Shown: in pieces, positions 1-64,000 of the stretch | How the letters are laid out: each line of letters begins with the position of its first letter | How positions within the stretch are numbered: the stretch's first letter is position 1 | Source: a virus | Virus record (IMG/VR): IMGVR_UViG_3300050501_000377 | DNA: 64,000 nt | Reading direction: 5' to 3' (one strand) | Position numbers and translations under genes: made by a program | The notes under the pieces: generated by a model | Database searches by the model: none | Told to the model about the DNA's origin: nothing | Seen by the model: the letters and a program-made list of their open reading frames with translations, nothing else

Positions 1-486
1 GCGGAGGGCGTAGTACTGATCGGTACCGTCAGTCGTGGTGTTACTGATCCAGGCCTTGGTGACTGCGGAGAGCGTCGCGCTGTTGAAGCGGATCTGGTTG
101 CCGAGCGGCGGCTCCGACGGGGTGGCGTTGTAGTTGTAGATCACGAAGCTGCCGAAGAGCGGCGAGACGTTGGTGACGGGGCTGAGGCCGCCGTGCGCCA
201 GCATCCCGCTGATCGCCCCGGTGGTGTAGCTCTTGACCCGCAAGGCGATCGCCTGCGCGGTCTTGGTCTCGTAGCGCCAGGTCCCGGGGGTGGTGAGCTG
301 CGAGAGCACGGTGTAGTTCACCCCGTCGGTCGTCACCAGGACCTCGACGGTCCAGGTGCCGGTGCCGCTGAGGCCGATCGCCGCGGTGTTGCCGGGGGTC
401 GAGAGCACGTACGCCCGCGGCGTCGGTCCCGTGTCGAGATCGAACGACATCCCGCTCGGGACCGACCGGTACTTCTCCAGCTGCAT
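1..486 (-). CDS. virion structural protein, N-terminal 162 aa only (gene runs off the left edge)
   Basis: ATG at 486-484, 3 nt after the TAG (490-492) of the upstream gene. The frame has no stop down to position 1, so it is absent from the closed-ORF track. GC-rich third positions; translation MQLEKYRSVPSGMSFDLDTGPTPRAYVLSTPGNTAAIGLSGTGTWTVEVL...; lies downstream of the capsid genes. Confidence 0.55.
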   Translation of the reverse strand, partial: MQLEKYRSVPSGMSFDLDTGPTPRAYVLSTPGNTAAIGLSGTGTWTVEVLVTTDGVNYTVLSQLTTPGTWRYETKTAQAIALRVKSYTTGAISGMLAHGGLSPVTNVSPLFGSFVIYNYNATPSEPPLGNQIRFNSATLSAVTKAWISNTTTDGTDQYYALR

Positions 487-489
487 GAG

Positions 490-813
490 CTACTTCCCGA
501 TCGCCTCGAAGCGCGTCGAGTAGGTCGAGAGATTGGCGCCCGCCGCGATCTCGGTGCCGTTGGTGGCATCGAGCCAGCGGATGACGCCGTTGCCGGTGGT
601 GCCGGTCGGGATGAAGACCAGGGCACGGTAGAGCGTGCCGTTGGTCGCCGCCCCGAGCTGCAGCAGCTCGATGCGCGCCATGCCGAGTTCGGCGGCGGTA
701 ATCGTGTCCCCGCCGGTGGCGTAGCTGGCGGGGCCGGTGTAGCCGCCGATCTTGCGGATGCGCGCGTTGCTGCTGTCGTGATAGGCGCCGATGGTCTTGT
801 CGATGGTTGCCAT
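490..813 (-). CDS. small capsid-block protein, 107 aa (function unknown, possibly head accessory)
   Basis: Closed ORF MATIDKTIGAYHDSS...FEAIGK with GC-rich third positions, 13 nt downstream of the preceding gene in the capsid block. Role inferred from position only. Confidence 0.55.
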   Translation of the reverse strand: MATIDKTIGAYHDSSNARIRKIGGYTGPASYATGGDTITAAELGMARIELLQLGAATNGTLYRALVFIPTGTTGNGVIRWLDATNGTEIAAGANLSTYSTRFEAIGK

Positions 814-825
814 CTGGCTGCCTCC

Positions 826-1389
826 TTAGGTCGTCTCCGGGACGTCGAGGTCGACCAGGACCCGCGCCTCGGAAGCGAGCTTGGTGAGCGGGGTCGAAAC
901 GCGCCCGAACGCGATGGTGGTCGGCGCCGTGCCGGTCGCCAGGCGGTTCGCTTTGCCGACCGTGGCGCTGCCGATGACCTGATCGGATACCGCGGCGGCG
1001 GTGGAGTCGGCGTCGACGAACTTCACGTAGCACGGGCCGGTGACCTGCACACAGGTGTAGTTGCCCTTGGTGACGTTGTTGTTGAAGACGCCCGCCACCG
1101 CGTTCAGGTTGGTGTTGACGGTGGTGACGAGATAGGTCGACTTGTCCGCCCAGTAGGCGGTGGCGCCCGGGAAGGGCGCGACCGACATGGTGGAGTCGGT
1201 CTTCACCAGCTGATAGCGCTTGCTCCGGGGCGCGGGCGTGGTCAGCGTGCCCTGCGCGCGGCTGACCCCGGTCATGATCGTGAAGCGGCTGCCAAGCAGG
1301 CCGCCCTGCATCAAGGTCGGCGTATCCTCCGTCTCGGGGTTCCCGCTCTGGAGGTAGACCGCGTTCTGTTCCCATCCACTCGGACTCAT
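826..1389 (-). CDS. capsid-associated structural protein, 187 aa (decoration-like)
   Basis: Starts 26 nt downstream of the capsid gene. The C-terminal half (GNYTCVQVTGPCYVKFVD...VIGSATVGK...IAFGRV) has the Gly/Val-rich strand pattern of small phage head-decoration proteins. Assignment rests on position and pattern. Confidence 0.5.
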   Translation of the reverse strand: MSPSGWEQNAVYLQSGNPETEDTPTLMQGGLLGSRFTIMTGVSRAQGTLTTPAPRSKRYQLVKTDSTMSVAPFPGATAYWADKSTYLVTTVNTNLNAVAGVFNNNVTKGNYTCVQVTGPCYVKFVDADSTAAAVSDQVIGSATVGKANRLATGTAPTTIAFGRVSTPLTKLASEARVLVDLDVPETT

Positions 1390-1414
1390 GTGAATGCTCC
1401 TTCTGCTGTGGCGG

Positions 1415-2467
1415 CTAGCTGCCGATGCCCGAGAGCACCCGCGACAGACGCAGGGCTTTCACGGTGAGGTTGCCGGCGAAGAGGATCTGGCCCGCGACCT
1501 GGTTGTCCTGGCGCGCACCCTTGAACCCGGTGAAGCCGAAGGCGAACTTGCGCGACTGCGCGATGTAGAGGCGGATGTAGGCGTCGTCGCCCTGCGGCCC
1601 GAAGTTCAGCCACCAGAAGGTCTCGTAGGGCGCGTAGTAGTTGCCCAGGTCTTCGTCGTTGACGCCGTCGGCGCCGGGGCAGTACTGCGACATCGTGATC
1701 GTGGCTTTGTCGAACTTCATCCCCGGCCAGTTGATCTCCGGCTGGGTGGTGTCGATGATCTGGTGCGGCAGGAAGTTCTCGGCGATGAAGCCCATGCAGC
1801 GGTTGGTGGTGATGCCGATCGAGGGGGCTTCGTTGCCGATGATGCAGCTGAAGTAGCTGTGGCGCAGCACCCGGTAGGAGATCGGCGCGCCGGCCAGGTT
1901 GGCCGAGATGAGACCCGTGGGCGGGGTCAGCGCGGGGACGACGTCGGCGCGGGTCTGGCCGCCGTAGGACGGGAAGACGTTGCCGGTCCAGGAGGCCGTC
2001 GAGCCGTCGTTGAACGCTTCTTCGAGGCCGTTGATCTCGGCCGAGCGGTCGTCACCGGTGATCGCCTGGCCGTGGTGGAAGGCGGCAATTTCGAGGATCG
2101 CCGACATGGTGAGCGAGGCCTGCGCCATGTCGGTGCGGAGGACGGAGAAGGCGGCGCGCGGGCCGGCGAGTTCGACTTCGAGGTCTTCGAGGAACTCGGT
2201 GACGCCGACCTGGTAGTAGCGCGGGCCGAAGAGCAGGCCGGTGCGGGTCTGGCGCTTGGTGATGTCGAAGGTCGTGCCCTTGCGATAGGCGCCGCCCCTC
2301 ATCGGCTTGTACATGAAGTTCTCCTGGATTTGTGGACCGATCCACTTCCGGGAGAAGCGCGCTTTCGCCATCGCGATGAAGGGGCCGGCCTTGAAGTAGC
2401 CGTCCACCACACCGGGTTCGATCTCTTTGGTGACGACGGTGTTGACGTCGTCGAGCTGAATTGCCAC
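1415..2467 (-). CDS. major capsid protein (HK97-fold type, inferred)
   Basis: 350-aa ORF with a GTG start preceded by GGAGG, immediately after the scaffold-like gene and downstream of portal. Size, order and composition are typical of podovirus capsid proteins. Confidence 0.7.
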   Translation of the reverse strand: MAIQLDDVNTVVTKEIEPGVVDGYFKAGPFIAMAKARFSRKWIGPQIQENFMYKPMRGGAYRKGTTFDITKRQTRTGLLFGPRYYQVGVTEFLEDLEVELAGPRAAFSVLRTDMAQASLTMSAILEIAAFHHGQAITGDDRSAEINGLEEAFNDGSTASWTGNVFPSYGGQTRADVVPALTPPTGLISANLAGAPISYRVLRHSYFSCIIGNEAPSIGITTNRCMGFIAENFLPHQIIDTTQPEINWPGMKFDKATITMSQYCPGADGVNDEDLGNYYAPYETFWWLNFGPQGDDAYIRLYIAQSRKFAFGFTGFKGARQDNQVAGQILFAGNLTVKALRLSRVLSGIGS

Positions 2468-2484
2468 GGAAGCCTCCTAAGCGT

Positions 2485-3333
2485 TTAGCCGCCGCGCGCC
2501 GACTGCAGCCGCTCGTACTCGGCGACCGCGGTGTCGAGGGTGTGCGCGCCGGGACCGTCTTTACTGGCGAGGACATCGAGCGGTGAGGACTCGTTGCGGA
2601 GCGGGAACGGATGCGACGCGTTGGCTTTCTGCCGTTCCTGCAGCCGCTTCTCGACCTCGTCGTTGAAGCGCTTCTCTTCGGTTTCCTTCTGCTTGGCCTG
2701 GAGGCGCTCGCCGTACTTCTCCTGGTAGGCGTCCTGGAGCGAGTAGACCCGCCCCGGCTGCCCGACGATCGGCTTGCCGAGTTTCGGGTTCTGCACCAGC
2801 TCCATCGCGTCGAGCGGCTCGCCGAACATATGCAGGTGATGCAGGCCTTGCTGGGCGATGAAGGCGGACACGGCGATGTAGTCGCGGCCGGCTTCGTTGA
2901 TCGCTTGCTCCGCGACTTCGCGCATCTGCTGCGGCGTGTAGGCGGGCGATTGCAAGGCGTGCTGCTGTTGCTGCTGCTGCTGCTGCTGGAGATAGGCCAG
3001 CTGTTCGGGGGTGTACTGCTGCTGCAGTTGTGGATTGTGCTGCAGCTGCGGGTTGCCGCCGCCGGCCGCGACCGCGCGTTCCAGGGCGGTCTGGTTGTCG
3101 GCGTACCAGCTATTGAGCCGCGTGTAGTACTCGTTCAAGGCGCCTTCCTTCTCACGCAGTTGATCCATCGATCGGCTGTAGTCGCTGCGGGCCAGCGCGC
3201 CGTCGCCCAGCAGGGTCACGGCGTCCTTCGCCTCCGCGGCTTTGAAGATGGCTTCGGCGGCCTCACGCTGCTTTTCCGGCAGCTTGGCGAGCACGCCGTC
3301 CAGAAATGACTGTCCCGACTCGAAGGCTCCCAT
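2485..3333 (-). CDS. scaffolding protein (inferred)
   Basis: 282-aa acidic, helix-prone ORF with a poly-Gln run (QQQQQQQQH), placed between the portal block and the capsid gene. GAAGGAG RBS upstream of the ATG. Confidence 0.6.
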   Translation of the reverse strand: MGAFESGQSFLDGVLAKLPEKQREAAEAIFKAAEAKDAVTLLGDGALARSDYSRSMDQLREKEGALNEYYTRLNSWYADNQTALERAVAAGGGNPQLQHNPQLQQQYTPEQLAYLQQQQQQQQQHALQSPAYTPQQMREVAEQAINEAGRDYIAVSAFIAQQGLHHLHMFGEPLDAMELVQNPKLGKPIVGQPGRVYSLQDAYQEKYGERLQAKQKETEEKRFNDEVEKRLQERQKANASHPFPLRNESSPLDVLASKDGPGAHTLDTAVAEYERLQSARGG

Positions 3334-3452
3334 TGCGTCGACTCCTTCACGCAGCGCAGGCGAGAGCGGCGACCGTCCTTCGCGCGTGCGGGCGCGGGCG
3401 AGACGGGCGGATGCTCCTCTGGTGCGCGGGTTAACGGGTTGCGAGCGGTGTC

Positions 3453-3498
3453 GGAGGAGGAGGAGGAGTAGGAGTAGGAGGCGTCGGCGGAGGAGGAG
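3453..3498. repeat. 46-bp polypurine/polypyrimidine tract, (GGA)n-like
   Basis: ggaggaggaggaggagtaggagtaggaggcgtcggcggaggaggag on the plus strand. It lies in the 170-nt spacer upstream of the scaffold gene and reads as CU-rich CCUCC repeats in the minus-strand transcript. Confidence 0.8.
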
Positions 3499-3504
3499 TT
3501 GTCG

Positions 3505-3921
3505 CTAGACGCTACCGGGACCGCTGATGCCGCGGTCCATGCCGCCCATCGGCGGCGCGGGGCCGGCGGCAGTCGGGGAGACCGGGCCGCCGCCTGCGCC
3601 GACGACGTCGGCGAGATACTGCTGGATCATGTCTTTGATGAGCGCGAGCTGCGGCGCCTTGTCGGGCGTCACCTGCGCCGCCGAGTCGAGCATGTCGCCG
3701 ACCGAGGTCATCGCTTGCGTCAGGCCGGTGAGGACCTCGGGCGGCATCCCCTGCGCGGGGATCTGGCCCGGGAGCTGGCCGGCGAGGCCGGACATCGAGA
3801 ACGGGGCGTTCGGGTCGACGCCGCCCATCGGTGTGGGCGACGGCGGCGGGCCGTCGAGCGCGCTGGCGCCGGGGGTGGGGCCGATGCCGGGGAAGCCGCT
3901 GCCGCCCATCGGGGGGAACAT
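3505..3921 (-). CDS. Pro/Gly/Met-rich low-complexity protein, 138 aa
   Basis: ATG directly follows the stop of the upstream ORF. Very GC-rich third positions. Repeated PMGG motifs flank a helical core (LTQAMTSVGDMLDSAAQ...IKDMIQQYLADV). Confidence 0.55.
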   Translation of the reverse strand: MFPPMGGSGFPGIGPTPGASALDGPPPSPTPMGGVDPNAPFSMSGLAGQLPGQIPAQGMPPEVLTGLTQAMTSVGDMLDSAAQVTPDKAPQLALIKDMIQQYLADVVGAGGGPVSPTAAGPAPPMGGMDRGISGPGSV

Positions 3922-4167
3922 CTATCGCCCCCTTCCGAAGCTGCGACCGCTTCGCATGGATTTCTGGGCCGGTGCAGATTTGCCGAACGGCTTGCCCTTC
4001 TTGCTTTTCACAAACGACGGCTTCTCGGACATCGCCGCGTCGGCGCCGCTGGCGGAGGCGCCCTTTTTCGCGAACGGCGGTGCGAGGTTCCCTTTCGGCA
4101 TGGAGGACTCCCTGCGGGACTGCACCCGCGCCATCATCTGGTCGAAGGTCTCGCCGCTGTTGCTCAT
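3922..4167 (-). CDS. small basic protein, 81 aa
   Basis: MSNSGETFDQMMARVQSRRE...KSMRSGRSFGRGR is the only coding-looking part of the long 3922..5442 track ORF. Its ATG overlaps the upstream stop (ATGA). Confidence 0.5.
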   Translation of the reverse strand: MSNSGETFDQMMARVQSRRESSMPKGNLAPPFAKKGASASGADAAMSEKPSFVKSKKGKPFGKSAPAQKSMRSGRSFGRGR

Positions 4168-4337
4168 CGCGGTTTGCTCAGCGAGCGGCCGGCCGAGGGG
4201 CGCTTGGTGCCGTGCCACTTCGCCGACCCCGGCTTGCCTTTGTTGATCGAGGCGTAGAACACCCGCTCGCCCTTTTCGGCGCCGTACTGCGATTGCATCG
4301 AGCCGAGGACTTTGCTGCCGGAGCGGGTGAGCGGCAT
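4164..4337 (-). CDS. small conserved-looking phage protein, 57 aa (below the ORF-track size cutoff)
   Basis: My translation of the minus strand gives MPLTRSGSKVLGSMQSQYGAEKGERVFYASINKGKPGSAKWHGTKRPSAGRSLSKPR. GC-rich third positions, and the stop overlaps the next ATG (ATGA). Confidence 0.45.
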   Translation of the reverse strand: MPLTRSGSKVLGSMQSQYGAEKGERVFYASINKGKPGSAKWHGTKRPSAGRSLSKPR

Positions 4338-4394
4338 CTGAGGAGCTAGCGTCAGGGGAGATTTCGCGTTTGTCTAGACCCCCCGAGCTGCTGG

Positions 4395-6539
4395 CTACTT
4401 GTCGCTCTCCGTGATGGTCGACCGCCCGTCGGACTTCTCTTCCTGCTGCGGCGGCGCCTGGCCGCTGGCTTTCCGCCCCGCCGGGTTGACCGTCTGGCCG
4501 ATGCCGATCAGCTGCTGCGCCTGCAGCCGTTCGGTGACGGTGACCGGGACGCGGATCTCCATCAGCTGGCCCGACATCTGGTCGAGCGAGAAGGTGCGGT
4601 TGGTCACCGGGTCGGTGTACTGGGGGAGCGGCATCGCGCCCATCGCCATCATCTGCATCGCGCCTTCGAGCTGAGTGGCCTGGCCGAGCATGTTCGGGAG
4701 GACGTCGGGCGGCGGCGGGGCGAGCGGCGGCAGCGGGATCGCGGGCGGCGCGCCGACGTTGGGCGTTTCCAGCGTTTCGTGCAGCGACCAGAAGTCGTAG
4801 TAGCCCATGCGCGCCAGCTGCACGCGCATCATCTTGCGCTCCTGCGCGTCCATGGCGAGGACCGAGTTCGGCGCGACGACGAAGATGAACTGCTTGTGGA
4901 AGTACTGCGCGCGTTGATCGCGGCTGGTGGTGTTGGCGTCGAGTTCGGGCGTGTAGCCGGCCTGGCCCGGGAGGAGCGCCGGGACGAACATCTCGGGATC
5001 GAAGTCGAACTCGTTGAGCATGTTCCCGCCGGTGCCGAGGACCTGCACCCGCTTGTTCTGGCTGAGGAACTGGAAGTAGTTGACCTTGATCATTTCGCTG
5101 AAGTCGCGCAGGAAGAGTTCCACCTGGCGCGCTTCCTGGCGGATCTCGGGGGTCAGCGCTTCGTAGTACTTCTGGATCGTGTCGGCCGAGGGCATCTGGC
5201 GCAGCTGGAGGAGGGCGGAGAGATTGGCCGTGCCACTGAGGTCGGCGAATTTCTGGGTGAGCTTCTCCCACAGCTCGATGCCCATGGCGATGACTTGCGG
5301 GTTGGGGCCGTCTTCCTTCTTCCACGGGTCGCCGAACCCCGGCATCACCTTGACGCGCTTGCCCGGGCGGCGCGGGTCCATCAGCTTCATCGTCGCTTCG
5401 CTGACGGCGGTGCGGTTGTAGGTGATGTCGGGGTTCATCCACTGGCGCATCCCGAGGCGCACGTCATGCACGGTGTCGTTGATCGCGTCCTGCAGCGGCA
5501 GCAGATCGTTGAACAGCGGAATGCCGAGGAACTGCCAGGGGACGCTCCAGAGCTTGAGGCGGCAGAACGGAAACATGCCGTGCCAGTAGGTGTTCGGGCC
5601 GTCGTAGATCAGCGCGTCTTCGGTGGCGACGAGCAGGCGCTTGCGCGGGTAGAGCGGCTCTTTCGGCTGGACGACATAGGCCCAGTTGGTGCCGGGTTCG
5701 CCCATGACGATCGGCTGGTTGGTGAGGTTGCGCGTGCGGTCGGTGAAGTAGGCGCGGTAGACGACGATCGATCCGGCGCGGGCCTTGCGGGTGGTGGCGG
5801 CGGTGCCAGGCCAGGCGATCGAGTCGAGCGGGTCGGCGGGCGAGATCAGGCGCGACATGCCGGTGCGGAAGCGGCCCATCACCTGGCCGAGGAGGGTATC
5901 GGCCGAGGCGCGGAAGAGATGCTGCTTGGTTGGATACATCCCCTTGAGGACGTTGACGGTGTGCTCCTCGCGGAAGCAGACGCCTTCCCAGAGCTGGTTC
6001 GATCGACCGAAGGACGGGCGCAGCGGGAGGGTATCGCGCGGGTCGCGGGCGGTCAGTTGATGCGCGCCGCCGTAGGGCGCGTGCGGATCCCAGTCGACGA
6101 CGAGATCACCGGTGCCGCCGGCCAGGGAGTACTTGACGCAGTCGCCGAGGTCGAGGTCCATCATTGTGGTGACCCACTCCGCCATCAGGTACTGGTTGAG
6201 GAGGTTCGCCTGGACCTGGTACTCGGGGTTGGATTTCCACCCGGCGACCGGCTTGAGGTCGGTGATCGCAGAGACGTGCGCCTGCATCGCCTTGCGGGTC
6301 TCGTTGATCGTGACCTGCGGCAGGTATTTGAGGCGGCACTGCTCGGCGGAGAGCTGGTTGCCGACGATGTAGTCCTGGGCACGGCCGATGAGATCGTAGG
6401 ACGGGTCCTGGCGGTTGATCGCGTCGCCCTCCTGGACCCACTCGCGCAGCCAGCCGAGCACGCGCGGGTCGCCGCGGGTGAGCGAGTCGACCGAGGTCGG
6501 CGGCAGGTCGAGCACACCCGAGGGCGAGAAGTCGGCCAT
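4395..6539 (-). CDS. portal protein
   Basis: 714-aa ORF between the terminase and scaffold/capsid genes. Size and gene order are canonical for a portal, and the composition is non-repetitive and globular. Confidence 0.8.
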   Translation of the reverse strand: MADFSPSGVLDLPPTSVDSLTRGDPRVLGWLREWVQEGDAINRQDPSYDLIGRAQDYIVGNQLSAEQCRLKYLPQVTINETRKAMQAHVSAITDLKPVAGWKSNPEYQVQANLLNQYLMAEWVTTMMDLDLGDCVKYSLAGGTGDLVVDWDPHAPYGGAHQLTARDPRDTLPLRPSFGRSNQLWEGVCFREEHTVNVLKGMYPTKQHLFRASADTLLGQVMGRFRTGMSRLISPADPLDSIAWPGTAATTRKARAGSIVVYRAYFTDRTRNLTNQPIVMGEPGTNWAYVVQPKEPLYPRKRLLVATEDALIYDGPNTYWHGMFPFCRLKLWSVPWQFLGIPLFNDLLPLQDAINDTVHDVRLGMRQWMNPDITYNRTAVSEATMKLMDPRRPGKRVKVMPGFGDPWKKEDGPNPQVIAMGIELWEKLTQKFADLSGTANLSALLQLRQMPSADTIQKYYEALTPEIRQEARQVELFLRDFSEMIKVNYFQFLSQNKRVQVLGTGGNMLNEFDFDPEMFVPALLPGQAGYTPELDANTTSRDQRAQYFHKQFIFVVAPNSVLAMDAQERKMMRVQLARMGYYDFWSLHETLETPNVGAPPAIPLPPLAPPPPDVLPNMLGQATQLEGAMQMMAMGAMPLPQYTDPVTNRTFSLDQMSGQLMEIRVPVTVTERLQAQQLIGIGQTVNPAGRKASGQAPPQQEEKSDGRSTITESDK

Positions 6540-6544
6540 GGCGA

Positions 6545-7033
6545 TCAGTCCTTCAGGTGTGAGGTGGCGAGCGGCGTGTCGTCAGAGACGCCCGGGCCGT
6601 AGGCGAGATCGGGGTCCTCAGCAGACTTGCGGATCGAGGCGCCGAATTTTTTGACGTAGGCGGGGTCGGGCTGCTCGCCGCCGGTCCACCCGGGCGCGAG
6701 CGAGTGGGTGTGGACGTTCGATCGATCTTGCGAGTAGCGGCGCCAGACGATCGGCTGCCCCTCGCCGTTGCGCGCGTCGGCTTCCGATTGCCGCTCGATC
6801 GCGCGCAGCTTGTGGAGCGAGTCGACGCGGACGGGATGGTTCTGCCCGTCGTAGGCGTCGAAGGCCTCGAAGCCAGGACCGCTGCCGGCGTCCATGCGCC
6901 CCACTTGCGGGATCCAGGAGGTGGGTCTGCCGCAGTGCTCGGGCGCGCCGGAGCGGGCGCCGAGTTCGATCGGGACGTTGATGTCGGTGAGGACCTGGCC
7001 GCAGACCTGACACCAGAAGTCGTGGAGTGCCAT
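6545..7033 (-). CDS. hypothetical protein with N-terminal zinc-ribbon-like motif, 162 aa
   Basis: MALHDFWCQVCGQVL...PEHCGRP gives CxxC plus a distal Cys. It lies 5 nt upstream of portal, and its start overlaps the upstream stop by 1 nt. Confidence 0.6.
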   Translation of the reverse strand: MALHDFWCQVCGQVLTDINVPIELGARSGAPEHCGRPTSWIPQVGRMDAGSGPGFEAFDAYDGQNHPVRVDSLHKLRAIERQSEADARNGEGQPIVWRRYSQDRSNVHTHSLAPGWTGGEQPDPAYVKKFGASIRKSAEDPDLAYGPGVSDDTPLATSHLKD

Positions 7034-7230
7034 CAGCGTGACCCCACGTATTCACCCGTCAGGATAGCGTCATCGACTTCGACCTGATCGACCTCTTTAC
7101 CCGTCGCCTCGCCTCTCGCGTCGTAGACGTGGTAGGTCGGCCGACGCCCCGGAACCGTTCGCGGCTCCAGCCGACTCACCAGGTCCAGGTTGATCCATGC
7201 GTCGTCCACCGACCGAATGAAGCACGCCAT
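7033..7230 (-). CDS. hypothetical protein, 65 aa
   Basis: Internal ATG at 7230 of track ORF 7033..7356, preceded by GGAGGTG. Translation MACFIRSVDDAWINLDLVSRLEPR.... The longer N-terminal extension lacks an RBS. Confidence 0.5.
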   Translation of the reverse strand: MACFIRSVDDAWINLDLVSRLEPRTVPGRRPTYHVYDARGEATGKEVDQVEVDDAILTGEYVGSR

Positions 7231-7333
7231 CAGCTCACCTCCAGCCGCGAGTGGCCGAGGGCCAGGATTGGCCCCCGTCTCCCCCACCCGGAACGCGTCA
7301 GGATTGACGCGTCCCTCCCCGCTCGCCAGTTCC

Positions 7334-7564
7334 TCATGGCACACACATCCCGTCATCGACCAGCAGGACAGTGACCGGCTGCCGCCCGCAGCGGAAGGCG
7401 ATGAAGCAGGCGAGCGAGCGCGTGTCCTGCAGAATCTGAATGCGACAGAGCTTCGACTGCTGCTCGAAGACGGCGACGAAGCGCGGGCGCCCCGGCGCGA
7501 CGCTCGCGCAGGCGGCGATCGAGACGACGAACGCGACCAGGGGCAGCAGCAGTCCGCGGCACAT
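7334..7564 (-). CDS. putative lipoprotein, 76 aa
   Basis: MCRGLLLPLVAFVVSIAAC: hydrophobic signal ending in a lipobox (I-A-A-C). GC-rich third positions and a GGGAGG RBS overlapping the upstream stop. Extracted from track ORF 7334..7750. Confidence 0.55.
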   Translation of the reverse strand: MCRGLLLPLVAFVVSIAACASVAPGRPRFVAVFEQQSKLCRIQILQDTRSLACFIAFRCGRQPVTVLLVDDGMCVP

Positions 7565-7572
7565 CAGCCTCC

Positions 7573-7884
7573 CTAGCCCCCCTTGTAGAACAGCTCTTCT
7601 TCGATGCGAGCGACGACGGCTTTCATCTCCGCTTCGAGCGAGCGCCCGCGCTTCTGTGCGCGGTGCTGCAGTTCGGCGAGCTGCCCGGGCGAGAACGGGA
7701 TGCGGATGTCGCCGACCTTCATCGCGGCGAGCTTCTCGACGGCGCGGCACAGCGCCTCGGGCGAGCGCGTCGAGCCGAAGCCGGTCGTCTCTTCGAGGCG
7801 GTTGCAGTCGAGCGGCCCGAGCTGCAGCCCGGGCACAGAGACTGGCGTGGCGGCGGTCTGCAGCTGGTCGAGCAGCGTTCGCAT
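7573..7884 (-). CDS. hypothetical protein (about 103 aa; start uncertain)
   Basis: The C-terminal part of track ORF 7573..8082 looks coding (MRTLLDQLQ...IPFSPGQLAELQHRAQKRGRSLEAEMKAVVARIEEELFYKGG). Upstream in-frame starts would overlap terL by more than 100 nt. Confidence 0.45.
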   Translation of the reverse strand: MRTLLDQLQTAATPVSVPGLQLGPLDCNRLEETTGFGSTRSPEALCRAVEKLAAMKVGDIRIPFSPGQLAELQHRAQKRGRSLEAEMKAVVARIEEELFYKGG

Positions 7885-7916
7885 CTGGGAGATCACGTTC
7901 CGCACGACGCCGATGC

Positions 7917-7964
7917 GCTCAGGCGTGGGAGCGATCGTCGGCTCAGGCGCGGGAGCGATCGTCG
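7917..7964. repeat. 24-bp tandem direct repeat x2 spanning the terL stop codon
   Basis: gctcaggcgtgggagcgatcgtcg followed by gctcaggcgcgggagcgatcgtcg (23/24 identical). Confidence 0.85.
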
Positions 7965-10264
7965 AAGTAGAGACCGCCGCTGCCGGTGCCGCCGCTGCCG
8001 GTGCTTCCGTCGCTTCCGGTATCGAGGCTGGAATAATCATCGGCGTGGACACTTTCATAATCCATCTCCAGGTCGTCGGCATCCGCCGCGGTGGCCGGCG
8101 AGTTGCGGTAGTCGGGCACTTCGGTCGCCTGGTCGCGGTGCAGCTGGTCGAGCGCCGCCTTGCGCCGACGCCGTTCGGCCACCGGTTCGATCTCGCCGCC
8201 GGCCATCCGCCAGGCGACGTAGAAGCCGATCGCCGAGGCCATCACGCAGTCGTCGTGCTGGCCGCGCGCCGCTTCGGCTTCCCCGATTGTCGATTCGGTA
8301 ATGAAGTGGCGCAACTCCCCCCTGGTGAGCGGCGAGTTGAGGACCAGGTCGGGGAGGCGCGTGATCGGGTCGAAGGTGGTGATGGCGCCGTAGTAGCTGG
8401 CGAGGAGCAGCGGACGCGTGCGCGGTGAGGTCACCCAGCCGATGCGGGTCGAGTAGCGGCGCTCGGCCGACGCCGCATCCGCGTACTCCCAGACGTAGAA
8501 GTGGCAGTAGCCCAGGTGCAGCTGCAGGGTGTCCTGGGTGGCGAGGCCGTGGTTGTTGGTCTCGATCGCCGCCATCGCTTCCACTTGATCGGCGTCGGCG
8601 TAATAGCGGCCGATGGCGTCGCAGACAAAGGCGAGCTGTTTGGGGTCGAGGCGGTTGCTGACGTACTGGGCGACCTGCTCGGCCGGTTCTTCGATCGTCG
8701 GCTGGCGGATGATGTCGACGACCGAGTAGTCGAGGCCGAGGCCGTCAGAGACGTCGACCGACATGATGTAGCGGCGCGGGCCGCGCACCCGCGGGTACTC
8801 CCAGATGGCGAGGACCGAGCCGCGCAGGTTGGGCATCGCGGCGAGCTGAGAACGGGTCAGGCGGCGGAAGCCGTAGCCGGGAGGGACCGGGTCGACTTCG
8901 TGGGTGATCTTGGTCGAGCGCGCGGCGGGGTCGTGCGGCGCGAGCGGCGGGACCACACGCTTGGCGTCGAGGTCGGCGGTCTCGTCGGCGACGGTGCGGA
9001 GGCGCGCGATCTCCATCGCCGGTTCGACCGACCAGACGTCCTTGAGCGGGCGGAGCGAGCCGGCGCGGTCGATCGCTTCGAGCTGTTCGAGGGTGAAGAC
9101 CGAGCGGCCGGCGTACTGGAAGCACTCCTGGTCGTCGGCCGGATACTCCTTCAGGAATTTATACAGCTGTCCCTTGGTCTCGTAGAAGCGGCGCGTCTTC
9201 TCGTACCAGTACATCTGCTCGCGCGAGAGGCGGACGGTGCGCCCGCTGAACCACTTCGGCGAGTCCTTCTCGCATTTCATCGCGTGGGCGATGGTGGTCG
9301 AGGAGGGCGTCCAGTCGAGCGGCGCGGGGAGCGAGTACTTCTTCGGCTCCGCCGACCAGGGGATGAAGACATTCTTGAAGCGGCCTTCGTCCTGGCCGCT
9401 GGCGAGCCAATGCTTGTGCCACCAGTCGCCGGCAAACTCCGCTGTCGCCTCGTAGAGGACCAGCGTGTCGGGCGAGTAGGGGATGGCGGGGAGCAGAGCG
9501 GTGTCGAGCTGCTCGGGGTTCTCCCAGGTGGGGAGTTCGCTGATGTGGACGACCGAGTAGGTCTGGCCGCGGCCGATCGCGCCCTTCGATCCTTCGGCGC
9601 CGGTGGTCGACTGGAGCGCGCCGCGGGTGGATTTGCCCCAGGCGGTTTTCAGGTAGCACTGGTTGGCGAGCGAGAGTTCGCGGTTCTTGTTGAAGTAGAC
9701 GCGATCCGGCTTGAGGAACCAGGGCAGCTGGTCGTAGATGCGGACGACCATGCGAAAGAGGTAGCCGGCTTGTTCCTCGACGTCGGCGCCGCTGAGGGCG
9801 CGGGTGTGCGTGCGAGTGACGAGGCGATGCGCGACGAGGGCTTCGCTGAGCGTTGAGACCCCGAGCTGGCGCGCCTTGAGGATGTTGAGGAGCAGACCGT
9901 CGGGCGAGCCGATTCGGACGTTGTGCCGTTCGATCTGGGCGAGCTGGTCGAGGACCATGCGCTGTGACTCCCAGAGCGGCGAGAGGCGGCGCAGGCCGTG
10001 GCCCTCTTCGTCGATCCAGACGAAGCGCTCGGCGAAGTAGGGGAAGTCGTAGATGCTGCGGAGGCGCGAGGAGGCGATGAAGCGCTGCTCGTCTTCGCTG
10101 AGCGGCCGGGTGACGGTGTTGGTGTCGTCGACCGCCTGCATCACCGAGGCAGTCAGGGCGGCGGAGTCGTCGATGGAGTAGCGCGGGATGGCGCCCTGGA
10201 AGGTCGAGCGGAACTGGCGCGCGGTCTCGGCTTCGTCCTCGGCGATGAGATCGGGGTGATACAC
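7943..10264 (-). CDS. terL: terminase large subunit
   Basis: Walker A-like KARQLGVST and Walker B-like VVHISE, with a long conserved-looking body. The upper part of the track ORF (to 10780) is an Arg/Pro-rich shadow frame overlapping terS. The first plausible start is GTG at 10264 (start uncertain). Confidence 0.85.
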   Translation of the reverse strand: MYHPDLIAEDEAETARQFRSTFQGAIPRYSIDDSAALTASVMQAVDDTNTVTRPLSEDEQRFIASSRLRSIYDFPYFAERFVWIDEEGHGLRRLSPLWESQRMVLDQLAQIERHNVRIGSPDGLLLNILKARQLGVSTLSEALVAHRLVTRTHTRALSGADVEEQAGYLFRMVVRIYDQLPWFLKPDRVYFNKNRELSLANQCYLKTAWGKSTRGALQSTTGAEGSKGAIGRGQTYSVVHISELPTWENPEQLDTALLPAIPYSPDTLVLYEATAEFAGDWWHKHWLASGQDEGRFKNVFIPWSAEPKKYSLPAPLDWTPSSTTIAHAMKCEKDSPKWFSGRTVRLSREQMYWYEKTRRFYETKGQLYKFLKEYPADDQECFQYAGRSVFTLEQLEAIDRAGSLRPLKDVWSVEPAMEIARLRTVADETADLDAKRVVPPLAPHDPAARSTKITHEVDPVPPGYGFRRLTRSQLAAMPNLRGSVLAIWEYPRVRGPRRYIMSVDVSDGLGLDYSVVDIIRQPTIEEPAEQVAQYVSNRLDPKQLAFVCDAIGRYYADADQVEAMAAIETNNHGLATQDTLQLHLGYCHFYVWEYADAASAERRYSTRIGWVTSPRTRPLLLASYYGAITTFDPITRLPDLVLNSPLTRGELRHFITESTIGEAEAARGQHDDCVMASAIGFYVAWRMAGGEIEPVAERRRRKAALDQLHRDQATEVPDYRNSPATAADADDLEMDYESVHADDYSSLDTGSDGSTGSGGTGSGGLYFDDRSRA

Positions 10265-10280
10265 GGGGCTAGTACTTCTT

Positions 10281-10355
10281 AGGGACTGTGCAGTCCCACA
10301 GTCCGGCGGACTGTCGAACTGCCGGAACGTCGCACTGTGGGACCGCTGGACTGAT
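10281..10355. promoter_or_regulatory. cluster of nested inverted repeats (GGACTGTG / CACAGTCC family) in the terS-terL spacer
   Basis: GGACTGTG 10283-10290 pairs with CACAGTCC 10297-10304. ACAGTCC 10298-10304 pairs with GGACTGT 10308-10314. GTCCCACAGT 10293-10302 pairs with ACTGTGGGAC 10334-10343. Confidence 0.6.
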
Positions 10356-10371
10356 GTCGGGCATCGCCTGC

Positions 10372-11292
10372 TCAGTGCAGCGAGGTCTTCGGGTCGTCCG
10401 GCTCGTCGTCCTCGTCGCTCTGCGCGTCCGCGTCGGGGTCGTCCTGGCGCGGGGTGGGGGCACCCGCGGGTGGCTCCTGTCGCGGCGACTCTGTCGGCTC
10501 GGCGGGCGGATCCTGGATCTGCTCGCGCGGCTCGATCGGCTCGCGCGGCGCCTGCGACCGACGGCGGGCGGGGCTGAAGAGCAGCTCGCCGACCGCCTGC
10601 TGCAGCTGTTCGAGCGCGCCGCTGCCCTGGGCGACCAGAGCGGCGCCGCCGGAGGTCATCACGCCCTGGTTCTGCTGCACGATGAGGCCTGCTTTCTTTT
10701 CCGTGAGGTGGCCGAGTTCGAGTGCCAGCTTCTGCCGATCGAGGTCCGGTTCGGTGAGGGTGACGCCGGTGCCGTGGCACTGGCGGCAGGTGGGTCGTTC
10801 CTCGCCGACGCAGTCGCAGGCGACCTCCTGCGGCGCGGCGCGGACCATCACGTCCTCGACGATGGGCGGAAGACGGCGGGCGATGATGTGCGTCGCCTCG
10901 ATGTGCGCCTTGGCGATGAGGGCTTTGCGGTAGGCGGTGAAGAGGTCGGCGACCGAGATGCCGTGCATCGTACAGAGCTTGCGGAGGCTCCAGCGCGCGT
11001 AGCGGTGGTCGAGCAGGTGGTCGACGATCTGCTGGACCTCGGGCGCGTCGGCGGCGACCGAGAGGACGTCGGTGAGGCTCTGCCGGCCGCCGACCGCGCG
11101 CGAGAAGGTCTCGACCGCGTGGTCGTTCAGCTGGACCTCGTCGTCGGCGAGGCGCCCGCCCATGCGGAGGCGCGCCGCGGCCGGGATGAGCGCGGAGGTC
11201 TGCGCCTTGGGGCGGCCGACCGGCTTTTTCTTGTTGGCGCTTCGGGCACCCGCGGGTCGCGGCGCGGTGCCGCTATAGCTGCGAATCGGCAT
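10372..11292 (-). CDS. putative terminase small subunit / DNA-recognition protein
   Basis: Directly upstream of terL. Basic N-terminus (KKKPVGRPK), HTH-like SLRKLCTMHGISVADLF, zinc-knuckle-like CDCVGEERPTCRQCHGTG and an acidic C-tail. Assignment is mainly positional. Confidence 0.5.
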   Translation of the reverse strand: MPIRSYSGTAPRPAGARSANKKKPVGRPKAQTSALIPAAARLRMGGRLADDEVQLNDHAVETFSRAVGGRQSLTDVLSVAADAPEVQQIVDHLLDHRYARWSLRKLCTMHGISVADLFTAYRKALIAKAHIEATHIIARRLPPIVEDVMVRAAPQEVACDCVGEERPTCRQCHGTGVTLTEPDLDRQKLALELGHLTEKKAGLIVQQNQGVMTSGGAALVAQGSGALEQLQQAVGELLFSPARRRSQAPREPIEPREQIQDPPAEPTESPRQEPPAGAPTPRQDDPDADAQSDEDDEPDDPKTSLH

Positions 11293-11315
11293 CGGGAGCT
11301 GGACCTCTCTAGACC

Positions 11316-11495
11316 TTAGACCTCGTAGCGGGTGATGACGCGGTTGCCCAGCAGCTGGTGGGCGACCAGGCCTGGCACCTGGCGCGGCTCGACGTGGCGG
11401 CGCGGAATGAGCGTCGGCGGCTGCTCGCGCAGGAAGCGCTCGACCTCGTGGGGGTCGCGTGGCGGGGTGGGGGGCACCACGGTGGTCGCTTTCAT
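11316..11495 (-). CDS. hypothetical protein, 59 aa (below ORF-track cutoff)
   Basis: My translation gives MKATTVVPPTPPRDPHEVERFLREQPPTLIPRRHVEPRQVPGLVAHQLLGNRVITRYEV. The ATG overlaps the upstream stop (ATGA). Confidence 0.4.
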   Translation of the reverse strand: MKATTVVPPTPPRDPHEVERFLREQPPTLIPRRHVEPRQVPGLVAHQLLGNRVITRYEV

Positions 11496-11857
11496 CGGCG
11501 GGCCTCCATCAAGCGCGTGAGTTCCAGCTCGCGCTCGGCGAGCCGCTTCTGCAGGTCGGTGGTTTTCTCGTCGGCCAGGTAGGTGAGGATCTCTTCGTCA
11601 TCGGGCGAGTGCCCGGTGGCGGTAGTGATCTTGGCGACGAAGTCGAGCGCGAGACCCGCTTCGATCGGGTCGAGGAAGCTGACGGCGGTGTCGGCGTTGA
11701 GGGTCTTGCGGTCAGGCGGGACGAGGGCGGGTGGCGCGAAGTGGTCGGCCAGGCGGGCGAGCACGTCGGTCTGGCGGTCGAGTGCCGCGGCGACCCGGCT
11801 GAGGTCGCGGGCGACCCGCCGCAGGTAGATCGCTGCCGCCATGCGCTTGAACATCAA
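11492..11857 (-). CDS. hypothetical protein, 121 aa (first gene of the leftward late/packaging block)
   Basis: Closed ORF with GC-rich third positions and a helical C-terminus (KRLAERELELTRLMEARR). Divergent from the plus-strand early block. Confidence 0.5.
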   Translation of the reverse strand: MMFKRMAAAIYLRRVARDLSRVAAALDRQTDVLARLADHFAPPALVPPDRKTLNADTAVSFLDPIEAGLALDFVAKITTATGHSPDDEEILTYLADEKTTDLQKRLAERELELTRLMEARR

Positions 11858-11924
11858 GGTGTAGGTCAGTAAGCACCGGGGAGGGGGTCTTGTCTAGTCC
11901 CCCTGGCAGCGGCACAGTGCAGAC

Positions 11925-12320
11925 ATGCTGACAACCGGGATGACGACCAGGACCGCGCCGCTCTCGGATGACATCCTGGAGGTGGTGGTCGAACAGGACG
12001 GCACGGTCGTGGGGCGCTGCCACCTGTTCACCGCGGTCCACTGGGACGAGTGGTGGATCGACGAGGCGCACCGCGGCAAGGGCGTGGTGCTGAAGCACCT
12101 GGTCGAGCGCAGCCTGGAGGTCCTGAACGAGGCAGGGCTTGACACCGTGTATTGCGGCGTCGAGGATGCGAGACCAGATGTGGCCGAGCTGCTGGCGCAC
12201 TTCGGGTTCACGCCCGCGCCGGGGCGGCTGTTCCTGCTGAAGTTACGACGGGACGCAAGTGAAGCAAGCGAAGGAGTGACCGATGGGCGCGATGGCACCG
12301 ATGAACACGCTGGCGGGTAG
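11925..12320 (+). CDS. small GNAT-family N-acetyltransferase-like protein
   Basis: HRGKGVVLKHLVERSLEVLNEAG matches the (R/Q)xxGxG acetyl-CoA binding motif A context. Compact, about 105 aa core. The tail overlaps the next gene by 38 nt. Confidence 0.55.
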   Translation: MLTTGMTTRTAPLSDDILEVVVEQDGTVVGRCHLFTAVHWDEWWIDEAHRGKGVVLKHLVERSLEVLNEAGLDTVYCGVEDARPDVAELLAHFGFTPAPGRLFLLKLRRDASEASEGVTDGRDGTDEHAGG

Positions 12321-12957
12321 CATGACCGGCGGGATGGCGGGCGGCAAGAAGCAGGGCCAGCCGATGCTCGGCCAGAACGTCGGCACGCTGGGGCTGCTGG
12401 GGCAGATGGGGCAGCAGGGGATGGGCGGCATGCCACCGGCGCAGGGGGAGGTCAACGGCGGCAAGGCCTTCACCGACGGACCCGGCAACCTGCGGGGCCA
12501 GGGCCAACCCGCGGGTCAGGCGTTGCCCGGGGCGCTCGGGACGTTCAAGGCGACGCTGGGCCAGCAAAAAGGCGGCAGCTTCATGAGCCGGATCAAGAAA
12601 AGCCTGCCGTCGCTGCGCGGCCTTCCCGGCATGGGCGGCCCAAACCAGACCCAGAGTAGCGTCCCCTGGGGACTGAACGCGAAAAACGCCATGGGCATGG
12701 GCGGCGGCATCGGCGGCGGCATCGGGGCCGGCGGTGGCCTGGCCGGCATGATGGGCGGCGTCGGCCAGCTGATGAACAACCCGCAGGCCGGCGGCATGGG
12801 CGGCAACCCGCTGCTCGGCAACGCGGGCGGGGGCGGCAGCCCGTACAAACCGCAGTTCCCCGGCGGGATGATGCCGCAGTTCCAGCAGGGCCAGATGGCT
12901 CAGCAGCAGCAGGCGCAGCAGAACCAGCCGCCAGGCGAGCCGAAGCGCGACGAATAG
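12283..12957 (+). CDS. Gly/Met/Gln-rich low-complexity protein, 224 aa
   Basis: GAAGGAG RBS 6 nt upstream of the ATG. GC-rich third positions throughout, and composition dominated by G, M, Q, N, P (GGIGGGIGAGGGLAGMMGG...QFQQGQMAQQQQAQQNQPP). Confidence 0.6.
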   Translation: MGAMAPMNTLAGSMTGGMAGGKKQGQPMLGQNVGTLGLLGQMGQQGMGGMPPAQGEVNGGKAFTDGPGNLRGQGQPAGQALPGALGTFKATLGQQKGGSFMSRIKKSLPSLRGLPGMGGPNQTQSSVPWGLNAKNAMGMGGGIGGGIGAGGGLAGMMGGVGQLMNNPQAGGMGGNPLLGNAGGGGSPYKPQFPGGMMPQFQQGQMAQQQQAQQNQPPGEPKRDE

Positions 12958-12981
12958 CCGCACCCGCCCAACCCACCGCAA

Positions 12982-13015
12982 GGGACCGAGCTGAGCCGTT
13001 CGGTCCCGTTTCCTT
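12982..13015 (+). terminator. intrinsic terminator candidate after the G/M/Q-rich gene
   Basis: GGGACCGA 12982-12989 pairs with TCGGTCCC 13000-13007 (8-bp stem, 10-nt loop), followed by gtttccttc. Confidence 0.55.
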
Positions 13016-13020
13016 CAGAT

Positions 13021-13089
13021 CCTCAGCTTTCCTCAGCTTTCCGCAGATTTTTTCAAAATTTAGTTGAAAAATCGCTGAAAAATCGCTGA
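13021..13089. repeat. AT-rich tandem direct repeats
   Basis: cctcagcttt x2 plus a degenerate third copy ccgcagattt (13021-13050). gaaaaatcgct x2 (13066-13087). This is the lowest-GC stretch of the early region. Confidence 0.8.
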
Positions 13090-13145
13090 TACCGGGTGCA
13101 GGCGCTCGCGCCTCTCCCCCCTACGGCCTCGCGGACAATGCGCCC

Positions 13146-13262
13146 GCCGCCAGCTGCTGGCAGGCTGGCCGCCAGCTGGCGGCGTCGAGGCGCCCGCCAG
13201 CCGCCCGCGTCGAGGCGCCCGCCAGCTGCCGGGGCCGGCGGCCGGCTGCCCCGCCAGCTGCC
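13146..13262. repeat. GC-rich repeat field with CAGCTG cores
   Basis: CGCCAGCTG occurs 4 times, the palindrome gccagctggc lies at 13171-13180, and the 19-bp direct repeat gcgtcgaggcgcccgccag occurs at 13182-13200 and 13207-13225. Confidence 0.8.
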
Positions 13263-13533
13263 GAGGCCGGCGAAGCGGGCCGGCGGGCCGTTTCGCCTGA
13301 CCTTCGTCGCGGAGCGCGCCGCTAACCTACTGAGCCGGTGCGACTTACAGCCCACGCGTCTGAGAAGCTGGGTTATGTTAACCAGGTGGGCGGGGCTGAG
13401 CCGGCGGCCGGCGGCTGCTGGCCGGCTGGAAAGTGTATGGTTTGGCAGACTAAAGTGCAGGTATTCCAGACAATCTGGCAGGCGGCTCGCTGGCAGCTGC
13501 GGCCGTTTGCTGGCAATCTGGCCGGTTGCCAGA

Positions 13534-13549
13534 TGGCACGATGCCTGCA
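13534..13549 (+). promoter_or_regulatory. sigma54-type -24/-12 promoter candidate
   Basis: TGGCACGatgcCTGCA has GG and GC separated by exactly 10 nt, one mismatch to TGGCACG-N4-TTGCW. It lies about 90 nt upstream of the 13637 ATG and is preceded by the inverted repeat CTGGCAA/TTGCCAG (13510-13516 / 13526-13532). Confidence 0.3.
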
Positions 13550-13636
13550 GCTGAGCCGTTTGGACCTCGTCCCGAGGCAACCAACCGACAACCGCGGCCG
13601 GCCTGAGCAGTCGGCCCTTTCGCAGGAGTTACCGAC

Positions 13637-14677
13637 ATGGCACACAATCTCGCGACCCTCAACAACACCGTCGCTATGGCCTACATCGACGGGCCGGCGT
13701 GGCACAACCTCGGCAACAACGTGCTGAAGCTGATGCGGGAGGCCACGCCCGCCACCTACGTGGACGTGGCGCTCGACGCGGCCCAGATGCGGTATCAGGT
13801 GGGCAGCGTCCCGATGCACCTCCCCGACGGCACCGAGGTGCGCGGCCACAAGATCAGCGTCCGCTTCGCGGCGGATGGCACCGTCGCGGCTGTCTTCGGC
13901 CCCGTCGGCGACGGCTACACCCACACCCAGAACGAGGAAAACGTCTCGATCCTGCGGGTGCTGGCGGAGGAGTTCGGCTGCGTCCCGGCTGTGGCCGGCG
14001 TGCTGGGGCAGGGCGAACGCTGCTGGATGCTCATGCGGCTCGCGGACGCGACGATCACGCCGGTGGCGGGCGACGACGTGCGCGGGTACTTCCTGCTGCA
14101 CTGGGGCCACGACGGCAACATGTCGGTGCAGGGGCTGGGCACGTCGGTGCGCGTCGTCTGCCAGAACACCCTGAACATGGCGACCAACGGCCGCAAGGCG
14201 TGGATCAGCATTCGCCACACCGCGAGCGCGTCGGCGCGGCTCGACGAGGCCGCCGGCATTGTCCGCAAGCTGATGGAGGCGCTGAAGACGACCGGCGACA
14301 CCTTCGCCGGCATGGCCGCCAAGCGGCTCAGCGCCCAGCAGATCGTCGCCTACATCGACAGCGTCATCCCGAACACTGACGCGAAGGCCGCGACCGTGGC
14401 CCCGGTGATTCAGGCGCGGCGTGAGACCGTGGCGCGGTTGGTTCACGCCGGCCGGGGCGCGGCCATGGCGAACCAGCTGGTCGACACCCGCGACGGCAGC
14501 GCCAGCCTCTGGGCCACGGTGAACGCCGTGAGCGAGTACTTCGACCACGTTCGGCCGGCTGAGGCGAAGAGCGACGCCGGCCGCCAGAACGCGTTCGAGT
14601 CCGCCCTGTTCGGCGGCAATGCCGAGGTGAAGGCCGCAGCCTTCGCTGAGGCGCGGCAGCTGCTGGGCGCGGTCTAG
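13637..14677 (+). CDS. DUF932-family (phage/plasmid-like) protein
   Basis: 346 aa with N-terminal GPAWHNLGN and central SVRVVCQNTL (the VCxNT signature I associate with DUF932). AGGAG RBS 8 nt upstream. Confidence 0.7.
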   Translation: MAHNLATLNNTVAMAYIDGPAWHNLGNNVLKLMREATPATYVDVALDAAQMRYQVGSVPMHLPDGTEVRGHKISVRFAADGTVAAVFGPVGDGYTHTQNEENVSILRVLAEEFGCVPAVAGVLGQGERCWMLMRLADATITPVAGDDVRGYFLLHWGHDGNMSVQGLGTSVRVVCQNTLNMATNGRKAWISIRHTASASARLDEAAGIVRKLMEALKTTGDTFAGMAAKRLSAQQIVAYIDSVIPNTDAKAATVAPVIQARRETVARLVHAGRGAAMANQLVDTRDGSASLWATVNAVSEYFDHVRPAEAKSDAGRQNAFESALFGGNAEVKAAAFAEARQLLGAV

Positions 14678-14696
14678 GCGCCCTGGCGGCCCCTCT

Positions 14697-14725
14697 GGGG
14701 CTGCTGGCATGACGCCGGCAGCCCC
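14697..14725 (+). terminator. GC hairpin (terminator-like, no U tract)
   Basis: GGGGCTGC 14697-14704 pairs with GCAGCCCC 14718-14725. Confidence 0.3.
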
Positions 14726-14760
14726 GCCCTTCAACGACGACGACGCAGGAGACAACGACC

Positions 14761-15411
14761 ATGGCAACGACGACGACGACGACCGCCCCCGCCTTTCGGA
14801 CCATTACCGCCCGCTTCGCCGGCACCTGCAAGCGCTGCAAGGGGCCGATCACCGTCGGCCAGTCGATCCGGTTTGGCGGCCCCGGCCGGACCTATCACCT
14901 AGCCGACGCCTGCAGCTACGTCCCGCCTGCGTCGACGCTGTCGACGTCGGCGCCGGCTGACTACGTGGCGGCGCCGGCAGCTGCCCCGGTGGCGCCCGTG
15001 GCGGCTGTCCCGGTCGCGGTCGCGGTCGCGCCGGCAGCTGCAGCGGTCGACGACAAGGCGCTGATGTCAGCGGCCATGGCCGGGAGCATCGCGCAGACCT
15101 TCGCCGGCCTGATGGCGCGGCCGGTCGTGCTGGCCGACCTCGAACCGCGCCAGCAGCCGCCGGCAGCGGTCGAGGCGCCGGCTGTCGCGGTCGACGTCGA
15201 GGCGCCGGCTGTCGTCGAGGCGCCGGCCCGCGTGCCCGACTGGCAGGTTCCCGGCTGGAACGACTGGCAGGGGCTGCCAGCGGTGATCCGCCAGACGGAG
15301 GCCGCAGCTGCCAAGGCCCAGACCGCCCCGGCGGCGCGTCAGGCGGCCCTGAGAGCGACGATCAGCCGCACGCCGGCAGTCCAGCCCTTCGACGACGACG
15401 ACCTGCTGTAG
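14761..15411 (+). CDS. Ala/Pro/Val-rich protein with N-terminal zinc-ribbon-like motif and acidic C-terminal tip, 216 aa
   Basis: MATTTTTTAPAF..., CKRCKGPI...HLADAC, and the protein ends QPFDDDDLL. GC-rich third positions. Confidence 0.55.
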   Translation: MATTTTTTAPAFRTITARFAGTCKRCKGPITVGQSIRFGGPGRTYHLADACSYVPPASTLSTSAPADYVAAPAAAPVAPVAAVPVAVAVAPAAAAVDDKALMSAAMAGSIAQTFAGLMARPVVLADLEPRQQPPAAVEAPAVAVDVEAPAVVEAPARVPDWQVPGWNDWQGLPAVIRQTEAAAAKAQTAPAARQAALRATISRTPAVQPFDDDDLL

Positions 15412-15418
15412 GGGACGG

Positions 15419-15444
15419 CAGGCCAGCCGGCCGGGGCTGGCCTG
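15419..15444 (+). terminator. GC hairpin (terminator-like, no U tract)
   Basis: CAGGCCAGCC pairs with GGCTGGCCTG (10-bp stem, 6-nt loop), 8 nt after the stop codon. Confidence 0.4.
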
Positions 15445-15502
15445 TAACCCACCGGGGCGCGTATCCGAAGGGGCGCCTGCAGGGGAGGGGGAGGGGTGAG
15501 CG

Positions 15503-15703
15503 ATGAAGCACAGCTACTCGGCAACGTGCGAGTGCAAGCGCTGCCGGCGCGAACACGGGCGACGCCTGCAGCAGGCGAAGGCGAACCACGCGCAGGCCTG
15601 GACGGCGGGCCGCTGGCCAGCGCGCCACGAGGCGGGCATGGAGCGCTGGGCGCGGCGGTACGACGCCCTGAACGGCGCGCCGGAGGGCGACGACGACCGG
15701 TAA
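15503..15703 (+). CDS. hypothetical protein, 66 aa (Cys-rich N-terminus)
   Basis: MKHSYSATCECKRCRREHG...; closed ORF in the early block with a GGGGAGGGG purine tract upstream. Confidence 0.45.
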   Translation: MKHSYSATCECKRCRREHGRRLQQAKANHAQAWTAGRWPARHEAGMERWARRYDALNGAPEGDDDR

Positions 15704-15712
15704 CGCGGGAGC

Positions 15713-15775
15713 GCCGGCAGCTGCCGGCAGCAGCTGCTGGCGGGCTGGGCGGGCCGACCGCCGGCAGCTGCAGGG
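15713..15775. repeat. CAGCTG-centred GC palindromes
   Basis: Perfect 16-bp palindrome gccggcagctgccggc (15713-15728), 10-bp palindrome agcagctgct (15729-15738), and ccgccggcagctgcagg (15759-15775). Confidence 0.85.
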
Positions 15776-15791
15776 GAGCGGAGCAACGACC

Positions 15792-16040
15792 ATGACGACG
15801 ACGACACACGACAGCCTCGGCCGGCGCGTGACGATCACCACACTGCCGTGCGAGGCCGGCACTCGGTTGATCCTGACCATCTACCCGGCGAAGGCGTACG
15901 CCGGCCGCCTGGAGAAGGCTTCCGCACACCTGCGTCTGGAGTTGTCCCCGGCTCAGTGCCGTGCGCTGGTGGCTGGCCTGAGCGAGTACCTGGACGGCAG
16001 GCCGGCGGCAGGCGACGCGGATGCGGGCGTACCAATGTAG
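15792..16040 (+). CDS. hypothetical protein, 82 aa
   Basis: MTTTTHDSLGRRVTITTLPCE...; start context GGAGCGGAGCAACGACC-ATG. Confidence 0.5.
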   Translation: MTTTTHDSLGRRVTITTLPCEAGTRLILTIYPAKAYAGRLEKASAHLRLELSPAQCRALVAGLSEYLDGRPAAGDADAGVPM

Positions 16041-16068
16041 CCGGCCGGCGGCGAGCCTCGGCAGCGAT

Positions 16069-16106
16069 GGAACCAAAGCATATGCTTCGACGTCTAATGC
16101 ATATGC
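16069..16106 (+). promoter_or_regulatory. AGCATATGCTTC motif plus TAATGC -10-like element (promoter/operator candidate)
   Basis: ggaaccaaAGCATATGCTTCgacgtcTAATGCatatgc has the same AGCATATGCTTC-N6-TAATG spacing as the site at 46305-46328. It lies 30-70 nt upstream of the 16138 ATG. Confidence 0.45.
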
Positions 16107-16137
16107 AAGCCAACAACGACAACGAAGGGAGCGAGCG

Positions 16138-16803
16138 ATGACCAAGAGCAAGCGAACGAGCGGCGACGCGAAGCAAGACCTGTATCTCTACGTCTGGGAG
16201 GAGCGCGATCGCGACGGCTACAACGGCGAGTACTTCCACCTGCGCGGGCGCTTCGTGACGCAGAAGTACGAGCACAGCCAGTGGACGCCGCAGGGCGTCG
16301 ACGACGACTACAGCGACGGGCTGCTGTGGTCGGGGCTGCGTGCCAGCTGCCAGGGGGATGCGCGCAGCCGGCAGCGGGCGGACGAGAACGCGGGCGAGAG
16401 CGGCCCCGTGTATGGCTTCGGCACCGAGTATCACGACGTCTTCCGGCTGGACCTGCGCCGCGTGCGGCGGATGCAGAAGACCCTTGAGAAGGTCGAGAAG
16501 GGGCTGGAGAAGCTGCGCGAGGCGCGGGGCTACGTGCGGAGCTTCGGCGAGTACTGCGGGAGGTTGGCGGAGGTGATGGGCTGCAAGGGCGTCGTCATTG
16601 CGCGGGGCCAGCGGCAGCAGGTCACGAGCGGGCTGGGCTGGGACTGGATGAGCATCGGCGACGGCGTCAACCGGATCAACCAGCTGATTCACGTCTGGGT
16701 CGAGGAGGGCAAGCCGGCGCAGGAAGCGCTGCCGGCAGCCTCCATGCGCGAGGGCGAGGAGCGGCTGCAGCTGCCGGCAGGGAGCGAGGAGGAGGCATCG
16801 TGA
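16138..16803 (+). CDS. hypothetical protein, 221 aa
   Basis: Internal ATG of track ORF 16021..16803, preceded by GAAGGGAG. Translation MTKSKRTSGDAKQDLYLYVWEERDRDGYNGEYFHLRG.... Confidence 0.55.
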   Translation: MTKSKRTSGDAKQDLYLYVWEERDRDGYNGEYFHLRGRFVTQKYEHSQWTPQGVDDDYSDGLLWSGLRASCQGDARSRQRADENAGESGPVYGFGTEYHDVFRLDLRRVRRMQKTLEKVEKGLEKLREARGYVRSFGEYCGRLAEVMGCKGVVIARGQRQQVTSGLGWDWMSIGDGVNRINQLIHVWVEEGKPAQEALPAASMREGEERLQLPAGSEEEAS

Positions 16804-17081
16804 GCGCCACCGTACTGACCTTCAGCGCGCTGCTCAAGGGCGAGCGCTTCCGCGTCGTCGCCGCTGGCGGCGCGCCGGCTGGGCCGGTCTTCACCAAGGT
16901 GGCGAAGAACACCTGCCGCGACGTCGAGGGGCAGTGGCTGACCATCTCGCCGCACGTCCCGGTCGAACCAGTGGAGATCTGCGGCGACACCTTGCAGCTG
17001 GAGAGCGGCGGGAACGTGATGTGCCGCGAGGAGCACGGCCACAGCGGCGCGCATCGGGACGGCCGGCGGATGTGGAACTAG
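16800..17081 (+). CDS. hypothetical protein, 93 aa
   Basis: The GTG start overlaps the upstream stop (GTGA). Confidence 0.45.
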   Translation: MSATVLTFSALLKGERFRVVAAGGAPAGPVFTKVAKNTCRDVEGQWLTISPHVPVEPVEICGDTLQLESGGNVMCREEHGHSGAHRDGRRMWN

Positions 17082-17130
17082 CATATGCTTCGCGGCCGGC
17101 AGCTGCTGAGGGAGCGGCTGCCGGCAGCTG
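17074..17130 (+). promoter_or_regulatory. AGCATATGCTTC motif followed by two GCCGGCAGCTG repeats
   Basis: ggaactAGCATATGCTTCg (17074-17092) overlaps the stop codon of the upstream gene. ggccggcagctgc and gctgccggcagctg follow (17094-17130). Confidence 0.45.
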
Positions 17131-17160
17131 GGCGCAGAGAGCAGGAGAGGAGCAGGAGCA

Positions 17161-17328
17161 ATGAGCATGAACTGGAAGGGGCTGTTGACGACCGTGGCCG
17201 GCAAGCCGCGCGTCAGTGAGCAGCAGACCCGCACGCGCCGCCGGCTGCACCGCGCCAAGGTGCGCTATCGAGCGCAGCTGGCGCAGCTGCTACGCGGCAG
17301 CAGCAGCTGCTACAATAACAATCTGTGA
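17161..17328 (+). CDS. hypothetical basic protein, 55 aa (below ORF-track cutoff)
   Basis: My translation gives MSMNWKGLLTTVAGKPRVSEQQTRTRRRLHRAKVRYRAQLAQLLRGSSSCYNNNL. GGAGAGGAGCAGGAGCA lies upstream. Confidence 0.4.
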   Translation: MSMNWKGLLTTVAGKPRVSEQQTRTRRRLHRAKVRYRAQLAQLLRGSSSCYNNNL

Positions 17329-17364
17329 TAGAGGCCTGGAAGCCTGGAGGAGCGAGCGCACGCC

Positions 17365-17565
17365 ATGAACGAGCACGACATCCGCATCGAGATTCACCGC
17401 ATCCTCGACAGCCACGCCGAGGTGTTGCAGGAGATACGCGCCGCCCACGGGGCGATGCAGCTCGCCTTCAACCATCATGACGCGGCGCTGGTCAGCGCCA
17501 TCGAGGCGAACCGCTCGGCGCTGCAGCTGCTGAACCGGCTGATGAACGAGGGGCTGCAGCCATGA
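17365..17565 (+). CDS. hypothetical protein, 66 aa
   Basis: Closed helical ORF with GGAGGAGCG upstream. Confidence 0.5.
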   Translation: MNEHDIRIEIHRILDSHAEVLQEIRAAHGAMQLAFNHHDAALVSAIEANRSALQLLNRLMNEGLQP

Positions 17566-17753
17566 CGGTCAAGGATCTGTACGCGCAGCTGGTGTCGCTC
17601 ATCGAGGAGGGCAAGGGCGAGCGCATCGTCCGCATGGGTGCCCCGACTACCAGTGACTACGCTGAAGTGACCGGCCTGTGGATACCCGACGACGAACCCG
17701 TGGTCGACCTGGAGAGCGCCGAGTGGTCCCGGTCGGCGAAGGAGGAGTTGTGA
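17562..17753 (+). CDS. hypothetical protein, 63 aa
   Basis: The ATG overlaps the upstream stop (ATGA). Acidic protein. Confidence 0.5.
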   Translation: MTVKDLYAQLVSLIEEGKGERIVRMGAPTTSDYAEVTGLWIPDDEPVVDLESAEWSRSAKEEL

Positions 17754-17983
17754 CCGCCTGTCCCGTCTTCCGCCCTGACCACAACGGCGAGTGCCTGGCC
17801 TGCGACGAATGGATGGACGCGCACACCCCCGAGGCGATCGCGGCGGGCGAGCAGCTGGCGGCGCAGCTGGCGCAGCAGCCGGCACTGTCGGATGACGAGC
17901 GCCGCCGGCTGGTCGAGTACTTTCGGATACTGGCCGAGTGGGCGGCAGCGGTGCGCCAGCTGCCGGCGAAGGAGCAGCCATGA
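17750..17983 (+). CDS. hypothetical protein, 77 aa
   Basis: The GTG at 17750 overlaps the upstream stop (GTGA) and is preceded by GGAGGAG. Translation VTACPVFRPDHNGECLACDEW.... Confidence 0.45.
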   Translation: MTACPVFRPDHNGECLACDEWMDAHTPEAIAAGEQLAAQLAQQPALSDDERRRLVEYFRILAEWAAAVRQLPAKEQP

Positions 17984-18189
17984 TCATCCTGATTCTCGTC
18001 ACCATCGCCGGCCTGCTGCTCGTCGGCGGCGTCCGCGAGTACATCGACAGCCGCGACCGGCTGATCGATCCCTCGCCGCTCACGCCGTCCCAGATCCGGC
18101 GCGGCAACCGCTACGACTACGGCGTGCTGCTCGTGGCCGGCGTCGTCTTCGTCGTCCTCCTGGCGCTCGACGTGCTGCTGGGCTTCTGA
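17980..18189 (+). CDS. small membrane protein, 69 aa, two hydrophobic helices
   Basis: The ATG at 17980 overlaps the upstream stop (ATGA). MIILILVTIAGLLLVGGV...YGVLLVAGVVFVVLLALDVLLGF. Confidence 0.6.
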   Translation: MIILILVTIAGLLLVGGVREYIDSRDRLIDPSPLTPSQIRRGNRYDYGVLLVAGVVFVVLLALDVLLGF

Positions 18190-18208
18190 GCCGCTGGACC
18201 GCAGGACC

Positions 18209-18297
18209 GTACCAGCAGTACCAGCAGCGGGCGCTAGTACCCCGTACCAGCAGCGGGCACCTGTACCCCGTACCAGCAGTACCAGCAGTACCTGCGG
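18209..18297. repeat. iteron-like array of GTACCAGCAG
   Basis: Copies lie at 18209, 18218, 18244, 18270 and 18279, with a degenerate copy at 18288. They are interleaved with GTACCCCG x2 and CAGCGGGC x2. Confidence 0.85.
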
Positions 18298-18349
18298 CCG
18301 ACCGCTCCGCAAGTTGTAATCTTGCCAGCCTAGGGAGGTTGACAGAACC

Positions 18350-18862
18350 ATGCCGCATGTCCCGTCGATGCCGCCGAACAACCGCTTCTTCGCTCGTCTC
18401 GACCGCTTTGAGTGCGAGTGTCCCAGCTGCGGGGAGCTGCTCTTCACCATGCACGACGCGCGGCGCCATCCTGGCTGGCGCCACACCAACCATCGGCGCC
18501 GTGCGCTGGCGGCAGAGAAGCCGCGCTCGCCGAGCATCCGCGACATGGTCTTCAATCCGGTCACCCAGCGGCTGCGCTGCCCGTTCTGCCGCTCGACCTA
18601 CGCGGTGGGCATCGTCGCCTACCCGATTCACCCAGGCGGGTACCTGCGGGAGGAGCCGTCCGATACCCGCCCGACCAAGCGCCAGCGGATGGAGATGCGG
18701 CGCGCTGCCGGCGGCTTCTTCATCGACAAGGACAACCGGAGCAGCGACGAGGTCAACCTGGCGATCGACGGTGACTGCAGCTGCCCTGAGAAGGGCTGGG
18801 TACCCAGCTGCCGGGTGCATGGGTATGGCGGCCCGCTGGAGCACACCACGGGGCTGCCGTAG
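18350..18862 (+). CDS. Cys-rich (multi zinc-finger-like) protein, 170 aa
   Basis: CECPSCGE...H..RRH, CPFCRS, CSCPEKGWVPSCRVH; GGGAGG upstream. Confidence 0.55.
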   Translation: MPHVPSMPPNNRFFARLDRFECECPSCGELLFTMHDARRHPGWRHTNHRRRALAAEKPRSPSIRDMVFNPVTQRLRCPFCRSTYAVGIVAYPIHPGGYLREEPSDTRPTKRQRMEMRRAAGGFFIDKDNRSSDEVNLAIDGDCSCPEKGWVPSCRVHGYGGPLEHTTGLP

Positions 18863-18940
18863 CAGCTGCCGTAGGAGCCGATGCCATATAGGTGGTTTTT
18901 GTGAGATTTAGAGGCTAAGTCCAATGCAGTGTACGACTTA

Positions 18941-18977
18941 CAGAATCTCGACCCCCTGAGACGATATTGAGATTCTG
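18941..18977. repeat. 9-bp perfect inverted repeat in a low-GC convergent spacer
   Basis: CAGAATCTC (18941-18949) and GAGATTCTG (18969-18977). The same spacer holds three TGAGATT copies and the palindrome TGTACTGTACA. Confidence 0.7.
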
Positions 18978-19128
18978 GGGAAAGTATCAAAAACTGCTGC
19001 TGAGCTGAGATTTTTCTATCTTGTACTGTACATAGGGGTTAGGGGGGAAAGTCTCACAGATCACCCCCCCAGCGGTCTTCGCGTACTCGCTCGCAGCCTC
19101 GGGTACCAGTGGAGCCGCACCAGCCGTA

Positions 19129-20094
19129 CTAGTGGAGGGTCTTCAGCCGGTAGATGCCGTGCTTCGACTTCTCGATGCGCTCGCGCTCACGCAGGGTTTC
19201 GAGCACGCGAGCGACCGTGGCGCGCGACAGCGGGATGGCTTCGGCCAGCTCGACGAGCGCGGCGAAGGTGATGGTCGTCCCGTCGTCGGGGAACAGCGCC
19301 AGCAGCCGCGTGCAGTTGCCCTCGTCAGCCCCCGAGTAGGGGACGAACAGCCCCTGCTCGTCCCGCTCCAGGAAGAAGAACTCCGGCGGGGCGAGGTGCG
19401 AGTGCCAGACGAAGGTGTAGTAGGTCTTGTTGGTTTCTTCCGGCGCCGCCAGATACATCTGGGTATCACTGAAGCCGAAGATCGCCGTGGAGCCGAGGAT
19501 CTGGTCCTGCAGCCGGACGTAGCGGTCCTTCTTGTCCGCCTTCAGCTTGCTGGAGTGCGCGGTCGCGATCATGTGGTACTTGCTGGTGTTGAGCATGGCG
19601 CGGATCTCATGGCAGGCCACCGCGCAGCTGTCGTAGTCGAGCAGGTTCCCACCCAGGAAGAGACTGATGGGGTCGACCAGGATCAGGCTCTCGGCCGGCA
19701 GCTGCAGCTTGTGGATGAACTCGGCCAGCCGCTGCGCCCGCTCGAATTTGCGGCGCAGGCTCTTGGGGTCGAAGTTCCGATCGTCGGCCATCGAGTAGTA
19801 GCGGACGTCAGCGAAGCCGACGCGCTTGAACCACTCGCCGGTGCCGCGCGCCCAGCTGCGGTCAGCGTTGATGACGCCGATCGCCGGCAGCTGACAGGGC
19901 TGGTGCCCGAAGATCGCCCGATGGTCGCGGAAGTTGCGCGCCAGGCCAGCCAGCAGCGCTGTCTTGCCGACATTGGGCGCGCCCGCCAGCAGTGAGATGC
20001 CGTAGGCGGGGATGATCAGCGGGATCGGGTCGTTGGCGTACTCGCTGGCAGGTTCGCAGGCAGGTTGACTTCGCCTCCCACTTGTGGCAGACAT
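19129..20094 (-). CDS. RecA-fold P-loop ATPase of the RepA/AAA_25 type with C-terminal winged-helix domain
   Basis: Walker A GAPNVGKT, Walker B-like SLILVDPISLF and sensor-like MIATAHSSK. The C-terminus (ITFAALVELAEAIPLSRATVARVLETLRERERIEKSKHGIYRL) looks like a wHTH. GAAGGAG RBS. Opposite orientation to all neighbours. Confidence 0.7.
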   Translation of the reverse strand: MSATSGRRSQPACEPASEYANDPIPLIIPAYGISLLAGAPNVGKTALLAGLARNFRDHRAIFGHQPCQLPAIGVINADRSWARGTGEWFKRVGFADVRYYSMADDRNFDPKSLRRKFERAQRLAEFIHKLQLPAESLILVDPISLFLGGNLLDYDSCAVACHEIRAMLNTSKYHMIATAHSSKLKADKKDRYVRLQDQILGSTAIFGFSDTQMYLAAPEETNKTYYTFVWHSHLAPPEFFFLERDEQGLFVPYSGADEGNCTRLLALFPDDGTTITFAALVELAEAIPLSRATVARVLETLRERERIEKSKHGIYRLKTLH

Positions 20095-20221
20095 ACTAAG
20101 GCTCCTTCTGCACCTCCTTGGTGCTTGAGGGTTGGCCGTCGTCGTCAGCGTCGTGGTTGTCGGCGTTGTCGGCGTGGGAGTCGTCGTTGTTGAAACGGCG
20201 GCTTTTGCTCGCTCCGCTCTT

Positions 20222-20248
20222 GGGGCTTCCCCTGCTCAGGGAAGCCCC
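20222..20248. promoter_or_regulatory. perfect 10-bp-stem hairpin in the divergent control region
   Basis: GGGGCTTCCC (20222-20231) pairs with GGGAAGCCCC (20239-20248), 7-nt loop. Confidence 0.6.
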
Positions 20249-20418
20249 GCTCCTTCCTCCGCCAGGCTAGTCAGAACCAGTCGGAAGCGCCCGTTCTATC
20301 GCATCACGCGCGCGTAAAGCAAGCCTCCCTGCAGCCTCTCTCGCGCCTCCCTGCATCTAGTACGGCAGAGCGCGGCAGCCCCTACCAGGAGTGGGTGTGC
20401 AACCTGCCCGCTCGAGGG

Positions 20419-20447
20419 TTGACAGCTTGCCAGACTTCGGCTACGGT
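20419..20447 (+). promoter_or_regulatory. sigma70-like promoter candidate
   Basis: TTGACA (20419-20424), 17-nt spacer, TACGGT (20442-20447), then AGGAGCGGAGG and the ATG at 20465. The -35 sits in the recurrent GGTTGACA context. Confidence 0.45.
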
Positions 20448-20464
20448 AGGAGCGGAGGCACGCG

Positions 20465-20773
20465 ATGCAGAGTGAGTTCATCAGAGATCTGGCCGACGAA
20501 GACGGCCCGATTGCGGCGGCGGCGAAGGAGCGGTCGGGCAAGCCCATCCGGCTGCGGATACAGCCCATGGTGCTGAGGGAGGTCAAGGGCAAGGGGGCGC
20601 AGTACCACGCCTGGAAGGACGTGCGCTGGACGATCGAGTGCGACTCGCCCGAGGAAGCCTACGCGGTGCGCGATGCGCTGCTGGTGTTCTTCCCGGCGCT
20701 CAGTCGAGTGGGGGTCAAGGGGATCACCCGGCTGCTCAAGGACGCCCAGCCCAGCCAGGAGGACGCAGCATGA
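20465..20773 (+). CDS. hypothetical protein, 102 aa
   Basis: Closed ORF with a good RBS. Confidence 0.5.
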   Translation: MQSEFIRDLADEDGPIAAAAKERSGKPIRLRIQPMVLREVKGKGAQYHAWKDVRWTIECDSPEEAYAVRDALLVFFPALSRVGVKGITRLLKDAQPSQEDAA

Positions 20774-21258
20774 ACCTCGCCGCGAACATCCTCGGCACCT
20801 CAGCAGTCGATCGCTTGCGCGAGAGCGCAGCGGGAGCGGTGCTGCAGATTGGCAGCGACAAGCTCACGCGCGCCGACCTGGCGGGCGTCGAGTGCTACAA
20901 CTTCCACGCCGCGCGGCTGCTGAGCCATGTCCTGCGCGAGCTGGACGTGCGGAACCTGCGCGACGTCTACGAGAAGATCCCGCCCTCGGCGCTGGCGCTG
21001 CCCAACCTGGGCGTGATCAGCCTGGCGGTCCTGGGTGCGGCGTTCGAGGCGAAGGGGATCGGCGGCCAGGCGCCGCTGGAGAGCTACGTACGGAGGCACC
21101 TGGTGAACGGCAACAAGGTCGTCACGTTCGACACGCTGAAGAAGCGCGAGCACGCCGAGGTGGCGAACGAGCGCAAGGCACGCAAGCGGCGCAAGGCGAG
21201 CCGACGCGATCGGGCGCAGCAGCTGCGGGTCGATCGATTCACGGAACGAGCAGGCTAA
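20770..21258 (+). CDS. hypothetical protein with basic C-terminal tail, 162 aa
   Basis: The internal ATG at 20770 overlaps the upstream stop (ATGA). HhH-like LPNLGVISLAVLGAAFEAKGIGG, and a tail of KARKRRKASRRDRAQQ. Confidence 0.5.
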   Translation: MNLAANILGTSAVDRLRESAAGAVLQIGSDKLTRADLAGVECYNFHAARLLSHVLRELDVRNLRDVYEKIPPSALALPNLGVISLAVLGAAFEAKGIGGQAPLESYVRRHLVNGNKVVTFDTLKKREHAEVANERKARKRRKASRRDRAQQLRVDRFTERAG

Positions 21259-21270
21259 AAAGGAGCAACG

Positions 21271-21690
21271 ATGACGACGACGACTGAGCGACTGCTGCAG
21301 CTGGCCGACGAGTACCAGAAGAAGGCGGATGGCCTCCGCCTAGCCGCCGCGGAACTGAACGGGCACCGGATTGAGAAGAAGCACGAGCACCTGCCGGCGC
21401 AGCTGGTACAGGCGATCAAGATTCGCAAGGGGCACGGCAAGCGTGGTGCTCGCATCGCGGTGACGAAGCTGAAGACCGGCGAGTTCGCGCGGGCGGCGGT
21501 CGAGATCCTGAATCAGGCCAAGACCCCACTCGTGACCGACGAGTTCCGCCGCCGGCTGGAAGCGCAGCTCGGCGTCAAGGTCGGCGCGGCCGGCTTCGGT
21601 TCGCTGACGCGCTACGGCTACGCCAGGATCACCAAGGACGGCTACGTGGGCACCGGCAAGCCGTTCGTACGACCGGTGCCCCCGGAGTAA
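21271..21690 (+). CDS. hypothetical protein, 139 aa
   Basis: MTTTTERLLQLADEY...; AAAAGGAGCAACG-ATG context. Confidence 0.5.
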   Translation: MTTTTERLLQLADEYQKKADGLRLAAAELNGHRIEKKHEHLPAQLVQAIKIRKGHGKRGARIAVTKLKTGEFARAAVEILNQAKTPLVTDEFRRRLEAQLGVKVGAAGFGSLTRYGYARITKDGYVGTGKPFVRPVPPE

Positions 21691-21735
21691 TCCAGCTCGC
21701 GAGCGCGCTGCCCCGACCGGGCGGCTGTGGTGGGT

Positions 21736-21969
21736 TCAACCGTAGCCGCCCTCGCTAGCCGCGAGCAGGCACGCCACCAGGGCGCGCAGCAGCCGCTGCA
21801 GCAGCATTCTATGCGTTTCGACGTAGCTGTGGACTTTGTCCAGCGCGGCCTGTTGCGCGTTTGGCTCGTGGCTTAGGTCGGCGAGCTGCTGGTGCAGGAT
21901 CCTGATAGCCGCCATCCCGTGGTTGATCTGGCGATACCGATGCCGCGACTTCGGCGTGGCGCTCACCAT
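21736..21969 (-). CDS. hypothetical protein, 77 aa, or the shifted C-terminus of the repressor gene
   Basis: From 21969 downward only this frame has GC-rich third positions (MVSATPKSRHRYRQINHGMAAIRILHQQLADL...). The repressor frame becomes GC3-poor in the same stretch. Confidence 0.4.
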   Translation of the reverse strand: MVSATPKSRHRYRQINHGMAAIRILHQQLADLSHEPNAQQAALDKVHSYVETHRMLLQRLLRALVACLLAASEGGYG

Positions 21970-22540
21970 GCTCGTCGCCGGCAAGTTCGCGAGAGTGGAG
22001 AGCTTCGAGGATGAAACCGGCGATGGACTCGAAGAGTCGGAGGCGCTTGGCTTGGCTGCGCTTGCGCCACTCGGTGTTGACGAGCGCTTCGATGTTCTGC
22101 CGGAGGAGGAGGAGGGCGTTGACGTCGTGGTCGTCGTTGCTGTTGACGCGGCTGTAGGAGATGAACGAGCCGGGAGCAGCTGGTCGCGAAAGTGTACGAC
22201 GATCGTCATTGGGTTCTCCTTCGGAGGTGCCAGGAGTGGTAGGAAGTGCGGGGGAGTCTATAACAGACTGTGATTCTGCGTACCTGTTTATTTTCACAGT
22301 TTGTGATGGATACAATTGCAACACTTCAGCTTCCCGAATCAACTGACTGAGCGACCGATTGAAGTAGGCGGCGATCTCCTGCCAGACGTCGAGGTCCTTG
22401 CTGTGGCGATTGCCGGTGAGCAGCTGGCTGACCGAGGACTGCGAGCGCCCCAACTCCTCGGCGAACGCATTCTGTGATAGCCCGTAGTCGAAGATCAGCT
22501 GCCGAACGTGCTCCCGCATAGCCGTGGAGAAGGCAGTCAT
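21809..22540 (-). CDS. XRE/cI-type HTH transcriptional repressor (3' end uncertain)
   Basis: HTH LSQNAFAEELGRSQSSVSQLLTGNR near the N-terminus (start ATG 22540). Divergent from a cro-like gene. The coding signal in this frame fades after about 21970, although the stop is at 21809. Confidence 0.65.
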   Translation of the reverse strand: MTAFSTAMREHVRQLIFDYGLSQNAFAEELGRSQSSVSQLLTGNRHSKDLDVWQEIAAYFNRSLSQLIREAEVLQLYPSQTVKINRYAESQSVIDSPALPTTPGTSEGEPNDDRRTLSRPAAPGSFISYSRVNSNDDHDVNALLLLRQNIEALVNTEWRKRSQAKRLRLFESIAGFILEALHSRELAGDEHGERHAEVAASVSPDQPRDGGYQDPAPAARRPKPRAKRATGRAGQSPQLRRNA

Positions 22541-22610
22541 TGTTATCTCCCGCTTCAATCCAGCGTGGGGGGAGCGTGGTCTGGTCGTGCAGGCCGGTGT
22601 GGGCTGCGCG

Positions 22611-22650
22611 GGCCGCTTCCGGCCGTTTACGGCCGCTTCTGGCCTGTTAG
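22611..22650. repeat. four tandem 10-bp repeats GGCCGYTTMY
   Basis: ggccgcttcc ggccgtttac ggccgcttct ggcctgttag, phased at about one helical turn, in the repressor leader. Confidence 0.75.
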
Positions 22651-22672
22651 CTTTCGTCACGTCCCGACACCG

Positions 22673-22689
22673 TATCACAACTTGTGATA
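22673..22689. promoter_or_regulatory. 17-bp operator-like palindrome TATCACAAcTTGTGATA
   Basis: Perfect 8-bp arms around one central base. The TATCAC half-site resembles lambdoid operators. It lies between the divergent repressor and cro-like genes. Confidence 0.55.
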
Positions 22690-22723
22690 GCGCTGCAATG
22701 GGTTTGTCAACAGTTTATCAACA

Positions 22724-22789
22724 GGGTTGACAAATGACCGCCTGCCGATAATCCCGCCTCGAACGGGGTTGACAAATGACCGCCTGCCG
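22724..22789 (+). promoter_or_regulatory. tandemly duplicated (42-bp period) GGTTGACA promoter-like element
   Basis: gggttgacaaatgaccgcctgccg occurs at 22724-22747 and 22766-22789, each followed by cccgcctcga. -10-like GATAAT/TAATCC (first copy) and TGTAAC (second copy) lie 14-16 nt after TTGACA. Confidence 0.5.
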
Positions 22790-22881
22790 TGTAACCCCGC
22801 CTCGATAACACCTCTATAACGCTTCGTTATGGCCCTGTTTGCAACCCGTTTGCGATTCGTGATAGGGTTCGCCCTTCCGCT

Positions 22882-23097
22882 ATGGGAAAGGCCCGCCGCA
22901 CCTACCGCACGCTGAACGAATATCTGAGCGCCACCGCGACCAGCCAGGTCGCGTTCGCCCGTGCCCTCGACGTCCAACAGTCCGCCGTCAGCCAGTGGGT
23001 CACCGGCCTGCGCGTGCCGCGCCCCGAGCTGGCGCTGAAGATTCACAAGAAGACCGGCATTGCGCTGGAGGGGTTACTCAACAAGAAGAAGAAGTAG
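22882..23097 (+). CDS. Cro/YdaS-like HTH DNA-binding protein, 71 aa
   Basis: SQVAFARALDVQQSAVSQWVTGLRVP is an HTH. Small, basic C-tail, divergent from the repressor. Confidence 0.65.
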   Translation: MGKARRTYRTLNEYLSATATSQVAFARALDVQQSAVSQWVTGLRVPRPELALKIHKKTGIALEGLLNKKKK

Positions 23098-23140
23098 TCG
23101 AGCGAGAGCCGAGAGCCGAGCGAGAGGAGCGAGCACCGCG

Positions 23141-24556
23141 ATGACGACACCACCGACCACCCCGACAGCGCCGTTGAATCTCTGGCTGACTGACCGGAGT
23201 CGCTGGAAGGCGGCGGTGACCTGCTGGCGCAAGCGTTACCTGGGGTATCACTTCGGTCCCACCGGCTACGGCATCACCACCCGACGCGACTCGCTGCCGC
23301 TGGTCACCGGCATCGTCGTCCACCACATCCTCGAAGCGTTCGCACGGCTGCTGGCGAAGTTCGACCGGCTGCCCGATCTCGTCGAGACCCGCGACATCAT
23401 CAACGACGCGGTCGCGGGCTACATCACGCGGGTGGAAGCGCGCGGCTACACCAGCATCCTCGGCAGCGCGCAGACCGAAGAGACGATCAAAGAGCAGTCG
23501 ACCCTGGCCGCAGGGCTGGCCTGGGCGCTGCGCCTGAAGTTCCTCCCCTGGTTACTACAAACCTACAAGGTGGTCACGGTGGAGCAGGAGCGGCTGCACT
23601 TCCTCGACTGCAGCTGCGGCGCGCCGCCCCTCGACCAGGACGAACACATCCGCCGCGGCTGCAGCGGCAAGGCGCTGATGATCCGCACCGACTTACTGGC
23701 GCAGCGCCGGAGCGGGCAGAGCCTCGCCTACTTCGAGGCGAAGACGACGGGGTGGGAGTCTGCGGCTTGGAGCGAGAAGTGGGAGACCGACCCGCAGCTG
23801 GCGATCGGCACGCTCGACGCGCAGCAGCTGTGGGGCGCCGAGGTGACCGAGACCTTCATCATCGGCTTGAGCAAGGGGACGCGGCAGAAGGATCGCTATG
23901 AAGACGACCCGATGAAGCGGCAGCTGTCGCCGCTCTGCTACGGCTTTGTGCGACCAAGTAACCCGCCGATTCAACACGAGGACTGGCTCCCGAGCTACGA
24001 GTGGATCGATGCCGAGGGGCAGACCAAGCGCAAGAGCAAGGCGCATCGCCGCAAGGGCGTCTGGCATCTGCCGGAGAGTGACTGGCCGACCTGGCGCGCC
24101 TATGCCACCGCCAACCCGGAGATGAGTCCCGCCGAGTTCTGGGTCAGGATGCTGCCGCCCAGCGTCCTCGACAAGGTGTGCTTCATCCTCGGGCCGATGA
24201 ACAGGCAGGACCATCAGCTGGAGTCGCTGATGCGCGGCTTCGCCGGGGACGAGGCGCGCTGGCAGCAGGCGCTCTGGGAATTGTACGAGCTGCAGGCGGC
24301 GGGACACGCCTGGGCGAGCGACACCTTCCAGCACGCGCTCGACCGCATCATCCCCTGCAGCTGGAACTGCCGGCCGTTCGGGCGCGAACACGAGTGCGAG
24401 TTCGTCCCGATCTGCCACCGCCACAGCGGCTGGGAAGATCCGCTCGGCACGGGCCGGTATCAGCCGCGGTTACCTCACCACCAACCAGAGTTAGACCAGG
24501 CGGTCGCACGCGGGCTGCTGCCGGCGGAAGCCGAAGCGGTCGACGAGGAGGAGTGA
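23141..24556 (+). CDS. PD-(D/E)XK exonuclease, Cas4/RecB-like, with Cys cluster
   Basis: Starts MTTPPTTPTAPLNLW. Nuclease core motif D...AYFEAKT. C-terminal CSWNCRPFGREHECEFVPIC plus an N-terminal Cys suggests a 4-Cys (Fe-S type) cluster. Confidence 0.65.
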   Translation: MTTPPTTPTAPLNLWLTDRSRWKAAVTCWRKRYLGYHFGPTGYGITTRRDSLPLVTGIVVHHILEAFARLLAKFDRLPDLVETRDIINDAVAGYITRVEARGYTSILGSAQTEETIKEQSTLAAGLAWALRLKFLPWLLQTYKVVTVEQERLHFLDCSCGAPPLDQDEHIRRGCSGKALMIRTDLLAQRRSGQSLAYFEAKTTGWESAAWSEKWETDPQLAIGTLDAQQLWGAEVTETFIIGLSKGTRQKDRYEDDPMKRQLSPLCYGFVRPSNPPIQHEDWLPSYEWIDAEGQTKRKSKAHRRKGVWHLPESDWPTWRAYATANPEMSPAEFWVRMLPPSVLDKVCFILGPMNRQDHQLESLMRGFAGDEARWQQALWELYELQAAGHAWASDTFQHALDRIIPCSWNCRPFGREHECEFVPICHRHSGWEDPLGTGRYQPRLPHHQPELDQAVARGLLPAEAEAVDEEE

Positions 24557-25074
24557 TGCCAGTCGGAGGGAGCCGGTTCTATGGCGGCGCGGGCCTGGGC
24601 CAGGAAGGGATCTGGGGCTGCCCGAGCTGCGGCGAAGACAACACCGGGCCGATCAGTCAGGGCTGCGTGCATTGCGGCGCCGGCAGACCCGGGCACAAGG
24701 CGGCACCGCCCCCACCACCGCCGGCACCGCCCGAGGTGCCTGAGGCGCCCGAGCCGCAGGTGGTGCAGGGCGACGTCGCCGACTACTGGGCGAGCCGGCA
24801 CGCCGACGTCTCGATCGCGGAAGCCTACCGCGCCGGCTACCTCGATGGCGTGCAGGCGGCGAGAGCGGCGGCCCGCCAGGCGCCGTCCGAGGTGCGCTAC
24901 ATCCCCGACCAGAAGATCAACCGCACCATCATCGCGGCGCTGACGCTGTTCAAAGAGCAGGTGCTCGTCCACGAACCCGACGAGATCGACAACGGCGAGT
25001 GGTTGAGTGTCGCGGAAGTCGATCTGCTGCTGCGCCGCCTGCAGCTGGAAGTTCAGGAGCCGGCTCATGTCTAA
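24556..25074 (+). CDS. zinc-ribbon protein, 172 aa
   Basis: The ATG overlaps the upstream TGA. CPSCGEDNTGPISQGCVHCG followed by a poly-Pro linker. Confidence 0.5.
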   Translation: MPVGGSRFYGGAGLGQEGIWGCPSCGEDNTGPISQGCVHCGAGRPGHKAAPPPPPPAPPEVPEAPEPQVVQGDVADYWASRHADVSIAEAYRAGYLDGVQAARAAARQAPSEVRYIPDQKINRTIIAALTLFKEQVLVHEPDEIDNGEWLSVAEVDLLLRRLQLEVQEPAHV

Positions 25075-26515
25075 CGCCGCCCGTCGCATCTTCACCGCCA
25101 CGCTGATCCTCGGCGTCCCCGGCGCCGGCAAGACGTCACTGCTCGCGCCGTTCGCCGAGTATCTCTGGGAGACCTTCCACAAGATCCTGCTGCTCTACTC
25201 CTGGGACGGCGGCGCCATCCCGACCAACCTGCAGAAGCTGATGCAGCAGGGGCTGATTCGCTTCTGGCGCGCGAGGACGCGCAGCGGCGAAGGCCTCGGG
25301 ATTGAAACGCTGATGCTGGCGACCAAGGGCTACTGGCCGGCGAAGATCAACCGCGAGACCGGCGAGACCACACCGGCCGTGCGGCTGGTGCCGCCGGTCA
25401 CCACGCGCTACACGGTCAGCTGTCGCAAGACCGGCGAGGTGCTGGCGCAGCTGCCGACACAGAGCCTGCTCACCCCGACCTACTGTACGCCCTGCAAGAC
25501 GCTGCATCCGGTCAGTGAGCTGAACGTGATGGAAGACGTCCACCGGACGAGAGGCTTCGAGCTGGTGGGCGGCGTCGCCTTCGACGGCCTGACCTCGATG
25601 GGCAGCGTCGTGCTCGATCACATGGACGAGGCGCGCGGCGCGGGGCAGATCGGCGGCGAGAAGAGCGCGTTCGGCGGCACGGTGCGGAGCGGCTCGGTCA
25701 CCTTCGGCGGCAGCAACCGCGCGGACATCGGCTTCGGCCAGACCCGCGCCCGTCAGTGTGTCCACAACAGCCTGAGCATTCCGTACCTGGTCGAGGGACC
25801 GATCTTCACCGCGCTCAGCATGGAAGCGACCGACGAAGGCGGGCTGCCGATTGTCGGCGCCAAGCTGCCAGGCCGCGCCGCGACCGATGAGGCCAGCGCG
25901 TGGTTCGGCAACGTCTATGAGATGGGGAAAGAGATCGACGACGCGGGCGGCGAGCACTTCACGCTGTTCTTGCGTCCGTTCACCGACCCGCAGAACCGTC
26001 GCCACCTGCTGAAGACCAGCGCCAGCCCCACCGGGTTACCAGATAAGCTCGTCGACCCGATCGGCCAGCCGTGGGCGCAGGCGAACCTCGGTCTGGTGTT
26101 CCGCATGTTGGACGCCGACCTGCAGCAGGCGATGACCGAGCAGATCGCGGGCGCACCGGGACTCGCCGGGACGCCGAGCGACTACGGCGAGGCCTTCGCG
26201 CAGCTGCCGGCGGCGAGCGCGCCCGCCTCGACGAGCGAGACCCTGACGCCCCTCCAGGTGCCAGTGCCAGTGCCAGTGCCAGCCGCTGCAGTGCCAGTGG
26301 CACCAGCTGCGCCCGTCGCCGTGACGGTCACCGCACGCAAGCGCAAGGTCGAGCCGCTGCCGGCCGGCAACGGGGGCGCGCCACTCTCGACGACGACACC
26401 GACGACGACTACACCGACGACGACGACGACGCCGACGACGACGACACCCGTTGTCGCTGGGCCGCCCCCGCCACCCGGGATGAAACCCCCGGCGAAGGCG
26501 CCCGGTACCCCGTAA
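25067..26515 (+). CDS. P-loop ATPase, AAA_24/Sak4-like, with Thr/Pro-rich C-terminal tail
   Basis: Walker A GVPGAGKT, Walker B-like VAFDGLTS. The tail reads TTTPTTTTPTTTTTPTTTTPVVAGPPPPPG. Internal ATG of track ORF 25007..26515. Confidence 0.6.
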   Translation: MSNAARRIFTATLILGVPGAGKTSLLAPFAEYLWETFHKILLLYSWDGGAIPTNLQKLMQQGLIRFWRARTRSGEGLGIETLMLATKGYWPAKINRETGETTPAVRLVPPVTTRYTVSCRKTGEVLAQLPTQSLLTPTYCTPCKTLHPVSELNVMEDVHRTRGFELVGGVAFDGLTSMGSVVLDHMDEARGAGQIGGEKSAFGGTVRSGSVTFGGSNRADIGFGQTRARQCVHNSLSIPYLVEGPIFTALSMEATDEGGLPIVGAKLPGRAATDEASAWFGNVYEMGKEIDDAGGEHFTLFLRPFTDPQNRRHLLKTSASPTGLPDKLVDPIGQPWAQANLGLVFRMLDADLQQAMTEQIAGAPGLAGTPSDYGEAFAQLPAASAPASTSETLTPLQVPVPVPVPAAAVPVAPAAPVAVTVTARKRKVEPLPAGNGGAPLSTTTPTTTTPTTTTTPTTTTPVVAGPPPPPGMKPPAKAPGTP

Positions 26516-26542
26516 CTCGTCATCCGTCAGAGGTGCATCGTC

Positions 26543-27214
26543 ATGGGAAAGTCACTCGCAGAACTCGCGGGCCAGCTGAAAGACGAAGTCCTGCCGACTG
26601 CCGGCCAGGACCTCGACGACCTCCCGATCTTCGGCAGCTTCGCGCCGCCGCCGCCACCCGGGGCGTATCGCTTCAAGCTCCCCGCTGGCCTGCAGACCGC
26701 GCCGATCTGGGATCTGTTCGACGCCGCCGACAAGAACCCGTCGCAGCGCGTGCGGCTGGCGTTCGACCGCGACCATCCGCTGCTGATCGTGCAGTCGCCC
26801 CAGGGCAAGAGCAACGGCGAGCCGTTCGAGACGCGCCTCACCAACAACGAGCGCGCTCGCGGCAAGGACAAGTCCGTCGTCGCCAGTGACCTCGACTACC
26901 TGCTGCGCGCCACCGGCGAGAAGGCCAAGCCGAAGAGCAACCGGGAGTACATGGCGGCGGTGCAGAAGCAGGCGGGCAAGGAGTTCAGCGCCGACCTGAG
27001 ATACAGCTGGCGCTGCAGCAAGGATCGGGATATTCGCGCCCGGGACAACGCCGGCCAGGTGCAGGTGGTCGAGGGGAAGAAGGGCTGCGGCGAAAGCTAC
27101 TACCAGGAGGATGTGCCGAAGGGCGCGAACGGCGAGGTGCCGTACGAGATCACCTGTGGCAACTGCGGCGCGCTGCTGCGGGCGTTCGCCAACGTCGACA
27201 ACATCAGGAGTTAG
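26543..27214 (+). CDS. hypothetical protein with C-terminal zinc ribbon, 223 aa (possible ssDNA-binding/annealing partner; unproven)
   Basis: GCGESYY...CGNCG. It sits between the ATPase and the sugar genes. AGAGGTG RBS. Confidence 0.45.
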   Translation: MGKSLAELAGQLKDEVLPTAGQDLDDLPIFGSFAPPPPPGAYRFKLPAGLQTAPIWDLFDAADKNPSQRVRLAFDRDHPLLIVQSPQGKSNGEPFETRLTNNERARGKDKSVVASDLDYLLRATGEKAKPKSNREYMAAVQKQAGKEFSADLRYSWRCSKDRDIRARDNAGQVQVVEGKKGCGESYYQEDVPKGANGEVPYEITCGNCGALLRAFANVDNIRS

Positions 27215-27216
27215 CG

Positions 27217-27408
27217 ATGTCGAAACCGAAGGACCCGGTCATCGCGGTGATCAACTACTTCGAGCACGCCGAACTGGCGCTCGCCCAGCAGACGCTGGCG
27301 ATCGCGTCGGCCATTGTGAAGAACCGGCAGCCGCGCGCGACGACGACGAAGAAGTCGACGAGGAAGCCGGCCGCTGCGACCGCTGAACCCGCACCGCTCA
27401 CCAACTGA
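27217..27408 (+). CDS. hypothetical protein, 63 aa
   Basis: Starts 2 nt after the upstream stop. Basic, Thr-rich tail TTTKKSTRK. Confidence 0.45.
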   Translation: MSKPKDPVIAVINYFEHAELALAQQTLAIASAIVKNRQPRATTTKKSTRKPAAATAEPAPLTN

Positions 27409-27409
27409 C

Positions 27410-28567
27410 ATGGAGCGCATCCCCTGCCTGCTGGTCGGCGACGGCCCGCAGGAACCCACCGGATTGGGACGGATCGCCCGGGACCTCGGCGTGCTCATCG
27501 GGGCGCGCAACCTCCCGCTCGATCTCGTCTCGGTCGGCGGGGCCGTGCCGCCCTGCTGGACGGCGTGGCCGCACGTCCCGATGGGCGTCGCCGAGCGGGG
27601 CGACGACTGGGGCGCGAAGTTCGTCGCCGCGATCTGGAAGGACCGCTTCGGCGAGCAGCCAGGCGTGCTGTTCCTGGTCTGGGATCCGGCGCGCCTCTAT
27701 GCATATTGCGACATCGACGTGCCGGCGAAGAAGTGGTGCTACACCGCGGTCGATTCGCACAACCGCCTGGGCGGATTGTCCGGCCCGCCCGCTGTCCCGC
27801 TGCAGACGTTCGACCGCGTGCTCGCCTATACCCGCTGGGGCGCACAGATCATCAAGTCCGTGCGCGGCGAGGACGTGAGCTACCTGCCGCACGGCCTCTG
27901 GCCGGCGGACTACAGCGAGGCGAGCGACACCGAGCGGGAGTGGGTGACGTCGCGCCTCGGGCCATACATCAATCGGGACGACACGCTCATCGGCTGCGTC
28001 GCCACCAACCAGCCGCGGAAGGATCTCGCGCTCTTCTTCGAGACGCTCGCCGTGCTGGCCGCGCGCGGGCGGAAGGTCTACGGCTGGCTGCACACCGACC
28101 TGCTGGTCAATGCCTGGAGCATCACCCAGCTGGTCGAGGACTGCGGCCTGCAGAAGCGCGTCACCGTGACGCTCGGCACGATGAACGACCGGCAGCTGGC
28201 CTGCTTCTACCAGCGCTGCGACCTGACGATCGCCCCGGGGTTGGGCGAAGGCTTCGGCTATCCGATCGTCGAGTCGCTCGCGGCCGGCGTGCCGGTCATC
28301 CATGGTGACTTCGGCGGCGGCAGTGAGCTGGTGCCGAAGGTCGAGTGGCGCGTGCCGATGCGCGAGTACCGCACCGAGAGCGTCTATGCGCTGCGCCGGC
28401 CGGTCTTCCGCATCGAGGATGTGGCGAACGCCGCCGAGCGGGCGCTCACCTGGCGAGACGAGGTCGGCCGGGAGACCGCCGCCGCGTATTGCCGCGGCAG
28501 CGTCGCGCACCTCGATTGGGAGGCGCTCGGCGACCGCTGGGTGAGCTGGATACGGAGCGGGCTATGA
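27410..28567 (+). CDS. glycosyltransferase, GT-B fold (GT4-like)
   Basis: C-terminal signature APGLGEGFGYPIVESLAAGVPVIHGDFGGGSELV is the classical E-x7-E region of GT4/GT1 enzymes. 385 aa. Confidence 0.8.
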   Translation: MERIPCLLVGDGPQEPTGLGRIARDLGVLIGARNLPLDLVSVGGAVPPCWTAWPHVPMGVAERGDDWGAKFVAAIWKDRFGEQPGVLFLVWDPARLYAYCDIDVPAKKWCYTAVDSHNRLGGLSGPPAVPLQTFDRVLAYTRWGAQIIKSVRGEDVSYLPHGLWPADYSEASDTEREWVTSRLGPYINRDDTLIGCVATNQPRKDLALFFETLAVLAARGRKVYGWLHTDLLVNAWSITQLVEDCGLQKRVTVTLGTMNDRQLACFYQRCDLTIAPGLGEGFGYPIVESLAAGVPVIHGDFGGGSELVPKVEWRVPMREYRTESVYALRRPVFRIEDVANAAERALTWRDEVGRETAAAYCRGSVAHLDWEALGDRWVSWIRSGL

Positions 28568-28773
28568 AGAAGCGCACACCGGAGATCGAGACGCTGCAGG
28601 TGCCGCACGAGTACATGGCGTTCGCCGATGCCCGCATCGCCGCGATCGTCCGGCGCGCGTGCCACGACGCGAACATCGTCGAGAGCGCCACGCGCAGCTG
28701 CTATCTGCAGGGCGTCTGGGACGGCGTGCAACTCGCCCTTGCCCGACCTGACGTGCTGGAGGCACTGCGGTGA
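28564..28773 (+). CDS. hypothetical protein, 69 aa
   Basis: The ATG overlaps the upstream stop (ATGA). Internal start of track ORF 28345..28773. Confidence 0.45.
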   Translation: MKKRTPEIETLQVPHEYMAFADARIAAIVRRACHDANIVESATRSCYLQGVWDGVQLALARPDVLEALR

Positions 28774-29030
28774 AAGCGCTGGTGCGCGCCCGCGCCATCA
28801 CCGTGACGCCGCCCGTGGGGCAGGGCAAGCCGTTCCTCGTCGCCGAGCTGCATATCAGCTGCGACATCTGCGGCGAGCACACCGTCACCTTTGCCGGCCA
28901 CCACCTGCGGCCGATCGTCGCGCTGTTCCAGGAGTTCATCGAGGCCTGCCCCGAGCTGACCGCCGAGGGCGACGTCGAAGTCGTCGGCAGACGGGAGTAC
29001 GACTTCCCGTTCGACCCGGAGAACAACTGA
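28770..29030 (+). CDS. hypothetical protein, 86 aa
   Basis: The GTG overlaps the upstream stop (GTGA). Confidence 0.45.
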   Translation: MKALVRARAITVTPPVGQGKPFLVAELHISCDICGEHTVTFAGHHLRPIVALFQEFIEACPELTAEGDVEVVGRREYDFPFDPENN

Positions 29031-29815
29031 TGCTGGGCATTGTCACCGCGACGACCAATCGCCGACGCGCCGACCCGTGCTTCCAGTCGTGGCTGCAGCA
29101 CGCCGTGACCGACCTGCCGATCCTGGTGGTGGAGAACGGCAGCAGCGACGAGCAGCCGTACCTCGGGACCGTGCCGGCGTTCCGGCGGGGCATCGACGAG
29201 ATGCTCGTGCTGTGGCCCGACGTCGACATCATCGCCTGCCTGCATGACGACGTGCTGATCCTCGAACGGGGCTGGGACGACGTCGTCGAGACCTGCTTCC
29301 GCCGCCATCCAGACGTGGGGCTGGTCGGCTTCGGCGGCGCGATCGGCCTGGGCAGCGACGAGCTGTATCAGGAACCGTATGACCCGATGCAGCTGGCGCG
29401 GATCGGCTTCCGCAGCAATCTGGTCGACGCCGAAGCGCACGGCGCGCGGAGCCTGCTGCCGGAGGAAGTCGTCTGTCTCGACGGCTTCAGTCAGATCGGG
29501 CGGCGGGCGTTCTGGCAGGGGCGGAGTCCGAGTGGCGCGACGCACATGCCGCCGTGGGACTACCTGCAGGTGAACGGCTTTGTCCACCACTTCTACGACG
29601 GGGCGCTCGGCTGTCTCGCGCGCCGGCTGCAGTGGCAGGTCTTCTACGTCCCGGTGCAGTGCCGGCACCTGGGGGGACAGACCGCTGTCGGCGACCCTGG
29701 GTATCAACGCTGGGCGGCAACACAGATTAACGGAGGCGACCGTGGGTTCTGGGAACAAGCACATCGAAAAGGCTATGACCTCTTCAGAGACGTCCTCCCG
29801 CTCCGAGTTGCCTGA
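29030..29815 (+). CDS. glycosyltransferase-like, GT-A fold (GT2-like)
   Basis: MLGIVTATTNRR...LPILVVENGSSD...IIACLHDDVLILERGW shows the N-terminal Rossmann-like start and an HDD (DxD-type) motif. The ATG overlaps the upstream TGA by 1 nt. Confidence 0.55.
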   Translation: MLGIVTATTNRRRADPCFQSWLQHAVTDLPILVVENGSSDEQPYLGTVPAFRRGIDEMLVLWPDVDIIACLHDDVLILERGWDDVVETCFRRHPDVGLVGFGGAIGLGSDELYQEPYDPMQLARIGFRSNLVDAEAHGARSLLPEEVVCLDGFSQIGRRAFWQGRSPSGATHMPPWDYLQVNGFVHHFYDGALGCLARRLQWQVFYVPVQCRHLGGQTAVGDPGYQRWAATQINGGDRGFWEQAHRKGYDLFRDVLPLRVA

Positions 29816-30038
29816 GGCGCGCGGTCGCGTGCAGCGCCTCTACCCCGAGCGCGGCTTCGGCTTCATCCGCTGCACCGAGGGCGTGGGGGAAGTCGGCAAG
29901 GACTACTTCTTTCACATGAGTGGTCTCGACGACCGGCGGATCGAGGAGCTGGAGGAAGGCGCGATGGTGGTGTTCGAGCCGCGCGTGGTCGCCAAGGGGC
30001 TGCGAGCGGAACACATTCGGAGTGAGAGCGGGTTGTGA
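29775..30038 (+). CDS. cold-shock domain protein (CspA family)
   Basis: ERGFGFIRC...KDYFFHMSGL match the RNP1/RNP2-type motifs of cold-shock proteins. Start uncertain: ATG 29775 overlaps the GT gene by 41 nt, and TTG 29808 or GTG 29829 are alternatives. Confidence 0.7.
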   Translation: MTSSETSSRSELPEARGRVQRLYPERGFGFIRCTEGVGEVGKDYFFHMSGLDDRRIEELEEGAMVVFEPRVVAKGLRAEHIRSESGL

Positions 30039-32542
30039 TGGCGGTCACCCGACAAGTGACGCCGCCCGACCCGGATCTCGCCTTTGCGGCGCCGGTCGCA
30101 CCCGTGGTGCAGCCCCGGCGACGGGCGCCGATCGAACGGGCGCCGATCGAGATGGAGCCGGCGCCCGCCCCGGTCGTGACGCCAGCAGCGCGCGTCGAGG
30201 CACCGTCAATCCTGCCGGACCTCGGCCCACCCCGCGCGGCTGATGGGACGCTGTGGGCAGCGCCGGCTCCAACCTTCACCTATCTGGCGGGGCCGGCGGG
30301 GAGCGGCAAGACCTTCGCGACCCGGGAGTGGGCGGAGAAGGAGCCGGGGCTGGTGCTGTGCGCGACGACCGGGATTGCGGCGATCAATCTCGGCGGCGAA
30401 ACGATCAACAGCGTGCTCGGCTACTTCGACACCGCCAGCCTGCAGGAGGCCTACATCACCGGCTTCCTCACCGCCAAGCTCGGGAAACTGTGGAAGTCGG
30501 GCGTGCGCCGGCTGGTGCTGGATGAAGTGAGCATGTTGGCGGGCGACCAGCTCACCTTCCTGGTGCGGGCGATCGACGAAGTGAACGGGCGCGGGTATGT
30601 CCTCGGCAAGAGCACGCCGGACGACGACGACCCGCCGCAGATGGGGCTGACGCTGGTGGGCGACTTCGCGCAGCTGAGTCCGGTGAAGGCGAGCTATGCG
30701 TTCGAGTCGCCCGAGTGGGAGCGCTTCGCGCCGAACGTCATCACCCTGGACCGCATCTACCGCCAGGACGACCAGGACTTCATCGCCGTGCTGCGGGCGG
30801 CGCGCCATGGCCGCGGGCGGGTGGTGGCGGAGTACTTCGCCAGCCGGAACGCCATCAACCACGAGACCGACGATCACTACGACGGCCCGACCATCGTCGC
30901 GAAGAACGAGTCGGTCGACCGCTTCAACTACCTGCGGATGTCACAGCTGCAGGGCAAAGAGCTGAAGTTCACCAGTCACCGCTGGGGGAAGCTCAGAAGC
31001 GAGTGGGGCCAGCTGGAGAAGCCGGAGGCGCAGTGGGGCATCCCGAAGGTGCTGCCGCTGAAGATCGGCGCGCTGGTGATGATCCTCGCCAACCGCCGGA
31101 CCGAGCTGCTGCCGCGGCGGCTGCTGTATGTCAACGGCGACCTCGGGACGATCGTCGACGCCACCGAGGCGACCTGCTGGGTCGAGCTGCAGCGCACCGG
31201 CGAGGTGGTGGAAGTCGAGCCGGTCACCCGGGATGTGAAGGTGCCGTGTGACTCGGCGCGGAGGAAAGAGCTGCGCGAGAAAGGGCCGGAGGGCGCGACA
31301 CGGATCGACGGCAAGTGGGAAGTGGTCGGGAGCATTACCTACCTGCCGCTCAGAGTTGCATATGCATCGACGGTGCATAAGTGCGTCGCGCCGGACACGC
31401 GCGTGTTAGTCGCCGGCCGCGGCGCTGTGCGCGTGTGTGATCTACGCGTCGGCGAGTGGATCGATACGGGCGGCGGCCTCGCACGCCTCAAGGCGGTGGC
31501 GCAGACCGAGTGTCGTCTGCATCGACTGACCACCGCGCGCGGCTACACACTGCTCTGCTCGCCCGACCATCGGTGGAAGACGCCGCATGGCTTCCGCCAG
31601 ACGTGCAAGCTCGTCCCCGATCACCCGATCTGCCTAACGACAACCGCGACGATCACCGGCACACAGGAGATCGACAGCGACCTCGCGTGGTGGATCGGTG
31701 CCTCGCTCGGCAACGCCGCCTGGGCTGACCAGCGCGAAGGCCAGATCCACTTCACCAGCGAGGTCGCGCACCTGCGCGAGCGCTGGATGGCGATCGCGCA
31801 GCGACTCGGTGGGCGGCCGAACACACGCCGCGACGAGCGCGGCTGTCATCTCACCAGCCTGCCACTGCGGCTCCGGCTCGCAGCGTGGGGCTGCGACTAC
31901 GTCACCGCGGTGGACAAGCGCGTCCCTGAGGCGATTTGGACGTCGGGGCCGTCGGCTTGGGCGGCGTGCCTACAGGGCCTGTTCGACACCGATGGCTCGA
32001 TGATCGATCGCCGGCTGGTCTACGCGACGCGGTCGGAAGGACTCGCCTGCGACGTGCAGCAGCTGTTGTTGTATCTCGGCATCGCCAGCACGCGCGGCAC
32101 CTACGCGGGACCGACGGGGCCGTACCAGCACGTCTGGATCAATGCGGAGCAACGCGACCGCTACGAAGCGCTGGTCGGCTTCTCCCACCCCGAGAAACAG
32201 CGCGCACTAGGCGAGTGGCATCCGAACCGCGTGATCAAGCACTTCGACGGGACGGACACTGTCAAGACGATCGAGTGCCTGAAGGTGATCGTGCCGATGT
32301 TCGACATCGAGCTGGAAACGATCCACGAGCTAGGCTTCGGGCCGTTCGTCGGCAGCAACTCGCAGGGACTGAGTCTCGATCGGGTCCAGGTCAACATCCG
32401 CGACCCGTTCTTCAAGTCGCCAGGGATGCTCTATGTCGCGTTGAGCCGAGCGAGAAGTGCCGCCGGGTTGCGATTGGTCGGCAGCCCGCAGGCGCTGGTG
32501 GAGCGGTGCGTGACGGACCCGCGGCTGCGGGCGTGGTTGTGA
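30038..32542 (+). CDS. SF1B DNA helicase (Pif1/RecD/Dda-like) interrupted by an intein
   Basis: Walker A GPAGSGKTF, Walker B LVLDEVSML, GDFAQLSPV. The motif STVHK|SQGLS is split by a 326-aa insertion, and LYVALSRAR follows. ATG 30038 overlaps the upstream TGA; GTG 30035 is an alternative. Confidence 0.85.
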   Translation: MAVTRQVTPPDPDLAFAAPVAPVVQPRRRAPIERAPIEMEPAPAPVVTPAARVEAPSILPDLGPPRAADGTLWAAPAPTFTYLAGPAGSGKTFATREWAEKEPGLVLCATTGIAAINLGGETINSVLGYFDTASLQEAYITGFLTAKLGKLWKSGVRRLVLDEVSMLAGDQLTFLVRAIDEVNGRGYVLGKSTPDDDDPPQMGLTLVGDFAQLSPVKASYAFESPEWERFAPNVITLDRIYRQDDQDFIAVLRAARHGRGRVVAEYFASRNAINHETDDHYDGPTIVAKNESVDRFNYLRMSQLQGKELKFTSHRWGKLRSEWGQLEKPEAQWGIPKVLPLKIGALVMILANRRTELLPRRLLYVNGDLGTIVDATEATCWVELQRTGEVVEVEPVTRDVKVPCDSARRKELREKGPEGATRIDGKWEVVGSITYLPLRVAYASTVHKCVAPDTRVLVAGRGAVRVCDLRVGEWIDTGGGLARLKAVAQTECRLHRLTTARGYTLLCSPDHRWKTPHGFRQTCKLVPDHPICLTTTATITGTQEIDSDLAWWIGASLGNAAWADQREGQIHFTSEVAHLRERWMAIAQRLGGRPNTRRDERGCHLTSLPLRLRLAAWGCDYVTAVDKRVPEAIWTSGPSAWAACLQGLFDTDGSMIDRRLVYATRSEGLACDVQQLLLYLGIASTRGTYAGPTGPYQHVWINAEQRDRYEALVGFSHPEKQRALGEWHPNRVIKHFDGTDTVKTIECLKVIVPMFDIELETIHELGFGPFVGSNSQGLSLDRVQVNIRDPFFKSPGMLYVALSRARSAAGLRLVGSPQALVERCVTDPRLRAWL
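31382..32359 (+). mobile_element. intein (326 aa) with LAGLIDADG homing-endonuclease domain
   Basis: Begins CVAPDTRVLV right after helicase TVHK, has block B-like LLCSPDHRW, and ends FVGSN followed by +1 Ser. LAGLIDADG-type motifs are LAWWIGASLGN (degenerate) and LQGLFDTDGS. In frame with both exteins. Confidence 0.8.
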
Positions 32543-32555
32543 AAAGGGGGGAGTG

Positions 32556-34139
32556 ATGGCGGGTGAACGACGGCGAATGTATGACCTCATCGACCACATC
32601 GTGGCCGATGCCGAGCAGCTGCGGAGCGAAGTCGACCAGGCCTTCCCGGCGCCGATCGACGTGCCGACGGTGAAGGTGCCGGTCGGCGAGAGCGTGCAGA
32701 CGGCGTATGACGCGCTGGAGCCGACCGGCGGCATCATCCAGCTGGAGGTCGGGACGCATCTCGGCGAGTTGCGGATCCGCGAGCGCCCACCGGACGCGCC
32801 GTGGGTGACGATCACCAGTGATAGCAGCGAGTACCCGCCGGTCGGGTCGATGATCACACCGGAGTACCTGCCGGCGCTGGGCGTGCTGCAGGGAGTGACC
32901 AAAACCACCTCTCCCATCCGCATCCAGAACAAAGCGCACCACGTCGCCTTTGTGAATATCGGCATCGGGCCGCCACTGACCAAGAGCTACTCGCACGTCG
33001 AGATGGGCGGCGACAAGCGCAACATGCTCACGCCGGAAGACCGCCCCGACGGGTTCCTCTTTGACCGCTGCTACATCTTCGGTGACCCGGTCCTCGGCGG
33101 GCATCGCGGCATCACCCTGAATGCGTCGAACGTCACGGTGAGCAGCTGCTACATCAAGGACATCTTCGAGCCGGGGCGGGATAGCCAGGCGGTCAGCGCC
33201 TGGAACGGCGGCCAGTATCTCAAGATCGAGAACTGCTTCTTAGAGGGCGGGGCCGAGAACGTCATGTTCGGCGGCAGCGACTGCGCCTCGCCGGAGATGG
33301 CGTGCTCCGACATTCTCATCAGCCGCTGCCACCTGAGTAAGAACTACGCCTGGATGTCCCTCGCCAGTCAGCCGAGTATCAAGTGCTTGTTCGAGATCAA
33401 GTCGGTCAAACGGTTGCGGATGGAGCACTGCTTGTTGGAGTGCAACTGGAAGCGAGACTGGTCGACCGGGGTGGGCGTGATGCTCAAGGCCTGTAATCAA
33501 GAGGGCGGCGAGCCGACAGCGACGTGCGAGGACGTCGTCCTGGAGAACCTGGTCATTAGAAATGTGGGGAGTGTGTTCGGCATTATCGGGAAGAACGACA
33601 GCGGCCAGACGAGTGACTGGATGCGGCGCGTCGCGATTCGCAACGTGCTCGCCTACGACATCAACCAGACACCGTATCTCGGCACCGGCCGCGGGATGCC
33701 GGTCGCCAACGGCGTCGATGACGGCATCGTCATCGACCATGTGACCTATCACAGCAACAGTCACTCGTGGATGAACTTCTACACCGATAGCGGCATTACC
33801 GCGTCGCCCGGGCCGCTGGCGTTCCAGAACTCGATGGTCTGCGAGGGCAGCTACGGCTATCTCTCCGCCACCAACGGCATCGGCTTCGCGGCGCTCAAGA
33901 AGGACTGGCCGCACGCGCAGACGGTCGTGACCGGCAACTGCTTCAAGGCGGGGAGTCGATCGCAGGGGACGCTGCCGCCCGACAACATCCGGCTGTCGGC
34001 GGCCGACTGGGAGGCGAGCCTCGGGCCGGACCACATGGTGCTGCCAGGCTCGCCGGCAAACGCCGTCAACACGACCGATGGCACGCCGCCGGGGGCGAGC
34101 TTCACACCGCCCGCGCGCGTCGGCACCTATAGCCGGTAA
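32556..34139 (+). CDS. right-handed parallel beta-helix repeat protein (polysaccharide lyase/hydrolase/epimerase-like)
   Basis: Successive coils: GITLNASNVTVSSCYIKD, LKIENCFLEGGAENVMFGG, ILISRCHLSKN, LRMEHCLLECNW, VVLENLVIRNVG, VAIRNVLAYDI, IVIDHVTYHSNS. GTG 32553 is an alternative start. Confidence 0.65.
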   Translation: MAGERRRMYDLIDHIVADAEQLRSEVDQAFPAPIDVPTVKVPVGESVQTAYDALEPTGGIIQLEVGTHLGELRIRERPPDAPWVTITSDSSEYPPVGSMITPEYLPALGVLQGVTKTTSPIRIQNKAHHVAFVNIGIGPPLTKSYSHVEMGGDKRNMLTPEDRPDGFLFDRCYIFGDPVLGGHRGITLNASNVTVSSCYIKDIFEPGRDSQAVSAWNGGQYLKIENCFLEGGAENVMFGGSDCASPEMACSDILISRCHLSKNYAWMSLASQPSIKCLFEIKSVKRLRMEHCLLECNWKRDWSTGVGVMLKACNQEGGEPTATCEDVVLENLVIRNVGSVFGIIGKNDSGQTSDWMRRVAIRNVLAYDINQTPYLGTGRGMPVANGVDDGIVIDHVTYHSNSHSWMNFYTDSGITASPGPLAFQNSMVCEGSYGYLSATNGIGFAALKKDWPHAQTVVTGNCFKAGSRSQGTLPPDNIRLSAADWEASLGPDHMVLPGSPANAVNTTDGTPPGASFTPPARVGTYSR

Positions 34140-34157
34140 CAGGAACAGGAGGCGGCA

Positions 34158-34859
34158 GTGCAGAACTACACGCAGGTCTACGCCGACACGCTCGCCGAGT
34201 TCGAGTCGCCACTGGTGCCGGCGGCGCAGGGCGATGAGGGCAAGGGGCAACTCAACGCGCGGGCGGTCTACAAGATTCACCAGAGCAACCCGAACGTCGG
34301 CCATATCGGCAAGAGCGGTGGGCAGACGCAGTATCACGGCTTGTCGGTCGATGCCTGCCTCGACAAGAGCGATGGCACCGGCGCCGACTACCTCACCGAC
34401 GTCGATGCCGGGAACGGGATGCGCGAGATCCGGCTCGCCTACACGCCGTATGCGCCGCCGCCGCCGGGGACACCGCTGCCGCCGGACAACTGGGTGCAGC
34501 CGACCGAGGAGCAGCTGACCTACGGCGGCCCGCTGGTGCTGAAAGCGGACGCGCCCCAACCGGGACCGGAGCCAGAACCCGAGCCGCAACCGCCCGTCGA
34601 CAACGAGCAGCTCAATCGCATCGAAGCCAAGATCGACGCGCTGCAGATGCAGATGATCGACCTGCATCAGCAGTCGATGGCGACCGACAACGCGAACACG
34701 GAAAAAATCCAACAGCAAATTCATCAGGTGGTCGAAGACGCGGAAGAGAGCCTGAAGAAGATCGCGCCGGTGCTGATCGGGATGCTCCGCGCTGCTGACG
34801 ACGATGGCAGCGGGATGGGACCGATCGACCAGTGGCTGGCGGGCTTGGGGAAGAAGTAG
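34158..34859 (+). CDS. hypothetical protein with Pro-rich linker and coiled-coil C-terminus, 233 aa
   Basis: GTG start preceded by AGGAGG. PEPEPEPQPP linker, then NRIEAKIDALQMQMIDLHQQ. Confidence 0.5.
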   Translation: MQNYTQVYADTLAEFESPLVPAAQGDEGKGQLNARAVYKIHQSNPNVGHIGKSGGQTQYHGLSVDACLDKSDGTGADYLTDVDAGNGMREIRLAYTPYAPPPPGTPLPPDNWVQPTEEQLTYGGPLVLKADAPQPGPEPEPEPQPPVDNEQLNRIEAKIDALQMQMIDLHQQSMATDNANTEKIQQQIHQVVEDAEESLKKIAPVLIGMLRAADDDGSGMGPIDQWLAGLGKK

Positions 34860-34876
34860 GCGGCCGGCGAGCGGTG

Positions 34877-35404
34877 ATGAAGCTCCTGCTCTACCTCTAC
34901 GCGGGCGCGACCTGTTGGCTCACCGCAGCGGAGTGCGAGGCGGTCATCGCGGAAGCCAAGGCGCGCCTGCAGGCGAGCAAGGACCGCCTCGGACGCTACC
35001 AGAACTGGTCGGCTGACAAACTCGATGCGCTGGCCCATGAATGCAACAGCGTCGGCGCGGAGCTGGCGTTCGCCAATCTCGCCCGGGGCGTGTGGGCGTA
35101 TGCGCTCGACGGGCACTCGGTGGAAGGCCGGCCCGACGTCTACCTGCAGGACGGCCGCAGTGTCGATGTCAAGCAGACGCCCCAGGAGAACGGCAGGCTC
35201 CTCCGCTGGGTGGAAGCGTCAGGGCGGGCCGACCTCTATGCGCTGATGACGGGTGTGATGCCGATCTACACCTTTCGTGGATGGGTCACCGCCGACGAAC
35301 TGGTCAAGCCCTGGAACGTGAGCCATGCCTACGGGCGGGCACCCGCCTATGCGCTCGGGCGGCTGGCGTACCACCCGTGTCTGGAGCTGGAGGTGTCCGC
35401 ATGA
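34877..35404 (+). CDS. hypothetical protein, possible PD-(D/E)XK nuclease fold, 175 aa
   Basis: GAELAFA...RPDVYLQDGRSVDVKQT fits an E...PD...(D/E)xK arrangement. Tentative. Confidence 0.4.
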   Translation: MKLLLYLYAGATCWLTAAECEAVIAEAKARLQASKDRLGRYQNWSADKLDALAHECNSVGAELAFANLARGVWAYALDGHSVEGRPDVYLQDGRSVDVKQTPQENGRLLRWVEASGRADLYALMTGVMPIYTFRGWVTADELVKPWNVSHAYGRAPAYALGRLAYHPCLELEVSA

Positions 35405-36216
35405 AGATCCTCTGCACGCACCCCGGGCGATACGGCGATCTGTTGTGGGCGCTGCCGACGGTGCGCGCCCTCAGCCACAACGCCAACGTGCCGGTCGATC
35501 TCCTCCTCGGGCCGACCTATGCCGACCCGAGCTTCTGCAGTCTGCTCAGCCGGCAGATCTATATCGGCCAGGTGCTGGTCGCCCACGATTGGGAGATTCA
35601 CGAGACCGCGCCGATCACGCCGCGCGAGCCGCCCACCCTCCCGAGCGGCTACGACATCGTCCTCCACCTCGCGTATGACGGCTGGCCGAAGCTCTCCCTG
35701 CCTTATGAGACCTACCGGATCGCTGAGGACCAGCTGCCGCTGACGATGCCGCTCGCACTCGACCCGTGGCTGGCGCCGCCCTTCCAGATGCCGACCAGCC
35801 GGATCGTGGTCGGCTTCAGCGATGAGCACTTCGAGCTGAAGTACGGGCTGTACTGGCTGCTGCGGCAGCACTTCGTCCAGGAGGACTCGCCGCCAGCCAG
35901 TGACGTGCTGAATGTCAGTGGCGGCCCGCGCTGGAAGCCGTACGGCTACACCTGCGATTGGGAGTCGGCCGCGGGCTGGATCGCCACGGCGAGTGTGTTC
36001 GTCGGCTGCTGCTCGGCGCTGCATGTACTCGCGTGCGCGCTCGGCACGCCGGTGGTGATGATCGAGCCGAACACGATGCGGCACCACGATGTGTTCTACC
36101 CCTACGGCAAAGCGAGCGACCAGGTCTGGCTGGTGCTGGGTCTCGACGGGCAGCCGACGTTTGATAGCCGGCACCTCGTCGATGTGGTGCGTGAGCGCCT
36201 GGCGGTGCTGGCGTGA
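35401..36216 (+). CDS. glycosyltransferase family 9-like (heptosyltransferase-like)
   Basis: N-terminal MKILCTHPGRYGDLLWALPTVRAL and C-terminal VGCCSALHVLACALGTPVVMI resemble the two conserved GT9 regions. The ATG overlaps the upstream stop (ATGA). Confidence 0.6.
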   Translation: MKILCTHPGRYGDLLWALPTVRALSHNANVPVDLLLGPTYADPSFCSLLSRQIYIGQVLVAHDWEIHETAPITPREPPTLPSGYDIVLHLAYDGWPKLSLPYETYRIAEDQLPLTMPLALDPWLAPPFQMPTSRIVVGFSDEHFELKYGLYWLLRQHFVQEDSPPASDVLNVSGGPRWKPYGYTCDWESAAGWIATASVFVGCCSALHVLACALGTPVVMIEPNTMRHHDVFYPYGKASDQVWLVLGLDGQPTFDSRHLVDVVRERLAVLA

Positions 36217-36590
36217 GTCGGCTGGTGAACTTCGGGCTGGGGGAAGTCTGCGACCGGCTGACCATCCTGGCGCTGAAGATCCTGCATGGCGAGGTCAAGG
36301 GGATCGACGTGACGCACTTCCAGCGCGAGCGCGCCGCCTTGCTGCCGAAGCTGCTGGCGGCGAGCGCCGGCCGCTGGACCGAGCACTACAGCGACCTGGC
36401 GGCGGTGAACTCGGCGCTGTGGCAGGCCGAGGATCGGCTGCGTGGGTATAAGCAGGAGGGGACGAAGGTGAGCCACCGCGAGGAGATCATCGAGTGCGCC
36501 TTCCGCATCCAGGAGTGGAACGACCGGCGGGCGGCGCTGATTCAGTCGATCAACGCGCTGGTCGGCGACGCGGTGCAGGAGAAGGTATGA
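36213..36590 (+). CDS. hypothetical protein, 125 aa (reminiscent of DUF4254-type proteins found beside heptosyltransferases)
   Basis: VNSALWQAEDRLR motif in an all-helical protein. The GTG overlaps the upstream stop (GTGA). The family assignment is from memory only. Confidence 0.45.
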   Translation: MSRLVNFGLGEVCDRLTILALKILHGEVKGIDVTHFQRERAALLPKLLAASAGRWTEHYSDLAAVNSALWQAEDRLRGYKQEGTKVSHREEIIECAFRIQEWNDRRAALIQSINALVGDAVQEKV

Positions 36591-36703
36591 GCGAGCGGCA
36601 GGAGATCGCGCTCGGTATGCGCCCCCGCAGCCTCAGCGGCTGGTGGTTCTGGCTGCGCTACTGGTCGCCCGTCGCGGCGTGGTGGCGGAGGAGAGGGCTA
36701 TGA
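36587..36703 (+). CDS. Trp-rich micro-ORF, 38 aa
   Basis: MSERQEIALGMRPRSLSGWWFWLRYWSPVAAWWRRRGL, with ATGA overlaps at both ends bridging two longer genes. Confidence 0.3.
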   Translation: MSERQEIALGMRPRSLSGWWFWLRYWSPVAAWWRRRGL

Positions 36704-37650
36704 GAGTCCTACTGGTCACGACCTGGGGCACGGCCTGCGGCATCGCTGAGCACTCGGCGATGCTGACCGACGCGGTCGAGCAGGCCGATCCGTCGATCGA
36801 CATGCTGCCCGACGTGGCAGCCCTCGACCCGGCGCACGTCGACGTGACCGAGGTCGAGGTCGTGCATCTCAACTATCACGCCGCCCTGCACTCGCGCTGG
36901 TGGCCGGAACACATCGCGCAGCTGCGGCGGCGCGTCCCGGTCGTCGTCACCTATCACGACAGCGGCGTCCCGAACTCCGATCAGTGCAAGGCAATCGTCG
37001 ACGCGGCCGACGCCGCGGTCGTGCATGAGCCGTTCGACGATCTGCCCGCCGAGAAGACCCGCTACTGGCGGATGGGCGTCCCCGAGTGGACCCGCCCGCC
37101 GCAGTCACTCCGGGACGACAAGCCGCTGCTCGGCACGATCGGCTTCCCGAACGCCTGGAAGAACTACGACGCGCTCTGCGACATCACCAAGGCGGCTGGC
37201 TGGGACCTGCTGCTGCTGGCGCCGGGGGCGACCGTCGAACAGGTCGCGGAGTGGCAGCGGCGTCAGCCGGAGGTCATCGTCCACCCTGAGTTCGTCGAGC
37301 GTGCGAAAGCGATCAGTTTGCTCGCCGGCTGCGACGCGACGGCGTTCCTTTACACCTGCGCGTTTGCCGGACAGAGTGGCGCGCTGCTCCTGGGGATTGC
37401 GGCGCGCAAGCCGGTCTTGGCGCTGTCGTCGTGCCGGCAGTTCCGCGCCCTCTATGAAGACACGCTCGGGCATCGGGCGATTCGCTGGTATGAGAACTTC
37501 GACCAGATCACGTTCGGGCTGGAGCTGCTGGCCAGCATCCCCTCGACACAGAAACGGGATACGCACCGCATCCGGCAGCTGGCGAAGAAGGAGAGCTGGC
37601 AGCGGCTGGGAGCGAAGTACGCGCAGCTCTATCGGGAGGTAGCCCAGTGA
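36700..37650 (+). CDS. glycosyltransferase-like, GT-B fold
   Basis: MRVLLVTTWGTACGIAEHSAMLTDAV is a typical GT-B N-terminus. The C-terminal region is FLYTCAFAGQSGALLLGIAARKPVLAL. GGAGGAGAGGG RBS. Confidence 0.6.
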   Translation: MRVLLVTTWGTACGIAEHSAMLTDAVEQADPSIDMLPDVAALDPAHVDVTEVEVVHLNYHAALHSRWWPEHIAQLRRRVPVVVTYHDSGVPNSDQCKAIVDAADAAVVHEPFDDLPAEKTRYWRMGVPEWTRPPQSLRDDKPLLGTIGFPNAWKNYDALCDITKAAGWDLLLLAPGATVEQVAEWQRRQPEVIVHPEFVERAKAISLLAGCDATAFLYTCAFAGQSGALLLGIAARKPVLALSSCRQFRALYEDTLGHRAIRWYENFDQITFGLELLASIPSTQKRDTHRIRQLAKKESWQRLGAKYAQLYREVAQ

Positions 37651-38285
37651 GCCTGACTTGCCTGTCACGCACGCTCGACCCGAAGGACTACGACCACCTG
37701 GAGCACGAGCTGCAGACGGTCGACGCGCATCCGAACGCGCTGCCGCACACGCACCGCCGGTGGGAGTATGCGCTGGCGCTGCAGGCACTGGGCCGCTGGC
37801 GCGAGCGAGGCGGGCCGTGGGAGGGGCCGGTCTACGACATCGGCGGCGCCGGCAGTGCCTTCCATTACATGCTGCGCGACTGGACTGGGAAAGAAGTGAT
37901 CGTCGTCGACCCGGCGCTGGTCGATGGCTATCCGCTGGAGGAGTGGGTGAGCGAAGGGGGCGCCGCGCTCAGTAAGGCGGTGACCTGTCTCTCCGTCATC
38001 GAGCATGTCAAGGAGCTGGACCGCTTCCTCTATCACCTGAGTTGCCTGGTGGCGCCGGGTGGCCTGCTGGTCCTGACGATGGACTACTGGAACCGCTGCG
38101 GGCCGGACACGACCGGGAACAAGGAACTGCGCGAGCGGCTGTTCTGCCAGAAGACCTACGCGCAGCTGCGCCAGACGCTCGCGGCCCTGCACCTCACCGC
38201 CTTTGGCGGGGTGGATCCGACCTTTCATGGGCTGCACGTCTGGGACTACACCTTCGCCAGTCTGGTGGTGGAGAAGCGGCTGTGA
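37647..38285 (+). CDS. class I SAM-dependent methyltransferase
   Basis: Motif I VYDIGGAGS, post-I VIVVDP, and LSVIEHVKELDRFLYHLSCLVAPGGLLVLTM. The GTG overlaps the upstream stop. Confidence 0.7.
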   Translation: MSLTCLSRTLDPKDYDHLEHELQTVDAHPNALPHTHRRWEYALALQALGRWRERGGPWEGPVYDIGGAGSAFHYMLRDWTGKEVIVVDPALVDGYPLEEWVSEGGAALSKAVTCLSVIEHVKELDRFLYHLSCLVAPGGLLVLTMDYWNRCGPDTTGNKELRERLFCQKTYAQLRQTLAALHLTAFGGVDPTFHGLHVWDYTFASLVVEKRL

Positions 38286-38836
38286 GTGTGGTGACCGCGC
38301 TGTCGCGGACCTGTAATCTCCGGGACTTCCCCGGCTGCATCACGGTCGCCGACTGGCAGCAGAGCCTGGCGGAGGAGGCCTGGGCGCTGTGGGAGAGCGA
38401 GTATCACATTCGCACGCGCGCCTCGTCGCTGGTGGTGAACTACAGCGACATCGGCTTCATCGCCCCGGGGCCGGCGGCGGTCTACGAGTATTACGAGCAG
38501 CCGACCAACGGCATCCACCGCGGGCTGCCGGCGATCTGGGGACTGTGCGTGCTCGATCGGACGGAAGCGCCGGTCAAGTTCCTGTCGCGCGCCGCGCTCG
38601 TCCTGCGGCAGCACGGGCTGCTGTTCCTGACCTTTGCCTTCTGGGATGCCGAGGGAGAAGACACCGCGGCGGGGCATCAGCATCGGATGCGGATCTACGA
38701 CGAGCGCAACTGGCGCAAGCTGATCGTCGACGCCAAGCGCGCCGGCTTCCAGACCTTCGGCGGTGTCGACTGGACCTATCACGGCAACCTGCTCGACGAC
38801 CATTCACTGGCGAGCCTGGTGCTGACAAGGAGATAG
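38282..38836 (+). CDS. methyltransferase-fold paralog lacking an obvious glycine-rich SAM loop
   Basis: LCVLDRTEAPVKFLSRAALVLRQHGLLFLTFAF and the C-terminus GGVDWTYHGNLLDDHSLASLVLTRR parallel the preceding gene (GGVDPTFHGLHVWDYTFASLVVEKRL). The GTG overlaps the upstream stop. Confidence 0.5.
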   Translation: MSVVTALSRTCNLRDFPGCITVADWQQSLAEEAWALWESEYHIRTRASSLVVNYSDIGFIAPGPAAVYEYYEQPTNGIHRGLPAIWGLCVLDRTEAPVKFLSRAALVLRQHGLLFLTFAFWDAEGEDTAAGHQHRMRIYDERNWRKLIVDAKRAGFQTFGGVDWTYHGNLLDDHSLASLVLTRR

Positions 38837-40084
38837 ATGATGCAGTGCAGGAGCTGCCGCGGGAGCCTCGATTCGTTTCTCGACCTGGGAAGCATCCAGC
38901 TGTCGGGGTATCTCGAACCGGAGGAGGACCGCCGGCCGCGGGTGCCGCTGGTGCTCGCCGCGTGTGTCGAGTGCGGGCTGGTGCAGCTGCAGGACACCAC
39001 GCCGCGCGAGCTGCTGTTCGAGCGCTACTGGTATCAGTCGGGGATCAACGAGGTGATGAAGGCGGAGCTGCACGATGTCGTCGATGCCGCACGCCGACGG
39101 GTGCCGGCGACCGAGGAGTATGTCGTCTTCGACCTGGGCGCGAACGACGGCACGCTGCTGGCGCGCTACGCCGACGAGCGGCTGGCCCTGCCGAAGCCGC
39201 TGCGGGTGGCGTTCGAGCCGGCCAAGAACCTGCAGGCGCGTCTGCAGCCGCACGCCGACATGGTCATCGCCAGCTACTTCCCCGACCAGTACTCGGTGGT
39301 GCGGCAGTTCGAGCACAAGGTCAACGTGATCACCTCGATCGCGATGTTCTACGCGGTGAATGATCTGGCGACCTTCCTCACCGCCGTGCAGGCGCTGCTG
39401 CACCCGAACGGCGTCTGGATCGTCCAGATGCAGGATCTTGCCGGAATGCTCCGCGCCCGCGCCTTCGACAACGTCTGTCACGAGCACCTGGCGTATTACT
39501 CGCTGCACACCTTCAAGCACCTGGTCGAACGCTTCGGGCTGGTGGTGACGGATGTCGAGTTGCGCCAGATCAACGGGGGCAGCTACCGGATCTACGTCCA
39601 GCACCCGGGCCATCCGGTCAGCCCGCACGTCGCCCAGACCCTGGCGGAGGAGGCCTGGTGCCAGGAGTGGTCGACGCTGGAGCGCTTCGCCTGGAATGTC
39701 CGGCAGGTGCGGCAGCAGATCCGCGCGACGCTCGATGTGCGCCGCGGCCTCGGCCAGACGATCGACCTCTACGGCGCGAGCACCAAGGCGAACACGCTCT
39801 TGCAGGTCTGTGAACTGAACCGCAACTGGCTGCGGCAGGCGTGGGAGCGCAGCCCCGAGAAGATCGGGCGGCGCACCGTCGCCACCAACATCCCGATCGT
39901 CAGCGAGGAGACGGGGCGGATGGACCCGCCCGATGCGCTGCTGGTCGGCATCTGGCAGTTCCGCGACGCGGTGATTGCGCGCGAGGCCAAGTTCCTGCAC
40001 CAGGAGCGCGGCACGCTGATCTTCCCGCTGCCGAGCGTCGACATCGTCACCGCCAGGAGCACCATCCATGCAGCTCACGCTTGA
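38837..40084 (+). CDS. NDP-hexose C-methyltransferase-type enzyme (zinc ribbon + SAM MTase + C-terminal C-MT domain)
   Basis: N-terminal CRSCRG...CVECGLVQL zinc ribbon, VVFDLGANDGTLL SAM loop, CHEHLAYYSL, and a C-terminal LYGASTKANTLLQ Rossmann-like domain. I recall this architecture from TylCIII-type sugar C-methyltransferases. Confidence 0.75.
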   Translation: MMQCRSCRGSLDSFLDLGSIQLSGYLEPEEDRRPRVPLVLAACVECGLVQLQDTTPRELLFERYWYQSGINEVMKAELHDVVDAARRRVPATEEYVVFDLGANDGTLLARYADERLALPKPLRVAFEPAKNLQARLQPHADMVIASYFPDQYSVVRQFEHKVNVITSIAMFYAVNDLATFLTAVQALLHPNGVWIVQMQDLAGMLRARAFDNVCHEHLAYYSLHTFKHLVERFGLVVTDVELRQINGGSYRIYVQHPGHPVSPHVAQTLAEEAWCQEWSTLERFAWNVRQVRQQIRATLDVRRGLGQTIDLYGASTKANTLLQVCELNRNWLRQAWERSPEKIGRRTVATNIPIVSEETGRMDPPDALLVGIWQFRDAVIAREAKFLHQERGTLIFPLPSVDIVTARSTIHAAHA

Positions 40085-40175
40085 GATCGGGGGGAATTTG
40101 CTGGCGGCGCTGGTGGTCGGGGTGCTGGCGGTGCTGGTGATTCAGTGGTGGCGGTTTCGTAGCGGGAGGCGGTAG
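40068..40175 (+). CDS. small hydrophobic peptide, 35 aa
   Basis: MQLTLEIGGNLLAALVVGVLAVLVIQWWRFRSGRR with AGGAGC 8 nt upstream. It overlaps the C-MT gene end by 17 nt. Confidence 0.35.
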   Translation: MQLTLEIGGNLLAALVVGVLAVLVIQWWRFRSGRR

Positions 40176-40393
40176 TGAGAAGCAGTGATATGATGCATAT
40201 GCTACCTGCTGCGGCTGACCCGACTAAGATGCTCACGCTCGAACAGGTTGCCGAGCAGCTGCAGATCGAGCCGCGTGCGGTACGCAAGCTGTGCGCCCGC
40301 GGTGATCTGGAGTACGTGAAGATTGGGCCGAAGACGCTGCGCTTCAAACCCGAGTGGATCGACGCACTCATCAAACGAAAGCAGGGACGGTAG
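40175..40393 (+). CDS. xis: excisionase / MerR-type HTH DNA-binding protein
   Basis: LTLEQVAEQLQIEPRAVRKLCARGDLEYVKIGPKTLRFKPEWIDALI is the excisionase-family HTH-plus-wing pattern. It lies immediately upstream of the integrase. GTG start after GGGAGG; internal Met starts are possible. Confidence 0.65.
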   Translation: MRSSDMMHMLPAAADPTKMLTLEQVAEQLQIEPRAVRKLCARGDLEYVKIGPKTLRFKPEWIDALIKRKQGR

Positions 40394-41599
40394 ATGGCGA
40401 AGTGGAAGGATGGCGTCGCGATGCGGGGCAAGACCTGGTGGATCCGCGCACAGCACGAGGGCGATCGAACCTCAGGTTTCGGCTCGGTGAAGAAGTTCGC
40501 GTTCCTGCTCGAACCGCACCAGCCGATCCCGACGACGAAGACCGATACGATGATGCTGAAGCGCCGCGTCGAGGACTGGTTGGTACGGGGGAAGCCGATG
40601 CCGACACCGAAGGTAGAAGCGCCAGCGCCGGTCGTCGAGCTGCACGGCTACGACTTGATCAACCGCTGGATCGCGACCAAGACGCGCAAGCAATCAGCAG
40701 CCGACTTGTCAAAGGAGCGCGCCGCGCAGCAGGCGTTCGGCGCGCTGCCGTTGTCGAAGTGGGAGAACGCCGAGACCTTCCGCGACTACGTCACGCGGAT
40801 GACCGACGCCGGCTTCCAGATCGCCACGCCGAACCGCGTCCTCGCCGCCGTCGTCCGTCCGGCGCTGCTGTGGGGGTTGAACCAGCGTCCCGCTCTCGTC
40901 ACCTTCAATCCGTTCGGTCGCTACCAGTTCAAGATCGACATCAAGGCCGAGAACAGACGCACCGAGCGCTGCGACCCGAACAGCGAGGCGTGGCTGTTGG
41001 AGATGTGCTACGGGCCGCTCGCCACCGCGAAGCACCGGAAGGCAGGGCCGGCGCTCGCCGACTACATCATCCTTGGGATCGACTTCGGGGCGCGGGCGGG
41101 CGAGCTACTCAACCTGAAGAACCAGGACGTCGACTGGCACGCCTGCACCGTCACCCTCCGACGCACCAAGCGCGGCGAGTTCCGCGTGGTGCCGTTCAAT
41201 CCAGTCGGGCGCGTGGCGGAGATCCTCAAACGCCGCCGGTTCGCTGGCGCTGCGGCCTACGTGGTCACGCTGCGGAAGGTCTTCAAGCTCTGGGTCCAGG
41301 CGGTCTGCCTCGTCCACGGTATCCCGTGCGAGTACCTCGGGCGCGGCAAGTACTTCACCGCGGAGACTCGCGAGGCGTACAAGGCCGCGAACCTGCGCCC
41401 GCACGACTTCCGGCACGAGGCGGCGACGTGGTGGGGACTGTGCGGCGTGTCGGACGCGACCGCGAAGTTCCTGCAGGGGCACACCTCGCAGGCCGATACG
41501 CACGGGCGCTACAAGCACGAGGAGCTGCGGCTGGCGACGCAGGAGCTGCGGGAGAAGGTCTGGTCGCGTGAGAACGAGCGGGCGCAGAAGACGGCGTGA
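40394..41599 (+). CDS. int: tyrosine integrase
   Basis: The C-terminal catalytic region has HDFRHEAATWW (HxxR) and GHTSQADTHGRYKH (catalytic Tyr). 401 aa, adjacent to a tRNA. Confidence 0.85.
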   Translation: MAKWKDGVAMRGKTWWIRAQHEGDRTSGFGSVKKFAFLLEPHQPIPTTKTDTMMLKRRVEDWLVRGKPMPTPKVEAPAPVVELHGYDLINRWIATKTRKQSAADLSKERAAQQAFGALPLSKWENAETFRDYVTRMTDAGFQIATPNRVLAAVVRPALLWGLNQRPALVTFNPFGRYQFKIDIKAENRRTERCDPNSEAWLLEMCYGPLATAKHRKAGPALADYIILGIDFGARAGELLNLKNQDVDWHACTVTLRRTKRGEFRVVPFNPVGRVAEILKRRRFAGAAAYVVTLRKVFKLWVQAVCLVHGIPCEYLGRGKYFTAETREAYKAANLRPHDFRHEAATWWGLCGVSDATAKFLQGHTSQADTHGRYKHEELRLATQELREKVWSRENERAQKTA

Positions 41600-41675
41600 T
41601 GGTGGCGAGGGCCAGAATCGAACTGGCGACACCTGCATTTTCAGTGCAGTGCTCTACCGACTGAGCTACCTCGCC
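41600..41675 (-). tRNA. tRNA-Phe(GAA): tRNA-Phe (anticodon GAA), full length with encoded CCA
   Basis: The reverse complement GGCGAGGTAGCTCAGTCGGTAGAGCACTGCACTGAAAATGCAGGTGTCGCCAGTTCGATTCTGGCCCTCGCCACCA folds by hand into a cloverleaf. Acceptor GGCGAGG/CCTCGCC, D stem GCTC/GAGC, anticodon stem CTGCA/TGCAG with loop CTGAAAA, T stem GCCAG/CTGGC with TTCGATT. Confidence 0.85.
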
Positions 41676-41685
41676 AAACCGGTCT

Positions 41686-41711
41686 CCAAGTGGATCAAAA
41701 GTGGATCAAAA
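41686..41711. repeat. 26-bp arm-type repeat, copy 1 (internally tandem GTGGATCAAAA x2)
   Basis: ccaagtggatcaaaagtggatcaaaa is identical to 41877-41902. Confidence 0.85.
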
Positions 41712-41876
41712 GTAGGCCGATGACCGAAATCCTTAGCAATTTCGCACGAGAACAGGGATTTTCAGTCCCAATTTTCCGCCCGAAAAGCCCCGAGAAGCGA
41801 CCCGCTTCCACCCGCACCCTCGATTTTCCTAACAAATTACGACCTGACCGTACCCGACCGTACCCCACGTTTCTCA

Positions 41877-41902
41877 CCAAGTGGATCAAAAGTGGATCAA
41901 AA
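41877..41902. repeat. 26-bp arm-type repeat, copy 2
   Basis: Exact direct repeat of 41686-41711. The 165-bp lower-GC DNA between the copies also holds gaccgtaccc x2 and three gattttc motifs. Confidence 0.85.
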
Positions 41903-41972
41903 AACGGTACATGAAACGACCGATTTTCGTCCGTTCGGAGGATTGACACGGCCTGCTGACCCGTGGGCGGTG

Positions 41973-42758
41973 ATGCCGGTGCTGGCCCATCCGCCCTACA
42001 CCGAAGCAGCGATCGCCGACGTCCTCGCGCAGACCCTGCCCTGCCGCCTGCTGGTGGTCAACCAGGGCGTCGACACCGACTTCAGAAGGCGCCTGGAGCG
42101 CATCAGTGAGGAGCACCCGCGCGTGCTCGTGTGGAGCCACCAGCCGCCGCTGCCGAGTTTGGCGTGGACGTGGAACCGGGCGCTCGACTTCTGCTGGGCC
42201 GCGGGCGCGCACCAGGCGCTGGTGGTGAACAACGACGTGCGGCTGGCGCCCAACACACTGTCGCTGCTCCTCGACGAGCTGCAGATCGCCAACGCGCTGT
42301 TTGTCACCGCCGTCGGTGTGAGCAAGCAGCAGTTCGCGCCGGGACAGCTCGCGCTCACCGAGGGGGGCAACGGCAAGGGCGGCCCCGACTTCAGCTGCTT
42401 CCTCGTCAGCCAGGCGTGCCACCAGCGCTTCCGCTTCGACGTGAACTTCGTGCCGGCGCACTGCGAGGACCTCGACTACCACCGCCGGCTGATGCTCGCC
42501 GGGGAGGGACGACGGATCTACAGCATCAACGTGCCGTTCCTGCACTACGGCGCGACCACGTTGAAGAGTGTCGACGCGGCGACGCGCGAGCGGATCGAGC
42601 GGCAGACCGCGGCGTATGCGCGGACCTATTACGCGCGCAAGTGGGGCGGGCCGGTGAACGCGGAGCGCTACCGCGTGATGTTCGACGGCGAGCCGGTCGA
42701 GGGCGTGACGACGCCCGAGCTGCAGGAGGCGACATGGGCAAGCGACCAGACGAGTTGA
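41973..42758 (+). CDS. glycosyltransferase family 2-like (GT-A)
   Basis: VMPVLAHPPYTEAAIADVLAQTLPCRLLVVNQGVD...WTWNRALDFCWAAGAHQALVVNNDVRL is the typical GT2 N-terminal half. The upstream part of the track ORF runs through the repeat and is rejected. Start is ATG 41973 or GTG 41970. Confidence 0.65.
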   Translation: MPVLAHPPYTEAAIADVLAQTLPCRLLVVNQGVDTDFRRRLERISEEHPRVLVWSHQPPLPSLAWTWNRALDFCWAAGAHQALVVNNDVRLAPNTLSLLLDELQIANALFVTAVGVSKQQFAPGQLALTEGGNGKGGPDFSCFLVSQACHQRFRFDVNFVPAHCEDLDYHRRLMLAGEGRRIYSINVPFLHYGATTLKSVDAATRERIERQTAAYARTYYARKWGGPVNAERYRVMFDGEPVEGVTTPELQEATWASDQTS

Positions 42759-43030
42759 ACGTCAGCGACGCGCCGCTTGATGCAGCGCCGCGCGACGCAC
42801 CGGACCCGCGCGACCCGCGCGCGACCGAGTGGTATCGCTTCACACAGGACATCGAGGACCTGCTCAACACCGGGCGCTACAACTGGGCCGAGCCGACGCT
42901 GCGGGATATTGCGTTGACGGTCGAGCGGACCCAGCGCGTGACCGAGGGGCAGAAGAAGGCGATCGCGAATATCGAAGCGGCGCGGCAGAAGGGGAGGCGG
43001 CGGTATGAAGGGTACTGGAGACGCCTGTGA
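42734..43030 (+). CDS. hypothetical protein, 98 aa
   Basis: Internal ATG of track ORF 42131..43030, preceded by CAGGAGG. Translation MGKRPDELNVSDAPLD...TEWYRFTQDIEDLLNTGRYNW.... Confidence 0.5.
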   Translation: MGKRPDELNVSDAPLDAAPRDAPDPRDPRATEWYRFTQDIEDLLNTGRYNWAEPTLRDIALTVERTQRVTEGQKKAIANIEAARQKGRRRYEGYWRRL

Positions 43031-43214
43031 TGCCGCGGGCAAGCTGGCGCGCATGACCTGCGGCGTGTGCCAAGGCACGACGTGGCGCCGCCACGGCGCG
43101 CTCTACGACACGATCGCTCGCGTCGTCACCGAGTTTGCCGAGTGCCAGGGCTGCGGGGCGAGCTACCTGTACCAGCGCAAGCCGACCAAGGAGGAAGCGC
43201 GTGGCGCAGCTTAG
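43005..43214 (+). CDS. small zinc-finger protein, 69 aa
   Basis: CGVCQGTTW...CQGCG; GGGGAGGCGG upstream. Confidence 0.45.
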   Translation: MKGTGDACDAAGKLARMTCGVCQGTTWRRHGALYDTIARVVTEFAECQGCGASYLYQRKPTKEEARGAA

Positions 43215-46209
43215 TCATCCGCCTGGGTGTCGCGGCTGCGTGCTCGACGAGCGCGGCGAAGGCTTCGCGCCCGCGGATGGTCCGCCCGAGAGCTGGCTGC
43301 TGCTGGTCGGCGAGTCGCTCGGCAAGGTCGAGGCGCTCACCGGCCGGCCGTTCATGGGCGACGCGGGCGGGATGCTGACGCGGCTGCTGAATCTGCTCGG
43401 CTGGAGACGCGACGCGATCCGCATCCACAACACGATCAGCTGCCACCCGCCTAACGACTGGTTCGACGAACGCGCGCCCTGGTACTACTCGGCGATGGGG
43501 CACTGCCCGTACCTGAAAGACACGCTCGATGAAGGCCACCAGGTCGTGGTGCCGATGGGGATGGCGGCGCTCAGGCGGGTGCTGCACCTCGAACACAAGA
43601 AGAAGGTGCGCGTCCAGGACTTCCACGGCAGCGTCGTGCGCGACCCGACCGATCGCTTCTGGGTGGTGCCGACCTTCCACCCGAGCTACCTGCAGCGCGG
43701 CGCGACGAATCTGATCGGCACGGTGCTGTGGGACCTGCAGCGGGCCGAGCAGGCGAGAGACCACGGGCGGCCGACGGACGACTACTCGCTGGTCGTCGAC
43801 CCGCCGGTCGAGTGGTTCCGCGCCTGGGTCGATCAGGTGATCGCTGCGAGATGTCAGGACCCGGGCGCCTACCCGATCTCCAGTGACGTCGAGACACCGG
43901 ACAAGGCCGGCGGCCAGGACGAGGGCGAGATCGGCGCCGACGACGTCAGCTTCCAGCTGCTGCGGCACAACGTGAGTTGTCACCCCGATGAGGGCGTGAC
44001 GGTGCCGCACGCCGGCCCGTATCTCGATGAGCTGAAGAGACTGTACGCGTCGCCCGGGCAGATCTGGATGTGGAACCGCGAGTACGACTTCGTGCGGCAG
44101 GTGCGCGCCGAGCTAATGAGAGAGATCGACTCGACGCGGGTGGTGGATTTGATGTGGCTGTGGCACTTCCTGCAGAGCGACCTGCCGCGAGGGTTAGGGT
44201 TCGTCGCGCCGTTCTACAGCGGGTATGGTCCCTGGAAGCACCTCGCCGCGGAAGAGCCAGCCAAATACGGGGCGATCGACGGACTGCAGACGCACCGGGT
44301 CGGGTTCGGGATCCTGACCGACCTGCAGCAGCAGGGGATGTATCAGGTGGCGATGCGGCATACGCACCGGCTGCTGACCGAGGTCCTGCGGCCGGCGCAG
44401 CTGGTGGGCGTCAAGGTCGACCGGGCGGGACTGCTGGTGTTCAAGCAGGAGCTGGTCGACAAGGCGCGCGAGAAGCTGGAGACGCTCCAGGGATGCGTTC
44501 CCGAGGCGCTCGCCCCCCTGACCCCCAAGGAGGGGCTACGCCGCCCGCCAGCGGCCGATCTCCTGCATGTGAAGGCGAGTGCCTTCACCCGGAAAGGGAC
44601 GCTCAGAAAGGGCAAGCCGTCGAGTGAGATCAAACAGGAGCTGTATGCCAAAGCCAGGATTGTCGAGAAGCTCGTCCTCCGGGAGATCCTCGTCTGCCGC
44701 AGTTGTGGCGGTCGTGAAGTGGCTCGACGACATCGCTGCCTCGCTCCAGCAGACGCGGCTGGAGGTGGAGGCGTTGATCTTGTCGTTGCGACTGTCAGCC
44801 GCTGGTTCTGGCAGGAACCCTTCAACCCCGACAGCGTCCCCCAGGTCCTCGCCTACATCAAGCACCGCAAGCACCACCCCGGCCGAGCGAAAAAGAGCCA
44901 GAGCGAAGAAAGCACCAACCGCGAAACCCTAGAGCGGCTGGCGCGCACGACCCGGGATCCGTTCTACAGCGCGCTGCTCGATTACCGCGCGATCGGCAAG
45001 GTCAAAGGGACCTATGTCGAGGGGACGGAGAGAAGACTGGACGCGGAGGATCGGCTGCACCCGACGCCGACCTTCAAGCCGTCAACCATGCGGCTGAGTT
45101 ATACGAACCCGAACATCACCAATGTGGTCGCCGACAAGGACAGCCAGCGCAACCTCGCCGCCGGGTTCAGGAAATGCATCGTCGCTGAGGCTGGCTGCCG
45201 GCTGCTCGAAGTCGACTTCGCCGCGATTGAGGCAGTCGAGACGGGCTGGTGTGCGCGTGATGCGGAGTACTACCGCCTCGCCAAGCTCGGTGTCCACGCC
45301 GCCCTGGTGACGCATGTCCTCGGGCAGCCCTACGACCCGAGCCAGAGTGACGTGGCGCTCGCCACGCTGTTCAAGCGGGTGAAGCACGACCACCACGAGA
45401 TCTACGAGCCGGCGAAGCGCTACATCCACGGGCGCAGCTACGGCCTGACGGTACCGGGGATGACGCTGCAGTTCCCGCACCTGTTTCCGACCCATGCGGT
45501 GGGCGAGAAGTATGCGCGCATCTTCGAGCGGATGGCTCCCGGCGTCGCGGACTGGCAGCGGCAGACGCAGCTGCGCGCCAGCCGGCAGCATTATCTCGGT
45601 GGCGCTGGCGACCATCCCTTCGCCTATAAGCACTGGTTCTGGTCCGTCTACAGCTACAAGCGTCTGACCCAGACGCAGTACTACCGCCTGGTCGCGAAGT
45701 ACGAGCGCCAGGGGCAGCCGCCGCCGTGCGTCGAGATCAACGGGCAGCATTTCAAAGTCAGTCTAGGCGAAGACGGCAAGCGCGTCCTGGCCTTCTACCC
45801 GCAAAGCATTGCAACCGGCGTGCTCAAGGAGGCGATGATCCGGTTGCTGGCGGAGCCGGAGAGTCCGAGCTACATCGGCGATGCGTATTACGGGAAGACG
45901 CCGCTGCGCGCCCCGATTCACGACTCGCTGCTGCTGGAGATCCCGGATCGGCAGTGGGACCGGGTGTTCGAGACGGTCTGTATGGAGATGCAACGGCCGG
46001 TGATTGAACAGCCGCTGCCCGAGACCTGGTACCGGGAGGCGGGCGACTGCGTCGCGATCGGCGTGGCGGCGAAGGCGGGGCAGAACTGGGCGGAGATGGA
46101 AGAGGTCGCGGTGCCGGGGTACAGCAGCGACTGGCACGCCGAGCCGATCGCGGAGCCGATCGAGACCGAGGACGAGGACGACTGGGCCGACCTCGGGCGC
46201 GCCGTGTGA
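43201..46209 (+). CDS. family A DNA polymerase with 3'-5' exonuclease and an N-terminal uracil-DNA-glycosylase-like (family 4 type) domain
   Basis: UDG-like LLLVGESLGKVEALTGRPFMGDAGGML and TFHPSYLQRG. Exo motif ISSDVETPD. Pol motifs LLEVDFAAIEAV (A), KRYIHGRSYGL (B) and PIHDSLLLEI (C). GTG 43201 is preceded by AAGGAGGA. Confidence 0.9.
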   Translation: MAQLSHPPGCRGCVLDERGEGFAPADGPPESWLLLVGESLGKVEALTGRPFMGDAGGMLTRLLNLLGWRRDAIRIHNTISCHPPNDWFDERAPWYYSAMGHCPYLKDTLDEGHQVVVPMGMAALRRVLHLEHKKKVRVQDFHGSVVRDPTDRFWVVPTFHPSYLQRGATNLIGTVLWDLQRAEQARDHGRPTDDYSLVVDPPVEWFRAWVDQVIAARCQDPGAYPISSDVETPDKAGGQDEGEIGADDVSFQLLRHNVSCHPDEGVTVPHAGPYLDELKRLYASPGQIWMWNREYDFVRQVRAELMREIDSTRVVDLMWLWHFLQSDLPRGLGFVAPFYSGYGPWKHLAAEEPAKYGAIDGLQTHRVGFGILTDLQQQGMYQVAMRHTHRLLTEVLRPAQLVGVKVDRAGLLVFKQELVDKAREKLETLQGCVPEALAPLTPKEGLRRPPAADLLHVKASAFTRKGTLRKGKPSSEIKQELYAKARIVEKLVLREILVCRSCGGREVARRHRCLAPADAAGGGGVDLVVATVSRWFWQEPFNPDSVPQVLAYIKHRKHHPGRAKKSQSEESTNRETLERLARTTRDPFYSALLDYRAIGKVKGTYVEGTERRLDAEDRLHPTPTFKPSTMRLSYTNPNITNVVADKDSQRNLAAGFRKCIVAEAGCRLLEVDFAAIEAVETGWCARDAEYYRLAKLGVHAALVTHVLGQPYDPSQSDVALATLFKRVKHDHHEIYEPAKRYIHGRSYGLTVPGMTLQFPHLFPTHAVGEKYARIFERMAPGVADWQRQTQLRASRQHYLGGAGDHPFAYKHWFWSVYSYKRLTQTQYYRLVAKYERQGQPPPCVEINGQHFKVSLGEDGKRVLAFYPQSIATGVLKEAMIRLLAEPESPSYIGDAYYGKTPLRAPIHDSLLLEIPDRQWDRVFETVCMEMQRPVIEQPLPETWYREAGDCVAIGVAAKAGQNWAEMEEVAVPGYSSDWHAEPIAEPIETEDEDDWADLGRAV

Positions 46210-46273
46210 GTCAAGCGGCCTGCACGCATCTGCACGAATTGTCCACGCCAGACTGTGCAATCCCGAGAACGGA

Positions 46274-46328
46274 AACTCGAGTTTGCTCGAGCGCAAACTT
46301 GACAAGCATATGCTTCATCGAGTAATGT
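46274..46328 (+). promoter_or_regulatory. promoter with operator-like palindromes
   Basis: TTGACA (46299-46304), 18-nt spacer containing AGCATATGCT, then TAATGT (46323-46328). Upstream overlapping palindromes are AAACTCGAGTTT (46274-46285) and GTTTGC-N6-GCAAAC. Confidence 0.5.
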
Positions 46329-46370
46329 ATATGTATCGTGAGCATGAGGCTTGCGATGGAGGAGTGAGCG

Positions 46371-46751
46371 ATGAAGCGAGACCGAGACGACGAACCGACC
46401 GTGACCCTGGCCCGCGACGAGTTCAGCGAAGCCTGGCGGAAGACCGGCCATCACCCGGCCGCGGTCACCAAGCAGTCGACGATCGACGTCAGTGACTTCT
46501 ACGGCAACACCGTGACCTGGGTGGTCCGCACGGTGCGGGTCGAGGGCAACGACACGGTGTTCCTGCAGCGCCAGGACGGCGCGGGTGGCGGACGCTGGGT
46601 GCTGCCGCCGCAGGTGACGGCGGTCCTGGCGCGGCATCGGGACGGCGCGGCGACGGTGAACCGGAAGCGTGCGGCGCAGACCAACGCGGCGAACCGGAAG
46701 GCGCAGGGGATCAAGCCGGCGTTCTTAAAGAAGGCGGGGGCGACAAGCTGA
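46371..46751 (+). CDS. hypothetical protein, 126 aa
   Basis: GGAGGAGTGAGCG-ATG context, basic C-tail. Confidence 0.5.
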   Translation: MKRDRDDEPTVTLARDEFSEAWRKTGHHPAAVTKQSTIDVSDFYGNTVTWVVRTVRVEGNDTVFLQRQDGAGGGRWVLPPQVTAVLARHRDGAATVNRKRAAQTNAANRKAQGIKPAFLKKAGATS

Positions 46752-46951
46752 TGGCGACCAAGCAACCCTACTCGACGAAGTACACGGCGCGGGCGAACCC
46801 GCGCCGCTACCTGCTGAGCGGCATCCCGCCGATGCTGTGGGAGCGAGCCAGGAAGAAGGCCCGCGCCGAGCACGTCGCGATGCGGCAGGTCATCCTGTCG
46901 CTCATCGAGGAGTGGCTAGCGCGGCCGACCGACTCGTTCGGCCAGGGCTAG
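46751..46951 (+). CDS. ribbon-helix-helix (CopG/Arc-like) DNA-binding protein, 66 aa
   Basis: RRYLLSGIPPMLWERARKKARAEHVAMRQVILSLIEEWL fits a beta-strand plus two helices. The ATG overlaps the upstream TGA. Confidence 0.5.
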   Translation: MATKQPYSTKYTARANPRRYLLSGIPPMLWERARKKARAEHVAMRQVILSLIEEWLARPTDSFGQG

Positions 46952-46957
46952 CGCGGA

Positions 46958-47146
46958 CTAGCGCGGCAGGACGTTCGGCAAGTCCACGAACCGCGTGAGG
47001 AGATACAGGATGATCACAATCAGGGCCAGGATCTGCAGCGCCACCGCCCACCCGGGCGGCATCGGCACCCTGCTGGTGATCAGCCAGACGAGAAAGCCGA
47101 TCAGGGCGATGACCAGGACGAGGACGATGAGATCCATGACGCACAC
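46958..47146 (-). CDS. small membrane protein, two TM helices (holin-like size)
   Basis: MDLIVLVLVIALIGFLVWLITSR...WAVALQILALIVIILYLLTRF. GTG 47146 or ATG 47137 start. Confidence 0.6.
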   Translation of the reverse strand: MCVMDLIVLVLVIALIGFLVWLITSRVPMPPGWAVALQILALIVIILYLLTRFVDLPNVLPR

Positions 47147-47150
47147 TCCT

Positions 47151-47336
47151 TCAGTGGTTACCGAGTGCTTCCTGTATGACGGCGACCTGCGAGGTCAGAT
47201 CATCGACCTCGACCCGCAGCGGCGCGACCGCCTCGGCGATGAGGCCTTCGATCTGCGACAGCCAGCGCGCCTGGCGCTCGGCGAGCAGTTCCTTGACGGC
47301 TTGGACCTGCGCGGGCGTGAGCGGCGTGTCGGACAT
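47151..47336 (-). CDS. hypothetical helical protein, 61 aa
   Basis: Internal ATG at 47336 of track ORF 47151..47462. GC-rich third positions; MSDTPLTPAQVQAVKELLAERQARW.... Confidence 0.45.
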   Translation of the reverse strand: MSDTPLTPAQVQAVKELLAERQARWLSQIEGLIAEAVAPLRVEVDDLTSQVAVIQEALGNH

Positions 47337-47361
47337 CAGCGTTTCCTTTGAAGGAGCGGAC

Positions 47362-47607
47362 ATGAGTGAGATGAGCGACGACCACGACGACGACAACCAG
47401 GACGACCACGACGTGAAGGACGCGCGCGAGCAGCTCGACGACTGGCTGGAGCAGTGGAGCATCGCCTATGACAACGCCAGCCGCCGCCGGAGCGAGATCG
47501 TCTGGCGGATGGAGCAGGACCCGGCGACGCGGGAGAAGCTCGGGGTGTTGTTCGACGAGCTGAACATGGCGATTGCCCTCATCCTCGAAGGCCAGCCGCT
47601 CGACTAG
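47362..47607 (+). CDS. acidic hypothetical protein, 81 aa
   Basis: Internal ATG of track ORF 47176..47607, preceded by GAAGGAG. MSEMSDDHDDDNQDDHDVKD.... Confidence 0.45.
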   Translation: MSEMSDDHDDDNQDDHDVKDAREQLDDWLEQWSIAYDNASRRRSEIVWRMEQDPATREKLGVLFDELNMAIALILEGQPLD

Positions 47608-47622
47608 CGCGACTAGCGGCGA

Positions 47623-49101
47623 CTAGCGGGAGTAGGTCCGCTTCGGCGGCGGTGTCGCCACCCACTTCTTGTTCTGGGTGTAGGCCCGCTTCAGCCGCTG
47701 CGGATCGACCATCGCTTCCATGTCGAGCAGATCGTAGGTGCGGAGGAAGTCCTTCGGCCCGCCCTGATACTTCATCTGCTTCAACCCTTCCTCGCGCGGC
47801 CCGCCGCGGATGCCCTCCCAGATGTCGCCGAAGAGCGGGTGGAACTGCCGCTTCGGGTCGAGGCTCTGCATCCCGGGGATCATCGCGTCCTGCAGCCGCT
47901 GGTACATCAGCTCCTCGCCCGCTGGGCCGGCGAGTTCCTTCGCAGTCAGGCCTTCGGTTCGCATGAAGTACTTCCGCAAGGCGGGGAAGGCGTCGACGAG
48001 CTTGTCGGACTCCGCACCGGCGCCGTGCAGGATGTGCGTGTCGATCGGCATGACGTTATTGACGCCGCGGGCGAACGCCCCGAAGCGCCCGGTCTTCGGA
48101 CTCTCGTTCGGCAGGCCGTTGATCAGCTGATTGATGGCGTTGACCTTCGCCTGCGCGGCCGAGAGGAGATCGCCGTGGAGGTAGGTCTGCTTGTAGGGGT
48201 TGCCCTTCTTGTTGATCGCGCCGTAGTGCTTGAGGAGGAGATCCTCGCCAGGCCGGTCCAGCGCGTGCGCGAGGACGCCCACCGCCTCGCGCATGTTCTT
48301 GTTGACGGGCGTGGTCGGCGAGGTGGCGCCGATGATGTCGGCGAAGAAGCGGGCGGCGTGCCTGTCGCCGCCGAAGGCCTGCAGCATCTCCGGGTCGTGG
48401 ATGACGCTCGACCAGTCGGCCTTCGGGTCCATCGGCAGGCCGTACTTGTAGCCGTGGCCGAAGCGCTCGATGACATCGGGGTGGAGCGCGTGCGAGTGCT
48501 CGCCGATCTGGTAGATGGTCTTGGCGAGTTCGCCGCGCGCCGGGATGCCGCCGATCGCCCGGGGGACGTAGGGCGTGCCCGCGAGCATCGGCGCGAGCGA
48601 GGGATCGACGTTGAGCGCCGCGCCACCGGGGGTGGTGCCGGCGGTGAGCTGGTCGATCATCGCGTTGGGCAGCGCGCGGTGCGGCGCGACCATCGCGTCG
48701 ATGACCGGCTTGCCCGTGCGCGGCAGCTGCCGCTCGACGCTCTGGTGCATCACGTCGCCGACCGCTTTGACTTCCGGGTCCAGCTCGAAGAGCGAGGCGG
48801 CGTAGGCCTTGGCGGTGTCGACACCGCGGCGGATCGGCGAGGGGACCAGATCGGCGCGGCGCTGTTTGCCGGCGGCCAGGTCGGCGCGCGACGCTTCGAG
48901 CGCGCGTTCGAGCGGGCGCTCGGGGCTGCGCGGCGCGGTCAGCGACGCGGGCAGCTGGTCATGCACCCAGCGCAGGGCATCGAGCGGCATCCGCCACGAC
49001 GGGCCGACCATCTCGTCGAGCACGCTGGTCAGGAGTTCGCGCGACGGGCGTGGCTGCGGGGACGGCTGCGACGGCTGCGAGGACGGCTGCACGTCAGGCA
49101 T
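47623..49101 (-). CDS. hypothetical protein, 492 aa (last gene of the leftward virion block)
   Basis: Closed, globular-looking ORF starting 4 nt after the stop of the SLT-domain gene. No motif I can assign with confidence. Confidence 0.55.
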   Translation of the reverse strand: MPDVQPSSQPSQPSPQPRPSRELLTSVLDEMVGPSWRMPLDALRWVHDQLPASLTAPRSPERPLERALEASRADLAAGKQRRADLVPSPIRRGVDTAKAYAASLFELDPEVKAVGDVMHQSVERQLPRTGKPVIDAMVAPHRALPNAMIDQLTAGTTPGGAALNVDPSLAPMLAGTPYVPRAIGGIPARGELAKTIYQIGEHSHALHPDVIERFGHGYKYGLPMDPKADWSSVIHDPEMLQAFGGDRHAARFFADIIGATSPTTPVNKNMREAVGVLAHALDRPGEDLLLKHYGAINKKGNPYKQTYLHGDLLSAAQAKVNAINQLINGLPNESPKTGRFGAFARGVNNVMPIDTHILHGAGAESDKLVDAFPALRKYFMRTEGLTAKELAGPAGEELMYQRLQDAMIPGMQSLDPKRQFHPLFGDIWEGIRGGPREEGLKQMKYQGGPKDFLRTYDLLDMEAMVDPQRLKRAYTQNKKWVATPPPKRTYSR

Positions 49102-49104
49102 CGC

Positions 49105-52077
49105 TCACCTCGGTGGCGGCGGCGGCCCGCCGCCCACCTGCGACTTGATGGTCAGGAAGAGGTCGGAGCTGCCGCCCTGCGGTCCCAGCTTCTTCCCGCG
49201 ATCGACCTCCTCGGTCCCGATCCAGCGCTTCACCGCCCGGTAGGCGACGGAGCTATTCGGGTCGGCGAGCCAGGTCACCAGCGCACGGTTGACGCGCGGG
49301 TCGGCCGCCGCCGCCTTGAGCAGGTCGCCCGAGGTCGGTCCCATCATCATGCGAATCAGCCCGACCGAGCCGCGGTAACTGAAGGGGCGGGCGCCGGCAT
49401 GGATCAAGTCGAGGACCTGCTGCGCTTTCTGGCGCGAGCCGTCAATCGCCACGGCTTCGCCGTCGGTGATCGTTCTGGCCGCCCGCTCCTTGATCGCGTT
49501 CTGCGCCAGCTCGTTCTGGGCCTTGTAGCGAATCTGGCGCACGTCGGCACTGCGCCCGCGCGCCTGACTCTCGCCCGCTCGCTTGGCGGCACGCACGCCC
49601 TGCTCGCCGGTGCCGGCGGCGGCGCGCGTCGCCTGGGTCGCCCCCTCGCGGGTCTTGGCGATCCGCTCCTCGCCCAGCTGACGAGCGGCCTCGACGCCGC
49701 GCCGGCCGGCGGTCTCGGCGCGGGCGACGCCCTCGGCGGCTTCGGCGCCGCCCCGCTCCCAGGCGGCGGACCAGTCGTCGAGCGTGCGGAGGACCTGGGC
49801 GCGGGTCGAGCCGAGCAGGTTGCGCGCGAACTCCGGGTTGTCGTGCAGGACGCGCATCCGCTGCGCCAGGGTGTCCAGGCCGCCCTGCAGGATGTTGCGA
49901 TACAGCCACGCCTGACGCACCGAGTCGGCAGCCTCGGGGCCGTGGCGGGTCAGCGCGTCCATCATCAGGCGGGTCTGCGTCGGGTCGTTGGGCGAGATCA
50001 TCTGGACGATGCGCTCGGGCGCGCCAACCGCGTGCTTCGCCACCTGCTCGCCGTAGCCCTTGGCGGTCGTTTCGAGGACGTCCTCGTAGGCGCGCGTCGC
50101 CGCGTTGTAGGGTTCGTGGACTGACAGCATCCGGCGGATCTCGCCGTAGAGATGCTTGCGGGCGCCCTCGAAGAGGTTGCTCAGCGGGTTGTCGAAGTCG
50201 AGCGTCGCCCCGAGCTGCGCCTTCCACTGGTGCAGCGTGTAGAAGTCGATCGGCCCCTCGTGATTGAGGATGCGCGCGATCGTCTGCATCACCGGGTGCT
50301 GCGCGATCGCGGCGCGCTCAGCGTCGCTGATCTCGATCTGCAGCTGCGGGTCGATCGCGGCGGCGGGTGGCGCGGGCGGTGGCGTCGCCGCGGGACGCAT
50401 GATGGGTTGACCGGTCGACGGGTCGATGATGCCGGTCGAGACCGGCGGTGGCGCCGCAGCGGGCGGTGCGGGCGGCGGCGCCGCGACACGCGGGAAGGCG
50501 CGCTCAGGCGGCAGGATCTCCTCAGCCACCATGCGGCGGGCTTCCGCCTGCAGCGGCGCCGGGTCGAGCGCGGGGCCGGTGCGCGCCGCGCCCGAGACCG
50601 CTTCGCCGAGGCGATTGGCTTCCGCAGCGAGCGGGTCCTGGTAGACGTCAGCGACCTGGCGGCCAACGGCACTCTCTGACGGCGGCGTGCCGATCGTGGA
50701 CTGGTACTGGTTGGCGAGGTCGCGCTGCGCCTGCTCGCCCGCCTCGGTCGTGGTGGCGACCTCACCACGCGCCAGTTCCTCACCCGTGGCGACGTTGCGC
50801 CGGGTGGTGGTCTCGGCGCGGCCGAGGGCCGCAGCGGCTTCGTCGCGCGCGGCCTGGACGGCGGCGGTCTTGGCGTCCTGGGCGACGCGAACGGAGGCCT
50901 GGCTGGTCGCGCGCTGGCTGGCGCCGATGTTCTGCAGCGAGAAGAGCAGGTCGCGCGCGGACTGCTTGATCGTGTCGCGGGCGGTGGCGAGACCGCTGAG
51001 GAGGAGGTCGCGTTCGGCGCCGAGGTGCTCGACGACTTCGCGCATCACCTTCGGGCCGGCGAGCGCACGGTCGATGAAGCGGAACGGGGCGAGGGTGGCG
51101 TGGCCGAGGAGATCGGCCGCGGCTTGCGTCCCACCGGCCTCGGCGATGGCCGGGATGTTCGGCGCGCGGCGCTGGCCGGTGACGCCTTCGTAGAGCTGCT
51201 CGCCGGTCTCTTCGAGGGCGCCCGCGCCGCCAGCGACCAGCGCACCGATGCCAGCGGTGGTGAGCGCACCGGCGGTGGCCGGGACGACGAACGGCAGCGC
51301 GGCGATCCCCGCGCTGGTGGCGGCGATGTTCTGACGGCCCTGGCGCTCGCGCGGGTCGAAGGCGTGGCCGATGGCGCGGCCGGCCTGCTGCGCCTGGCCG
51401 ACGACGGGCGAGCCACTGGCAGAGAGCCAGGGCGGCGCAGGGGGCGAGGTGCCGGACGCCTGCGCCCCGCGCAGCTGCTTCGCCTTGTCCATCTCCGCCT
51501 GGATGTCGGCGGGGATCCGCTCGGTCGTGTTGGTGAGCCACTCCCACCAGCTCGGGCGGCGGTTCTGGGGCAGGCCGAGCGTCGGTTCGGTCGACGACGG
51601 CGCGGCGGCGGCTGGTGGAGCGGCAGCGGCTGGTGCGGTGCCGCCGCCGCCGGCCTCGCTCGTCTGACGCTGCACATCCGCGAGCACCCTCTGCACGAAC
51701 GGGTCGGTCAGCGTCGGGTCCGCACCGGGGCTGGCGTTGTAGAGGCGCAGCGCCTTGACCACGTCGTTCCCGCTGCGGTCGAGCAGCTCGCGGAACTCCT
51801 CCAGCCCGCCACGGATGTTGTCGTGCGGGTCGTTGGGATTGACCTTGCGCCGCGCCATCGTCTCCGGCATCAGCTGCATGATGCCGCGCGCTCCCTTCGG
51901 CGAGAGCGCGTTGGGGTCGAAGTCGTTCAGCTTCGGGTTCCACGACTCCGTGCGGGCGATCGCTTTGGCGATCCGCGGATCGATCTGGTACTTCTTCGCC
52001 ATCCCGTCGATCACATCAGCGAAGGTCGCTGGTGTGGCGGGAGCGGTACCGGCGCCAGTCGGGAGCTGCGGAGGCAT
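49105..52077 (-). CDS. internal virion / ejection protein with N-terminal lytic transglycosylase (SLT) domain
   Basis: IAKAIARTESWNP...ARGIMQLMPETM shows the catalytic Glu-Ser and GxMQ motifs of SLT domains. The 990-aa Ala-rich helical remainder resembles T7 gp16-type proteins. Confidence 0.8.
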   Translation of the reverse strand: MPPQLPTGAGTAPATPATFADVIDGMAKKYQIDPRIAKAIARTESWNPKLNDFDPNALSPKGARGIMQLMPETMARRKVNPNDPHDNIRGGLEEFRELLDRSGNDVVKALRLYNASPGADPTLTDPFVQRVLADVQRQTSEAGGGGTAPAAAAPPAAAAPSSTEPTLGLPQNRRPSWWEWLTNTTERIPADIQAEMDKAKQLRGAQASGTSPPAPPWLSASGSPVVGQAQQAGRAIGHAFDPRERQGRQNIAATSAGIAALPFVVPATAGALTTAGIGALVAGGAGALEETGEQLYEGVTGQRRAPNIPAIAEAGGTQAAADLLGHATLAPFRFIDRALAGPKVMREVVEHLGAERDLLLSGLATARDTIKQSARDLLFSLQNIGASQRATSQASVRVAQDAKTAAVQAARDEAAAALGRAETTTRRNVATGEELARGEVATTTEAGEQAQRDLANQYQSTIGTPPSESAVGRQVADVYQDPLAAEANRLGEAVSGAARTGPALDPAPLQAEARRMVAEEILPPERAFPRVAAPPPAPPAAAPPPVSTGIIDPSTGQPIMRPAATPPPAPPAAAIDPQLQIEISDAERAAIAQHPVMQTIARILNHEGPIDFYTLHQWKAQLGATLDFDNPLSNLFEGARKHLYGEIRRMLSVHEPYNAATRAYEDVLETTAKGYGEQVAKHAVGAPERIVQMISPNDPTQTRLMMDALTRHGPEAADSVRQAWLYRNILQGGLDTLAQRMRVLHDNPEFARNLLGSTRAQVLRTLDDWSAAWERGGAEAAEGVARAETAGRRGVEAARQLGEERIAKTREGATQATRAAAGTGEQGVRAAKRAGESQARGRSADVRQIRYKAQNELAQNAIKERAARTITDGEAVAIDGSRQKAQQVLDLIHAGARPFSYRGSVGLIRMMMGPTSGDLLKAAAADPRVNRALVTWLADPNSSVAYRAVKRWIGTEEVDRGKKLGPQGGSSDLFLTIKSQVGGGPPPPPR

Positions 52078-53969
52078 CAGCGGTAGGGCTGCCCTTTGTA
52101 GTGCAGCACGCCGTTGACCATCGTCCAGTCAGAGGGGGCAGGCGCGGGAGCGGGGAGCGCAGCGCTGGGAGCGGCAGTGGCGGCGGCGGGTGGCGGCGGG
52201 CCACCAGCAGCGGCGGGAGCGGCACCGGCGGCGGGCGGCACCACCGGCGTGGCCGGCAGCGTCTGGAGGACCTCGCGCAGGTACTGTTTGGTCACCGCGA
52301 GACGCGCCCGCGCGCTCTCCTGCGTGTCCCCGACGAATGGGTCGAGGATGTTGCCCCGGATCTGCGCCAGGGTGTCCATCGCGCGCTGCGCGTCCAGGTC
52401 GGTCTGCGTGCCGACGTTCTCCTGCACCACGCGCGAGAGCGAGGCGAGGATCTGGTTGATGGCGGAGTCGAGGATCGCATACTGCGCGCGATACTCGGGG
52501 ATACGGCGCGCGACGCCGATCGCAGCGCCTGGGGCCAGACCGCCGAGCGAGTTGGTGCGTGGCAGGACGTCGAGCGCCTTGTCGATCTCTTCGAGCCAGG
52601 TAGCCATCTGGCCGACGAGCATCCGCCGGTCGGCTTGCTTGGCCGTGGGGACGATCTGCCCCCCAACCTGCGCGCTGGTGGTGCCGACCGGGACGTGCGC
52701 GGCCTGCGCCGAGGGGATGTCGAGCGGGCGGTTGTACCGCGCCAGCCCCGCGCCGGTGCCGGAGGCGAGCGACGCCTCTTGCTGCTTCTGGTTGGCGACG
52801 GCATTCACCTGGGCCGCGACCGCCGGGTCGTTCATGTACTCGATGCGCGAGAAGCCGAGTTCAGCGAGCGCTCGGGTGACGTACTGGCCGCCGCTCATCG
52901 CCGAGTAGGGCATCGCCCGGGTGACCGTATAGGGGATCGGGTTGCGCCGCCCGTCGAGGTACTGGCCGTTGCGAATGTCCTGGAAGCCCAGCTCGCGATG
53001 CGGGATGCCCTGCTCGTCGGTCCACTCCAGCTCCATCGACCGGTATTGCCCCCCGGTGAGCGCCCGCTGGTGGAACGAGACCACGTCCTGGGCCGCCTGC
53101 TCGGTAGCTTGTTCGGGCGACAGGCCGGTCTGGAGGTAGATGTCGCGCAGCGCCTCGAAGTCGCCGGTCAGCTGCGCGCGACGCGCCGCGATCTGCAGGT
53201 CGGTCTGCGACGGGTAGACGTTGGGCCGCTGCCACTGCTGGGTGCGTTCCATCCCGGCGACGGCCTGGCCGGGGACGTCGCGCGTCGGCATCGACGCAGA
53301 CGGGTAGCCGGCTGGCGCCCCGATCGCGGCAGCGCTCGCGGGCGGCTGGGGCGGCGCGCCGAGGGCGGGCGGAGCGGGCGGCGGCTTGGGTTCGTTTTGC
53401 GCCGTCTGCGCTTCGAGCAGCTGCTGGTGCGTCGCGACTGGGGCGCTTCCCGGGGGTGTCGGCGGCGGTGTGGTCATCGGCGCGGCGCCGGCCTCGGTCG
53501 GGCTGGTCGCCGGGAGTGCCGCGGCGCCGGGAGCGGGTGGGGCGGGCGGCGGCGCGGGCGGTGGCGTCGGCGGCGGGTGCATCGACGAGTAGTTGCCCGG
53601 GACGCTACTGAGCGGGAACGGGCTGATGCCTCCCGACTGCCGGGACGGCAGCCCCGCGAAGGGCTTCTCCTCGCCCTCGGTCAGCTGCGGCGTGTTCATG
53701 TACTCCAGCAGCTTCGGGTAGATGGGGTTCGACTGCATCTCGCCCATCCAGCCGCTGATGCCCTTGGAGCGCTTCTGCGGCTGGCTGCCGAGGATGAGGC
53801 CGGTCGCCGCCATCGAGGCGACTTCCTTGTTGGGGGAGTTCAGCAGGTCGCGGAAGACCTGGTTCTCGCGCTGCGCGGCTTCGCGCGCGGCCTGGAACTT
53901 CTCGTCTTCGATCTTGCGGCTACGGTCGGCGTAGCCGGTGATCATCCCGGTCAGCCAGTCCATCCCCAT
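52077..53969 (-). CDS. internal virion protein (inferred), 630 aa
   Basis: The stop overlaps the start of the SLT gene. Pro/Ala-rich central linker. Position equivalent to podovirus core proteins. Confidence 0.55.
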   Translation of the reverse strand: MGMDWLTGMITGYADRSRKIEDEKFQAAREAAQRENQVFRDLLNSPNKEVASMAATGLILGSQPQKRSKGISGWMGEMQSNPIYPKLLEYMNTPQLTEGEEKPFAGLPSRQSGGISPFPLSSVPGNYSSMHPPPTPPPAPPPAPPAPGAAALPATSPTEAGAAPMTTPPPTPPGSAPVATHQQLLEAQTAQNEPKPPPAPPALGAPPQPPASAAAIGAPAGYPSASMPTRDVPGQAVAGMERTQQWQRPNVYPSQTDLQIAARRAQLTGDFEALRDIYLQTGLSPEQATEQAAQDVVSFHQRALTGGQYRSMELEWTDEQGIPHRELGFQDIRNGQYLDGRRNPIPYTVTRAMPYSAMSGGQYVTRALAELGFSRIEYMNDPAVAAQVNAVANQKQQEASLASGTGAGLARYNRPLDIPSAQAAHVPVGTTSAQVGGQIVPTAKQADRRMLVGQMATWLEEIDKALDVLPRTNSLGGLAPGAAIGVARRIPEYRAQYAILDSAINQILASLSRVVQENVGTQTDLDAQRAMDTLAQIRGNILDPFVGDTQESARARLAVTKQYLREVLQTLPATPVVPPAAGAAPAAAGGPPPPAAATAAPSAALPAPAPAPSDWTMVNGVLHYKGQPYR

Positions 53970-53981
53970 CGGGTGTCTCCG

Positions 53982-55415
53982 TTAGCCCCAGGCGCCGCTG
54001 TTCCAACCGGGCGGGAAGTTGGTCGGGTTCTGCGGCAGCATCCCGGGCTGCACCTGGCCGAGGTTCGGGATCTGCGGCAGCGCAACGGGCGCCCCGCGCG
54101 CGGCGGGCGCACCCGGCGTGCGAGTCGTCTGTGTGGTCCCGGCTGGCGGCGTCTTGGCCGACCCTGCTTTCTTCTTGCCGGCGGGGATCGCTTCGCCGAT
54201 GTCGCGCACCAGGCCGCCCCACGCCGCACCGGCTTCCTGGCCGCGCTTGGCCGCCTGCGTGCGGTTGGCGAGGCCGCCGGTCAGCAGGTTGCCGTAGATG
54301 TTGCCGGAGTTACTGAGCATCGGGTTGACCTGTTGCAGCAGGTCGGTGCCCAGACCGGCGAGCGCCCCGGCAGCAGCCGGCTGCACGCCGGTGGTGAGCG
54401 CGGCGATCTTGCTCGCCTGGTCGCGGGCGAGGTCACCACTGGCGACATCACGCGCGGCGCCGCGCACGCCCTGCTGATTGAGATTGCGCTGCGCGCCGCG
54501 GTAGGCACCGGTGACCTGCGCCATCGCGGGCGCGACCGCCTGGGTCATCGCGGCGCGGTTGCCGTGCAGCAGCGTCTGGTAGTAGCTGGCGGGCTGGCTG
54601 ATGTAGGGCCGCGACTCCTTGAAGAGCGAGCGCCCGCCCTGCCCGAGCGTGCCGGCGGCGCCTTGAGCACCGGAAAGCGCGAGCTGTTCTTCGGGTGAGC
54701 GCTTCTCCGCGGACTTCTGCGCCTTGTTCGACATGATGCCGCCGACGACAGCGCCGCCGACCTGGCCGGCGAGTGGACCCCACTTGCCCCAGCCGCTCGG
54801 CTCGTCGTCGCCACCGCCACCGGAGTTCTGCGGCAGCAGACTGCTGTAGGGACTCACCATCTTGTTGCCTCCGCCTCCGCCTGTGCCTAGCGAGTTCTGG
54901 TAGACGTTCCCGTTCCCGCCGCCGCCGCCGCGCGAGGCGAGATTCAGCCCGGTATTGAGCGCGGTCTGCGGCGCGTTCTGGACGACGTTCTTCCCGGCCG
55001 ACTGCAGCGAGGTCTTGAAGCCGCCGCCGGAGAGTGCGCTGCCCAGACCGCCCGCGATCGCCTGACCGGTCGGGCCGCCGAGATACTTGCCGCCGGCCTT
55101 GCTGCCGACGTCGATAGCGGCCTGGGTGCCGAGCTTCTTGGCCCCCTGCACCAGCCCCTGCTTGAGGCCGGCTTTCGCCGCGCCCCCGGCTGCAGCGCCG
55201 CCGGCCCCGCCACCCGGGATGGCGCCGAGGGCGCCGCCCAGGGCTGCACCCTTCCAGCCACCGCCGCCCAGCGCGCCCGAGGCGGCTCCGGCGCCCGCGC
55301 CGATCGCGAGGAGGCTGGCCCCGCCGGTGAACGGGGCCGCAACGATCGGCGCCGCGCGCAGCGCCCACTTGCCGACGTTCTTCCAGTTCTTCCCCGAGAT
55401 GCCCAGGAAGCCCAT
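53982..55415 (-). CDS. Gly-rich internal virion protein (inferred), 477 aa
   Basis: Long Gly/Ala tracts, hydrophobic segments near the N-terminus, and a Gln/Asn-rich C-half. GC-rich third positions in this frame only. Confidence 0.55.
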   Translation of the reverse strand: MGFLGISGKNWKNVGKWALRAAPIVAAPFTGGASLLAIGAGAGAASGALGGGGWKGAALGGALGAIPGGGAGGAAAGGAAKAGLKQGLVQGAKKLGTQAAIDVGSKAGGKYLGGPTGQAIAGGLGSALSGGGFKTSLQSAGKNVVQNAPQTALNTGLNLASRGGGGGNGNVYQNSLGTGGGGGNKMVSPYSSLLPQNSGGGGDDEPSGWGKWGPLAGQVGGAVVGGIMSNKAQKSAEKRSPEEQLALSGAQGAAGTLGQGGRSLFKESRPYISQPASYYQTLLHGNRAAMTQAVAPAMAQVTGAYRGAQRNLNQQGVRGAARDVASGDLARDQASKIAALTTGVQPAAAGALAGLGTDLLQQVNPMLSNSGNIYGNLLTGGLANRTQAAKRGQEAGAAWGGLVRDIGEAIPAGKKKAGSAKTPPAGTTQTTRTPGAPAARGAPVALPQIPNLGQVQPGMLPQNPTNFPPGWNSGAWG

Positions 55416-55460
55416 GCGCTGTTCATCCTCCGAGACAACCGACCGCTCGGCAAGACCCCC

Positions 55461-56156
55461 CTAGTCCGCCGTGCCCGCGTCCGCCACCATGTTCGGCCCG
55501 CCGATCTCGATCATGTGCATCGTGATCGGGTCGGCGAACGGGTTGATGCCGAAGATGTCGTAGCAGCGCGTAATGCCGTCGACAATCACGGTGAGCTTGT
55601 CGTTGGAGAGCAGGCCCGACGGGTTGCGCTGCCGGCCGGCGGTGAAGCCCGCTTGCTGCAGGTGCCAGATGCAGCGCAGGAGCAGCTCCTCGCACTCGGC
55701 GAGGCGGGTGGCGTCGTCGACCGCGGCGTCGAGCAGACCCGGGAACTCGTTGCCAGTGCCACAGATGATGACGCCGGCTTCGCGCGCGGTCAGGCCGGGT
55801 GCCGCCGCGTGCCCGTCGACTCCGGCATCGGCGCAGCCCGCCGCGCCTTCGCCGCCGTCGCCGCCGCCCGGGAGGACCGACCCGGCCAGCGCGTCTTCGG
55901 TCTCGGTCGCTGTGCGCTGCGCGATGGCGAGCGCTTCATCGGCCTTGTGGTCGACGCGGGTGAGCTGCGCCTCGGTCGTGTTGGCGGCGTCGGTGAGGTC
56001 CTCGACGGTTGATTCGGCCGCCTGCAGGCGCGCTTCGAGATCGAAGATGCGGTCCCAGAGCAGGCGGAGCGATTGCTGCGCGGTCCAGTCCTTGACCTCG
56101 CTGACGTGCGGATACTGCCGCTTGAGCGCAGGCGGGGTCGTCCGCTCGACCGCCAT
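55461..56156 (-). CDS. hypothetical virion-block protein, 231 aa
   Basis: N-terminal coiled coil (LEARLQAAESTVEDLTDAANTTEAQL) and a globular C-half. Confidence 0.5.
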   Translation of the reverse strand: MAVERTTPPALKRQYPHVSEVKDWTAQQSLRLLWDRIFDLEARLQAAESTVEDLTDAANTTEAQLTRVDHKADEALAIAQRTATETEDALAGSVLPGGGDGGEGAAGCADAGVDGHAAAPGLTAREAGVIICGTGNEFPGLLDAAVDDATRLAECEELLLRCIWHLQQAGFTAGRQRNPSGLLSNDKLTVIVDGITRCYDIFGINPFADPITMHMIEIGGPNMVADAGTAD

Positions 56157-56344
56157 CAGTCCTCACGAGGACGAACGCTGGCGTAGGTCTTCGCCAGGCG
56201 CAGATCGCGGCGCGCGAGCTGGACGGCGTCACCGGCCAGCAGCAGGCGTTCAGAGTTGTAGAGCAACTGCGCGCGGCGGATGCGCCCGAGCAGCCGGTCG
56301 GCTTCCCGCTCCAGACGGACGATACGGGCTGCGATCTTCATCAC
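56156..56344 (-). CDS. hypothetical protein, 62 aa
   Basis: Helical and basic. Start and stop abut the flanking genes. Confidence 0.4.
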   Translation of the reverse strand: MMKIAARIVRLEREADRLLGRIRRAQLLYNSERLLLAGDAVQLARRDLRLAKTYASVRPRED

Positions 56345-59300
56345 TCACCCTGCCTGTCCTGGCGCCACGGCACCTCCCGAGGACTGCGCCGCGAGGATCG
56401 CGTGCGTCATCGGGCGCGCCGGGTCCTGATCGTCGTTGCCGAACGGCTGCACGGTCACCGCGTCGTAGGATCCCCACGGCTGGATGACAACCGTCGTCTC
56501 GTCCCGATACAGCCAGAACGGTTCCGCGGAGGTGAGGACGTACTTGATCAGGACACCCTTGCCCGCGTGGAAGCCGTTGAGGAAGCGGCGCTGCTTCTGA
56601 CCGGCAGTTGAAGGGATGGTGTAGGTGCGGGTGGTCGTGCCGCCGACCTGGTTGTGCTGCATGGTGGTGGTCAGGGTGACGTCGGCGGTCGACTTGAGCG
56701 TGATGTGCGCGTAGAGCGGGTAGAACCAGCCGGGGAGGGTGTGATTGGTCTCCTGCGTTTCCCAGCGATCGAAGCAGAACGGCTCCTCGTCGAAGATCGG
56801 TTCGGCCGTGTAGAGCCGGCCCGGGTTGGCGTCGACCGGGAACATCCGCCAGACGCGGCCGAGCGCTTGTGCGGCGAGCGCGATCTGGACGACGCGCCGG
56901 CCATCGGCGTTGACGGTCAGGGTCTCGACCACGGTGCCGTCGACTTCGACCTGGACCGACTTGTCGACGCCGTAGGTGTCGCACTCGAAGATGATCGCCT
57001 TCAGCCACTTGTCGGCGCGGGTGCCGAGGATCGAGAAGTTCTGGTTCCAGTTGGTCTGCTCGGACGGTTCGTCCTGCAGGTGCCAGCGGTGTGTGTAGAG
57101 CAGGCCCGGGTACTCGTCGATGGCGACGAAGCGGAAGACGTGGCCGCGCCCCCACGGGAGAGTGAGGTGGACGACACGCCGCCCGTTGGCGACCACCCGC
57201 CAGAACGGCTCGGTCGTCGCCGGGTTGACGAGGCGCACCTCGTCGACGTAGACCTCGACGATCTTCTCCTGGCCGACCGTATCGCAGTAGAGATCGAGGC
57301 CGGTGTAGTACTGGTCCCAACTGTTCTCGAAGTGGATGTCCCAGTCGGCGATGCGCGGCGGCTCCTGGACGTAGATCCAGTCGGCGCGGTAGAGGATCCA
57401 GGTCGCGCAGCCGGTGTCGTCGGGGCGGAGGCGGACCATGTTGGCGGGCACCGCCGCCCAGGAGAACTTGAACTTGTGGCGGTTGGTGGAAGTCACGAAG
57501 AAGCTGGCGACGATCGTGCGCTCGCCGTTGAAGTCGCGCTCGACGTGGAACTGCTTGGCGACGCCGCCGGTGTCGACGTCGAGCGTCACGCCGGTCAGCC
57601 AGGTCTCGTCAGGCGAGTTGAGATCGTCCCAGTTGGTGACGCGGGTCGAGGTGATGTCGGGCTGCAGCGTGATTGCGTAGCCGATCTGATAGAGCGTGGT
57701 CCCGGGGCCGGCCCAGCGCAGCTCGGTGGCGATCGAGTGCGCCTTCTGTGGGTTGTCGCCGAAGGCGTTGACCAGGAAGCGCTGCCGGTTGGTGGCGGTG
57801 CTGAAGAGCGTCTCGGTGGTGTTGGCGTGCGTCTCCTCGTTGAGGAAGACCTGCAGCTCCAGATCGGCGGTCTGGATGTCGGCGTCGAGGAAGATGTCGC
57901 CGAAGAGTTTCTCCTCGCGCCGGCCGCCGGAGGCCGAGCCGGTGCGGATGGTGCAGGCGATCGCCGTGCCGTCGTCACTGGTGCCTGAGTGGCTGTAGCT
58001 GGCGCCGGTGGCGTTGCCGCCGATGAGGAGGATGTCTTCGTCCTCGCCCTGGACGACGGCGGGCGACTTGCCGAAGGAGTAATGCCGCCAGAACTTCTGC
58101 AGGATCGAATAGACCATGACCTGGCGTGCGCCGCCGGTGTCCTGGTACTGGAAGTAGAGGCAGTTCTCCCAGCAGGTGAGGCGCAGCGCGGTCACGGCGG
58201 TCTTGTCGATCGGGGCGTAGCCGTTGACGGTGGTGCCGTAGAAGAGCGGGTTGATGTCCTGGGAGATCCAGTCCTCGGGACCGCCCTGGGTGACGAAGAC
58301 GCCGTCCTCGGCGACGAAGAAGACCAGCCCGCCCGGGCCGACGGTGAAGGCCCAGCGCCCGAGCAGGCCGCGCGTGCAGAGCGAGGGCGCGGCGGTGACG
58401 CCCCCGAGCTGGCCGGAGAGATTCGGGTAGAGCAGGTAGAGGCGTTGACGGCTGAAGACGAAGGCCTGGTGACCGGCGATGCCGCCGTTCATCAGCTCCT
58501 CGCCGGGAGCCGAGACTTCGACGTTGCCGGACGACGACCAGTGATCGGGCTGGCCCGGGACCGAGAAGTAGCAGTGGCCCGGGCGGTAGGGGTCGCCGCA
58601 GCCGAAGAGCATCCCTTCGAGCGGTCCCCAGAGTGCGGGCAGCGGTTGCGCCAGGACGGTTGTGCCGGCGTCGTTGACGGTCGGCACCGGTTGAAAGTTG
58701 TCGGTAGGAAGGATGCCGGCGGCGACGATCTCGATGTCGGCGAGCTGGTCGGTGTAGACGCCGCCGTCAGCGCTGTTCTCGCCGAGGTAGTACCAGTCGT
58801 CGAAGAGCGAGCCGCCGCGGCGGTAGACCCGCTGGCGGATGGCCGCGTCGCCGTAGGCGGGCGGATCGATCGTGACCTGGCGGCGCAGCGGGTCGATGAA
58901 GTCGGCCGCGGCTTGTTCGACCGAGCCGTTCGATTCGGCGCCGGTGCGCGGGTCGTAGTTGGTGACGCGATAGTCGTATTGCTGCAGGCCGGGTTCACAG
59001 GTGTCGGGACCGAAGCCGCCGGTGATGTAGAAGTCGTCGAGGCCGACGCCGATGGCGCGCTCGGTGTCGGTGATGCGCGTGCGGACGTAGAGGATGACGC
59101 CGGTGACGGTCGACCAGTCGCGCCCGGGCGTCGAGCCGATGCGCTGGAAATCCATGCGGCGCAGCGGTGAGCCGAGCTGGCCATAGCCGAACCACTGATG
59201 GCCGCCCAGCCCGAGCTGGAAGCTGCGCGCCCGCTCGGGGTCGGACTGCGCGCGGCGGTCCTCCCAGCTGTCACGGCGGTCGTCGAAGCCGCGCTCCGCG

Positions 59301-60346
59301 CTGTCTTTGTCGCGCAACGCGTAGATGCGAGCGCGCTCGGCGGCGGTGATCTGCGATTCAGTCGCCTGGACGAACTGGACGTAGTCGTTCTCGCGGAACG
59401 CCTTGACGTAGGCGTCGCTGTTGGCGTTGGTGCCGGTGGTGTCGGTGCCCGGGAGGATGGCCGCGTCGAAGGGGTCCGAGACGACGATGTAGAGGCGGAT
59501 CTCTTCGAGCAGGTGCGGGTGCGAGGTCATCATCCAGGCGTGAACGATGTCGTCTTCAGAGGCGGGAGTGGTGCCGGCGCCGCCGACCTCGTTCAGGCTG
59601 GTGAGGTCGCGGGTCAGCGGCACGCCCCACCAGGAGTCGTAGGGCGAGTCGACGAGCAGGCCGGGAGCGGTCACCCCGTAGACGCCGAAGCCGGAGATCG
59701 GGCCGGCGGTCGCGACCATCGCTTCGGGCGGGTCGGACGCGTGGTCGTTCTCGTCCGTGCCGGCGGTGCCGACCCAGTTGGCCGGCTCGGAGGAGTCGGA
59801 GGCGTCGCACATCGCGATCGCTTTCGAGTACTCGGTGCCGAGCGCGACGACCGGGGCGGTGGATGGGACCGGCAGGCCGATCGGGAGGACCAGGCCGTCG
59901 GCGCGCACCTTCGACATCTTGGTGCGGTCGCCGACAAACATCCACGGGTCGCCGGAGAGGGGCGGGCGGTGCGGCGCCAGGGTGAGCGGGTCGCCCGAGT
60001 AGCCGCTGTCGATCGACGTGGTCGCGCCGGAACTGCCGCGGTGTAGGGTCGTGCCGACGCCCCAGAGGCGGGTGAAGGTGCCGGCCTGGGGGTCGCGCAG
60101 CTTGCGGATCGAGTGGCAGGTGGAGGCGGCCGGGTGGGTGGCGAGGACGGTCTGGCCCGGGCGCGCGGTCGCCTCGCCCTCGTTCTCGTGCCAGATGTTG
60201 GTCAGGCGCGACCAGCCCTCCATCGCATCGAGCGAGTCCTTGAGGTTGAGGCCGTTACTGCCGTAGCGGACGATCTGGGTCTCGAACGGCGCCTCGAAGG
60301 CGGCGCTGGTGACGTTGTTCGAGCGGCGGGAGATCTGTTCAGCCAT
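56345..60346 (-). CDS. very large virion protein, 1333 aa (tail/nozzle or host-interaction protein, inferred)
   Basis: Uninterrupted ORF with a beta-rich, Trp/Tyr-rich composition inside the structural block. All overlapping track ORFs are Arg/Gly shadow frames. Confidence 0.65.
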   Translation of the reverse strand: MAEQISRRSNNVTSAAFEAPFETQIVRYGSNGLNLKDSLDAMEGWSRLTNIWHENEGEATARPGQTVLATHPAASTCHSIRKLRDPQAGTFTRLWGVGTTLHRGSSGATTSIDSGYSGDPLTLAPHRPPLSGDPWMFVGDRTKMSKVRADGLVLPIGLPVPSTAPVVALGTEYSKAIAMCDASDSSEPANWVGTAGTDENDHASDPPEAMVATAGPISGFGVYGVTAPGLLVDSPYDSWWGVPLTRDLTSLNEVGGAGTTPASEDDIVHAWMMTSHPHLLEEIRLYIVVSDPFDAAILPGTDTTGTNANSDAYVKAFRENDYVQFVQATESQITAAERARIYALRDKDSAERGFDDRRDSWEDRRAQSDPERARSFQLGLGGHQWFGYGQLGSPLRRMDFQRIGSTPGRDWSTVTGVILYVRTRITDTERAIGVGLDDFYITGGFGPDTCEPGLQQYDYRVTNYDPRTGAESNGSVEQAAADFIDPLRRQVTIDPPAYGDAAIRQRVYRRGGSLFDDWYYLGENSADGGVYTDQLADIEIVAAGILPTDNFQPVPTVNDAGTTVLAQPLPALWGPLEGMLFGCGDPYRPGHCYFSVPGQPDHWSSSGNVEVSAPGEELMNGGIAGHQAFVFSRQRLYLLYPNLSGQLGGVTAAPSLCTRGLLGRWAFTVGPGGLVFFVAEDGVFVTQGGPEDWISQDINPLFYGTTVNGYAPIDKTAVTALRLTCWENCLYFQYQDTGGARQVMVYSILQKFWRHYSFGKSPAVVQGEDEDILLIGGNATGASYSHSGTSDDGTAIACTIRTGSASGGRREEKLFGDIFLDADIQTADLELQVFLNEETHANTTETLFSTATNRQRFLVNAFGDNPQKAHSIATELRWAGPGTTLYQIGYAITLQPDITSTRVTNWDDLNSPDETWLTGVTLDVDTGGVAKQFHVERDFNGERTIVASFFVTSTNRHKFKFSWAAVPANMVRLRPDDTGCATWILYRADWIYVQEPPRIADWDIHFENSWDQYYTGLDLYCDTVGQEKIVEVYVDEVRLVNPATTEPFWRVVANGRRVVHLTLPWGRGHVFRFVAIDEYPGLLYTHRWHLQDEPSEQTNWNQNFSILGTRADKWLKAIIFECDTYGVDKSVQVEVDGTVVETLTVNADGRRVVQIALAAQALGRVWRMFPVDANPGRLYTAEPIFDEEPFCFDRWETQETNHTLPGWFYPLYAHITLKSTADVTLTTTMQHNQVGGTTTRTYTIPSTAGQKQRRFLNGFHAGKGVLIKYVLTSAEPFWLYRDETTVVIQPWGSYDAVTVQPFGNDDQDPARPMTHAILAAQSSGGAVAPGQAG

Positions 60347-60349
60347 GGG

Positions 60350-60988
60350 TTAGCTCCAGCCGCCGAGGATGATCGCCGCCGCCGTGTGTGACAGCTCGTA
60401 GCGGCGGTCGCAGTAGTTGGCGCGCTCCGGGTCGAGGAGGCGCCCGACTTTGCGGAGCAAAGAACCGAGCGCGGCGTACTTGAGCGCCGAGGCGAACTCG
60501 TCGGCCAGCGGGAGATCGGCGCCGGGAGCGACGGCGGTGATGAGCGGCGGCACGCTGATGTAGAGCAGTTCGAGCGTGCCGTCGGCCGCGGGCGTCGGGA
60601 TGAGGCGGAGCGTGAGCGTCGCCGAGTCGAGGTCGGCGTAGCCGAGCGGCAGGCCGGGGGCGGTCTCCCAGCCGGGGAGGGCGAGGTCGCCCTCGAAGCT
60701 GTCGACCGGGCCGAGCGGCGTGCGAACGCTGGTCAGGGTGTCGCGCCAGACCAGGTGCGCGCTGGCGAGCCAGTCGGTCGGCAGATCGATCGAGAGAGCG
60801 CCGGAGAGGACGGGCAGCTCGACGCTGGTGACGCTGAGATGAGTGTCGCGCGCCAGCGCACGCACACCCGCGTTGACCGCGTCGAGGACTTCGTCACGCT
60901 CCCAGATCAGCGACGGCCAGGTGTCGCCGCCGTCGTCGGGTTCGATCAGCACCAGCTGGAGTTCGGAGAGGAGGTCGCGATCGAGCAT
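60350..60988 (-). CDS. virion structural protein, 212 aa (adaptor-like, tentative)
   Basis: Immediately upstream of the 1333-aa gene. Similar size and layout to the next gene upstream. Confidence 0.5.
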   Translation of the reverse strand: MLDRDLLSELQLVLIEPDDGGDTWPSLIWERDEVLDAVNAGVRALARDTHLSVTSVELPVLSGALSIDLPTDWLASAHLVWRDTLTSVRTPLGPVDSFEGDLALPGWETAPGLPLGYADLDSATLTLRLIPTPAADGTLELLYISVPPLITAVAPGADLPLADEFASALKYAALGSLLRKVGRLLDPERANYCDRRYELSHTAAAIILGGWS

Positions 60989-60994
60989 GGCGAG

Positions 60995-61729
60995 CTACTC
61001 CACCTCCGACTGCGCGGTCGCGCGGTCGTGCCGGGAGAACTCGGTCGCCACGCCCTGGGTCTGGTTCGGCGTGCCGGTCGACGGTTGGAGATCACGACGG
61101 CGGTCGAGGCCGGCGAAGCGACGGTAGGCCTGGTTGGTCTTGAGCAGCGCGTTCTCGTCGGCGGCGGCCTGGAGGAAGGTCTCGAAGTAGACGCGGGTGG
61201 CGCGCCAGCGGCTGCCGGCTTCCTTGAAGGCGGCAACGTGCAGCGCCATGTCCGCGATGATGTCGACGATCTCCTCCCCGAGATCGACCGTGTCAGTGGG
61301 AGCGATGAGGACGGGGGTGCTGAGGACGCCATCGACGAGGAGCGAGTGGCCGGCGGTGGCGTAGGTCGGCCAGATGGCGATGCGGGTCAGCGAGACCGGC
61401 GCCCAGAGGGTCGGGATGGTCGCGGTGTCGAGCCGCCACGGCGGGTTGCCGAGGTCAAGTTCGAGGAGCGAGGACGGGATGAGCGGGATGCCAGCGGTGG
61501 TGGTGACGCGCATCGCGTAGGTCATCACACCCGGGAGCGCGACCTCGGGATCGTTGGCGGTGACGGCGATGGTTTCGCGCGTGCGCCAGCGGCCGGTCAG
61601 GAGGTTCCACTCGCGGAGGGACTCGTTGAGGGCGAGGCGCGCTTCTTCAGCCGTCCAGAAAACGACCGAGTCCCAGCGCTGCGCCATCAGGGTTTGGAGG
61701 TCGGCGAGGGTGGTCTGGCTGTAGGCCAT
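60995..61729 (-). CDS. virion structural protein, 244 aa (adaptor-like, tentative)
   Basis: Closed ORF in the structural block; possible paralog of 60350..60988. Confidence 0.5.
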   Translation of the reverse strand: MAYSQTTLADLQTLMAQRWDSVVFWTAEEARLALNESLREWNLLTGRWRTRETIAVTANDPEVALPGVMTYAMRVTTTAGIPLIPSSLLELDLGNPPWRLDTATIPTLWAPVSLTRIAIWPTYATAGHSLLVDGVLSTPVLIAPTDTVDLGEEIVDIIADMALHVAAFKEAGSRWRATRVYFETFLQAAADENALLKTNQAYRRFAGLDRRRDLQPSTGTPNQTQGVATEFSRHDRATAQSEVE

Positions 61730-61744
61730 GCCGTGACACCAGCA

Positions 61745-63586
61745 TCAGGGGAGGAGGCCGGCGGAGCAAGACCCCCCGGGCGGCACGACGTCGATCGGGA
61801 AGTCGGCCGGGATGCAGGGCGGCAGGATCACCCAGAGTTCGACGACGAGTTGCGTGGCGCGGATGGGCGCCGGGTCGTGCCGCCAGAGTTCGACGGCGGC
61901 GTGCGTGAGGCGGGTCGCGGCGTTGATCCGGCGCCAGGTTTCCAGTGCGAGCTGGCTGGCGCGCAGGGCGGCAGCGCGCTGGGCGAAGACTTCGAGCGCG
62001 AGTTGCGTGGCAGCGGCGCCCGCCGGGATCTGCAGGAAGACGTCGAGCGAGAGGGTGGTGGCTCGCAGCGGGATCGGGTCGGAGCGGCGGAGGAGTTCGG
62101 CGAGCGCTTGCGAGACGCGCGTCTCGGGGGGTGGCGGCGCGGAGGCGCCGAGCAGCTCGGCGACCAGTTGCGTGACGCGCCCCTCAGCGAAGGCGGCGGC
62201 GGAGGTGCCGAGGAGTTCGGCGACCTGCTGGGAGACGCGGGCGGCGGGCGCGGTCGGCTGGCTGAGGGTTTCAGCGACCTGCTGGGAGACGCGGGCGGCG
62301 GTCGAACTGGCGACTACTCCCGCTCTGAAGGCGACGAGTGCCCCCGACCACGTCCCGCCCGTGCCCAACGTCCAGGTGGCGCTGGTCGTCGCGCCGCTGG
62401 CGGTGGTCAGGACACGGCTATCGGCTTCACCCCCGACGTAGGCGGTGGTCAGTTCCTCGAACTCTTCTGTCCATGCCGGGGTGACCGTCTCAACCGTGAT
62501 CGCTGATTGCAGACTTGCGAGACCGAGGAGCGCCGCGACGAAGACGTTATTGGCCGTCAGCGCCGCCGTCGGACCCACGGTGACCGTTGACCCGGCGATT
62601 GCGCCCGTCGTGCCTGCGGTGCTGAACTGATCGACGCTGAGGCCCGTCCCGACGCCGCTGACTTCGATCGCGATCGCGACGGACCAGTTCGTGGTACTCA
62701 GCGTGACCGTGATCGTGAACGAGGCGCCGGTGGCGGTGATCGCGGAGCAGTACCAGATCTCACTCGTCGGCGTCCCGAGCTTCTGCGCGGCCCTGGTGTA
62801 GGTGTTGCCGTAGTTGTCGGTGACCGTGGAGACGGTGACGTTCCAGATGTTGACGGGGACGACGATGCCGTTGCCGATGGTGGGCGGGGTCGCGAAGGTA
62901 ACACTGTTCGTGAGTGACGTCGCACTCGTGCCTTTGGGAGTCGCCTGGACACGCGCGAGGGCGGCGGCGGCCTTGAAGGCGCCCACCAGGATGACCGTCT
63001 GGAACGACCCGCCAGAGGTCGAGTAGGTGCCACTCATCGTGGCCGAGACGATCTTCTCCTGCACCTGCAGGTAGGGGAGATCGCCGCCGAGATCACTGAA
63101 CCCCGCCGGGTAGGTCGGGGTGACCCCGAACCGCGCGACGAGGATGTGGACCTCGTCGGCGGTGGTGGTGGTCAGCGTGCTGCTGGTGATGCCGCTGGCC
63201 GGAGCTTGGTTGGCCTTCGCGCTAGTGTCGAGCGGCGCGGTCGCATCGAGGCCGCTGTACTGCGTCGCGACCACGCCGCGATAGGTCACATTGCCGGTAA
63301 AGGTGACGGTGACCTGGTTGGTGGCGTGGCCCGTGACGTTCTTGGCGTACCACAACTCGACCCGGAAGTCGGTCGATTGGTAGGCGTGATCGACTTTGGT
63401 GTAGGTGTTCCCGGCGGTGTCGGTGACACCGGTCACCGTGGCACTGCCCGCCGCGACGTCTTGCGCCCCGATGGCGACGATGAGCGTGTTCCCGGCGGTC
63501 AGGCTCGTCGCTGCCGTCGTCTGCGTCGCGGTCGGGGTGGTGCCCCATGCGCGGACGATGCCGACGTTGACGCGCGCGATGGCCAT
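61745..63586 (-). CDS. fibre/receptor-binding-like protein with duplicated N-terminal modules and nine C-terminal short repeats
   Basis: Two similar modules (TDTAGNTYTK...ELWYAKNVTG...VTVTFTG versus TDNYGNTYTR...EIWYCSAITA...ITVTLST). Then nine copies of R(V/A)(S/T)Qxx(A/V)E(L/V)(L/W/F). Confidence 0.6.
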   Translation of the reverse strand: MAIARVNVGIVRAWGTTPTATQTTAATSLTAGNTLIVAIGAQDVAAGSATVTGVTDTAGNTYTKVDHAYQSTDFRVELWYAKNVTGHATNQVTVTFTGNVTYRGVVATQYSGLDATAPLDTSAKANQAPASGITSSTLTTTTADEVHILVARFGVTPTYPAGFSDLGGDLPYLQVQEKIVSATMSGTYSTSGGSFQTVILVGAFKAAAALARVQATPKGTSATSLTNSVTFATPPTIGNGIVVPVNIWNVTVSTVTDNYGNTYTRAAQKLGTPTSEIWYCSAITATGASFTITVTLSTTNWSVAIAIEVSGVGTGLSVDQFSTAGTTGAIAGSTVTVGPTAALTANNVFVAALLGLASLQSAITVETVTPAWTEEFEELTTAYVGGEADSRVLTTASGATTSATWTLGTGGTWSGALVAFRAGVVASSTAARVSQQVAETLSQPTAPAARVSQQVAELLGTSAAAFAEGRVTQLVAELLGASAPPPPETRVSQALAELLRRSDPIPLRATTLSLDVFLQIPAGAAATQLALEVFAQRAAALRASQLALETWRRINAATRLTHAAVELWRHDPAPIRATQLVVELWVILPPCIPADFPIDVVPPGGSCSAGLLP

Positions 63587-63600
63587 CTACATGGCCTCGC

Positions 63601-64000
63601 TCAGCTGACGCGCTTGTAGCCGAACTCGGCGGCGTTGAAGTCGCTCTCGGTCCACTGCGCGGCGGTGCCGGGGTTGGTCTGGTTGATGACGAGACCGTAG
63701 GCGTAGCTGGTGCTCGGCGAGATCGCGCTGCCGGCGTAGTCGGTGCTGCTGTGGCGGACAACCGGCGCGACGGTGCAGGTGCCCGCGTCCATCTTCTTCA
63801 GCGACAGGCAGTGCTGGACGCCGAAGATCGCGGCACCCGAGACGGGCGCGTCCTGCACGACGAAGGTGTCGACGGCGTTGATGGTCGAGGTCGAGTTGTA
63901 GGTGGTGTCGTCGTCAGGCGCGGCGTCGTCGACGTTCTGCCAGTTCGATCCGGTGGAGGGCGTCCACCCGGTGGTCGCGCCCGCGGCGGTCGGGTTGCGG
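63601..64000 (-). CDS. structural protein, C-terminal 133 aa only (gene runs off the right edge)
   Basis: The frame of track ORF 63601..63858 stays open to position 64000 (...GWTPSTGSNWQNVDDAAPDDDTTYNSTSTINAVDTFVVQDAPVSG...). Beta-rich composition. Confidence 0.5.
   Translation of the reverse strand, partial: RNPTAAGATTGWTPSTGSNWQNVDDAAPDDDTTYNSTSTINAVDTFVVQDAPVSGAAIFGVQHCLSLKKMDAGTCTVAPVVRHSSTDYAGSAISPSTSYAYGLVINQTNPGTAAQWTESDFNAAEFGYKRVS

Follow-up and report, generated by a model that had tools for sequence, protein, structure and literature searches.

Within a 64,000-nt stretch of DNA (the window) from an uncultured, approximately 70-kb soil phage, we found a cassette of glycosyltransferase (GT) and methyltransferase (MT) genes that very probably represents one dedicated glycan pathway. 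The sugar chain that the cassette builds is probably small, methylated, and branched. The phage is a member of a large clade of uncultured phages of approximately 70 kb, and a possible hint as to its host comes from a single distant relative that was binned into a MAG of the Gemmatimonadales. With ORFs selected by GC3, every feature listed by an earlier sequence-only reading was found exactly where it had been placed or a few codons off, all on the plus strand apart from the tRNA-Phe. Profile and structure searches supported all five of its GT-like ORFs, and GT or MT folds were confirmed for most of the ORFs in question.

The gene at 27410..28567 encodes a GT4-family enzyme (GT-B, retaining type) that matches Pfam Glycos_transf_1 (1.9e-12, above the cutoff), Glyco_trans_1_4 (2.3e-11), and the glycosyltransferase family phrog_2170 (6.5e-27). 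Its E-x7-E motif is the stretch EGFGYPIVE, and homologues with 40–61% identity occupy the same position in related loci L035–L037. Two GT-A enzymes were assigned at the family level. The product of 29030..29815, a Glyco_tranf_2_5-like protein with an HDD motif, gives only a weak match itself (4.6e-4), and PF13712 is present in at least 14 of the 120 homologues listed, out of 574 in all; the gene is conserved in L014, L024, and L035–L037. For the GT2-like product of 41973..42758, the Glycos_transf_2 match is 5e-3, four of nine family members match (best 1.2e-6), and phrog_29879 scores 1.3e-9. Its ORF is open from 41892, conservation begins upstream of the ATG at 41973, and the gene adjoins polA in at least 10 loci. 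The remaining two GTs, at 35401..36216 and 36700..37650, gave no match in HMM searches and were assigned by AlphaFold and Foldseek. The 35401 model (pLDDT 95.7) had only GT9 enzymes as top matches, including TibC (7.6e-8), WaaC (1.2e-7, TM-score 0.61), WaaF, and Veillonella GT9, at 1e-7 to 1e-6 overall, identifying a GT9-like (heptosyltransferase-like) GT-B enzyme. Comparison with NCBIfam gave Aah/TibC (1.6e-4), G12-D13 is invariant among its 479 homologues, and the best-matching viral structure is an FkbM::GT9-like fusion. The 36700 model (pLDDT 95.5) most resembled SenB (8e-13, TM-score 0.75), followed by BshA, MshA, GlgM, and PimA; this GT-B enzyme, with 542 homologues, has a GT4-like fold but another sequence in place of the E-x7-E motif. 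The five GTs all have acidic pI values (5.3–6.2) and contain no transmembrane segments. Translationally coupled to the GT9-like gene is that of a DUF4254 protein (36213..36590; PF14063, 9.1e-8, 32.5 bits with a cutoff of 27), a pairing that mirrors the cellular linkage of DUF4254 to the heptosyltransferase RfaF in Flavobacteriia (PMC9425974).

Three ORFs had been read as MT folds. Those at 37647 and 38837 look catalytic, whereas that at 38282 (38282..38836) probably has the fold but is of doubtful activity, its SAM-binding loop being degenerate. The product of 37647..38285 is a class-I SAM MT and a probable sugar O-methyltransferase; its Methyltransf_23 match (1.9e-5) is sub-threshold in this protein, with homologues reaching E ≤ 1e-5, and SAM motif I (DxGGAGS) is intact across the family. 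Cross-hits and alignment show 38282 to be a paralogue of 37647. Because copies of its type (57–62% identical) are kept in group A phages that have neither the module nor any GT, and because of its degenerate loop, it may stand outside the glycan pathway. The gene at 38837..40084 encodes an NDP-4-keto-hexose 3-C-methyltransferase of the TylC3/TcaB9/MtmC/KijD1 type with an N-terminal zinc ribbon, matching PF08421 (Methyltransf_13, zinc ribbon; 2e-12), PF13489 (Methyltransf_23; 9.8e-12), and PF08484 (Methyltransf_14; 8.8e-32) and giving full-length alignments with MtmC, TcaB9, and KijD1 in the PDB (1.5e-43 to 2.6e-38). The zinc-ribbon C-methyltransferase recognized earlier is thus borne out by a full-length match (E = 1e-43), and a genuine TylC3/TcaB9-type enzyme supports the idea of a branched-chain glycan. 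Neither NDP-sugar synthesis genes nor a 4-ketoreductase for the C-methylated sugar were detected within the window; the lack of a synthesis gene fits the previously suggested dependence on host sugar nucleotides.

Loci were compared using the gene for a UDG-domain::family A DNA polymerase (43135..46209, plus strand; UDG 4.1e-17, DNA_pol_A 2.6e-23) as the anchor. This UDG-PolA gene is the conserved right-hand neighbour of the cassette (24 viral loci, 45–81% identity). The GT-A (29030), GT9-like, GT-B (36700), MT (37647), C-methyltransferase, and GT2 genes are found jointly in the window, L014, L024, L035, L036, and L037, and the same six are present in L013 and L021–L023 as far as those loci reach; they co-occur in every cassette-bearing genome examined. 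Their order around the helicase gene and beside the UDG-PolA gene is kept at only 40–60% protein identity, and in every relative the cassette is found within the replication module. All cassette genes are missing from at least eight relatives, including the seven close relatives L003, L005, L006, L007, L010, L015, and L017, two of these seven genomes being about 75–80% covered. Such joint presence and absence, together with the kept order, strengthens the earlier proposal of a single dedicated pathway. The DUF4254 gene accompanies the cassette in most bearing loci, with no tblastn detection in L021 and L035. Relatives also carry FkbM methyltransferase genes inserted beside the GT9-like gene, an NDP-sugar SDR gene inside the cassette (L001), and Dam or MT-A70 genes in or beside it. 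The FkbM and SDR genes connect the cassette with sugar chemistry. Alternatively, the region might be a permissive one holding auxiliary GTs and MTs that are unrelated and act on separate targets, or that make a small-molecule glycoside. The GT4 gene at 27410 does occur in L025 without the remaining cassette, the 38282 type persists without any GT, one gene (for a beta-helix protein, below) is unique to this genome, and the region accepts many insertions (integrases, Dam, inteins, and small ORFs). Nevertheless, the co-occurrence of the six genes, the similar sizes of the GT9-like, GT-B, and GT-A families (479, 542, and 574), and 4-bp overlaps indicative of translational coupling argue against this, and we consider it very improbable.

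Several other genes are interleaved with the cassette, and the identities originally given to them (cold-shock protein, helicase, beta-helix protein, xis, int, and tRNA-Phe) all held. The cold-shock domain protein (29775..30038; Pfam CSD, 3e-10) is not thought to be a member of the pathway. The SF1 PIF1/RecD-type helicase (30035..32542; AAA_30 3.7e-14, PIF1 1.8e-7) is interrupted by a LAGLIDADG intein of 324 aa (nt 31385–32356; LAGLIDADG_3, 8e-12); aa 451–774 are absent in relatives, and the intein junctions restore a motif in which TVHK is followed directly by SQG. The right-handed beta-helix protein (32553..34139), which has no signal peptide, was assigned through its family: there are 4270 representative homologues; of 48, 16 match Beta_helix (lowest E-value 1.6e-19), and fusions to CBM6, CBM35, BACON, or PKD domains are common. 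The family is carbohydrate binding or degrading. While the protein itself was correctly recognized, its place in the island was not sustained, since the gene is absent from all related loci and is an independent accessory addition. An excisionase gene (HTH_17; 40175..40393; Pfam 4.6e-8, phrog_66 6.7e-7) is followed by a tyrosine integrase gene (40394..41599; Phage_integrase 2.8e-12, phrog_1 2.9e-21), whose stop codon abuts a complete tRNA-Phe(GAA) (41600..41675, minus strand; ARAGORN), the presumed attP core. Repeat search and sequence reading place the non-coding attP arm region at 41683..41902, bounded by two 29-nt direct repeats (41683–41711 and 41874–41902, 97% identity), each a tandem of AGTGGATCAAA. 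L003, L017, and L024 have divergent integrases at this site, and at the equivalent place relatives have tRNA-Thr or tRNA-Cys, or no integrase. The int-tRNA unit is therefore an exchangeable insert in a fixed, conserved slot, and the view that the island is organized around int-attP was not upheld.

Genes from 25007 to 41599 are co-directional, mostly with 4-bp overlaps. In this interval, terminator-like sites are no commoner than expected by chance (5 found vs. 6.9 expected), and a sigma-70 scan, the consensus of which may not suit this host, revealed no promoter-like site. The cassette is also present in relatives without an integrase within 10 kb. This gene organization looks lytic in type, and the cassette does not seem to be tied to lysogeny. 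It bears on the possibility that the enzymes remodel the host envelope by modifying a lipid-linked glycan, such as lipid A-core, on the cytoplasmic side of the inner membrane. They would in effect form a small LPS-core assembly line (WaaC/F-like GT9, WaaG-like GT4, GT2, and methyl capping), and the altered cell surface would block superinfection or re-adsorption, in lysogens or late in infection. LPS-core loci are indeed composed of GT9, GT4, and GT2 genes, C-methyl branched sugars occur in LPS, and FkbM/RfbT-type methyltransferases like those of the relatives are typical O-antigen modifiers. The GT9-like fold matches WaaC/WaaF as well as TibC, with the higher TM-score for WaaC, and in cells GT9 and DUF4254 are associated with heptosylation of the LPS core rather than with glycosylation of proteins (PMC9425974), which also counts against a protein acceptor. 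In addition, the cassette of this temperate phage lies on either side of int-attP, and integration there would put it at both prophage ends. Such ends are the classic position of lysogenic-conversion genes. Unlike typical conversion morons, however, the cassette overlaps and is co-directional with the helicase and polymerase genes, has no promoter or terminator of its own, and is conserved in relatives that have no nearby integrase. Membrane components are absent, and the net charge of the acidic GTs suggests, weakly, that they have no basic membrane- or Kdo-binding surface. The phage envelope-conversion systems known to us comprise between one and three genes, against the seven or eight present here. 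Overall, an envelope acceptor is rather unlikely.

The interleaving with the helicase and UDG-PolA genes would be explained if the GTs glycosylated a modified base after replication, allowing the DNA to evade restriction. The constant placement of the cassette within the replication module across relatives and the neighbouring Dam or MT-A70 genes are consistent with this, and phage GT-A and GT-B enzymes, heptose-adding ones included, are known to decorate 5hmC with one to three sugars (bioRxiv 10.1101/2023.12.21.572611). T4 alpha-glucosyltransferase is among the structural matches of 36700 (2.7e-9) but ranks only 40th. The ORF scan yielded neither a C5-cytosine methyltransferase nor a TET/JBP-type dioxygenase nor a dCMP/dUMP hydroxymethylase, and hence no nucleophilic handle is evident; the NDP-4-keto-sugar C-methyltransferase, FkbM O-methyltransferases, and SDR point instead to deoxysugar tailoring. 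Tailoring of this kind typically occurs on surface glycans and natural products and, to our knowledge, has not been reported for DNA glycans. Moreover, the cassette GTs are acidic, whereas DNA-binding transferases are usually basic. Hypermodification of DNA thus has little probability.

We tentatively favour a virion protein as the acceptor over host LPS/envelope and DNA. The GT9-like enzyme has the protein O-heptosyltransferases TibC/Aah among its top matches in the structural and NCBIfam searches, and the scanned ORFs include no gene for a flippase, polymerase, ligase, or Gtr-type membrane protein. Actinophages are described whose virions are glycosylated through GT and methyltransferase genes (Freeman et al., 2023, as cited in PMC13313380). 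The earlier statement that sets of several GTs plus methyltransferases are confined to a few actinophages was too narrow, since as many as 13 GTs have been described in cyanomyoviruses (PMC12801897) and described DNA-glycan gene clusters number in the thousands (bioRxiv 10.1101/2023.12.21.572611). Against a virion acceptor, the putative major capsid protein (1415–2467, minus strand) shares 90% full-length identity with its counterpart in cassette-free relatives, and no structural protein has a Ser/Thr-rich tail, so no acceptor signature was found.

Taken together, these data are best explained by one soluble, cytoplasmic glycan-assembly pathway that is inherited as a unit in this clade of soil phages and would be fed by host sugar nucleotides. 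The 38837 enzyme would C-methylate an NDP-4-keto-6-deoxyhexose drawn from a rhamnose-type pathway of the host. Up to five GTs would then add sugars sequentially (the GT9-like enzyme with DUF4254, 36700, 27410, 29030, and 41973), the GT9-like enzyme and its partner probably transferring a heptose-type sugar, and 37647, plus the FkbM enzymes in relatives, would O-methylate or cap the chain. The availability of ADP-heptose is an assumption, because the only lead to the host is the one Gemmatimonadales-binned relative. During lytic growth, the cassette would be co-transcribed with the helicase and polymerase genes, and one or more virion structural proteins would serve as the acceptor. This complete scheme, through to the virion protein, is offered as a proposal in which we place somewhat less than even confidence. 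In it, released progeny would carry a coat of short, methylated, branched O-glycan, and such particles, proposed here from genes alone, may be likened to the glycosylated actinophages and chloroviruses.

The window carries a real, conserved and co-inherited set of glycan-assembly and tailoring genes of distinctive composition in the replication region of the phage. The five glycosyltransferases (GTs), the methyltransferases and the other features listed in the sequence-only reading are all present, and profile and structure searches supported the claimed folds for all five GTs, the two GT-A enzymes at the family level. The product of the ORF starting at 27410 matched Glycos_transf_1 at 1.9e-12 (47.5 bits against a cutoff of 26.4) and phrog_2170 at 6.5e-27, and its E-x7-E motif could be read in translation as EGFGYPIVE; it is a true member of CAZy family GT4. 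For the two GT-A enzymes, the evidence from the window proteins is weaker, and the calls find their support at the family level. The 29030 product matched Glyco_tranf_2_5 under the cutoff (4.6e-4, 20.4 bits), with PF13712 present in at least 14 of the 120 homologs listed, and its phmmer search against the PDB was uninformative. The 41973 product matched Glycos_transf_2 under the cutoff (5e-3, 17.2 bits) and phrog_29879 at 1.3e-9, and four of its nine relatives gave a GT2 match (best 1.2e-6).

The other two GTs were resolved by predicted structures alone, and profile searches of their families and of the GT2 family against PDB sequences gave nothing significant. The 271-aa product of 35401 had no Pfam match at E<=0.01 and likewise did not reach the PHROG and NCBIfam thresholds (TIGR04414, 20.8 bits against a cutoff of 200; RfaQ, 12.6 bits), and TibC appeared at E = 0.6 in its profile search against PDB sequences. 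In a Foldseek search of the PDB, the best 29 matches of its AlphaFold model (pLDDT 95.7; alignment of 56-57 homologs) were all GT9 proteins (7.6e-8 to 6e-6, TM up to 0.61), headed by TibC, WaaC, WaaF and a Veillonella GT9 (1e-7 to 1e-6). The N-terminal Gly-Asp (G12-D13) is invariant in the 57 family members; D13 may correspond to the catalytic Asp13 in the N-terminal Gly-Asp loop of E. coli WaaC. Because the protein falls below every GT9 HMM threshold, we regard it as GT9-like by its modelled fold alone and not as a demonstrated member of GT9, the CAZy family of ADP-heptose heptosyltransferases (WaaC, WaaF, WaaQ, TibC/Aah). Its best viral structural match was an FkbM::GT9-like fusion protein; GT9- and Aah/TibC-annotated proteins of uncultured phages were also recovered by the structural search, with PBCV-1 and giant-virus proteins among the weaker matches. 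The gene is translationally coupled to the one at 36213, whose product is a true PF14063 (DUF4254) member (32.5 bits against a cutoff of 27). DUF4254 has been linked to the heptosyltransferase RfaF in a survey of Flavobacteriia (PMC9425974), and this linkage in cells, taken together with the coupling in the phage, suggests that the phage pair copies a cellular functional pair. The model of the 36700 product (pLDDT ~95.5; alignment of 56-57 homologs) matched SenB best by Foldseek (8e-13, TM 0.75), followed by BshA, MshA, GlgM and PimA. No Pfam, NCBIfam, PHROG or PDB sequence match was obtained for this protein, and E-x7-E is missing, the motif region reading GQSGAxLxG; by modelled fold alone it is a putative GT-B enzyme of GT4-like shape.

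The 38837 product scored over the cutoff for three of three domains (the zinc ribbon PF08421, a class-I SAM domain and the C-terminal PF08484). It is a true member of the NDP-hexose 3-C-methyltransferase (TylC3/TcaB9) family, with methylation expected at C-3. Its likeness to the enzymes of the TylC3, TcaB9, MtmC and KijD1 antibiotic pathways is end to end (MtmC, 1.5e-43 over query residues 3-407; TcaB9, 1.7e-41; KijD1, 2.2e-38; structurally characterised enzymes overall, 1.5e-43 to 2.6e-38) and extends to the three-domain architecture, with the zinc ribbon, and to the conserved HEH-L-x-Y stretch of the active site; unlike those pathways, the window has no 2,3-dehydratase, aminotransferase or ketoreductase genes. 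Among phages, homologs (25-31% identity) were confined to huge phages and a single cyanophage. As for the other two methyltransferases, the SAM loop DxGGAGS is intact in the class-I enzyme at 37647 and degenerate across the family of its paralog at 38282. Paralogs of the latter type, 57-66% identical, occur in six related phages without any GT (L003, L005, L007, L010, L015 and L017), and its function is likely to be independent of the glycan cassette or that of a non-catalytic partner. In L017 and in contig 3300045927_000329 a well-conserved 37647-type gene (54%) is likewise retained without any GT.

G+C content in the window ranges from 62 to 73% (~68% overall) with a strong GC3 bias, by which the real ORFs were selected. 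The genes include those for a large terminase, a probable portal (called from its position beside the terminase), a DUF932 protein and an internal virion protein that carries a lytic transglycosylase domain. The polymerase (43135-46209) is a family-4 UDG-like domain fused to a family A polymerase, a fusion kept in 26 of 26 relatives. No nucleotide-level relative was found among 50,697 deposited phage genomes when the 15 kb interval was compared with INPHARED by megablast. A protein identical to the GT9-like one is encoded on the ENA metagenome contig k141_3151102 (71,697 bp) and on shorter JGI and Logan contigs, and the polymerase as query retrieved 24 IMG/VR contigs at 45-81% identity, many of them 68-72 kb long. 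From these matches we conclude that the window covers the greater part of the ~70 kb genome of a temperate soil phage, uncultured and belonging to a populous clade. One further contig retrieved with the polymerase was binned in a Gemmatimonadales MAG. The polA genes of L010 and L022 are ~0.76-0.8 kb longer than that of the window, with insertions (10240-11036 and 10849-11606, respectively) at two different sites that may be inteins or introns.

Comparison of the related loci revealed a common gene order, namely ATPase, GT4, GT-A, (cold-shock protein), helicase, (FkbM methyltransferase), GT9-like, DUF4254, GT-B, methyltransferase, (methyltransferase paralog), C-methyltransferase, variable slot, GT2, small ORFs and UDG-PolA. 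This order is conserved in L013, L014, L021-L024 and L035-L037 at just 40-60% protein identity, DUF4254 going undetected by tblastn in L021 and L035. In the seven phages whose polymerase, capsid and portal are nearest to those of the window (76-91% identity), two of which were ~75-80% covered by the loci compared, none of the GT4, GT-A, GT9-like, DUF4254, GT-B, C-methyltransferase and GT2 genes was found. The three core families searched in public data are of similar size (479, 542 and 574 proteins). The joint presence or absence of the genes and the similar family sizes are the strongest evidence for a single pathway; a GT4 homolog standing alone in L025 is an exception to the co-occurrence. 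FkbM-family methyltransferases adjoin the GT9-like gene in L013, L021, L023, L035 and L037, and the cassette of L001 includes an NAD-dependent epimerase/dehydratase (SDR); together with the FkbM::GT9-like fusion, these enzymes point to nucleotide-sugar tailoring and O-methylated glycans.

The slot between the C-methyltransferase and GT2 genes differs in content from genome to genome. In the window it holds xis, int and tRNA-Phe (integrase/tRNA unit at 40394-41675, the tRNA on the minus strand at 41600-41675). Divergent tyrosine integrases, too divergent for tblastn and seen by Pfam, occupy it in L003 (7469-8788), L017 (7850-9280) and L024 (7130-8233). It contains tRNA-Thr(CGT) in L007 (8493-8569), L010 (8811-8887) and L015 (8920-8996), and tRNA-Cys in L011 (1394-1494). 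L023 and L037 have Dam together with small ORFs there, and L035 nothing but small ORFs. As relatives have divergent integrases and different tRNAs at this position, xis-int-tRNA is not an insertion confined to this genome. Since the slot content varies, the island is not wrapped around int-attP, as had been claimed; the integration unit is an exchangeable insert in a fixed slot, and the exchange of integrases, paired with tRNA-Phe, tRNA-Thr(CGT) or tRNA-Cys, suggests repeated retargeting of the integration site. The sole sizeable non-coding stretch (41676-41972) lies beyond the tRNA and contains two 29-nt direct repeats, TC(T/A)CCAAGTGGATCAAAAGTGGATCAAAA, at 41683-41711 and 41874-41902 (191 nt from start to start), each with an 11-nt tandem structure. 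They flank ~160 bp of non-coding DNA beside tRNA-Phe, the second overlapping the first possible start codon of the GT2 ORF (41892), and probably serve as arm-type sites for the integrase or as an operator. Between the C-methyltransferase gene and xis, a 35-aa ORF (40068-40175) encodes a single-pass hydrophobic peptide (MQLTLEIGGNLLAALVVGVLAVLVIQWWRFRSGRR); every identical contig has a gene call for it.

The genes from 25007 to 41599 are co-directional, with junctions that are mostly 1-4-bp overlaps. A promoter scan of the region found no promoter-like site, and terminator-like sites numbered 5 against 6.9 expected by chance. The five GTs are acidic (pI 5.3-6.2) and have no transmembrane segment or signal peptide, and no cassette protein has a transmembrane segment. 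No flippase, polymerase, ligase or Gtr-type gene and no gene of sugar-nucleotide synthesis was found in the window. What has been demonstrated is which folds and families the genes encode, that the genes are co-inherited in a conserved order, that the enzymes are soluble and that membrane or export components are lacking; from there we propose a scheme. The donors would be host sugar nucleotides, the C-methyltransferase taking an NDP-4-keto-6-deoxyhexose from a rhamnose-type pathway of the host. Reduction of the 4-keto group could be performed by a host enzyme, by the C-methyltransferase itself (cf. the bifunctional MtmC) or by an SDR (cf. L001). The GT9-like/DUF4254 pair would add a heptose-type sugar and the other four GTs would extend the chain, which the 37647 enzyme, and FkbM enzymes elsewhere, would O-methylate. 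A short oligosaccharide, methylated and C-branched, would result.

Virion proteins are our tentative choice of acceptor for this glycan, because the operon is of lytic type, relatives without an integrase nearby carry the cassette, its enzymes are acidic and soluble, the GT9-like protein shows similarity to TibC and Aah, which O-heptosylate proteins, and actinophages and giant viruses offer precedents. Virion glycosylation cassettes are reportedly present in the actinobacteriophages Che8, Corndog and Myrna (Freeman et al. 2023, Cell Host Microbe, as cited in PMC13313380). As in the window, the genes of such cassettes lie outside the structural module of tailed phages that are often temperate, encode several soluble GTs (and, in some of these phages, methyltransferases), need host sugar nucleotides, and are dispensable and patchy among relatives. 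The window differs in adding the GT9-like/DUF4254 pair and an NDP-sugar C-methyltransferase, in having no detectable sequence relation to the Che8 and Corndog GTs, in a host that is probably not an actinobacterium, and in that its virion glycosylation is predicted from genes. In tblastn searches of the GT4, GT9-like and DUF4254 proteins against the 50,697 phage records of INPHARED, no actinophage matched; GT4 matched Pontimonas and Microcystis phages alone, and the other two nothing. Chloroviruses and mimiviruses use viral cytoplasmic GTs and sugar methyltransferases to make atypical methylated capsid glycans without the host glycosylation machinery, PBCV-1 A064R combining GT and methyltransferase domains; unlike the window, these are eukaryotic giant viruses, often with their own sugar-nucleotide synthesis, and have no sequence-level relation to it. 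In function, by analogy, the cassette would most resemble the actinophage virion-glycosylation cassettes and these chlorovirus and mimivirus machineries. No acceptor signature was recognized, and no structural protein has a Ser/Thr-rich tail. The putative capsid (1415-2467) is 90% identical to those of cassette-less relatives (capsid and portal, 84-91%).

A second reading, in which the glycan is placed on host LPS or another part of the envelope, is possible but rather doubtful. It draws on the link of GT9 and DUF4254 to RfaF and on an LPS-core-like combination of GT families, and after integration the cassette would sit at both prophage ends. LPS core loci (WaaC/WaaF GT9, WaaG GT4 and GT2) and the flavobacterial DUF4254-RfaF pairs share with the window these GT families, the adjacency of DUF4254 to GT9 and possibly the N-terminal Gly-Asp. 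However, the phage GT9-like protein is shorter (271 aa versus about 320-350) and under the GT9 HMM thresholds, the window has no Kdo transferase, kinase, ligase or heptose-synthesis genes, and the cassette belongs to a phage replication operon. In the enzymes it comprises, the cassette looks like an LPS-core locus to which a tailoring step of the deoxysugar-antibiotic kind has been added. The gtrABC and other lysogenic-conversion cassettes (P22, SfV, Sf6; TarP of S. aureus) also consist of glycan-modifying genes beside the int-attP of a temperate phage, but they comprise 1-3 genes, whereas the window has 7-8 soluble enzymes in an operon shared with replication genes, without the GtrA flippase, the GtrB bactoprenol GT or a membrane serotype GT, for none of which a Pfam or PHROG match was found.

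That DNA is the acceptor is unlikely. The cassette does lie in the replication module, and GT-A and GT-B enzymes among phage DNA-metabolism genes are also seen with the T4 alpha- and beta-glucosyltransferases and in the known DNA sugar-hypermodification clusters, where enzymes related to those of LPS and teichoic acid make heptose-containing di- and trisaccharides (Pyle et al., bioRxiv 10.1101/2023.12.21.572611). Those clusters, however, contain a C5-methyltransferase with 5mYOX, or a hydroxymethylase, and no sugar-tailoring methyltransferases. Pfam and PHROG searches of the ~50 ORFs, about half of which have no family, found no C5-cytosine methyltransferase, TET/JBP dioxygenase or pyrimidine hydroxymethylase, and deoxysugar tailoring would be unprecedented for DNA glycans. 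A more specific version, which we consider quite improbable, is a new hypermodification in which a methylated C-branched glycan (heptose and 3-C-methyl-deoxyhexose) is attached to phage DNA without the known 5hmC enzymes, the base handle coming from an unassigned ORF; it would account for the fixed position of the genes, in the whole clade, between the helicase and the polymerase fused to UDG. Judged by sequence, the cassette is not a member of the actinophage systems, the gtr cassettes or the C5-methyltransferase/5mYOX clusters.

The assertion that virion-decorating sets of several GTs with methyltransferases are reported only for a few actinophages was overstated, since multi-GT sets are already described in phages that infect Gram-negative hosts (cyanomyoviruses with 13 GTs; PMC12801897) and GT9- and Aah/TibC-annotated phage proteins exist. 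The earlier interpretation as a dedicated glycan pathway finds partial support and can be sharpened to a co-inherited cassette.

The beta-helix protein, cold-shock protein, SF1 helicase, excisionase, tyrosine integrase and tRNA-Phe were confirmed. The beta-helix protein (32553-34139) belongs to a family of 4270 cluster representatives, whose members frequently match Beta_helix and, in cells, are often fused to CBM6, CBM35, BACON or PKD domains; these fusions mark a carbohydrate-active family. The protein lacks a signal peptide and may be a soluble polysaccharide depolymerase; its gene, which lies among early genes, is peculiar to this genome. Its tblastn search against phages gave no match, and phmmer against the PDB was uninformative. 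Neither this gene nor those at 34158 and 34877 were found in the related loci, except for a weak (29%) partial match to 34158 elsewhere in L005 and L006. The small protein encoded at 34877-35404, just upstream of the GT9-like gene, has a weak PHROG match of unknown function and a D...DVK pattern that suggests a PD-(D/E)xK nuclease. The helicase (30035-32542) carries, in SF1 motif VI, a 324-aa intein with a LAGLIDADG homing endonuclease (31385-32356; junctions ...STVHK|C...GSN|SQGLS), and its gene is uninterrupted in all related phages. Upstream of the cassette, the last ~50 residues of the Walker-A ATPase (25007-26515) form a mucin-like Thr/Pro tract (TTTPTTTTPTTTTTPTTTTP...PPPPP) that is unaligned in relatives. 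A 187-aa protein (826-1389, minus strand), encoded next to the putative capsid, shows 44-51% identity among phages whose capsids share 82-91%. Perhaps a head decoration protein that evolves fast, it is a candidate for a surface or acceptor protein. In the more distant, cassette-bearing L036 (19965-20840) and L037 (19570-20399), ThyX and an Asp/Arg-hydroxylase-type 2OG oxygenase precede polA, and the same stretch between cassette and polA encodes DUF3310, cpYpsA and DUF4326 proteins; the oxygenase may bear on the DNA-modification alternative.

Whatever the acceptor, the cassette is a compact set of 7-8 soluble enzymes well suited to reconstitution in E. coli, and it gives a functional context to two orphan families, DUF4254 and a GT-B family without an HMM. 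Public metagenomes contain 480-570 homologs of each core gene. If LPS or DNA is the target, this would be an unusually large phage-borne system of its type. If the virions are glycosylated, phage-directed virion glycosylation would extend from a few actinophages to an abundant uncultured soil clade, with the unusual chemistry of a heptosyltransferase-like enzyme and a C-methyl branched sugar.

Follow-up and report, generated by a model that had tools for sequence, protein, structure and literature searches.

A predicted class 1 intein bearing an Asp-to-Asn variant of a LAGLIDADG endonuclease in motif V of a Dda/PIF1-like phage helicase

Class 1 inteins that interrupt active-site motifs of phage DNA-metabolism proteins are described from mycobacteriophages, and such phage inteins may carry Gly, Lys, or Ser at the penultimate position (Kelley et al. 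2016, PMC5050341). One of the mycobacteriophage inteins, with a penultimate Gly, proved to splice fully, the block F His compensating (PMC5050341). The mycobacteriophage inteins belong to other lineages than the intein reported here and reside in other host proteins (terminase, RDF, primase, SNF2-like helicase, and others). In a Pectobacterium phage helicase, a putative intein was reported in 2020 (PMC7344957). Endonuclease-bearing class 1 inteins of solved structure comprise TliVMA/PhoVMA (7qsu, 7qss, 7qst), PI-PfuI (1dq3), PI-SceI (1vde, 1lws), and PI-PkoII (2cw7), which are inteins of ~360-540 aa from V-ATPase, ribonucleotide reductase, and DNA polymerase. The motifs of LAGLIDADG enzymes contribute a single catalytic residue apiece, and every domain cleaves one of the strands (PMC3017599). 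The effect of losing one of these residues is documented for the engineered, intein-free two-domain enzymes single-chain I-CreI D20N and I-MsoI D22N, in which exactly one catalytic Asp is replaced by Asn in one half-site: double-strand cleavage is lost, and the I-MsoI variant still nicks (Li et al. 2009, PMC2655683).

The helicase gene analyzed here lies on a stretch of 64,000 nucleotides (the window) from an uncultured phage whose genome of ~70 kb has 67% GC and includes an integrase gene. The phage is without a close cultured relative, and a megablast search of 50,697 phage records with the helicase gene returned no match. The open reading frame encodes 835 aa, or 834 aa with the start one codon later that public gene callers use. 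The protein matched Pfam AAA_30 (3.7e-14) and PIF1 (1.8e-7), Viral_helicase1 at its C-terminal end, and, as helicase match at 7e-55, PHROG 325 "Dda-like helicase." The motifs of SF1B helicases are all present: Walker A (GxGKT), DE, V (TVHKSQG), and VI (YVALSRAR). Of these, Walker A, DE, and the TVHK half of motif V were invariant or nearly so in the helicase alignment (A1). Five contigs carry the identical protein (P0001), and the three of them shown come from three samples, so the sequence is real. Coordinates of all features are given in Table 1.

Table 1. Features of the helicase gene and its insert, in window coordinates. A1, helicase alignment; A2, alignment of 18 inteins.
Feature	Position	Strand	Evidence or conservation
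Precursor gene	30035-32542	+	AAA_30, PIF1, Viral_helicase1, PHROG 325
N-extein, 449 aa, ends in first half of motif V (…AYASTVHK)	30035-31381	+	Alignment A1
Rare-codon, low-GC3 flank AGA GTT GCA TAT GCA TCG ACG GTG CAT AAG	31352-31381	+	Adjoins insertion point 5'
10-bp palindrome TGCATATGCA within flank	31357-31366	+	24 nt from intein site
Predicted class 1 intein, 326 aa, with nested double-motif LAGLIDADG endonuclease	31382-32359	+	Pfam, profile, AlphaFold2, Foldseek
Cys1, block A, nucleophile of splicing step 1	31382-31384	+	18 of 18 aligned inteins; all parsed members
Block B S60-P-D-H63, family form of TxxH	31559-31570	+	His63 invariant; position 60 mostly Ser/Thr
LAGLIDADG motif 1 LAWWIGASLGNA, Asn111 (AAC, 31712-31714) at catalytic position	31682-31717	+	Asp in relatives
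Block D Lys179 (K-R-V-P), active-site periphery	31916-31918	+	Invariant in A2; aligns with KRIP of PI-PkoII
LAGLIDADG motif 2 LQGLFDTDGS, catalytic Asp204 (GAT, 31991-31993)	31970-31999	+	G199, L200, F201, D202, G205 invariant
Block F PMFDIELETIHELGF, Asp308 and His315	32294-32338	+	Asp308, Glu310 invariant; His315 at least 90% conserved
Block G GPFVGSN, penultimate Ser325, terminal Asn326	32339-32359	+	Asn326 invariant
Ser+1 (TCG), first C-extein residue	32360-32362	+	Ser in most family members, Cys or Thr in some
C-extein (60 aa and stop codon), opens with remainder of motif V (SQGLSLD), then motif VI (YVALSRAR)	32360-32542	+	Alignment A1

An in-frame insert of 978 nt splits motif V as TVHK/C…SN/SQG (slashes mark junctions); it opens with TGC (Cys), closes with AAC (Asn), and is followed by TCG (Ser). 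When the insert is removed, the protein reads STVHKSQGLSLD. In the DNA, the fused junction is …GTGCATAAG/TCGCAGGGA…, and the reconstructed empty site is …GCATATGCATCGACGGTGCATAAG/TCGCAGGGACTGAGTCTC…. The same uninterrupted STVHKSQGLSLD was found in six intein-less homologues of alignment A1. A total of 51 intein-less alleles was parsed from IMG/VR loci. The original prediction had placed a 326-aa LAGLIDADG intein between TVHK and SQG; its coordinates and ends were correct, the restored motif was borne out by the six homologues, and the intein itself by the junction, the conserved blocks, and the fold matches. The strings CVAPDTRVLV, LLCSPDHRW, FVGSN/S, LAWWIGASLGN, and LQGLFDTDGS each lay where they had been described.

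Comparison with intein blocks, which had been proposed as a check, located A, B, F, and G. The protein has Cys1, the block B His, the Asp and His of block F (FD308IELETIH315), and a terminal Asn followed by Ser+1, as class 1 inteins do. A profile of the intein family matched PI-PkoII (8.5e-14), PI-PfuI (1.3e-13), and the gp41-1 intein (1.6e-12) in the PDB and, more weakly, PI-SceI (1e-9) and a RecA mini-intein (7e-7). The AlphaFold2 model of the intein reached a pLDDT of 94 and a pTM of 0.93. In Foldseek, endonuclease-bearing inteins came out on top, led by the TliVMA intein (7qsu, 9.4e-22, TM 0.72), followed by I-DmoI and the gp41-1 intein. The solved endonuclease-bearing inteins, in which the same HINT fold is split by a two-motif LAGLIDADG domain, were matched at about 1e-13 to 1e-21 with TM up to 0.72 (profile, 1e-9 to 1e-14) at 12-18% identity; unlike them, the present intein resides in a helicase, is smaller (326 aa), and has Ser at the penultimate position and Asn in motif 1. 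Curated HINT models of Pfam and NCBIfam matched weakly (Vint 0.004, intein_Nterm 0.03, both below cut-offs); what supports the HINT assignment is therefore the family profile together with predicted fold and conserved blocks, and profile and Foldseek matches to gp41-1, RecA, DnaB, and VMA inteins agree with it. On these grounds the insert is predicted to be a class 1 intein with a nested double-motif LAGLIDADG homing endonuclease. A class 3 (WCT) assignment was considered. Class 3 inteins can do without an N-terminal nucleophile and are marked by a block B Trp, a Cys in the fourth position of block F, and a block G Thr. The assignment was rejected because Cys1 is present, block F position 4 is Asp308, and block G reads VGSN. 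A non-intein domain was likewise rejected on the intein residues. Public calls name only PIF1, AAA_30, and LAGLIDADG domains; the annotation should read helicase plus intein.

The one departure from the blocks is the penultimate residue, which is Ser325 where His is usual, though not obligatory. This replacement had been pointed out from the start; it is indeed there, recurs in a subfamily, and is a documented variant of phage inteins (PMC5050341). The ending SN was found in about 12 family clusters, namely in this intein, P0002-5, P0061, P0122, P0132, P0139, P0144, P0145, and P0147, and HN in the remainder. Ser is conserved at this position across the SN subfamily, with exteins of only 43-68% identity. 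Sequence conservation and analogy thus suggest that a penultimate Ser is tolerated. All residues required for class 1 splicing are present and conserved across relatives, and the intein is accordingly predicted to be splicing-competent. The missing penultimate His would fit a dead intein or a non-splicing domain, with the helicase made only as the 835-aa product or the gene a pseudogene. This is exceedingly improbable, since motif V, a conserved element, would then stay split, all other splicing residues are invariant, the exteins are strongly conserved with an unbroken reading frame in >40 clusters, and inteins without the penultimate His do splice (PMC5050341).

Splicing would most likely proceed by the class 1 route, as judged from conserved residues and homology. 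Translation would yield the 835-aa precursor, in which intein residues ~1-95 and 281-326 would fold into the HINT domain. Cys1 would undergo an N-to-S acyl shift aided by His63 of block B, and the resulting thioester would be attacked by Ser+1. Cyclization of Asn326 would release the intein; because Ser325 rather than His is penultimate, Asp308 and His315 of block F probably assist this step. A final O-to-N shift would give a 509-aa helicase with motif V intact. The freed 326-aa protein would be a monomeric two-motif LAGLIDADG enzyme whose relatives spread to intein-less helicase alleles by homing.

The insert matched Pfam LAGLIDADG_3 at 7e-13. The double-motif LAGLIDADG fold is pseudo-dimeric, with the order alpha-beta-beta-alpha-beta-beta-alpha. 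Its two helices were recognized here as residues 99-111 and 190-204, with a Foldseek match to I-DmoI (target TM ~0.7). Motif 2 had been called intact, and LQGLFDTDGS with Asp204 confirms this. Some relatives have lost it (P0006 DCTG, P0137 DTNG, P0138 DTAG, P0148 DTGG). In motif 1, Asn111 stands in place of the acidic residue. Motif 1 reads G-D in 16 of the 18 inteins of A2 and G-N only in the present intein and P0006; outside this alignment, G-N was also seen in P0113 and P0121. The change from Asp to Asn is one transition from GAC. Motif 1 had been said to have lost both acidic residues, which holds against the textbook consensus. Within the intein family it does not, as only the Asp of position 8 is ancestral; position 6 is never acidic (Val, Leu, or Ile).

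The endonuclease had further been suggested to be of a nickase type or decaying. The replacement of a catalytic Asp by Asn is in keeping with this, but decay of the whole domain is not: the endonuclease is the best-conserved part of the intein, its identity to the closest relatives being 0.52-0.69 compared with 0.41-0.57 for the N-terminal HINT part. Judged by sequence, the domain as a whole therefore does not appear to be decaying. Its strong conservation is compatible with recent inactivation as well as with continued function.

By analogy with single-chain I-CreI D20N and I-MsoI D22N, which are engineered and stand outside any intein whereas the present enzyme is natural and intein-borne, we predict that this endonuclease makes no double-strand cuts and nicks at most. 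The D111N protein would most likely bind DNA without introducing a double-strand break, and either cut a single strand or lack catalysis altogether. Vertical descent would then be the main way for the intein to persist, since its loss would yield a functional helicase only if the deletion were precise. Still, Asn might coordinate the metal to some degree, or another residue might compensate, so that activity could remain. That Asn111 or a neighbor supports full double-strand cleavage and the intein is mobile now is nevertheless very unlikely: the good conservation of the domain and the horizontal spread of the family would suit it, but the catalytic Asp is kept in nearly all aligned inteins, and in I-CreI and I-MsoI exchanging this Asp for Asn is the standard way to inactivate the enzyme (PMC2655683).

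A natural nickase, in which Asp204 alone cuts one strand of intein-less alleles and homing follows from nick-induced recombination or from conversion of the nick to a break during replication, is unlikely, though less so than full activity. Here D111N lies within an otherwise well-conserved domain in which Lys179, Arg163, and motif 2 are intact, and the I-MsoI variant provides a nicking precedent (PMC2655683). Nicking by engineered LAGLIDADG enzymes stimulates recombination, and phages have natural homing enzymes of the HNH type that nick (PMC3017599). The same Asp-to-Asn change also occurs in a second sub-lineage (P0006, P0113, P0121), two of whose three members have an intact motif 2. Yet the two LAGLIDADG active sites have a central metal ion in common, and for this reason removal of one acid often inactivates both; no activity was reported for single-chain I-CreI D20N (PMC2655683), and P0006, lacking both motifs, fits simple decay in its sub-lineage.

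Inteins at the same site were found in >40 sequence clusters, including those of the cultured Pectobacterium phages phiTE and CB7. A word-indexed protein search with the intein alone gave one match, and an exhaustive HMMER search revealed the family. The junction HK/C…N/(S or C)QG was identical in all 13 intein-bearing homologues of A1 and was also present in ~30 further clusters (50% identity), in IMG/VR contigs L242 and L243, and in phage phiTE. Searching 185,579 representative genomes with the intein profile returned, at best, members of other intein families at ~31% identity, with no clue to a prophage or host. Intein identity exceeded extein identity in 44 of 300 pairs (e.g. 73% versus 48%). 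The exteins of the present phage are at most 68% identical to those of any intein-bearing allele, compared with 76-81% to intein-less alleles. These discordant identities are clear sequence evidence that the intein family spreads horizontally.

The helicases of phiTE (phiTE_030) and vB_PatM_CB7 (CB7_80), genus Certrevirus, belong to the same Dda/PIF1-like SF1B family and are interrupted at the identical point (…GHK/CVSKNS…IVHN/CQGLTLD). Their host phage is a 142-kb myovirus of 50% GC, and identity to the present protein is only ~25% over the matched part. The phiTE/CB7 intein also contains a LAGLIDADG endonuclease, but with GDG intact in motif 1, and it ends in HN followed by Cys+1, in contrast to SN followed by Ser+1 here. 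Motif V (TVHK/SQG) of Dda/PIF1-like phage helicases is thus a recurrent intein site in environmental phages and in cultured Certrevirus. The family offers natural variation for intein biochemistry, with conserved HN and SN termini, Ser, Cys, or Thr at +1, and endonucleases ranging from intact through half-inactivated to fully inactivated. Current understanding is unchanged, as inteins in helicase active sites, absence of the penultimate His, and endonuclease loss in the homing cycle are already established.

The sequence directly upstream of the insertion point is unusual in its codons. In the cluster AGA GTT GCA TAT GCA … CAT (31352-31378), six of nine codons end in A or T against a GC3 of 0.89 for the gene set, which makes it the most extreme such cluster of the 835-codon gene. 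The original prediction had described a 15-mer within this flank as composed of rare A/T-ending codons; this is right for three of its five codons (GCA, TAT, GCA), whereas the other two, TCG and ACG, are common codons with G in third position. Its reported second copy does match at 14 of 15 positions, but lies at 16078-16092 and not at 16079-16093. Taken alone the match is not significant, as 8.7% of all 15-mers in the GC-rich window have a partner with at most one mismatch.

The flank had also been proposed to be an intein-linked co-conversion tract or part of the homing site. A tract from a lower-GC donor, or a homing footprint, would account for a GC3 dip (0.60-0.68 versus about 0.9) that is confined to ~30 codons centered on the insertion point, for the GC3 of 0.81 in the N-terminal part of the intein compared with 0.91 in the N-extein, and for the use of this nucleotide string for AYASTVHK by many SF1B helicases of lower GC. 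The distribution among alleles speaks against an intein-linked tract. The GCATATGCATCGACG flank was absent from all seven other intein-bearing alleles fetched for flank comparison and from L242 and L243, whereas six intein-less relatives have both flank and dip; intein-less alleles with the flank at the same -24 position are L003, L004, L006-8, L009, L015, and L021. Synonymous identity of the flank to close intein-less alleles was not significantly above the gene average (best, L003 with 12 of 14 codons, window rank 0.11). Intein-less alleles sharing the flank would have to have lost the intein later, and precise loss with the flanks kept is an extra assumption. Altogether we consider this origin quite improbable. 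Being present in six intein-less relatives and absent from the other intein-bearing alleles checked, the flank appears instead to be a trait of the helicase lineage and not demonstrably a product of the intein or of co-conversion. An ordinary class 1 intein, a D111N endonuclease probably without double-strand cutting, and a lineage-derived flank are, jointly, very probably the correct description of the locus.

A family-wide excess of A/T-ending codons at the insertion site was also considered. The site ranked first of 360 windows (z ~3.2), also after control for amino-acid identity, and fell to rank 44 (z 1.3) without the eight sequences of the palindrome clade; the idea was rejected. Metagenomes were scanned for an intein behind the string of palindrome plus HK, which gave 71 loci, all of them intein-less SF1B helicases of 26-69% GC.

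The 8-bp core GCATATGC of the palindrome occurs in 6 copies where 0.45 were expected, a number reached in none of 100 shuffles. Of the five other copies, four are located between high-GC3 ORFs according to our own ORF estimate. The palindrome might hence be a functional DNA element of the phage clade, e.g. a protein-binding site, that came to lie near the intein site by chance. Six intein-less relatives conserve the copy at identical synonymous positions and have further copies ~2 kb away, which speaks for such an element. These relatives are non-independent samples, though; no sigma-70 consensus was found at the copies scanned, and AYA is written GCA-TAT-GC in many helicases through codon usage alone. 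We consider such an element rather unlikely. Its combination with a one-sided nickase acting from the motif 2 site only and mobilizing the intein between co-infecting phages, the upstream palindrome being functional or part of an extended recognition region, seems quite improbable. If true, the engineered I-AniI, I-SceI, and I-MsoI nickases would have a counterpart in nature. A promoter reading of the GCATATGC sites was discarded after a consensus scan gave no sigma-70-like site at 16078, 31358, or 46306.

A distance of 21 nt separates the GCATATGC copies at 16078 and 16099, and a degenerate form, GTATATGT, lies 21 nt downstream of the copy at 46306. GGAAC and TTGAC elements were noticed by eye upstream of three GCATATGC copies.

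Pfam profiles placed AAA_30 and PIF1 in the N-terminal part of the helicase precursor, LAGLIDADG_3 at residues 643-715 (8e-12), and Viral_helicase1 at the C-terminal end, and PHROGs identified the host protein as a Dda-like helicase (7e-55). The Cys and Asn codons that delimit the insert (see the table) define an element of 978 nt (326 aa). CVAPDTRVLV forms its start and FVGSN/S its end (a slash marks a junction), with LLCSPDHRW, LAWWIGASLGN, and LQGLFDTDGS between them, exactly the boundaries and peptides of the original prediction. The start of the precursor is uncertain between GTG 30035 and ATG 30038; the latter is used in public gene calls, where the protein (P0001) has 834 aa and begins one codon further on. 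The first ~75 residues (30035-30270) were rich in Pro and Ala and poorly conserved; this stretch differed in length from homologue to homologue and had a lower GC3 of 0.70-0.87.

A search of 5.8 billion proteins yielded 431 helicase homologues, mostly of ~500 aa and several bearing the JGI name "ATP-dependent DNA helicase PIF1." Among the best 120 of these, 13 had 770-1054 aa and carried LAGLIDADG_3. In an alignment of the 13 long forms with 6 short ones, the short forms ran unbroken through AYASTVHKSQGLSLD, and the extra segment of every long form lay at the same peptide bond, TVHK/C...N/SQG (N/CQG in one), so that the proposed splitting of the motif TVHK/SQG was borne out. When the intein alone served as the query, an exhaustive HMMER search retrieved 25 cluster representatives at E<1e-30. 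The junction HK/C...N/[S/C/T]QG occurred in nearly all parsed family members and in the IMG/VR contigs L242 and L243. Active-site motifs of ATPases and helicases are already known to harbour inteins, and occupation of this very site is known from cultured phages: the helicase of Pectobacterium phage phiTE has the same junction (GYAITGHK/CVSKNS...GLIVHN/CQGLTLDK), although its intein ends in HN followed by Cys+1. Together with the report by Buttimer et al. (PMC7344957), this means that the site is known, though hardly characterized. The +1 nucleophile at the shared site was Ser, Cys, or Thr (P0038, P0128, P0130, P0138, P0139, P0134, P0144, and P0147; L242 and L243; phiTE locus L090). Because the residue before QG also varies in intein-less alleles (S, C, T, M, A, or N), this position of extein motif V tolerates several residues.

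Positions of features in the window, its intein, and related loci
Feature	Position	Strand	Description
Dda/PIF1-like helicase ORF with intein	window 30035..32542	+	835-aa precursor
Intein	window 31382 (TGC, Cys) to 32359 (AAC, Asn)	+	followed by TCG (Ser); read from raw sequence
Block A	Cys1		invariant in intein alignment
Block B	His63		S-P-D-H in window; invariant
LAGLIDADG motif 1 glycines	Gly106, Gly110		invariant
Block D	Lys179		invariant
LAGLIDADG motif 2	G199-L-F-D202, G205		invariant
Block F	Asp308, Glu310		invariant
Block F	His315		at least 90%
Block G	Asn326		invariant
GCATATGC copies	window 16078-16085, 16099-16106, 17081-17088, 31358-31365, 40195-40202, 46306-46313
Extra GCATATGC copies in IMG/VR relatives	L003:3161 and 5690; L004:4261 and 6314; L009:2174, 4393, and 6635
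HTH_17 (excisionase-like) gene, then Phage_integrase gene	window 40175-41599; L080:20138-21562
1024-aa protein	window 43135-46209	+	N-terminal uracil-DNA-glycosylase-superfamily domain (4e-17), family A DNA polymerase domain (3e-23)
P0006 helicase homologue	L087:1501-4665		intein-bearing
Free-standing HNH_3 endonuclease gene	L084:4087-4566

Alignment of 18 family inteins located the predicted residues of blocks A, B, F, and G and showed them to be conserved. The family profile matched the endonuclease-bearing inteins PI-PkoII (8.5e-14), PI-PfuI (1.3e-13), the VMA inteins (~1e-12), and PI-SceI (1e-9), the gp41-1 mini-intein (1.6e-12, over the N-terminal splicing part), the RecA mini-intein (7e-7), DnaB inteins, and the free-standing enzyme I-DmoI. 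An AlphaFold2 model of the window intein was confident (pLDDT 94, pTM 0.93). Its predicted fold resembled those of endonuclease-bearing inteins, with TliVMA (7qsu; 9.4e-22, TM 0.72) as the best PDB match, followed by PI-PfuI, PI-SceI, and PI-PkoII and then by I-DmoI and gp41-1. The curated HINT models of Pfam and NCBIfam scored below threshold on the window intein; the assignment to HINT is therefore based on the family profile together with the conserved blocks and the fold of the model. Judged by sequence and model, the insert is a genuine intein, as originally called. Its residues assign it to class 1; class 3 was ruled out by Cys1, Asp at block F position 4, and the absence of a WCT triplet.

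The penultimate Ser325 noted in place of His was present and recurred across the family. P0002-P0005, P0061, and P0122 shared the SN end and were 48-63% identical to the window intein (HN inteins, ~40%), and the more distant P0132, P0139, P0144, P0145, and P0147 also ended in SN. The exteins hosting the SN subfamily were just 43-68% identical to that of the window. That Ser has outlasted long divergence as well as transfer argues for its compatibility with function. Loss of the penultimate His is documented in phage inteins: a mycobacteriophage intein with Gly at this position splices completely, and the block F His, corresponding to His315 here, is able to assume the role (Kelley et al., PMC5050341). 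From the anatomy, conserved residues, fold, and site identity established here, we infer the splicing and homing steps. The gene would be translated into the 835-aa precursor, the Cys1 thioester would be attacked by Ser+1, and Asn326 would cyclize, with His315 and Asp308 replacing the missing His. The products would be a 509-aa helicase with motif V intact and a free 326-aa endonuclease. During co-infection, ancestral endonucleases would have homed into helicase alleles with an empty site, and the intein would persist because nothing short of a precise deletion would give back a working helicase.

The first LAGLIDADG motif, thought to have lost both acidic residues, reads GASLGNA in the window and WWxGxx[V/L/I]GDG in relatives. 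Position 6 was hydrophobic family-wide and the position-8 Asp was the sole acidic residue; the real loss is therefore one residue, Asp111 to Asn, a single transition (GAC to AAC). The accompanying change of Gly112 to Ala was shared by P0002 and P0004, which keep the Asp. The second motif was intact, as predicted. The endonuclease can be called decaying at most for this single catalytic residue, the rest of the domain being the best-conserved part of the intein (identity to the nearest relatives 0.52-0.69 versus 0.41-0.57 for the N-terminal HINT part). LAGLIDADG enzymes have one catalytic residue per motif, cut one strand per domain, and share a central metal ion between both active sites (PMC3017599). 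Single-chain I-CreI D20N and I-MsoI D22N, which like D111N carry the exchange in one half-site, showed no detectable double-strand cleavage, and the I-MsoI variant retained nicking (PMC2655683). By analogy with this shared-metal architecture and these mutants, D111N probably ends double-strand cleavage, and the enzyme is predicted to be either a nickase or dead, neither being preferred. The D-to-N exchange also occurred in P0006, P0113, and P0121, and second motifs were degenerate in P0137, P0138, and P0148. In P0006, which has a ~250-aa low-complexity N-terminal extension, neither catalytic motif was retained (GNG and DCTG stand in their place); the endonuclease of this homologue is therefore fully inactivated. 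Loss is thus recurrent in the family, in keeping with the known place of endonuclease inactivation in the homing cycle.

Intein identity exceeded extein identity in 44 of 300 pairs, among them P0006/P0113 (73 and 48%), P0020/P0125 (61 and 43%), and window/P0004 (63 and 54%). The window extein was 76-81% identical to intein-less alleles and at most 68% to any intein-bearing one, a pattern that homing into a helicase lineage otherwise free of inteins would be expected to leave. The GC3 of the intein (0.85 versus 0.91 in the N-extein core) is near that of the host gene, so acquisition was not very recent. Five contigs encoded a protein identical to the window helicase (the three shown represent three samples), excluding an assembly artefact.

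A cluster of rare A/T-ending codons 5' of the insertion point was confirmed: AGA GTT GCA TAT GCA ... CAT (31352-31378) is the most extreme of the gene (AGA 2.6%, GTT 0.8%, GCA 6.3% in a gene set of GC3 0.89). The 14/15 intergenic partner of the flanking 15-mer exists at 16078-16092, one base from its reported position; the match is unremarkable in itself because 8.7% of 15-mers in this GC-rich window match another one at 14 or all 15 positions. The flank had been proposed as a possible co-conversion tract. This reading was not supported: the seven other intein-bearing alleles compared here had GCG TAC GCG AGC ACC or similar and matched merely 27-34 of 45 upstream bases, and L242 and L243 also lacked the flank. 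Its core GCATATGC stood at the identical -24 position in the intein-less L003 (42/45), L015, L009, L004, L006-8, and L021. Over codons 431-460, GC3 dipped to 0.60-0.68 in the window and in those six intein-less alleles but was 0.84-0.86 in other alleles without the intein and 0.82-0.89 in others that carry it. By these comparisons, the flank is a trait of this helicase lineage, not linked to the intein. An A/T3 excess family-wide was rejected, as the site fell from rank 1 of 360 to rank 44 once the palindrome clade was removed. Synonymous identity of the flank to relatives was not above gene background. A metagenome-wide scan found the palindrome plus HK string at 71 loci, all intein-less SF1B helicases of 26-69% GC.

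The flank could owe its existence to a functional palindrome: the palindromic 8-mer GCATATGC has six window copies (0.45 expected; 0 of 100 shuffles reached six), and four of the five outside the helicase fall in inter-ORF gaps by our high-GC3 ORF estimate. Other possible origins are drift and a patch converted long ago from a lower-GC helicase. The repeats may act as an operator or as a promoter element of a non-sigma-70 type. In the three palindrome regions scanned (16078/16099/17081, 31358, and 46306), no match to the sigma-70 consensus was detected. An intein endonuclease that is by nature one-sided and nicks DNA, with the palindrome perhaps serving as a functional element, appears unlikely. 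Copies 16078 and 16099 are spaced by 21 nt, a degenerate GTATATGT lies 21 nt after copy 46306, and the called HTH_17 gene has copy 40195 at its beginning. Three copies are followed by TTC (GCATATGCTTCG or GCATATGCTTCA), with GGAAC or TTGAC 2-4 nt upstream. Intein-less relatives that keep the helicase copy carry more copies at a distance of ~2-2.5 kb, frequently in the form GCATATGCTAC seen at window 40195; GCATATGC therefore looks clade-specific, not peculiar to the window genome.

The host phage is uncultured (contig 71.7 kb, ~67% GC; IMG/VR relatives ~70 kb). No close relative was detected by megablast of the helicase gene against 50,697 deposited phage genomes or by an intein-profile scan of 185,579 representative prokaryotic genomes. 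The phage encodes glycosyl- and methyltransferases, an SLT-domain protein, a cold-shock-domain protein directly upstream of the helicase, and an HTH_17 protein and tyrosine integrase ~8 kb downstream; it is probably temperate. Selfish elements seem to accumulate in the helicase region of these phages. The HNH_3 gene at L084 lies ~0.5 kb downstream of the intein-bearing P0003 helicase.
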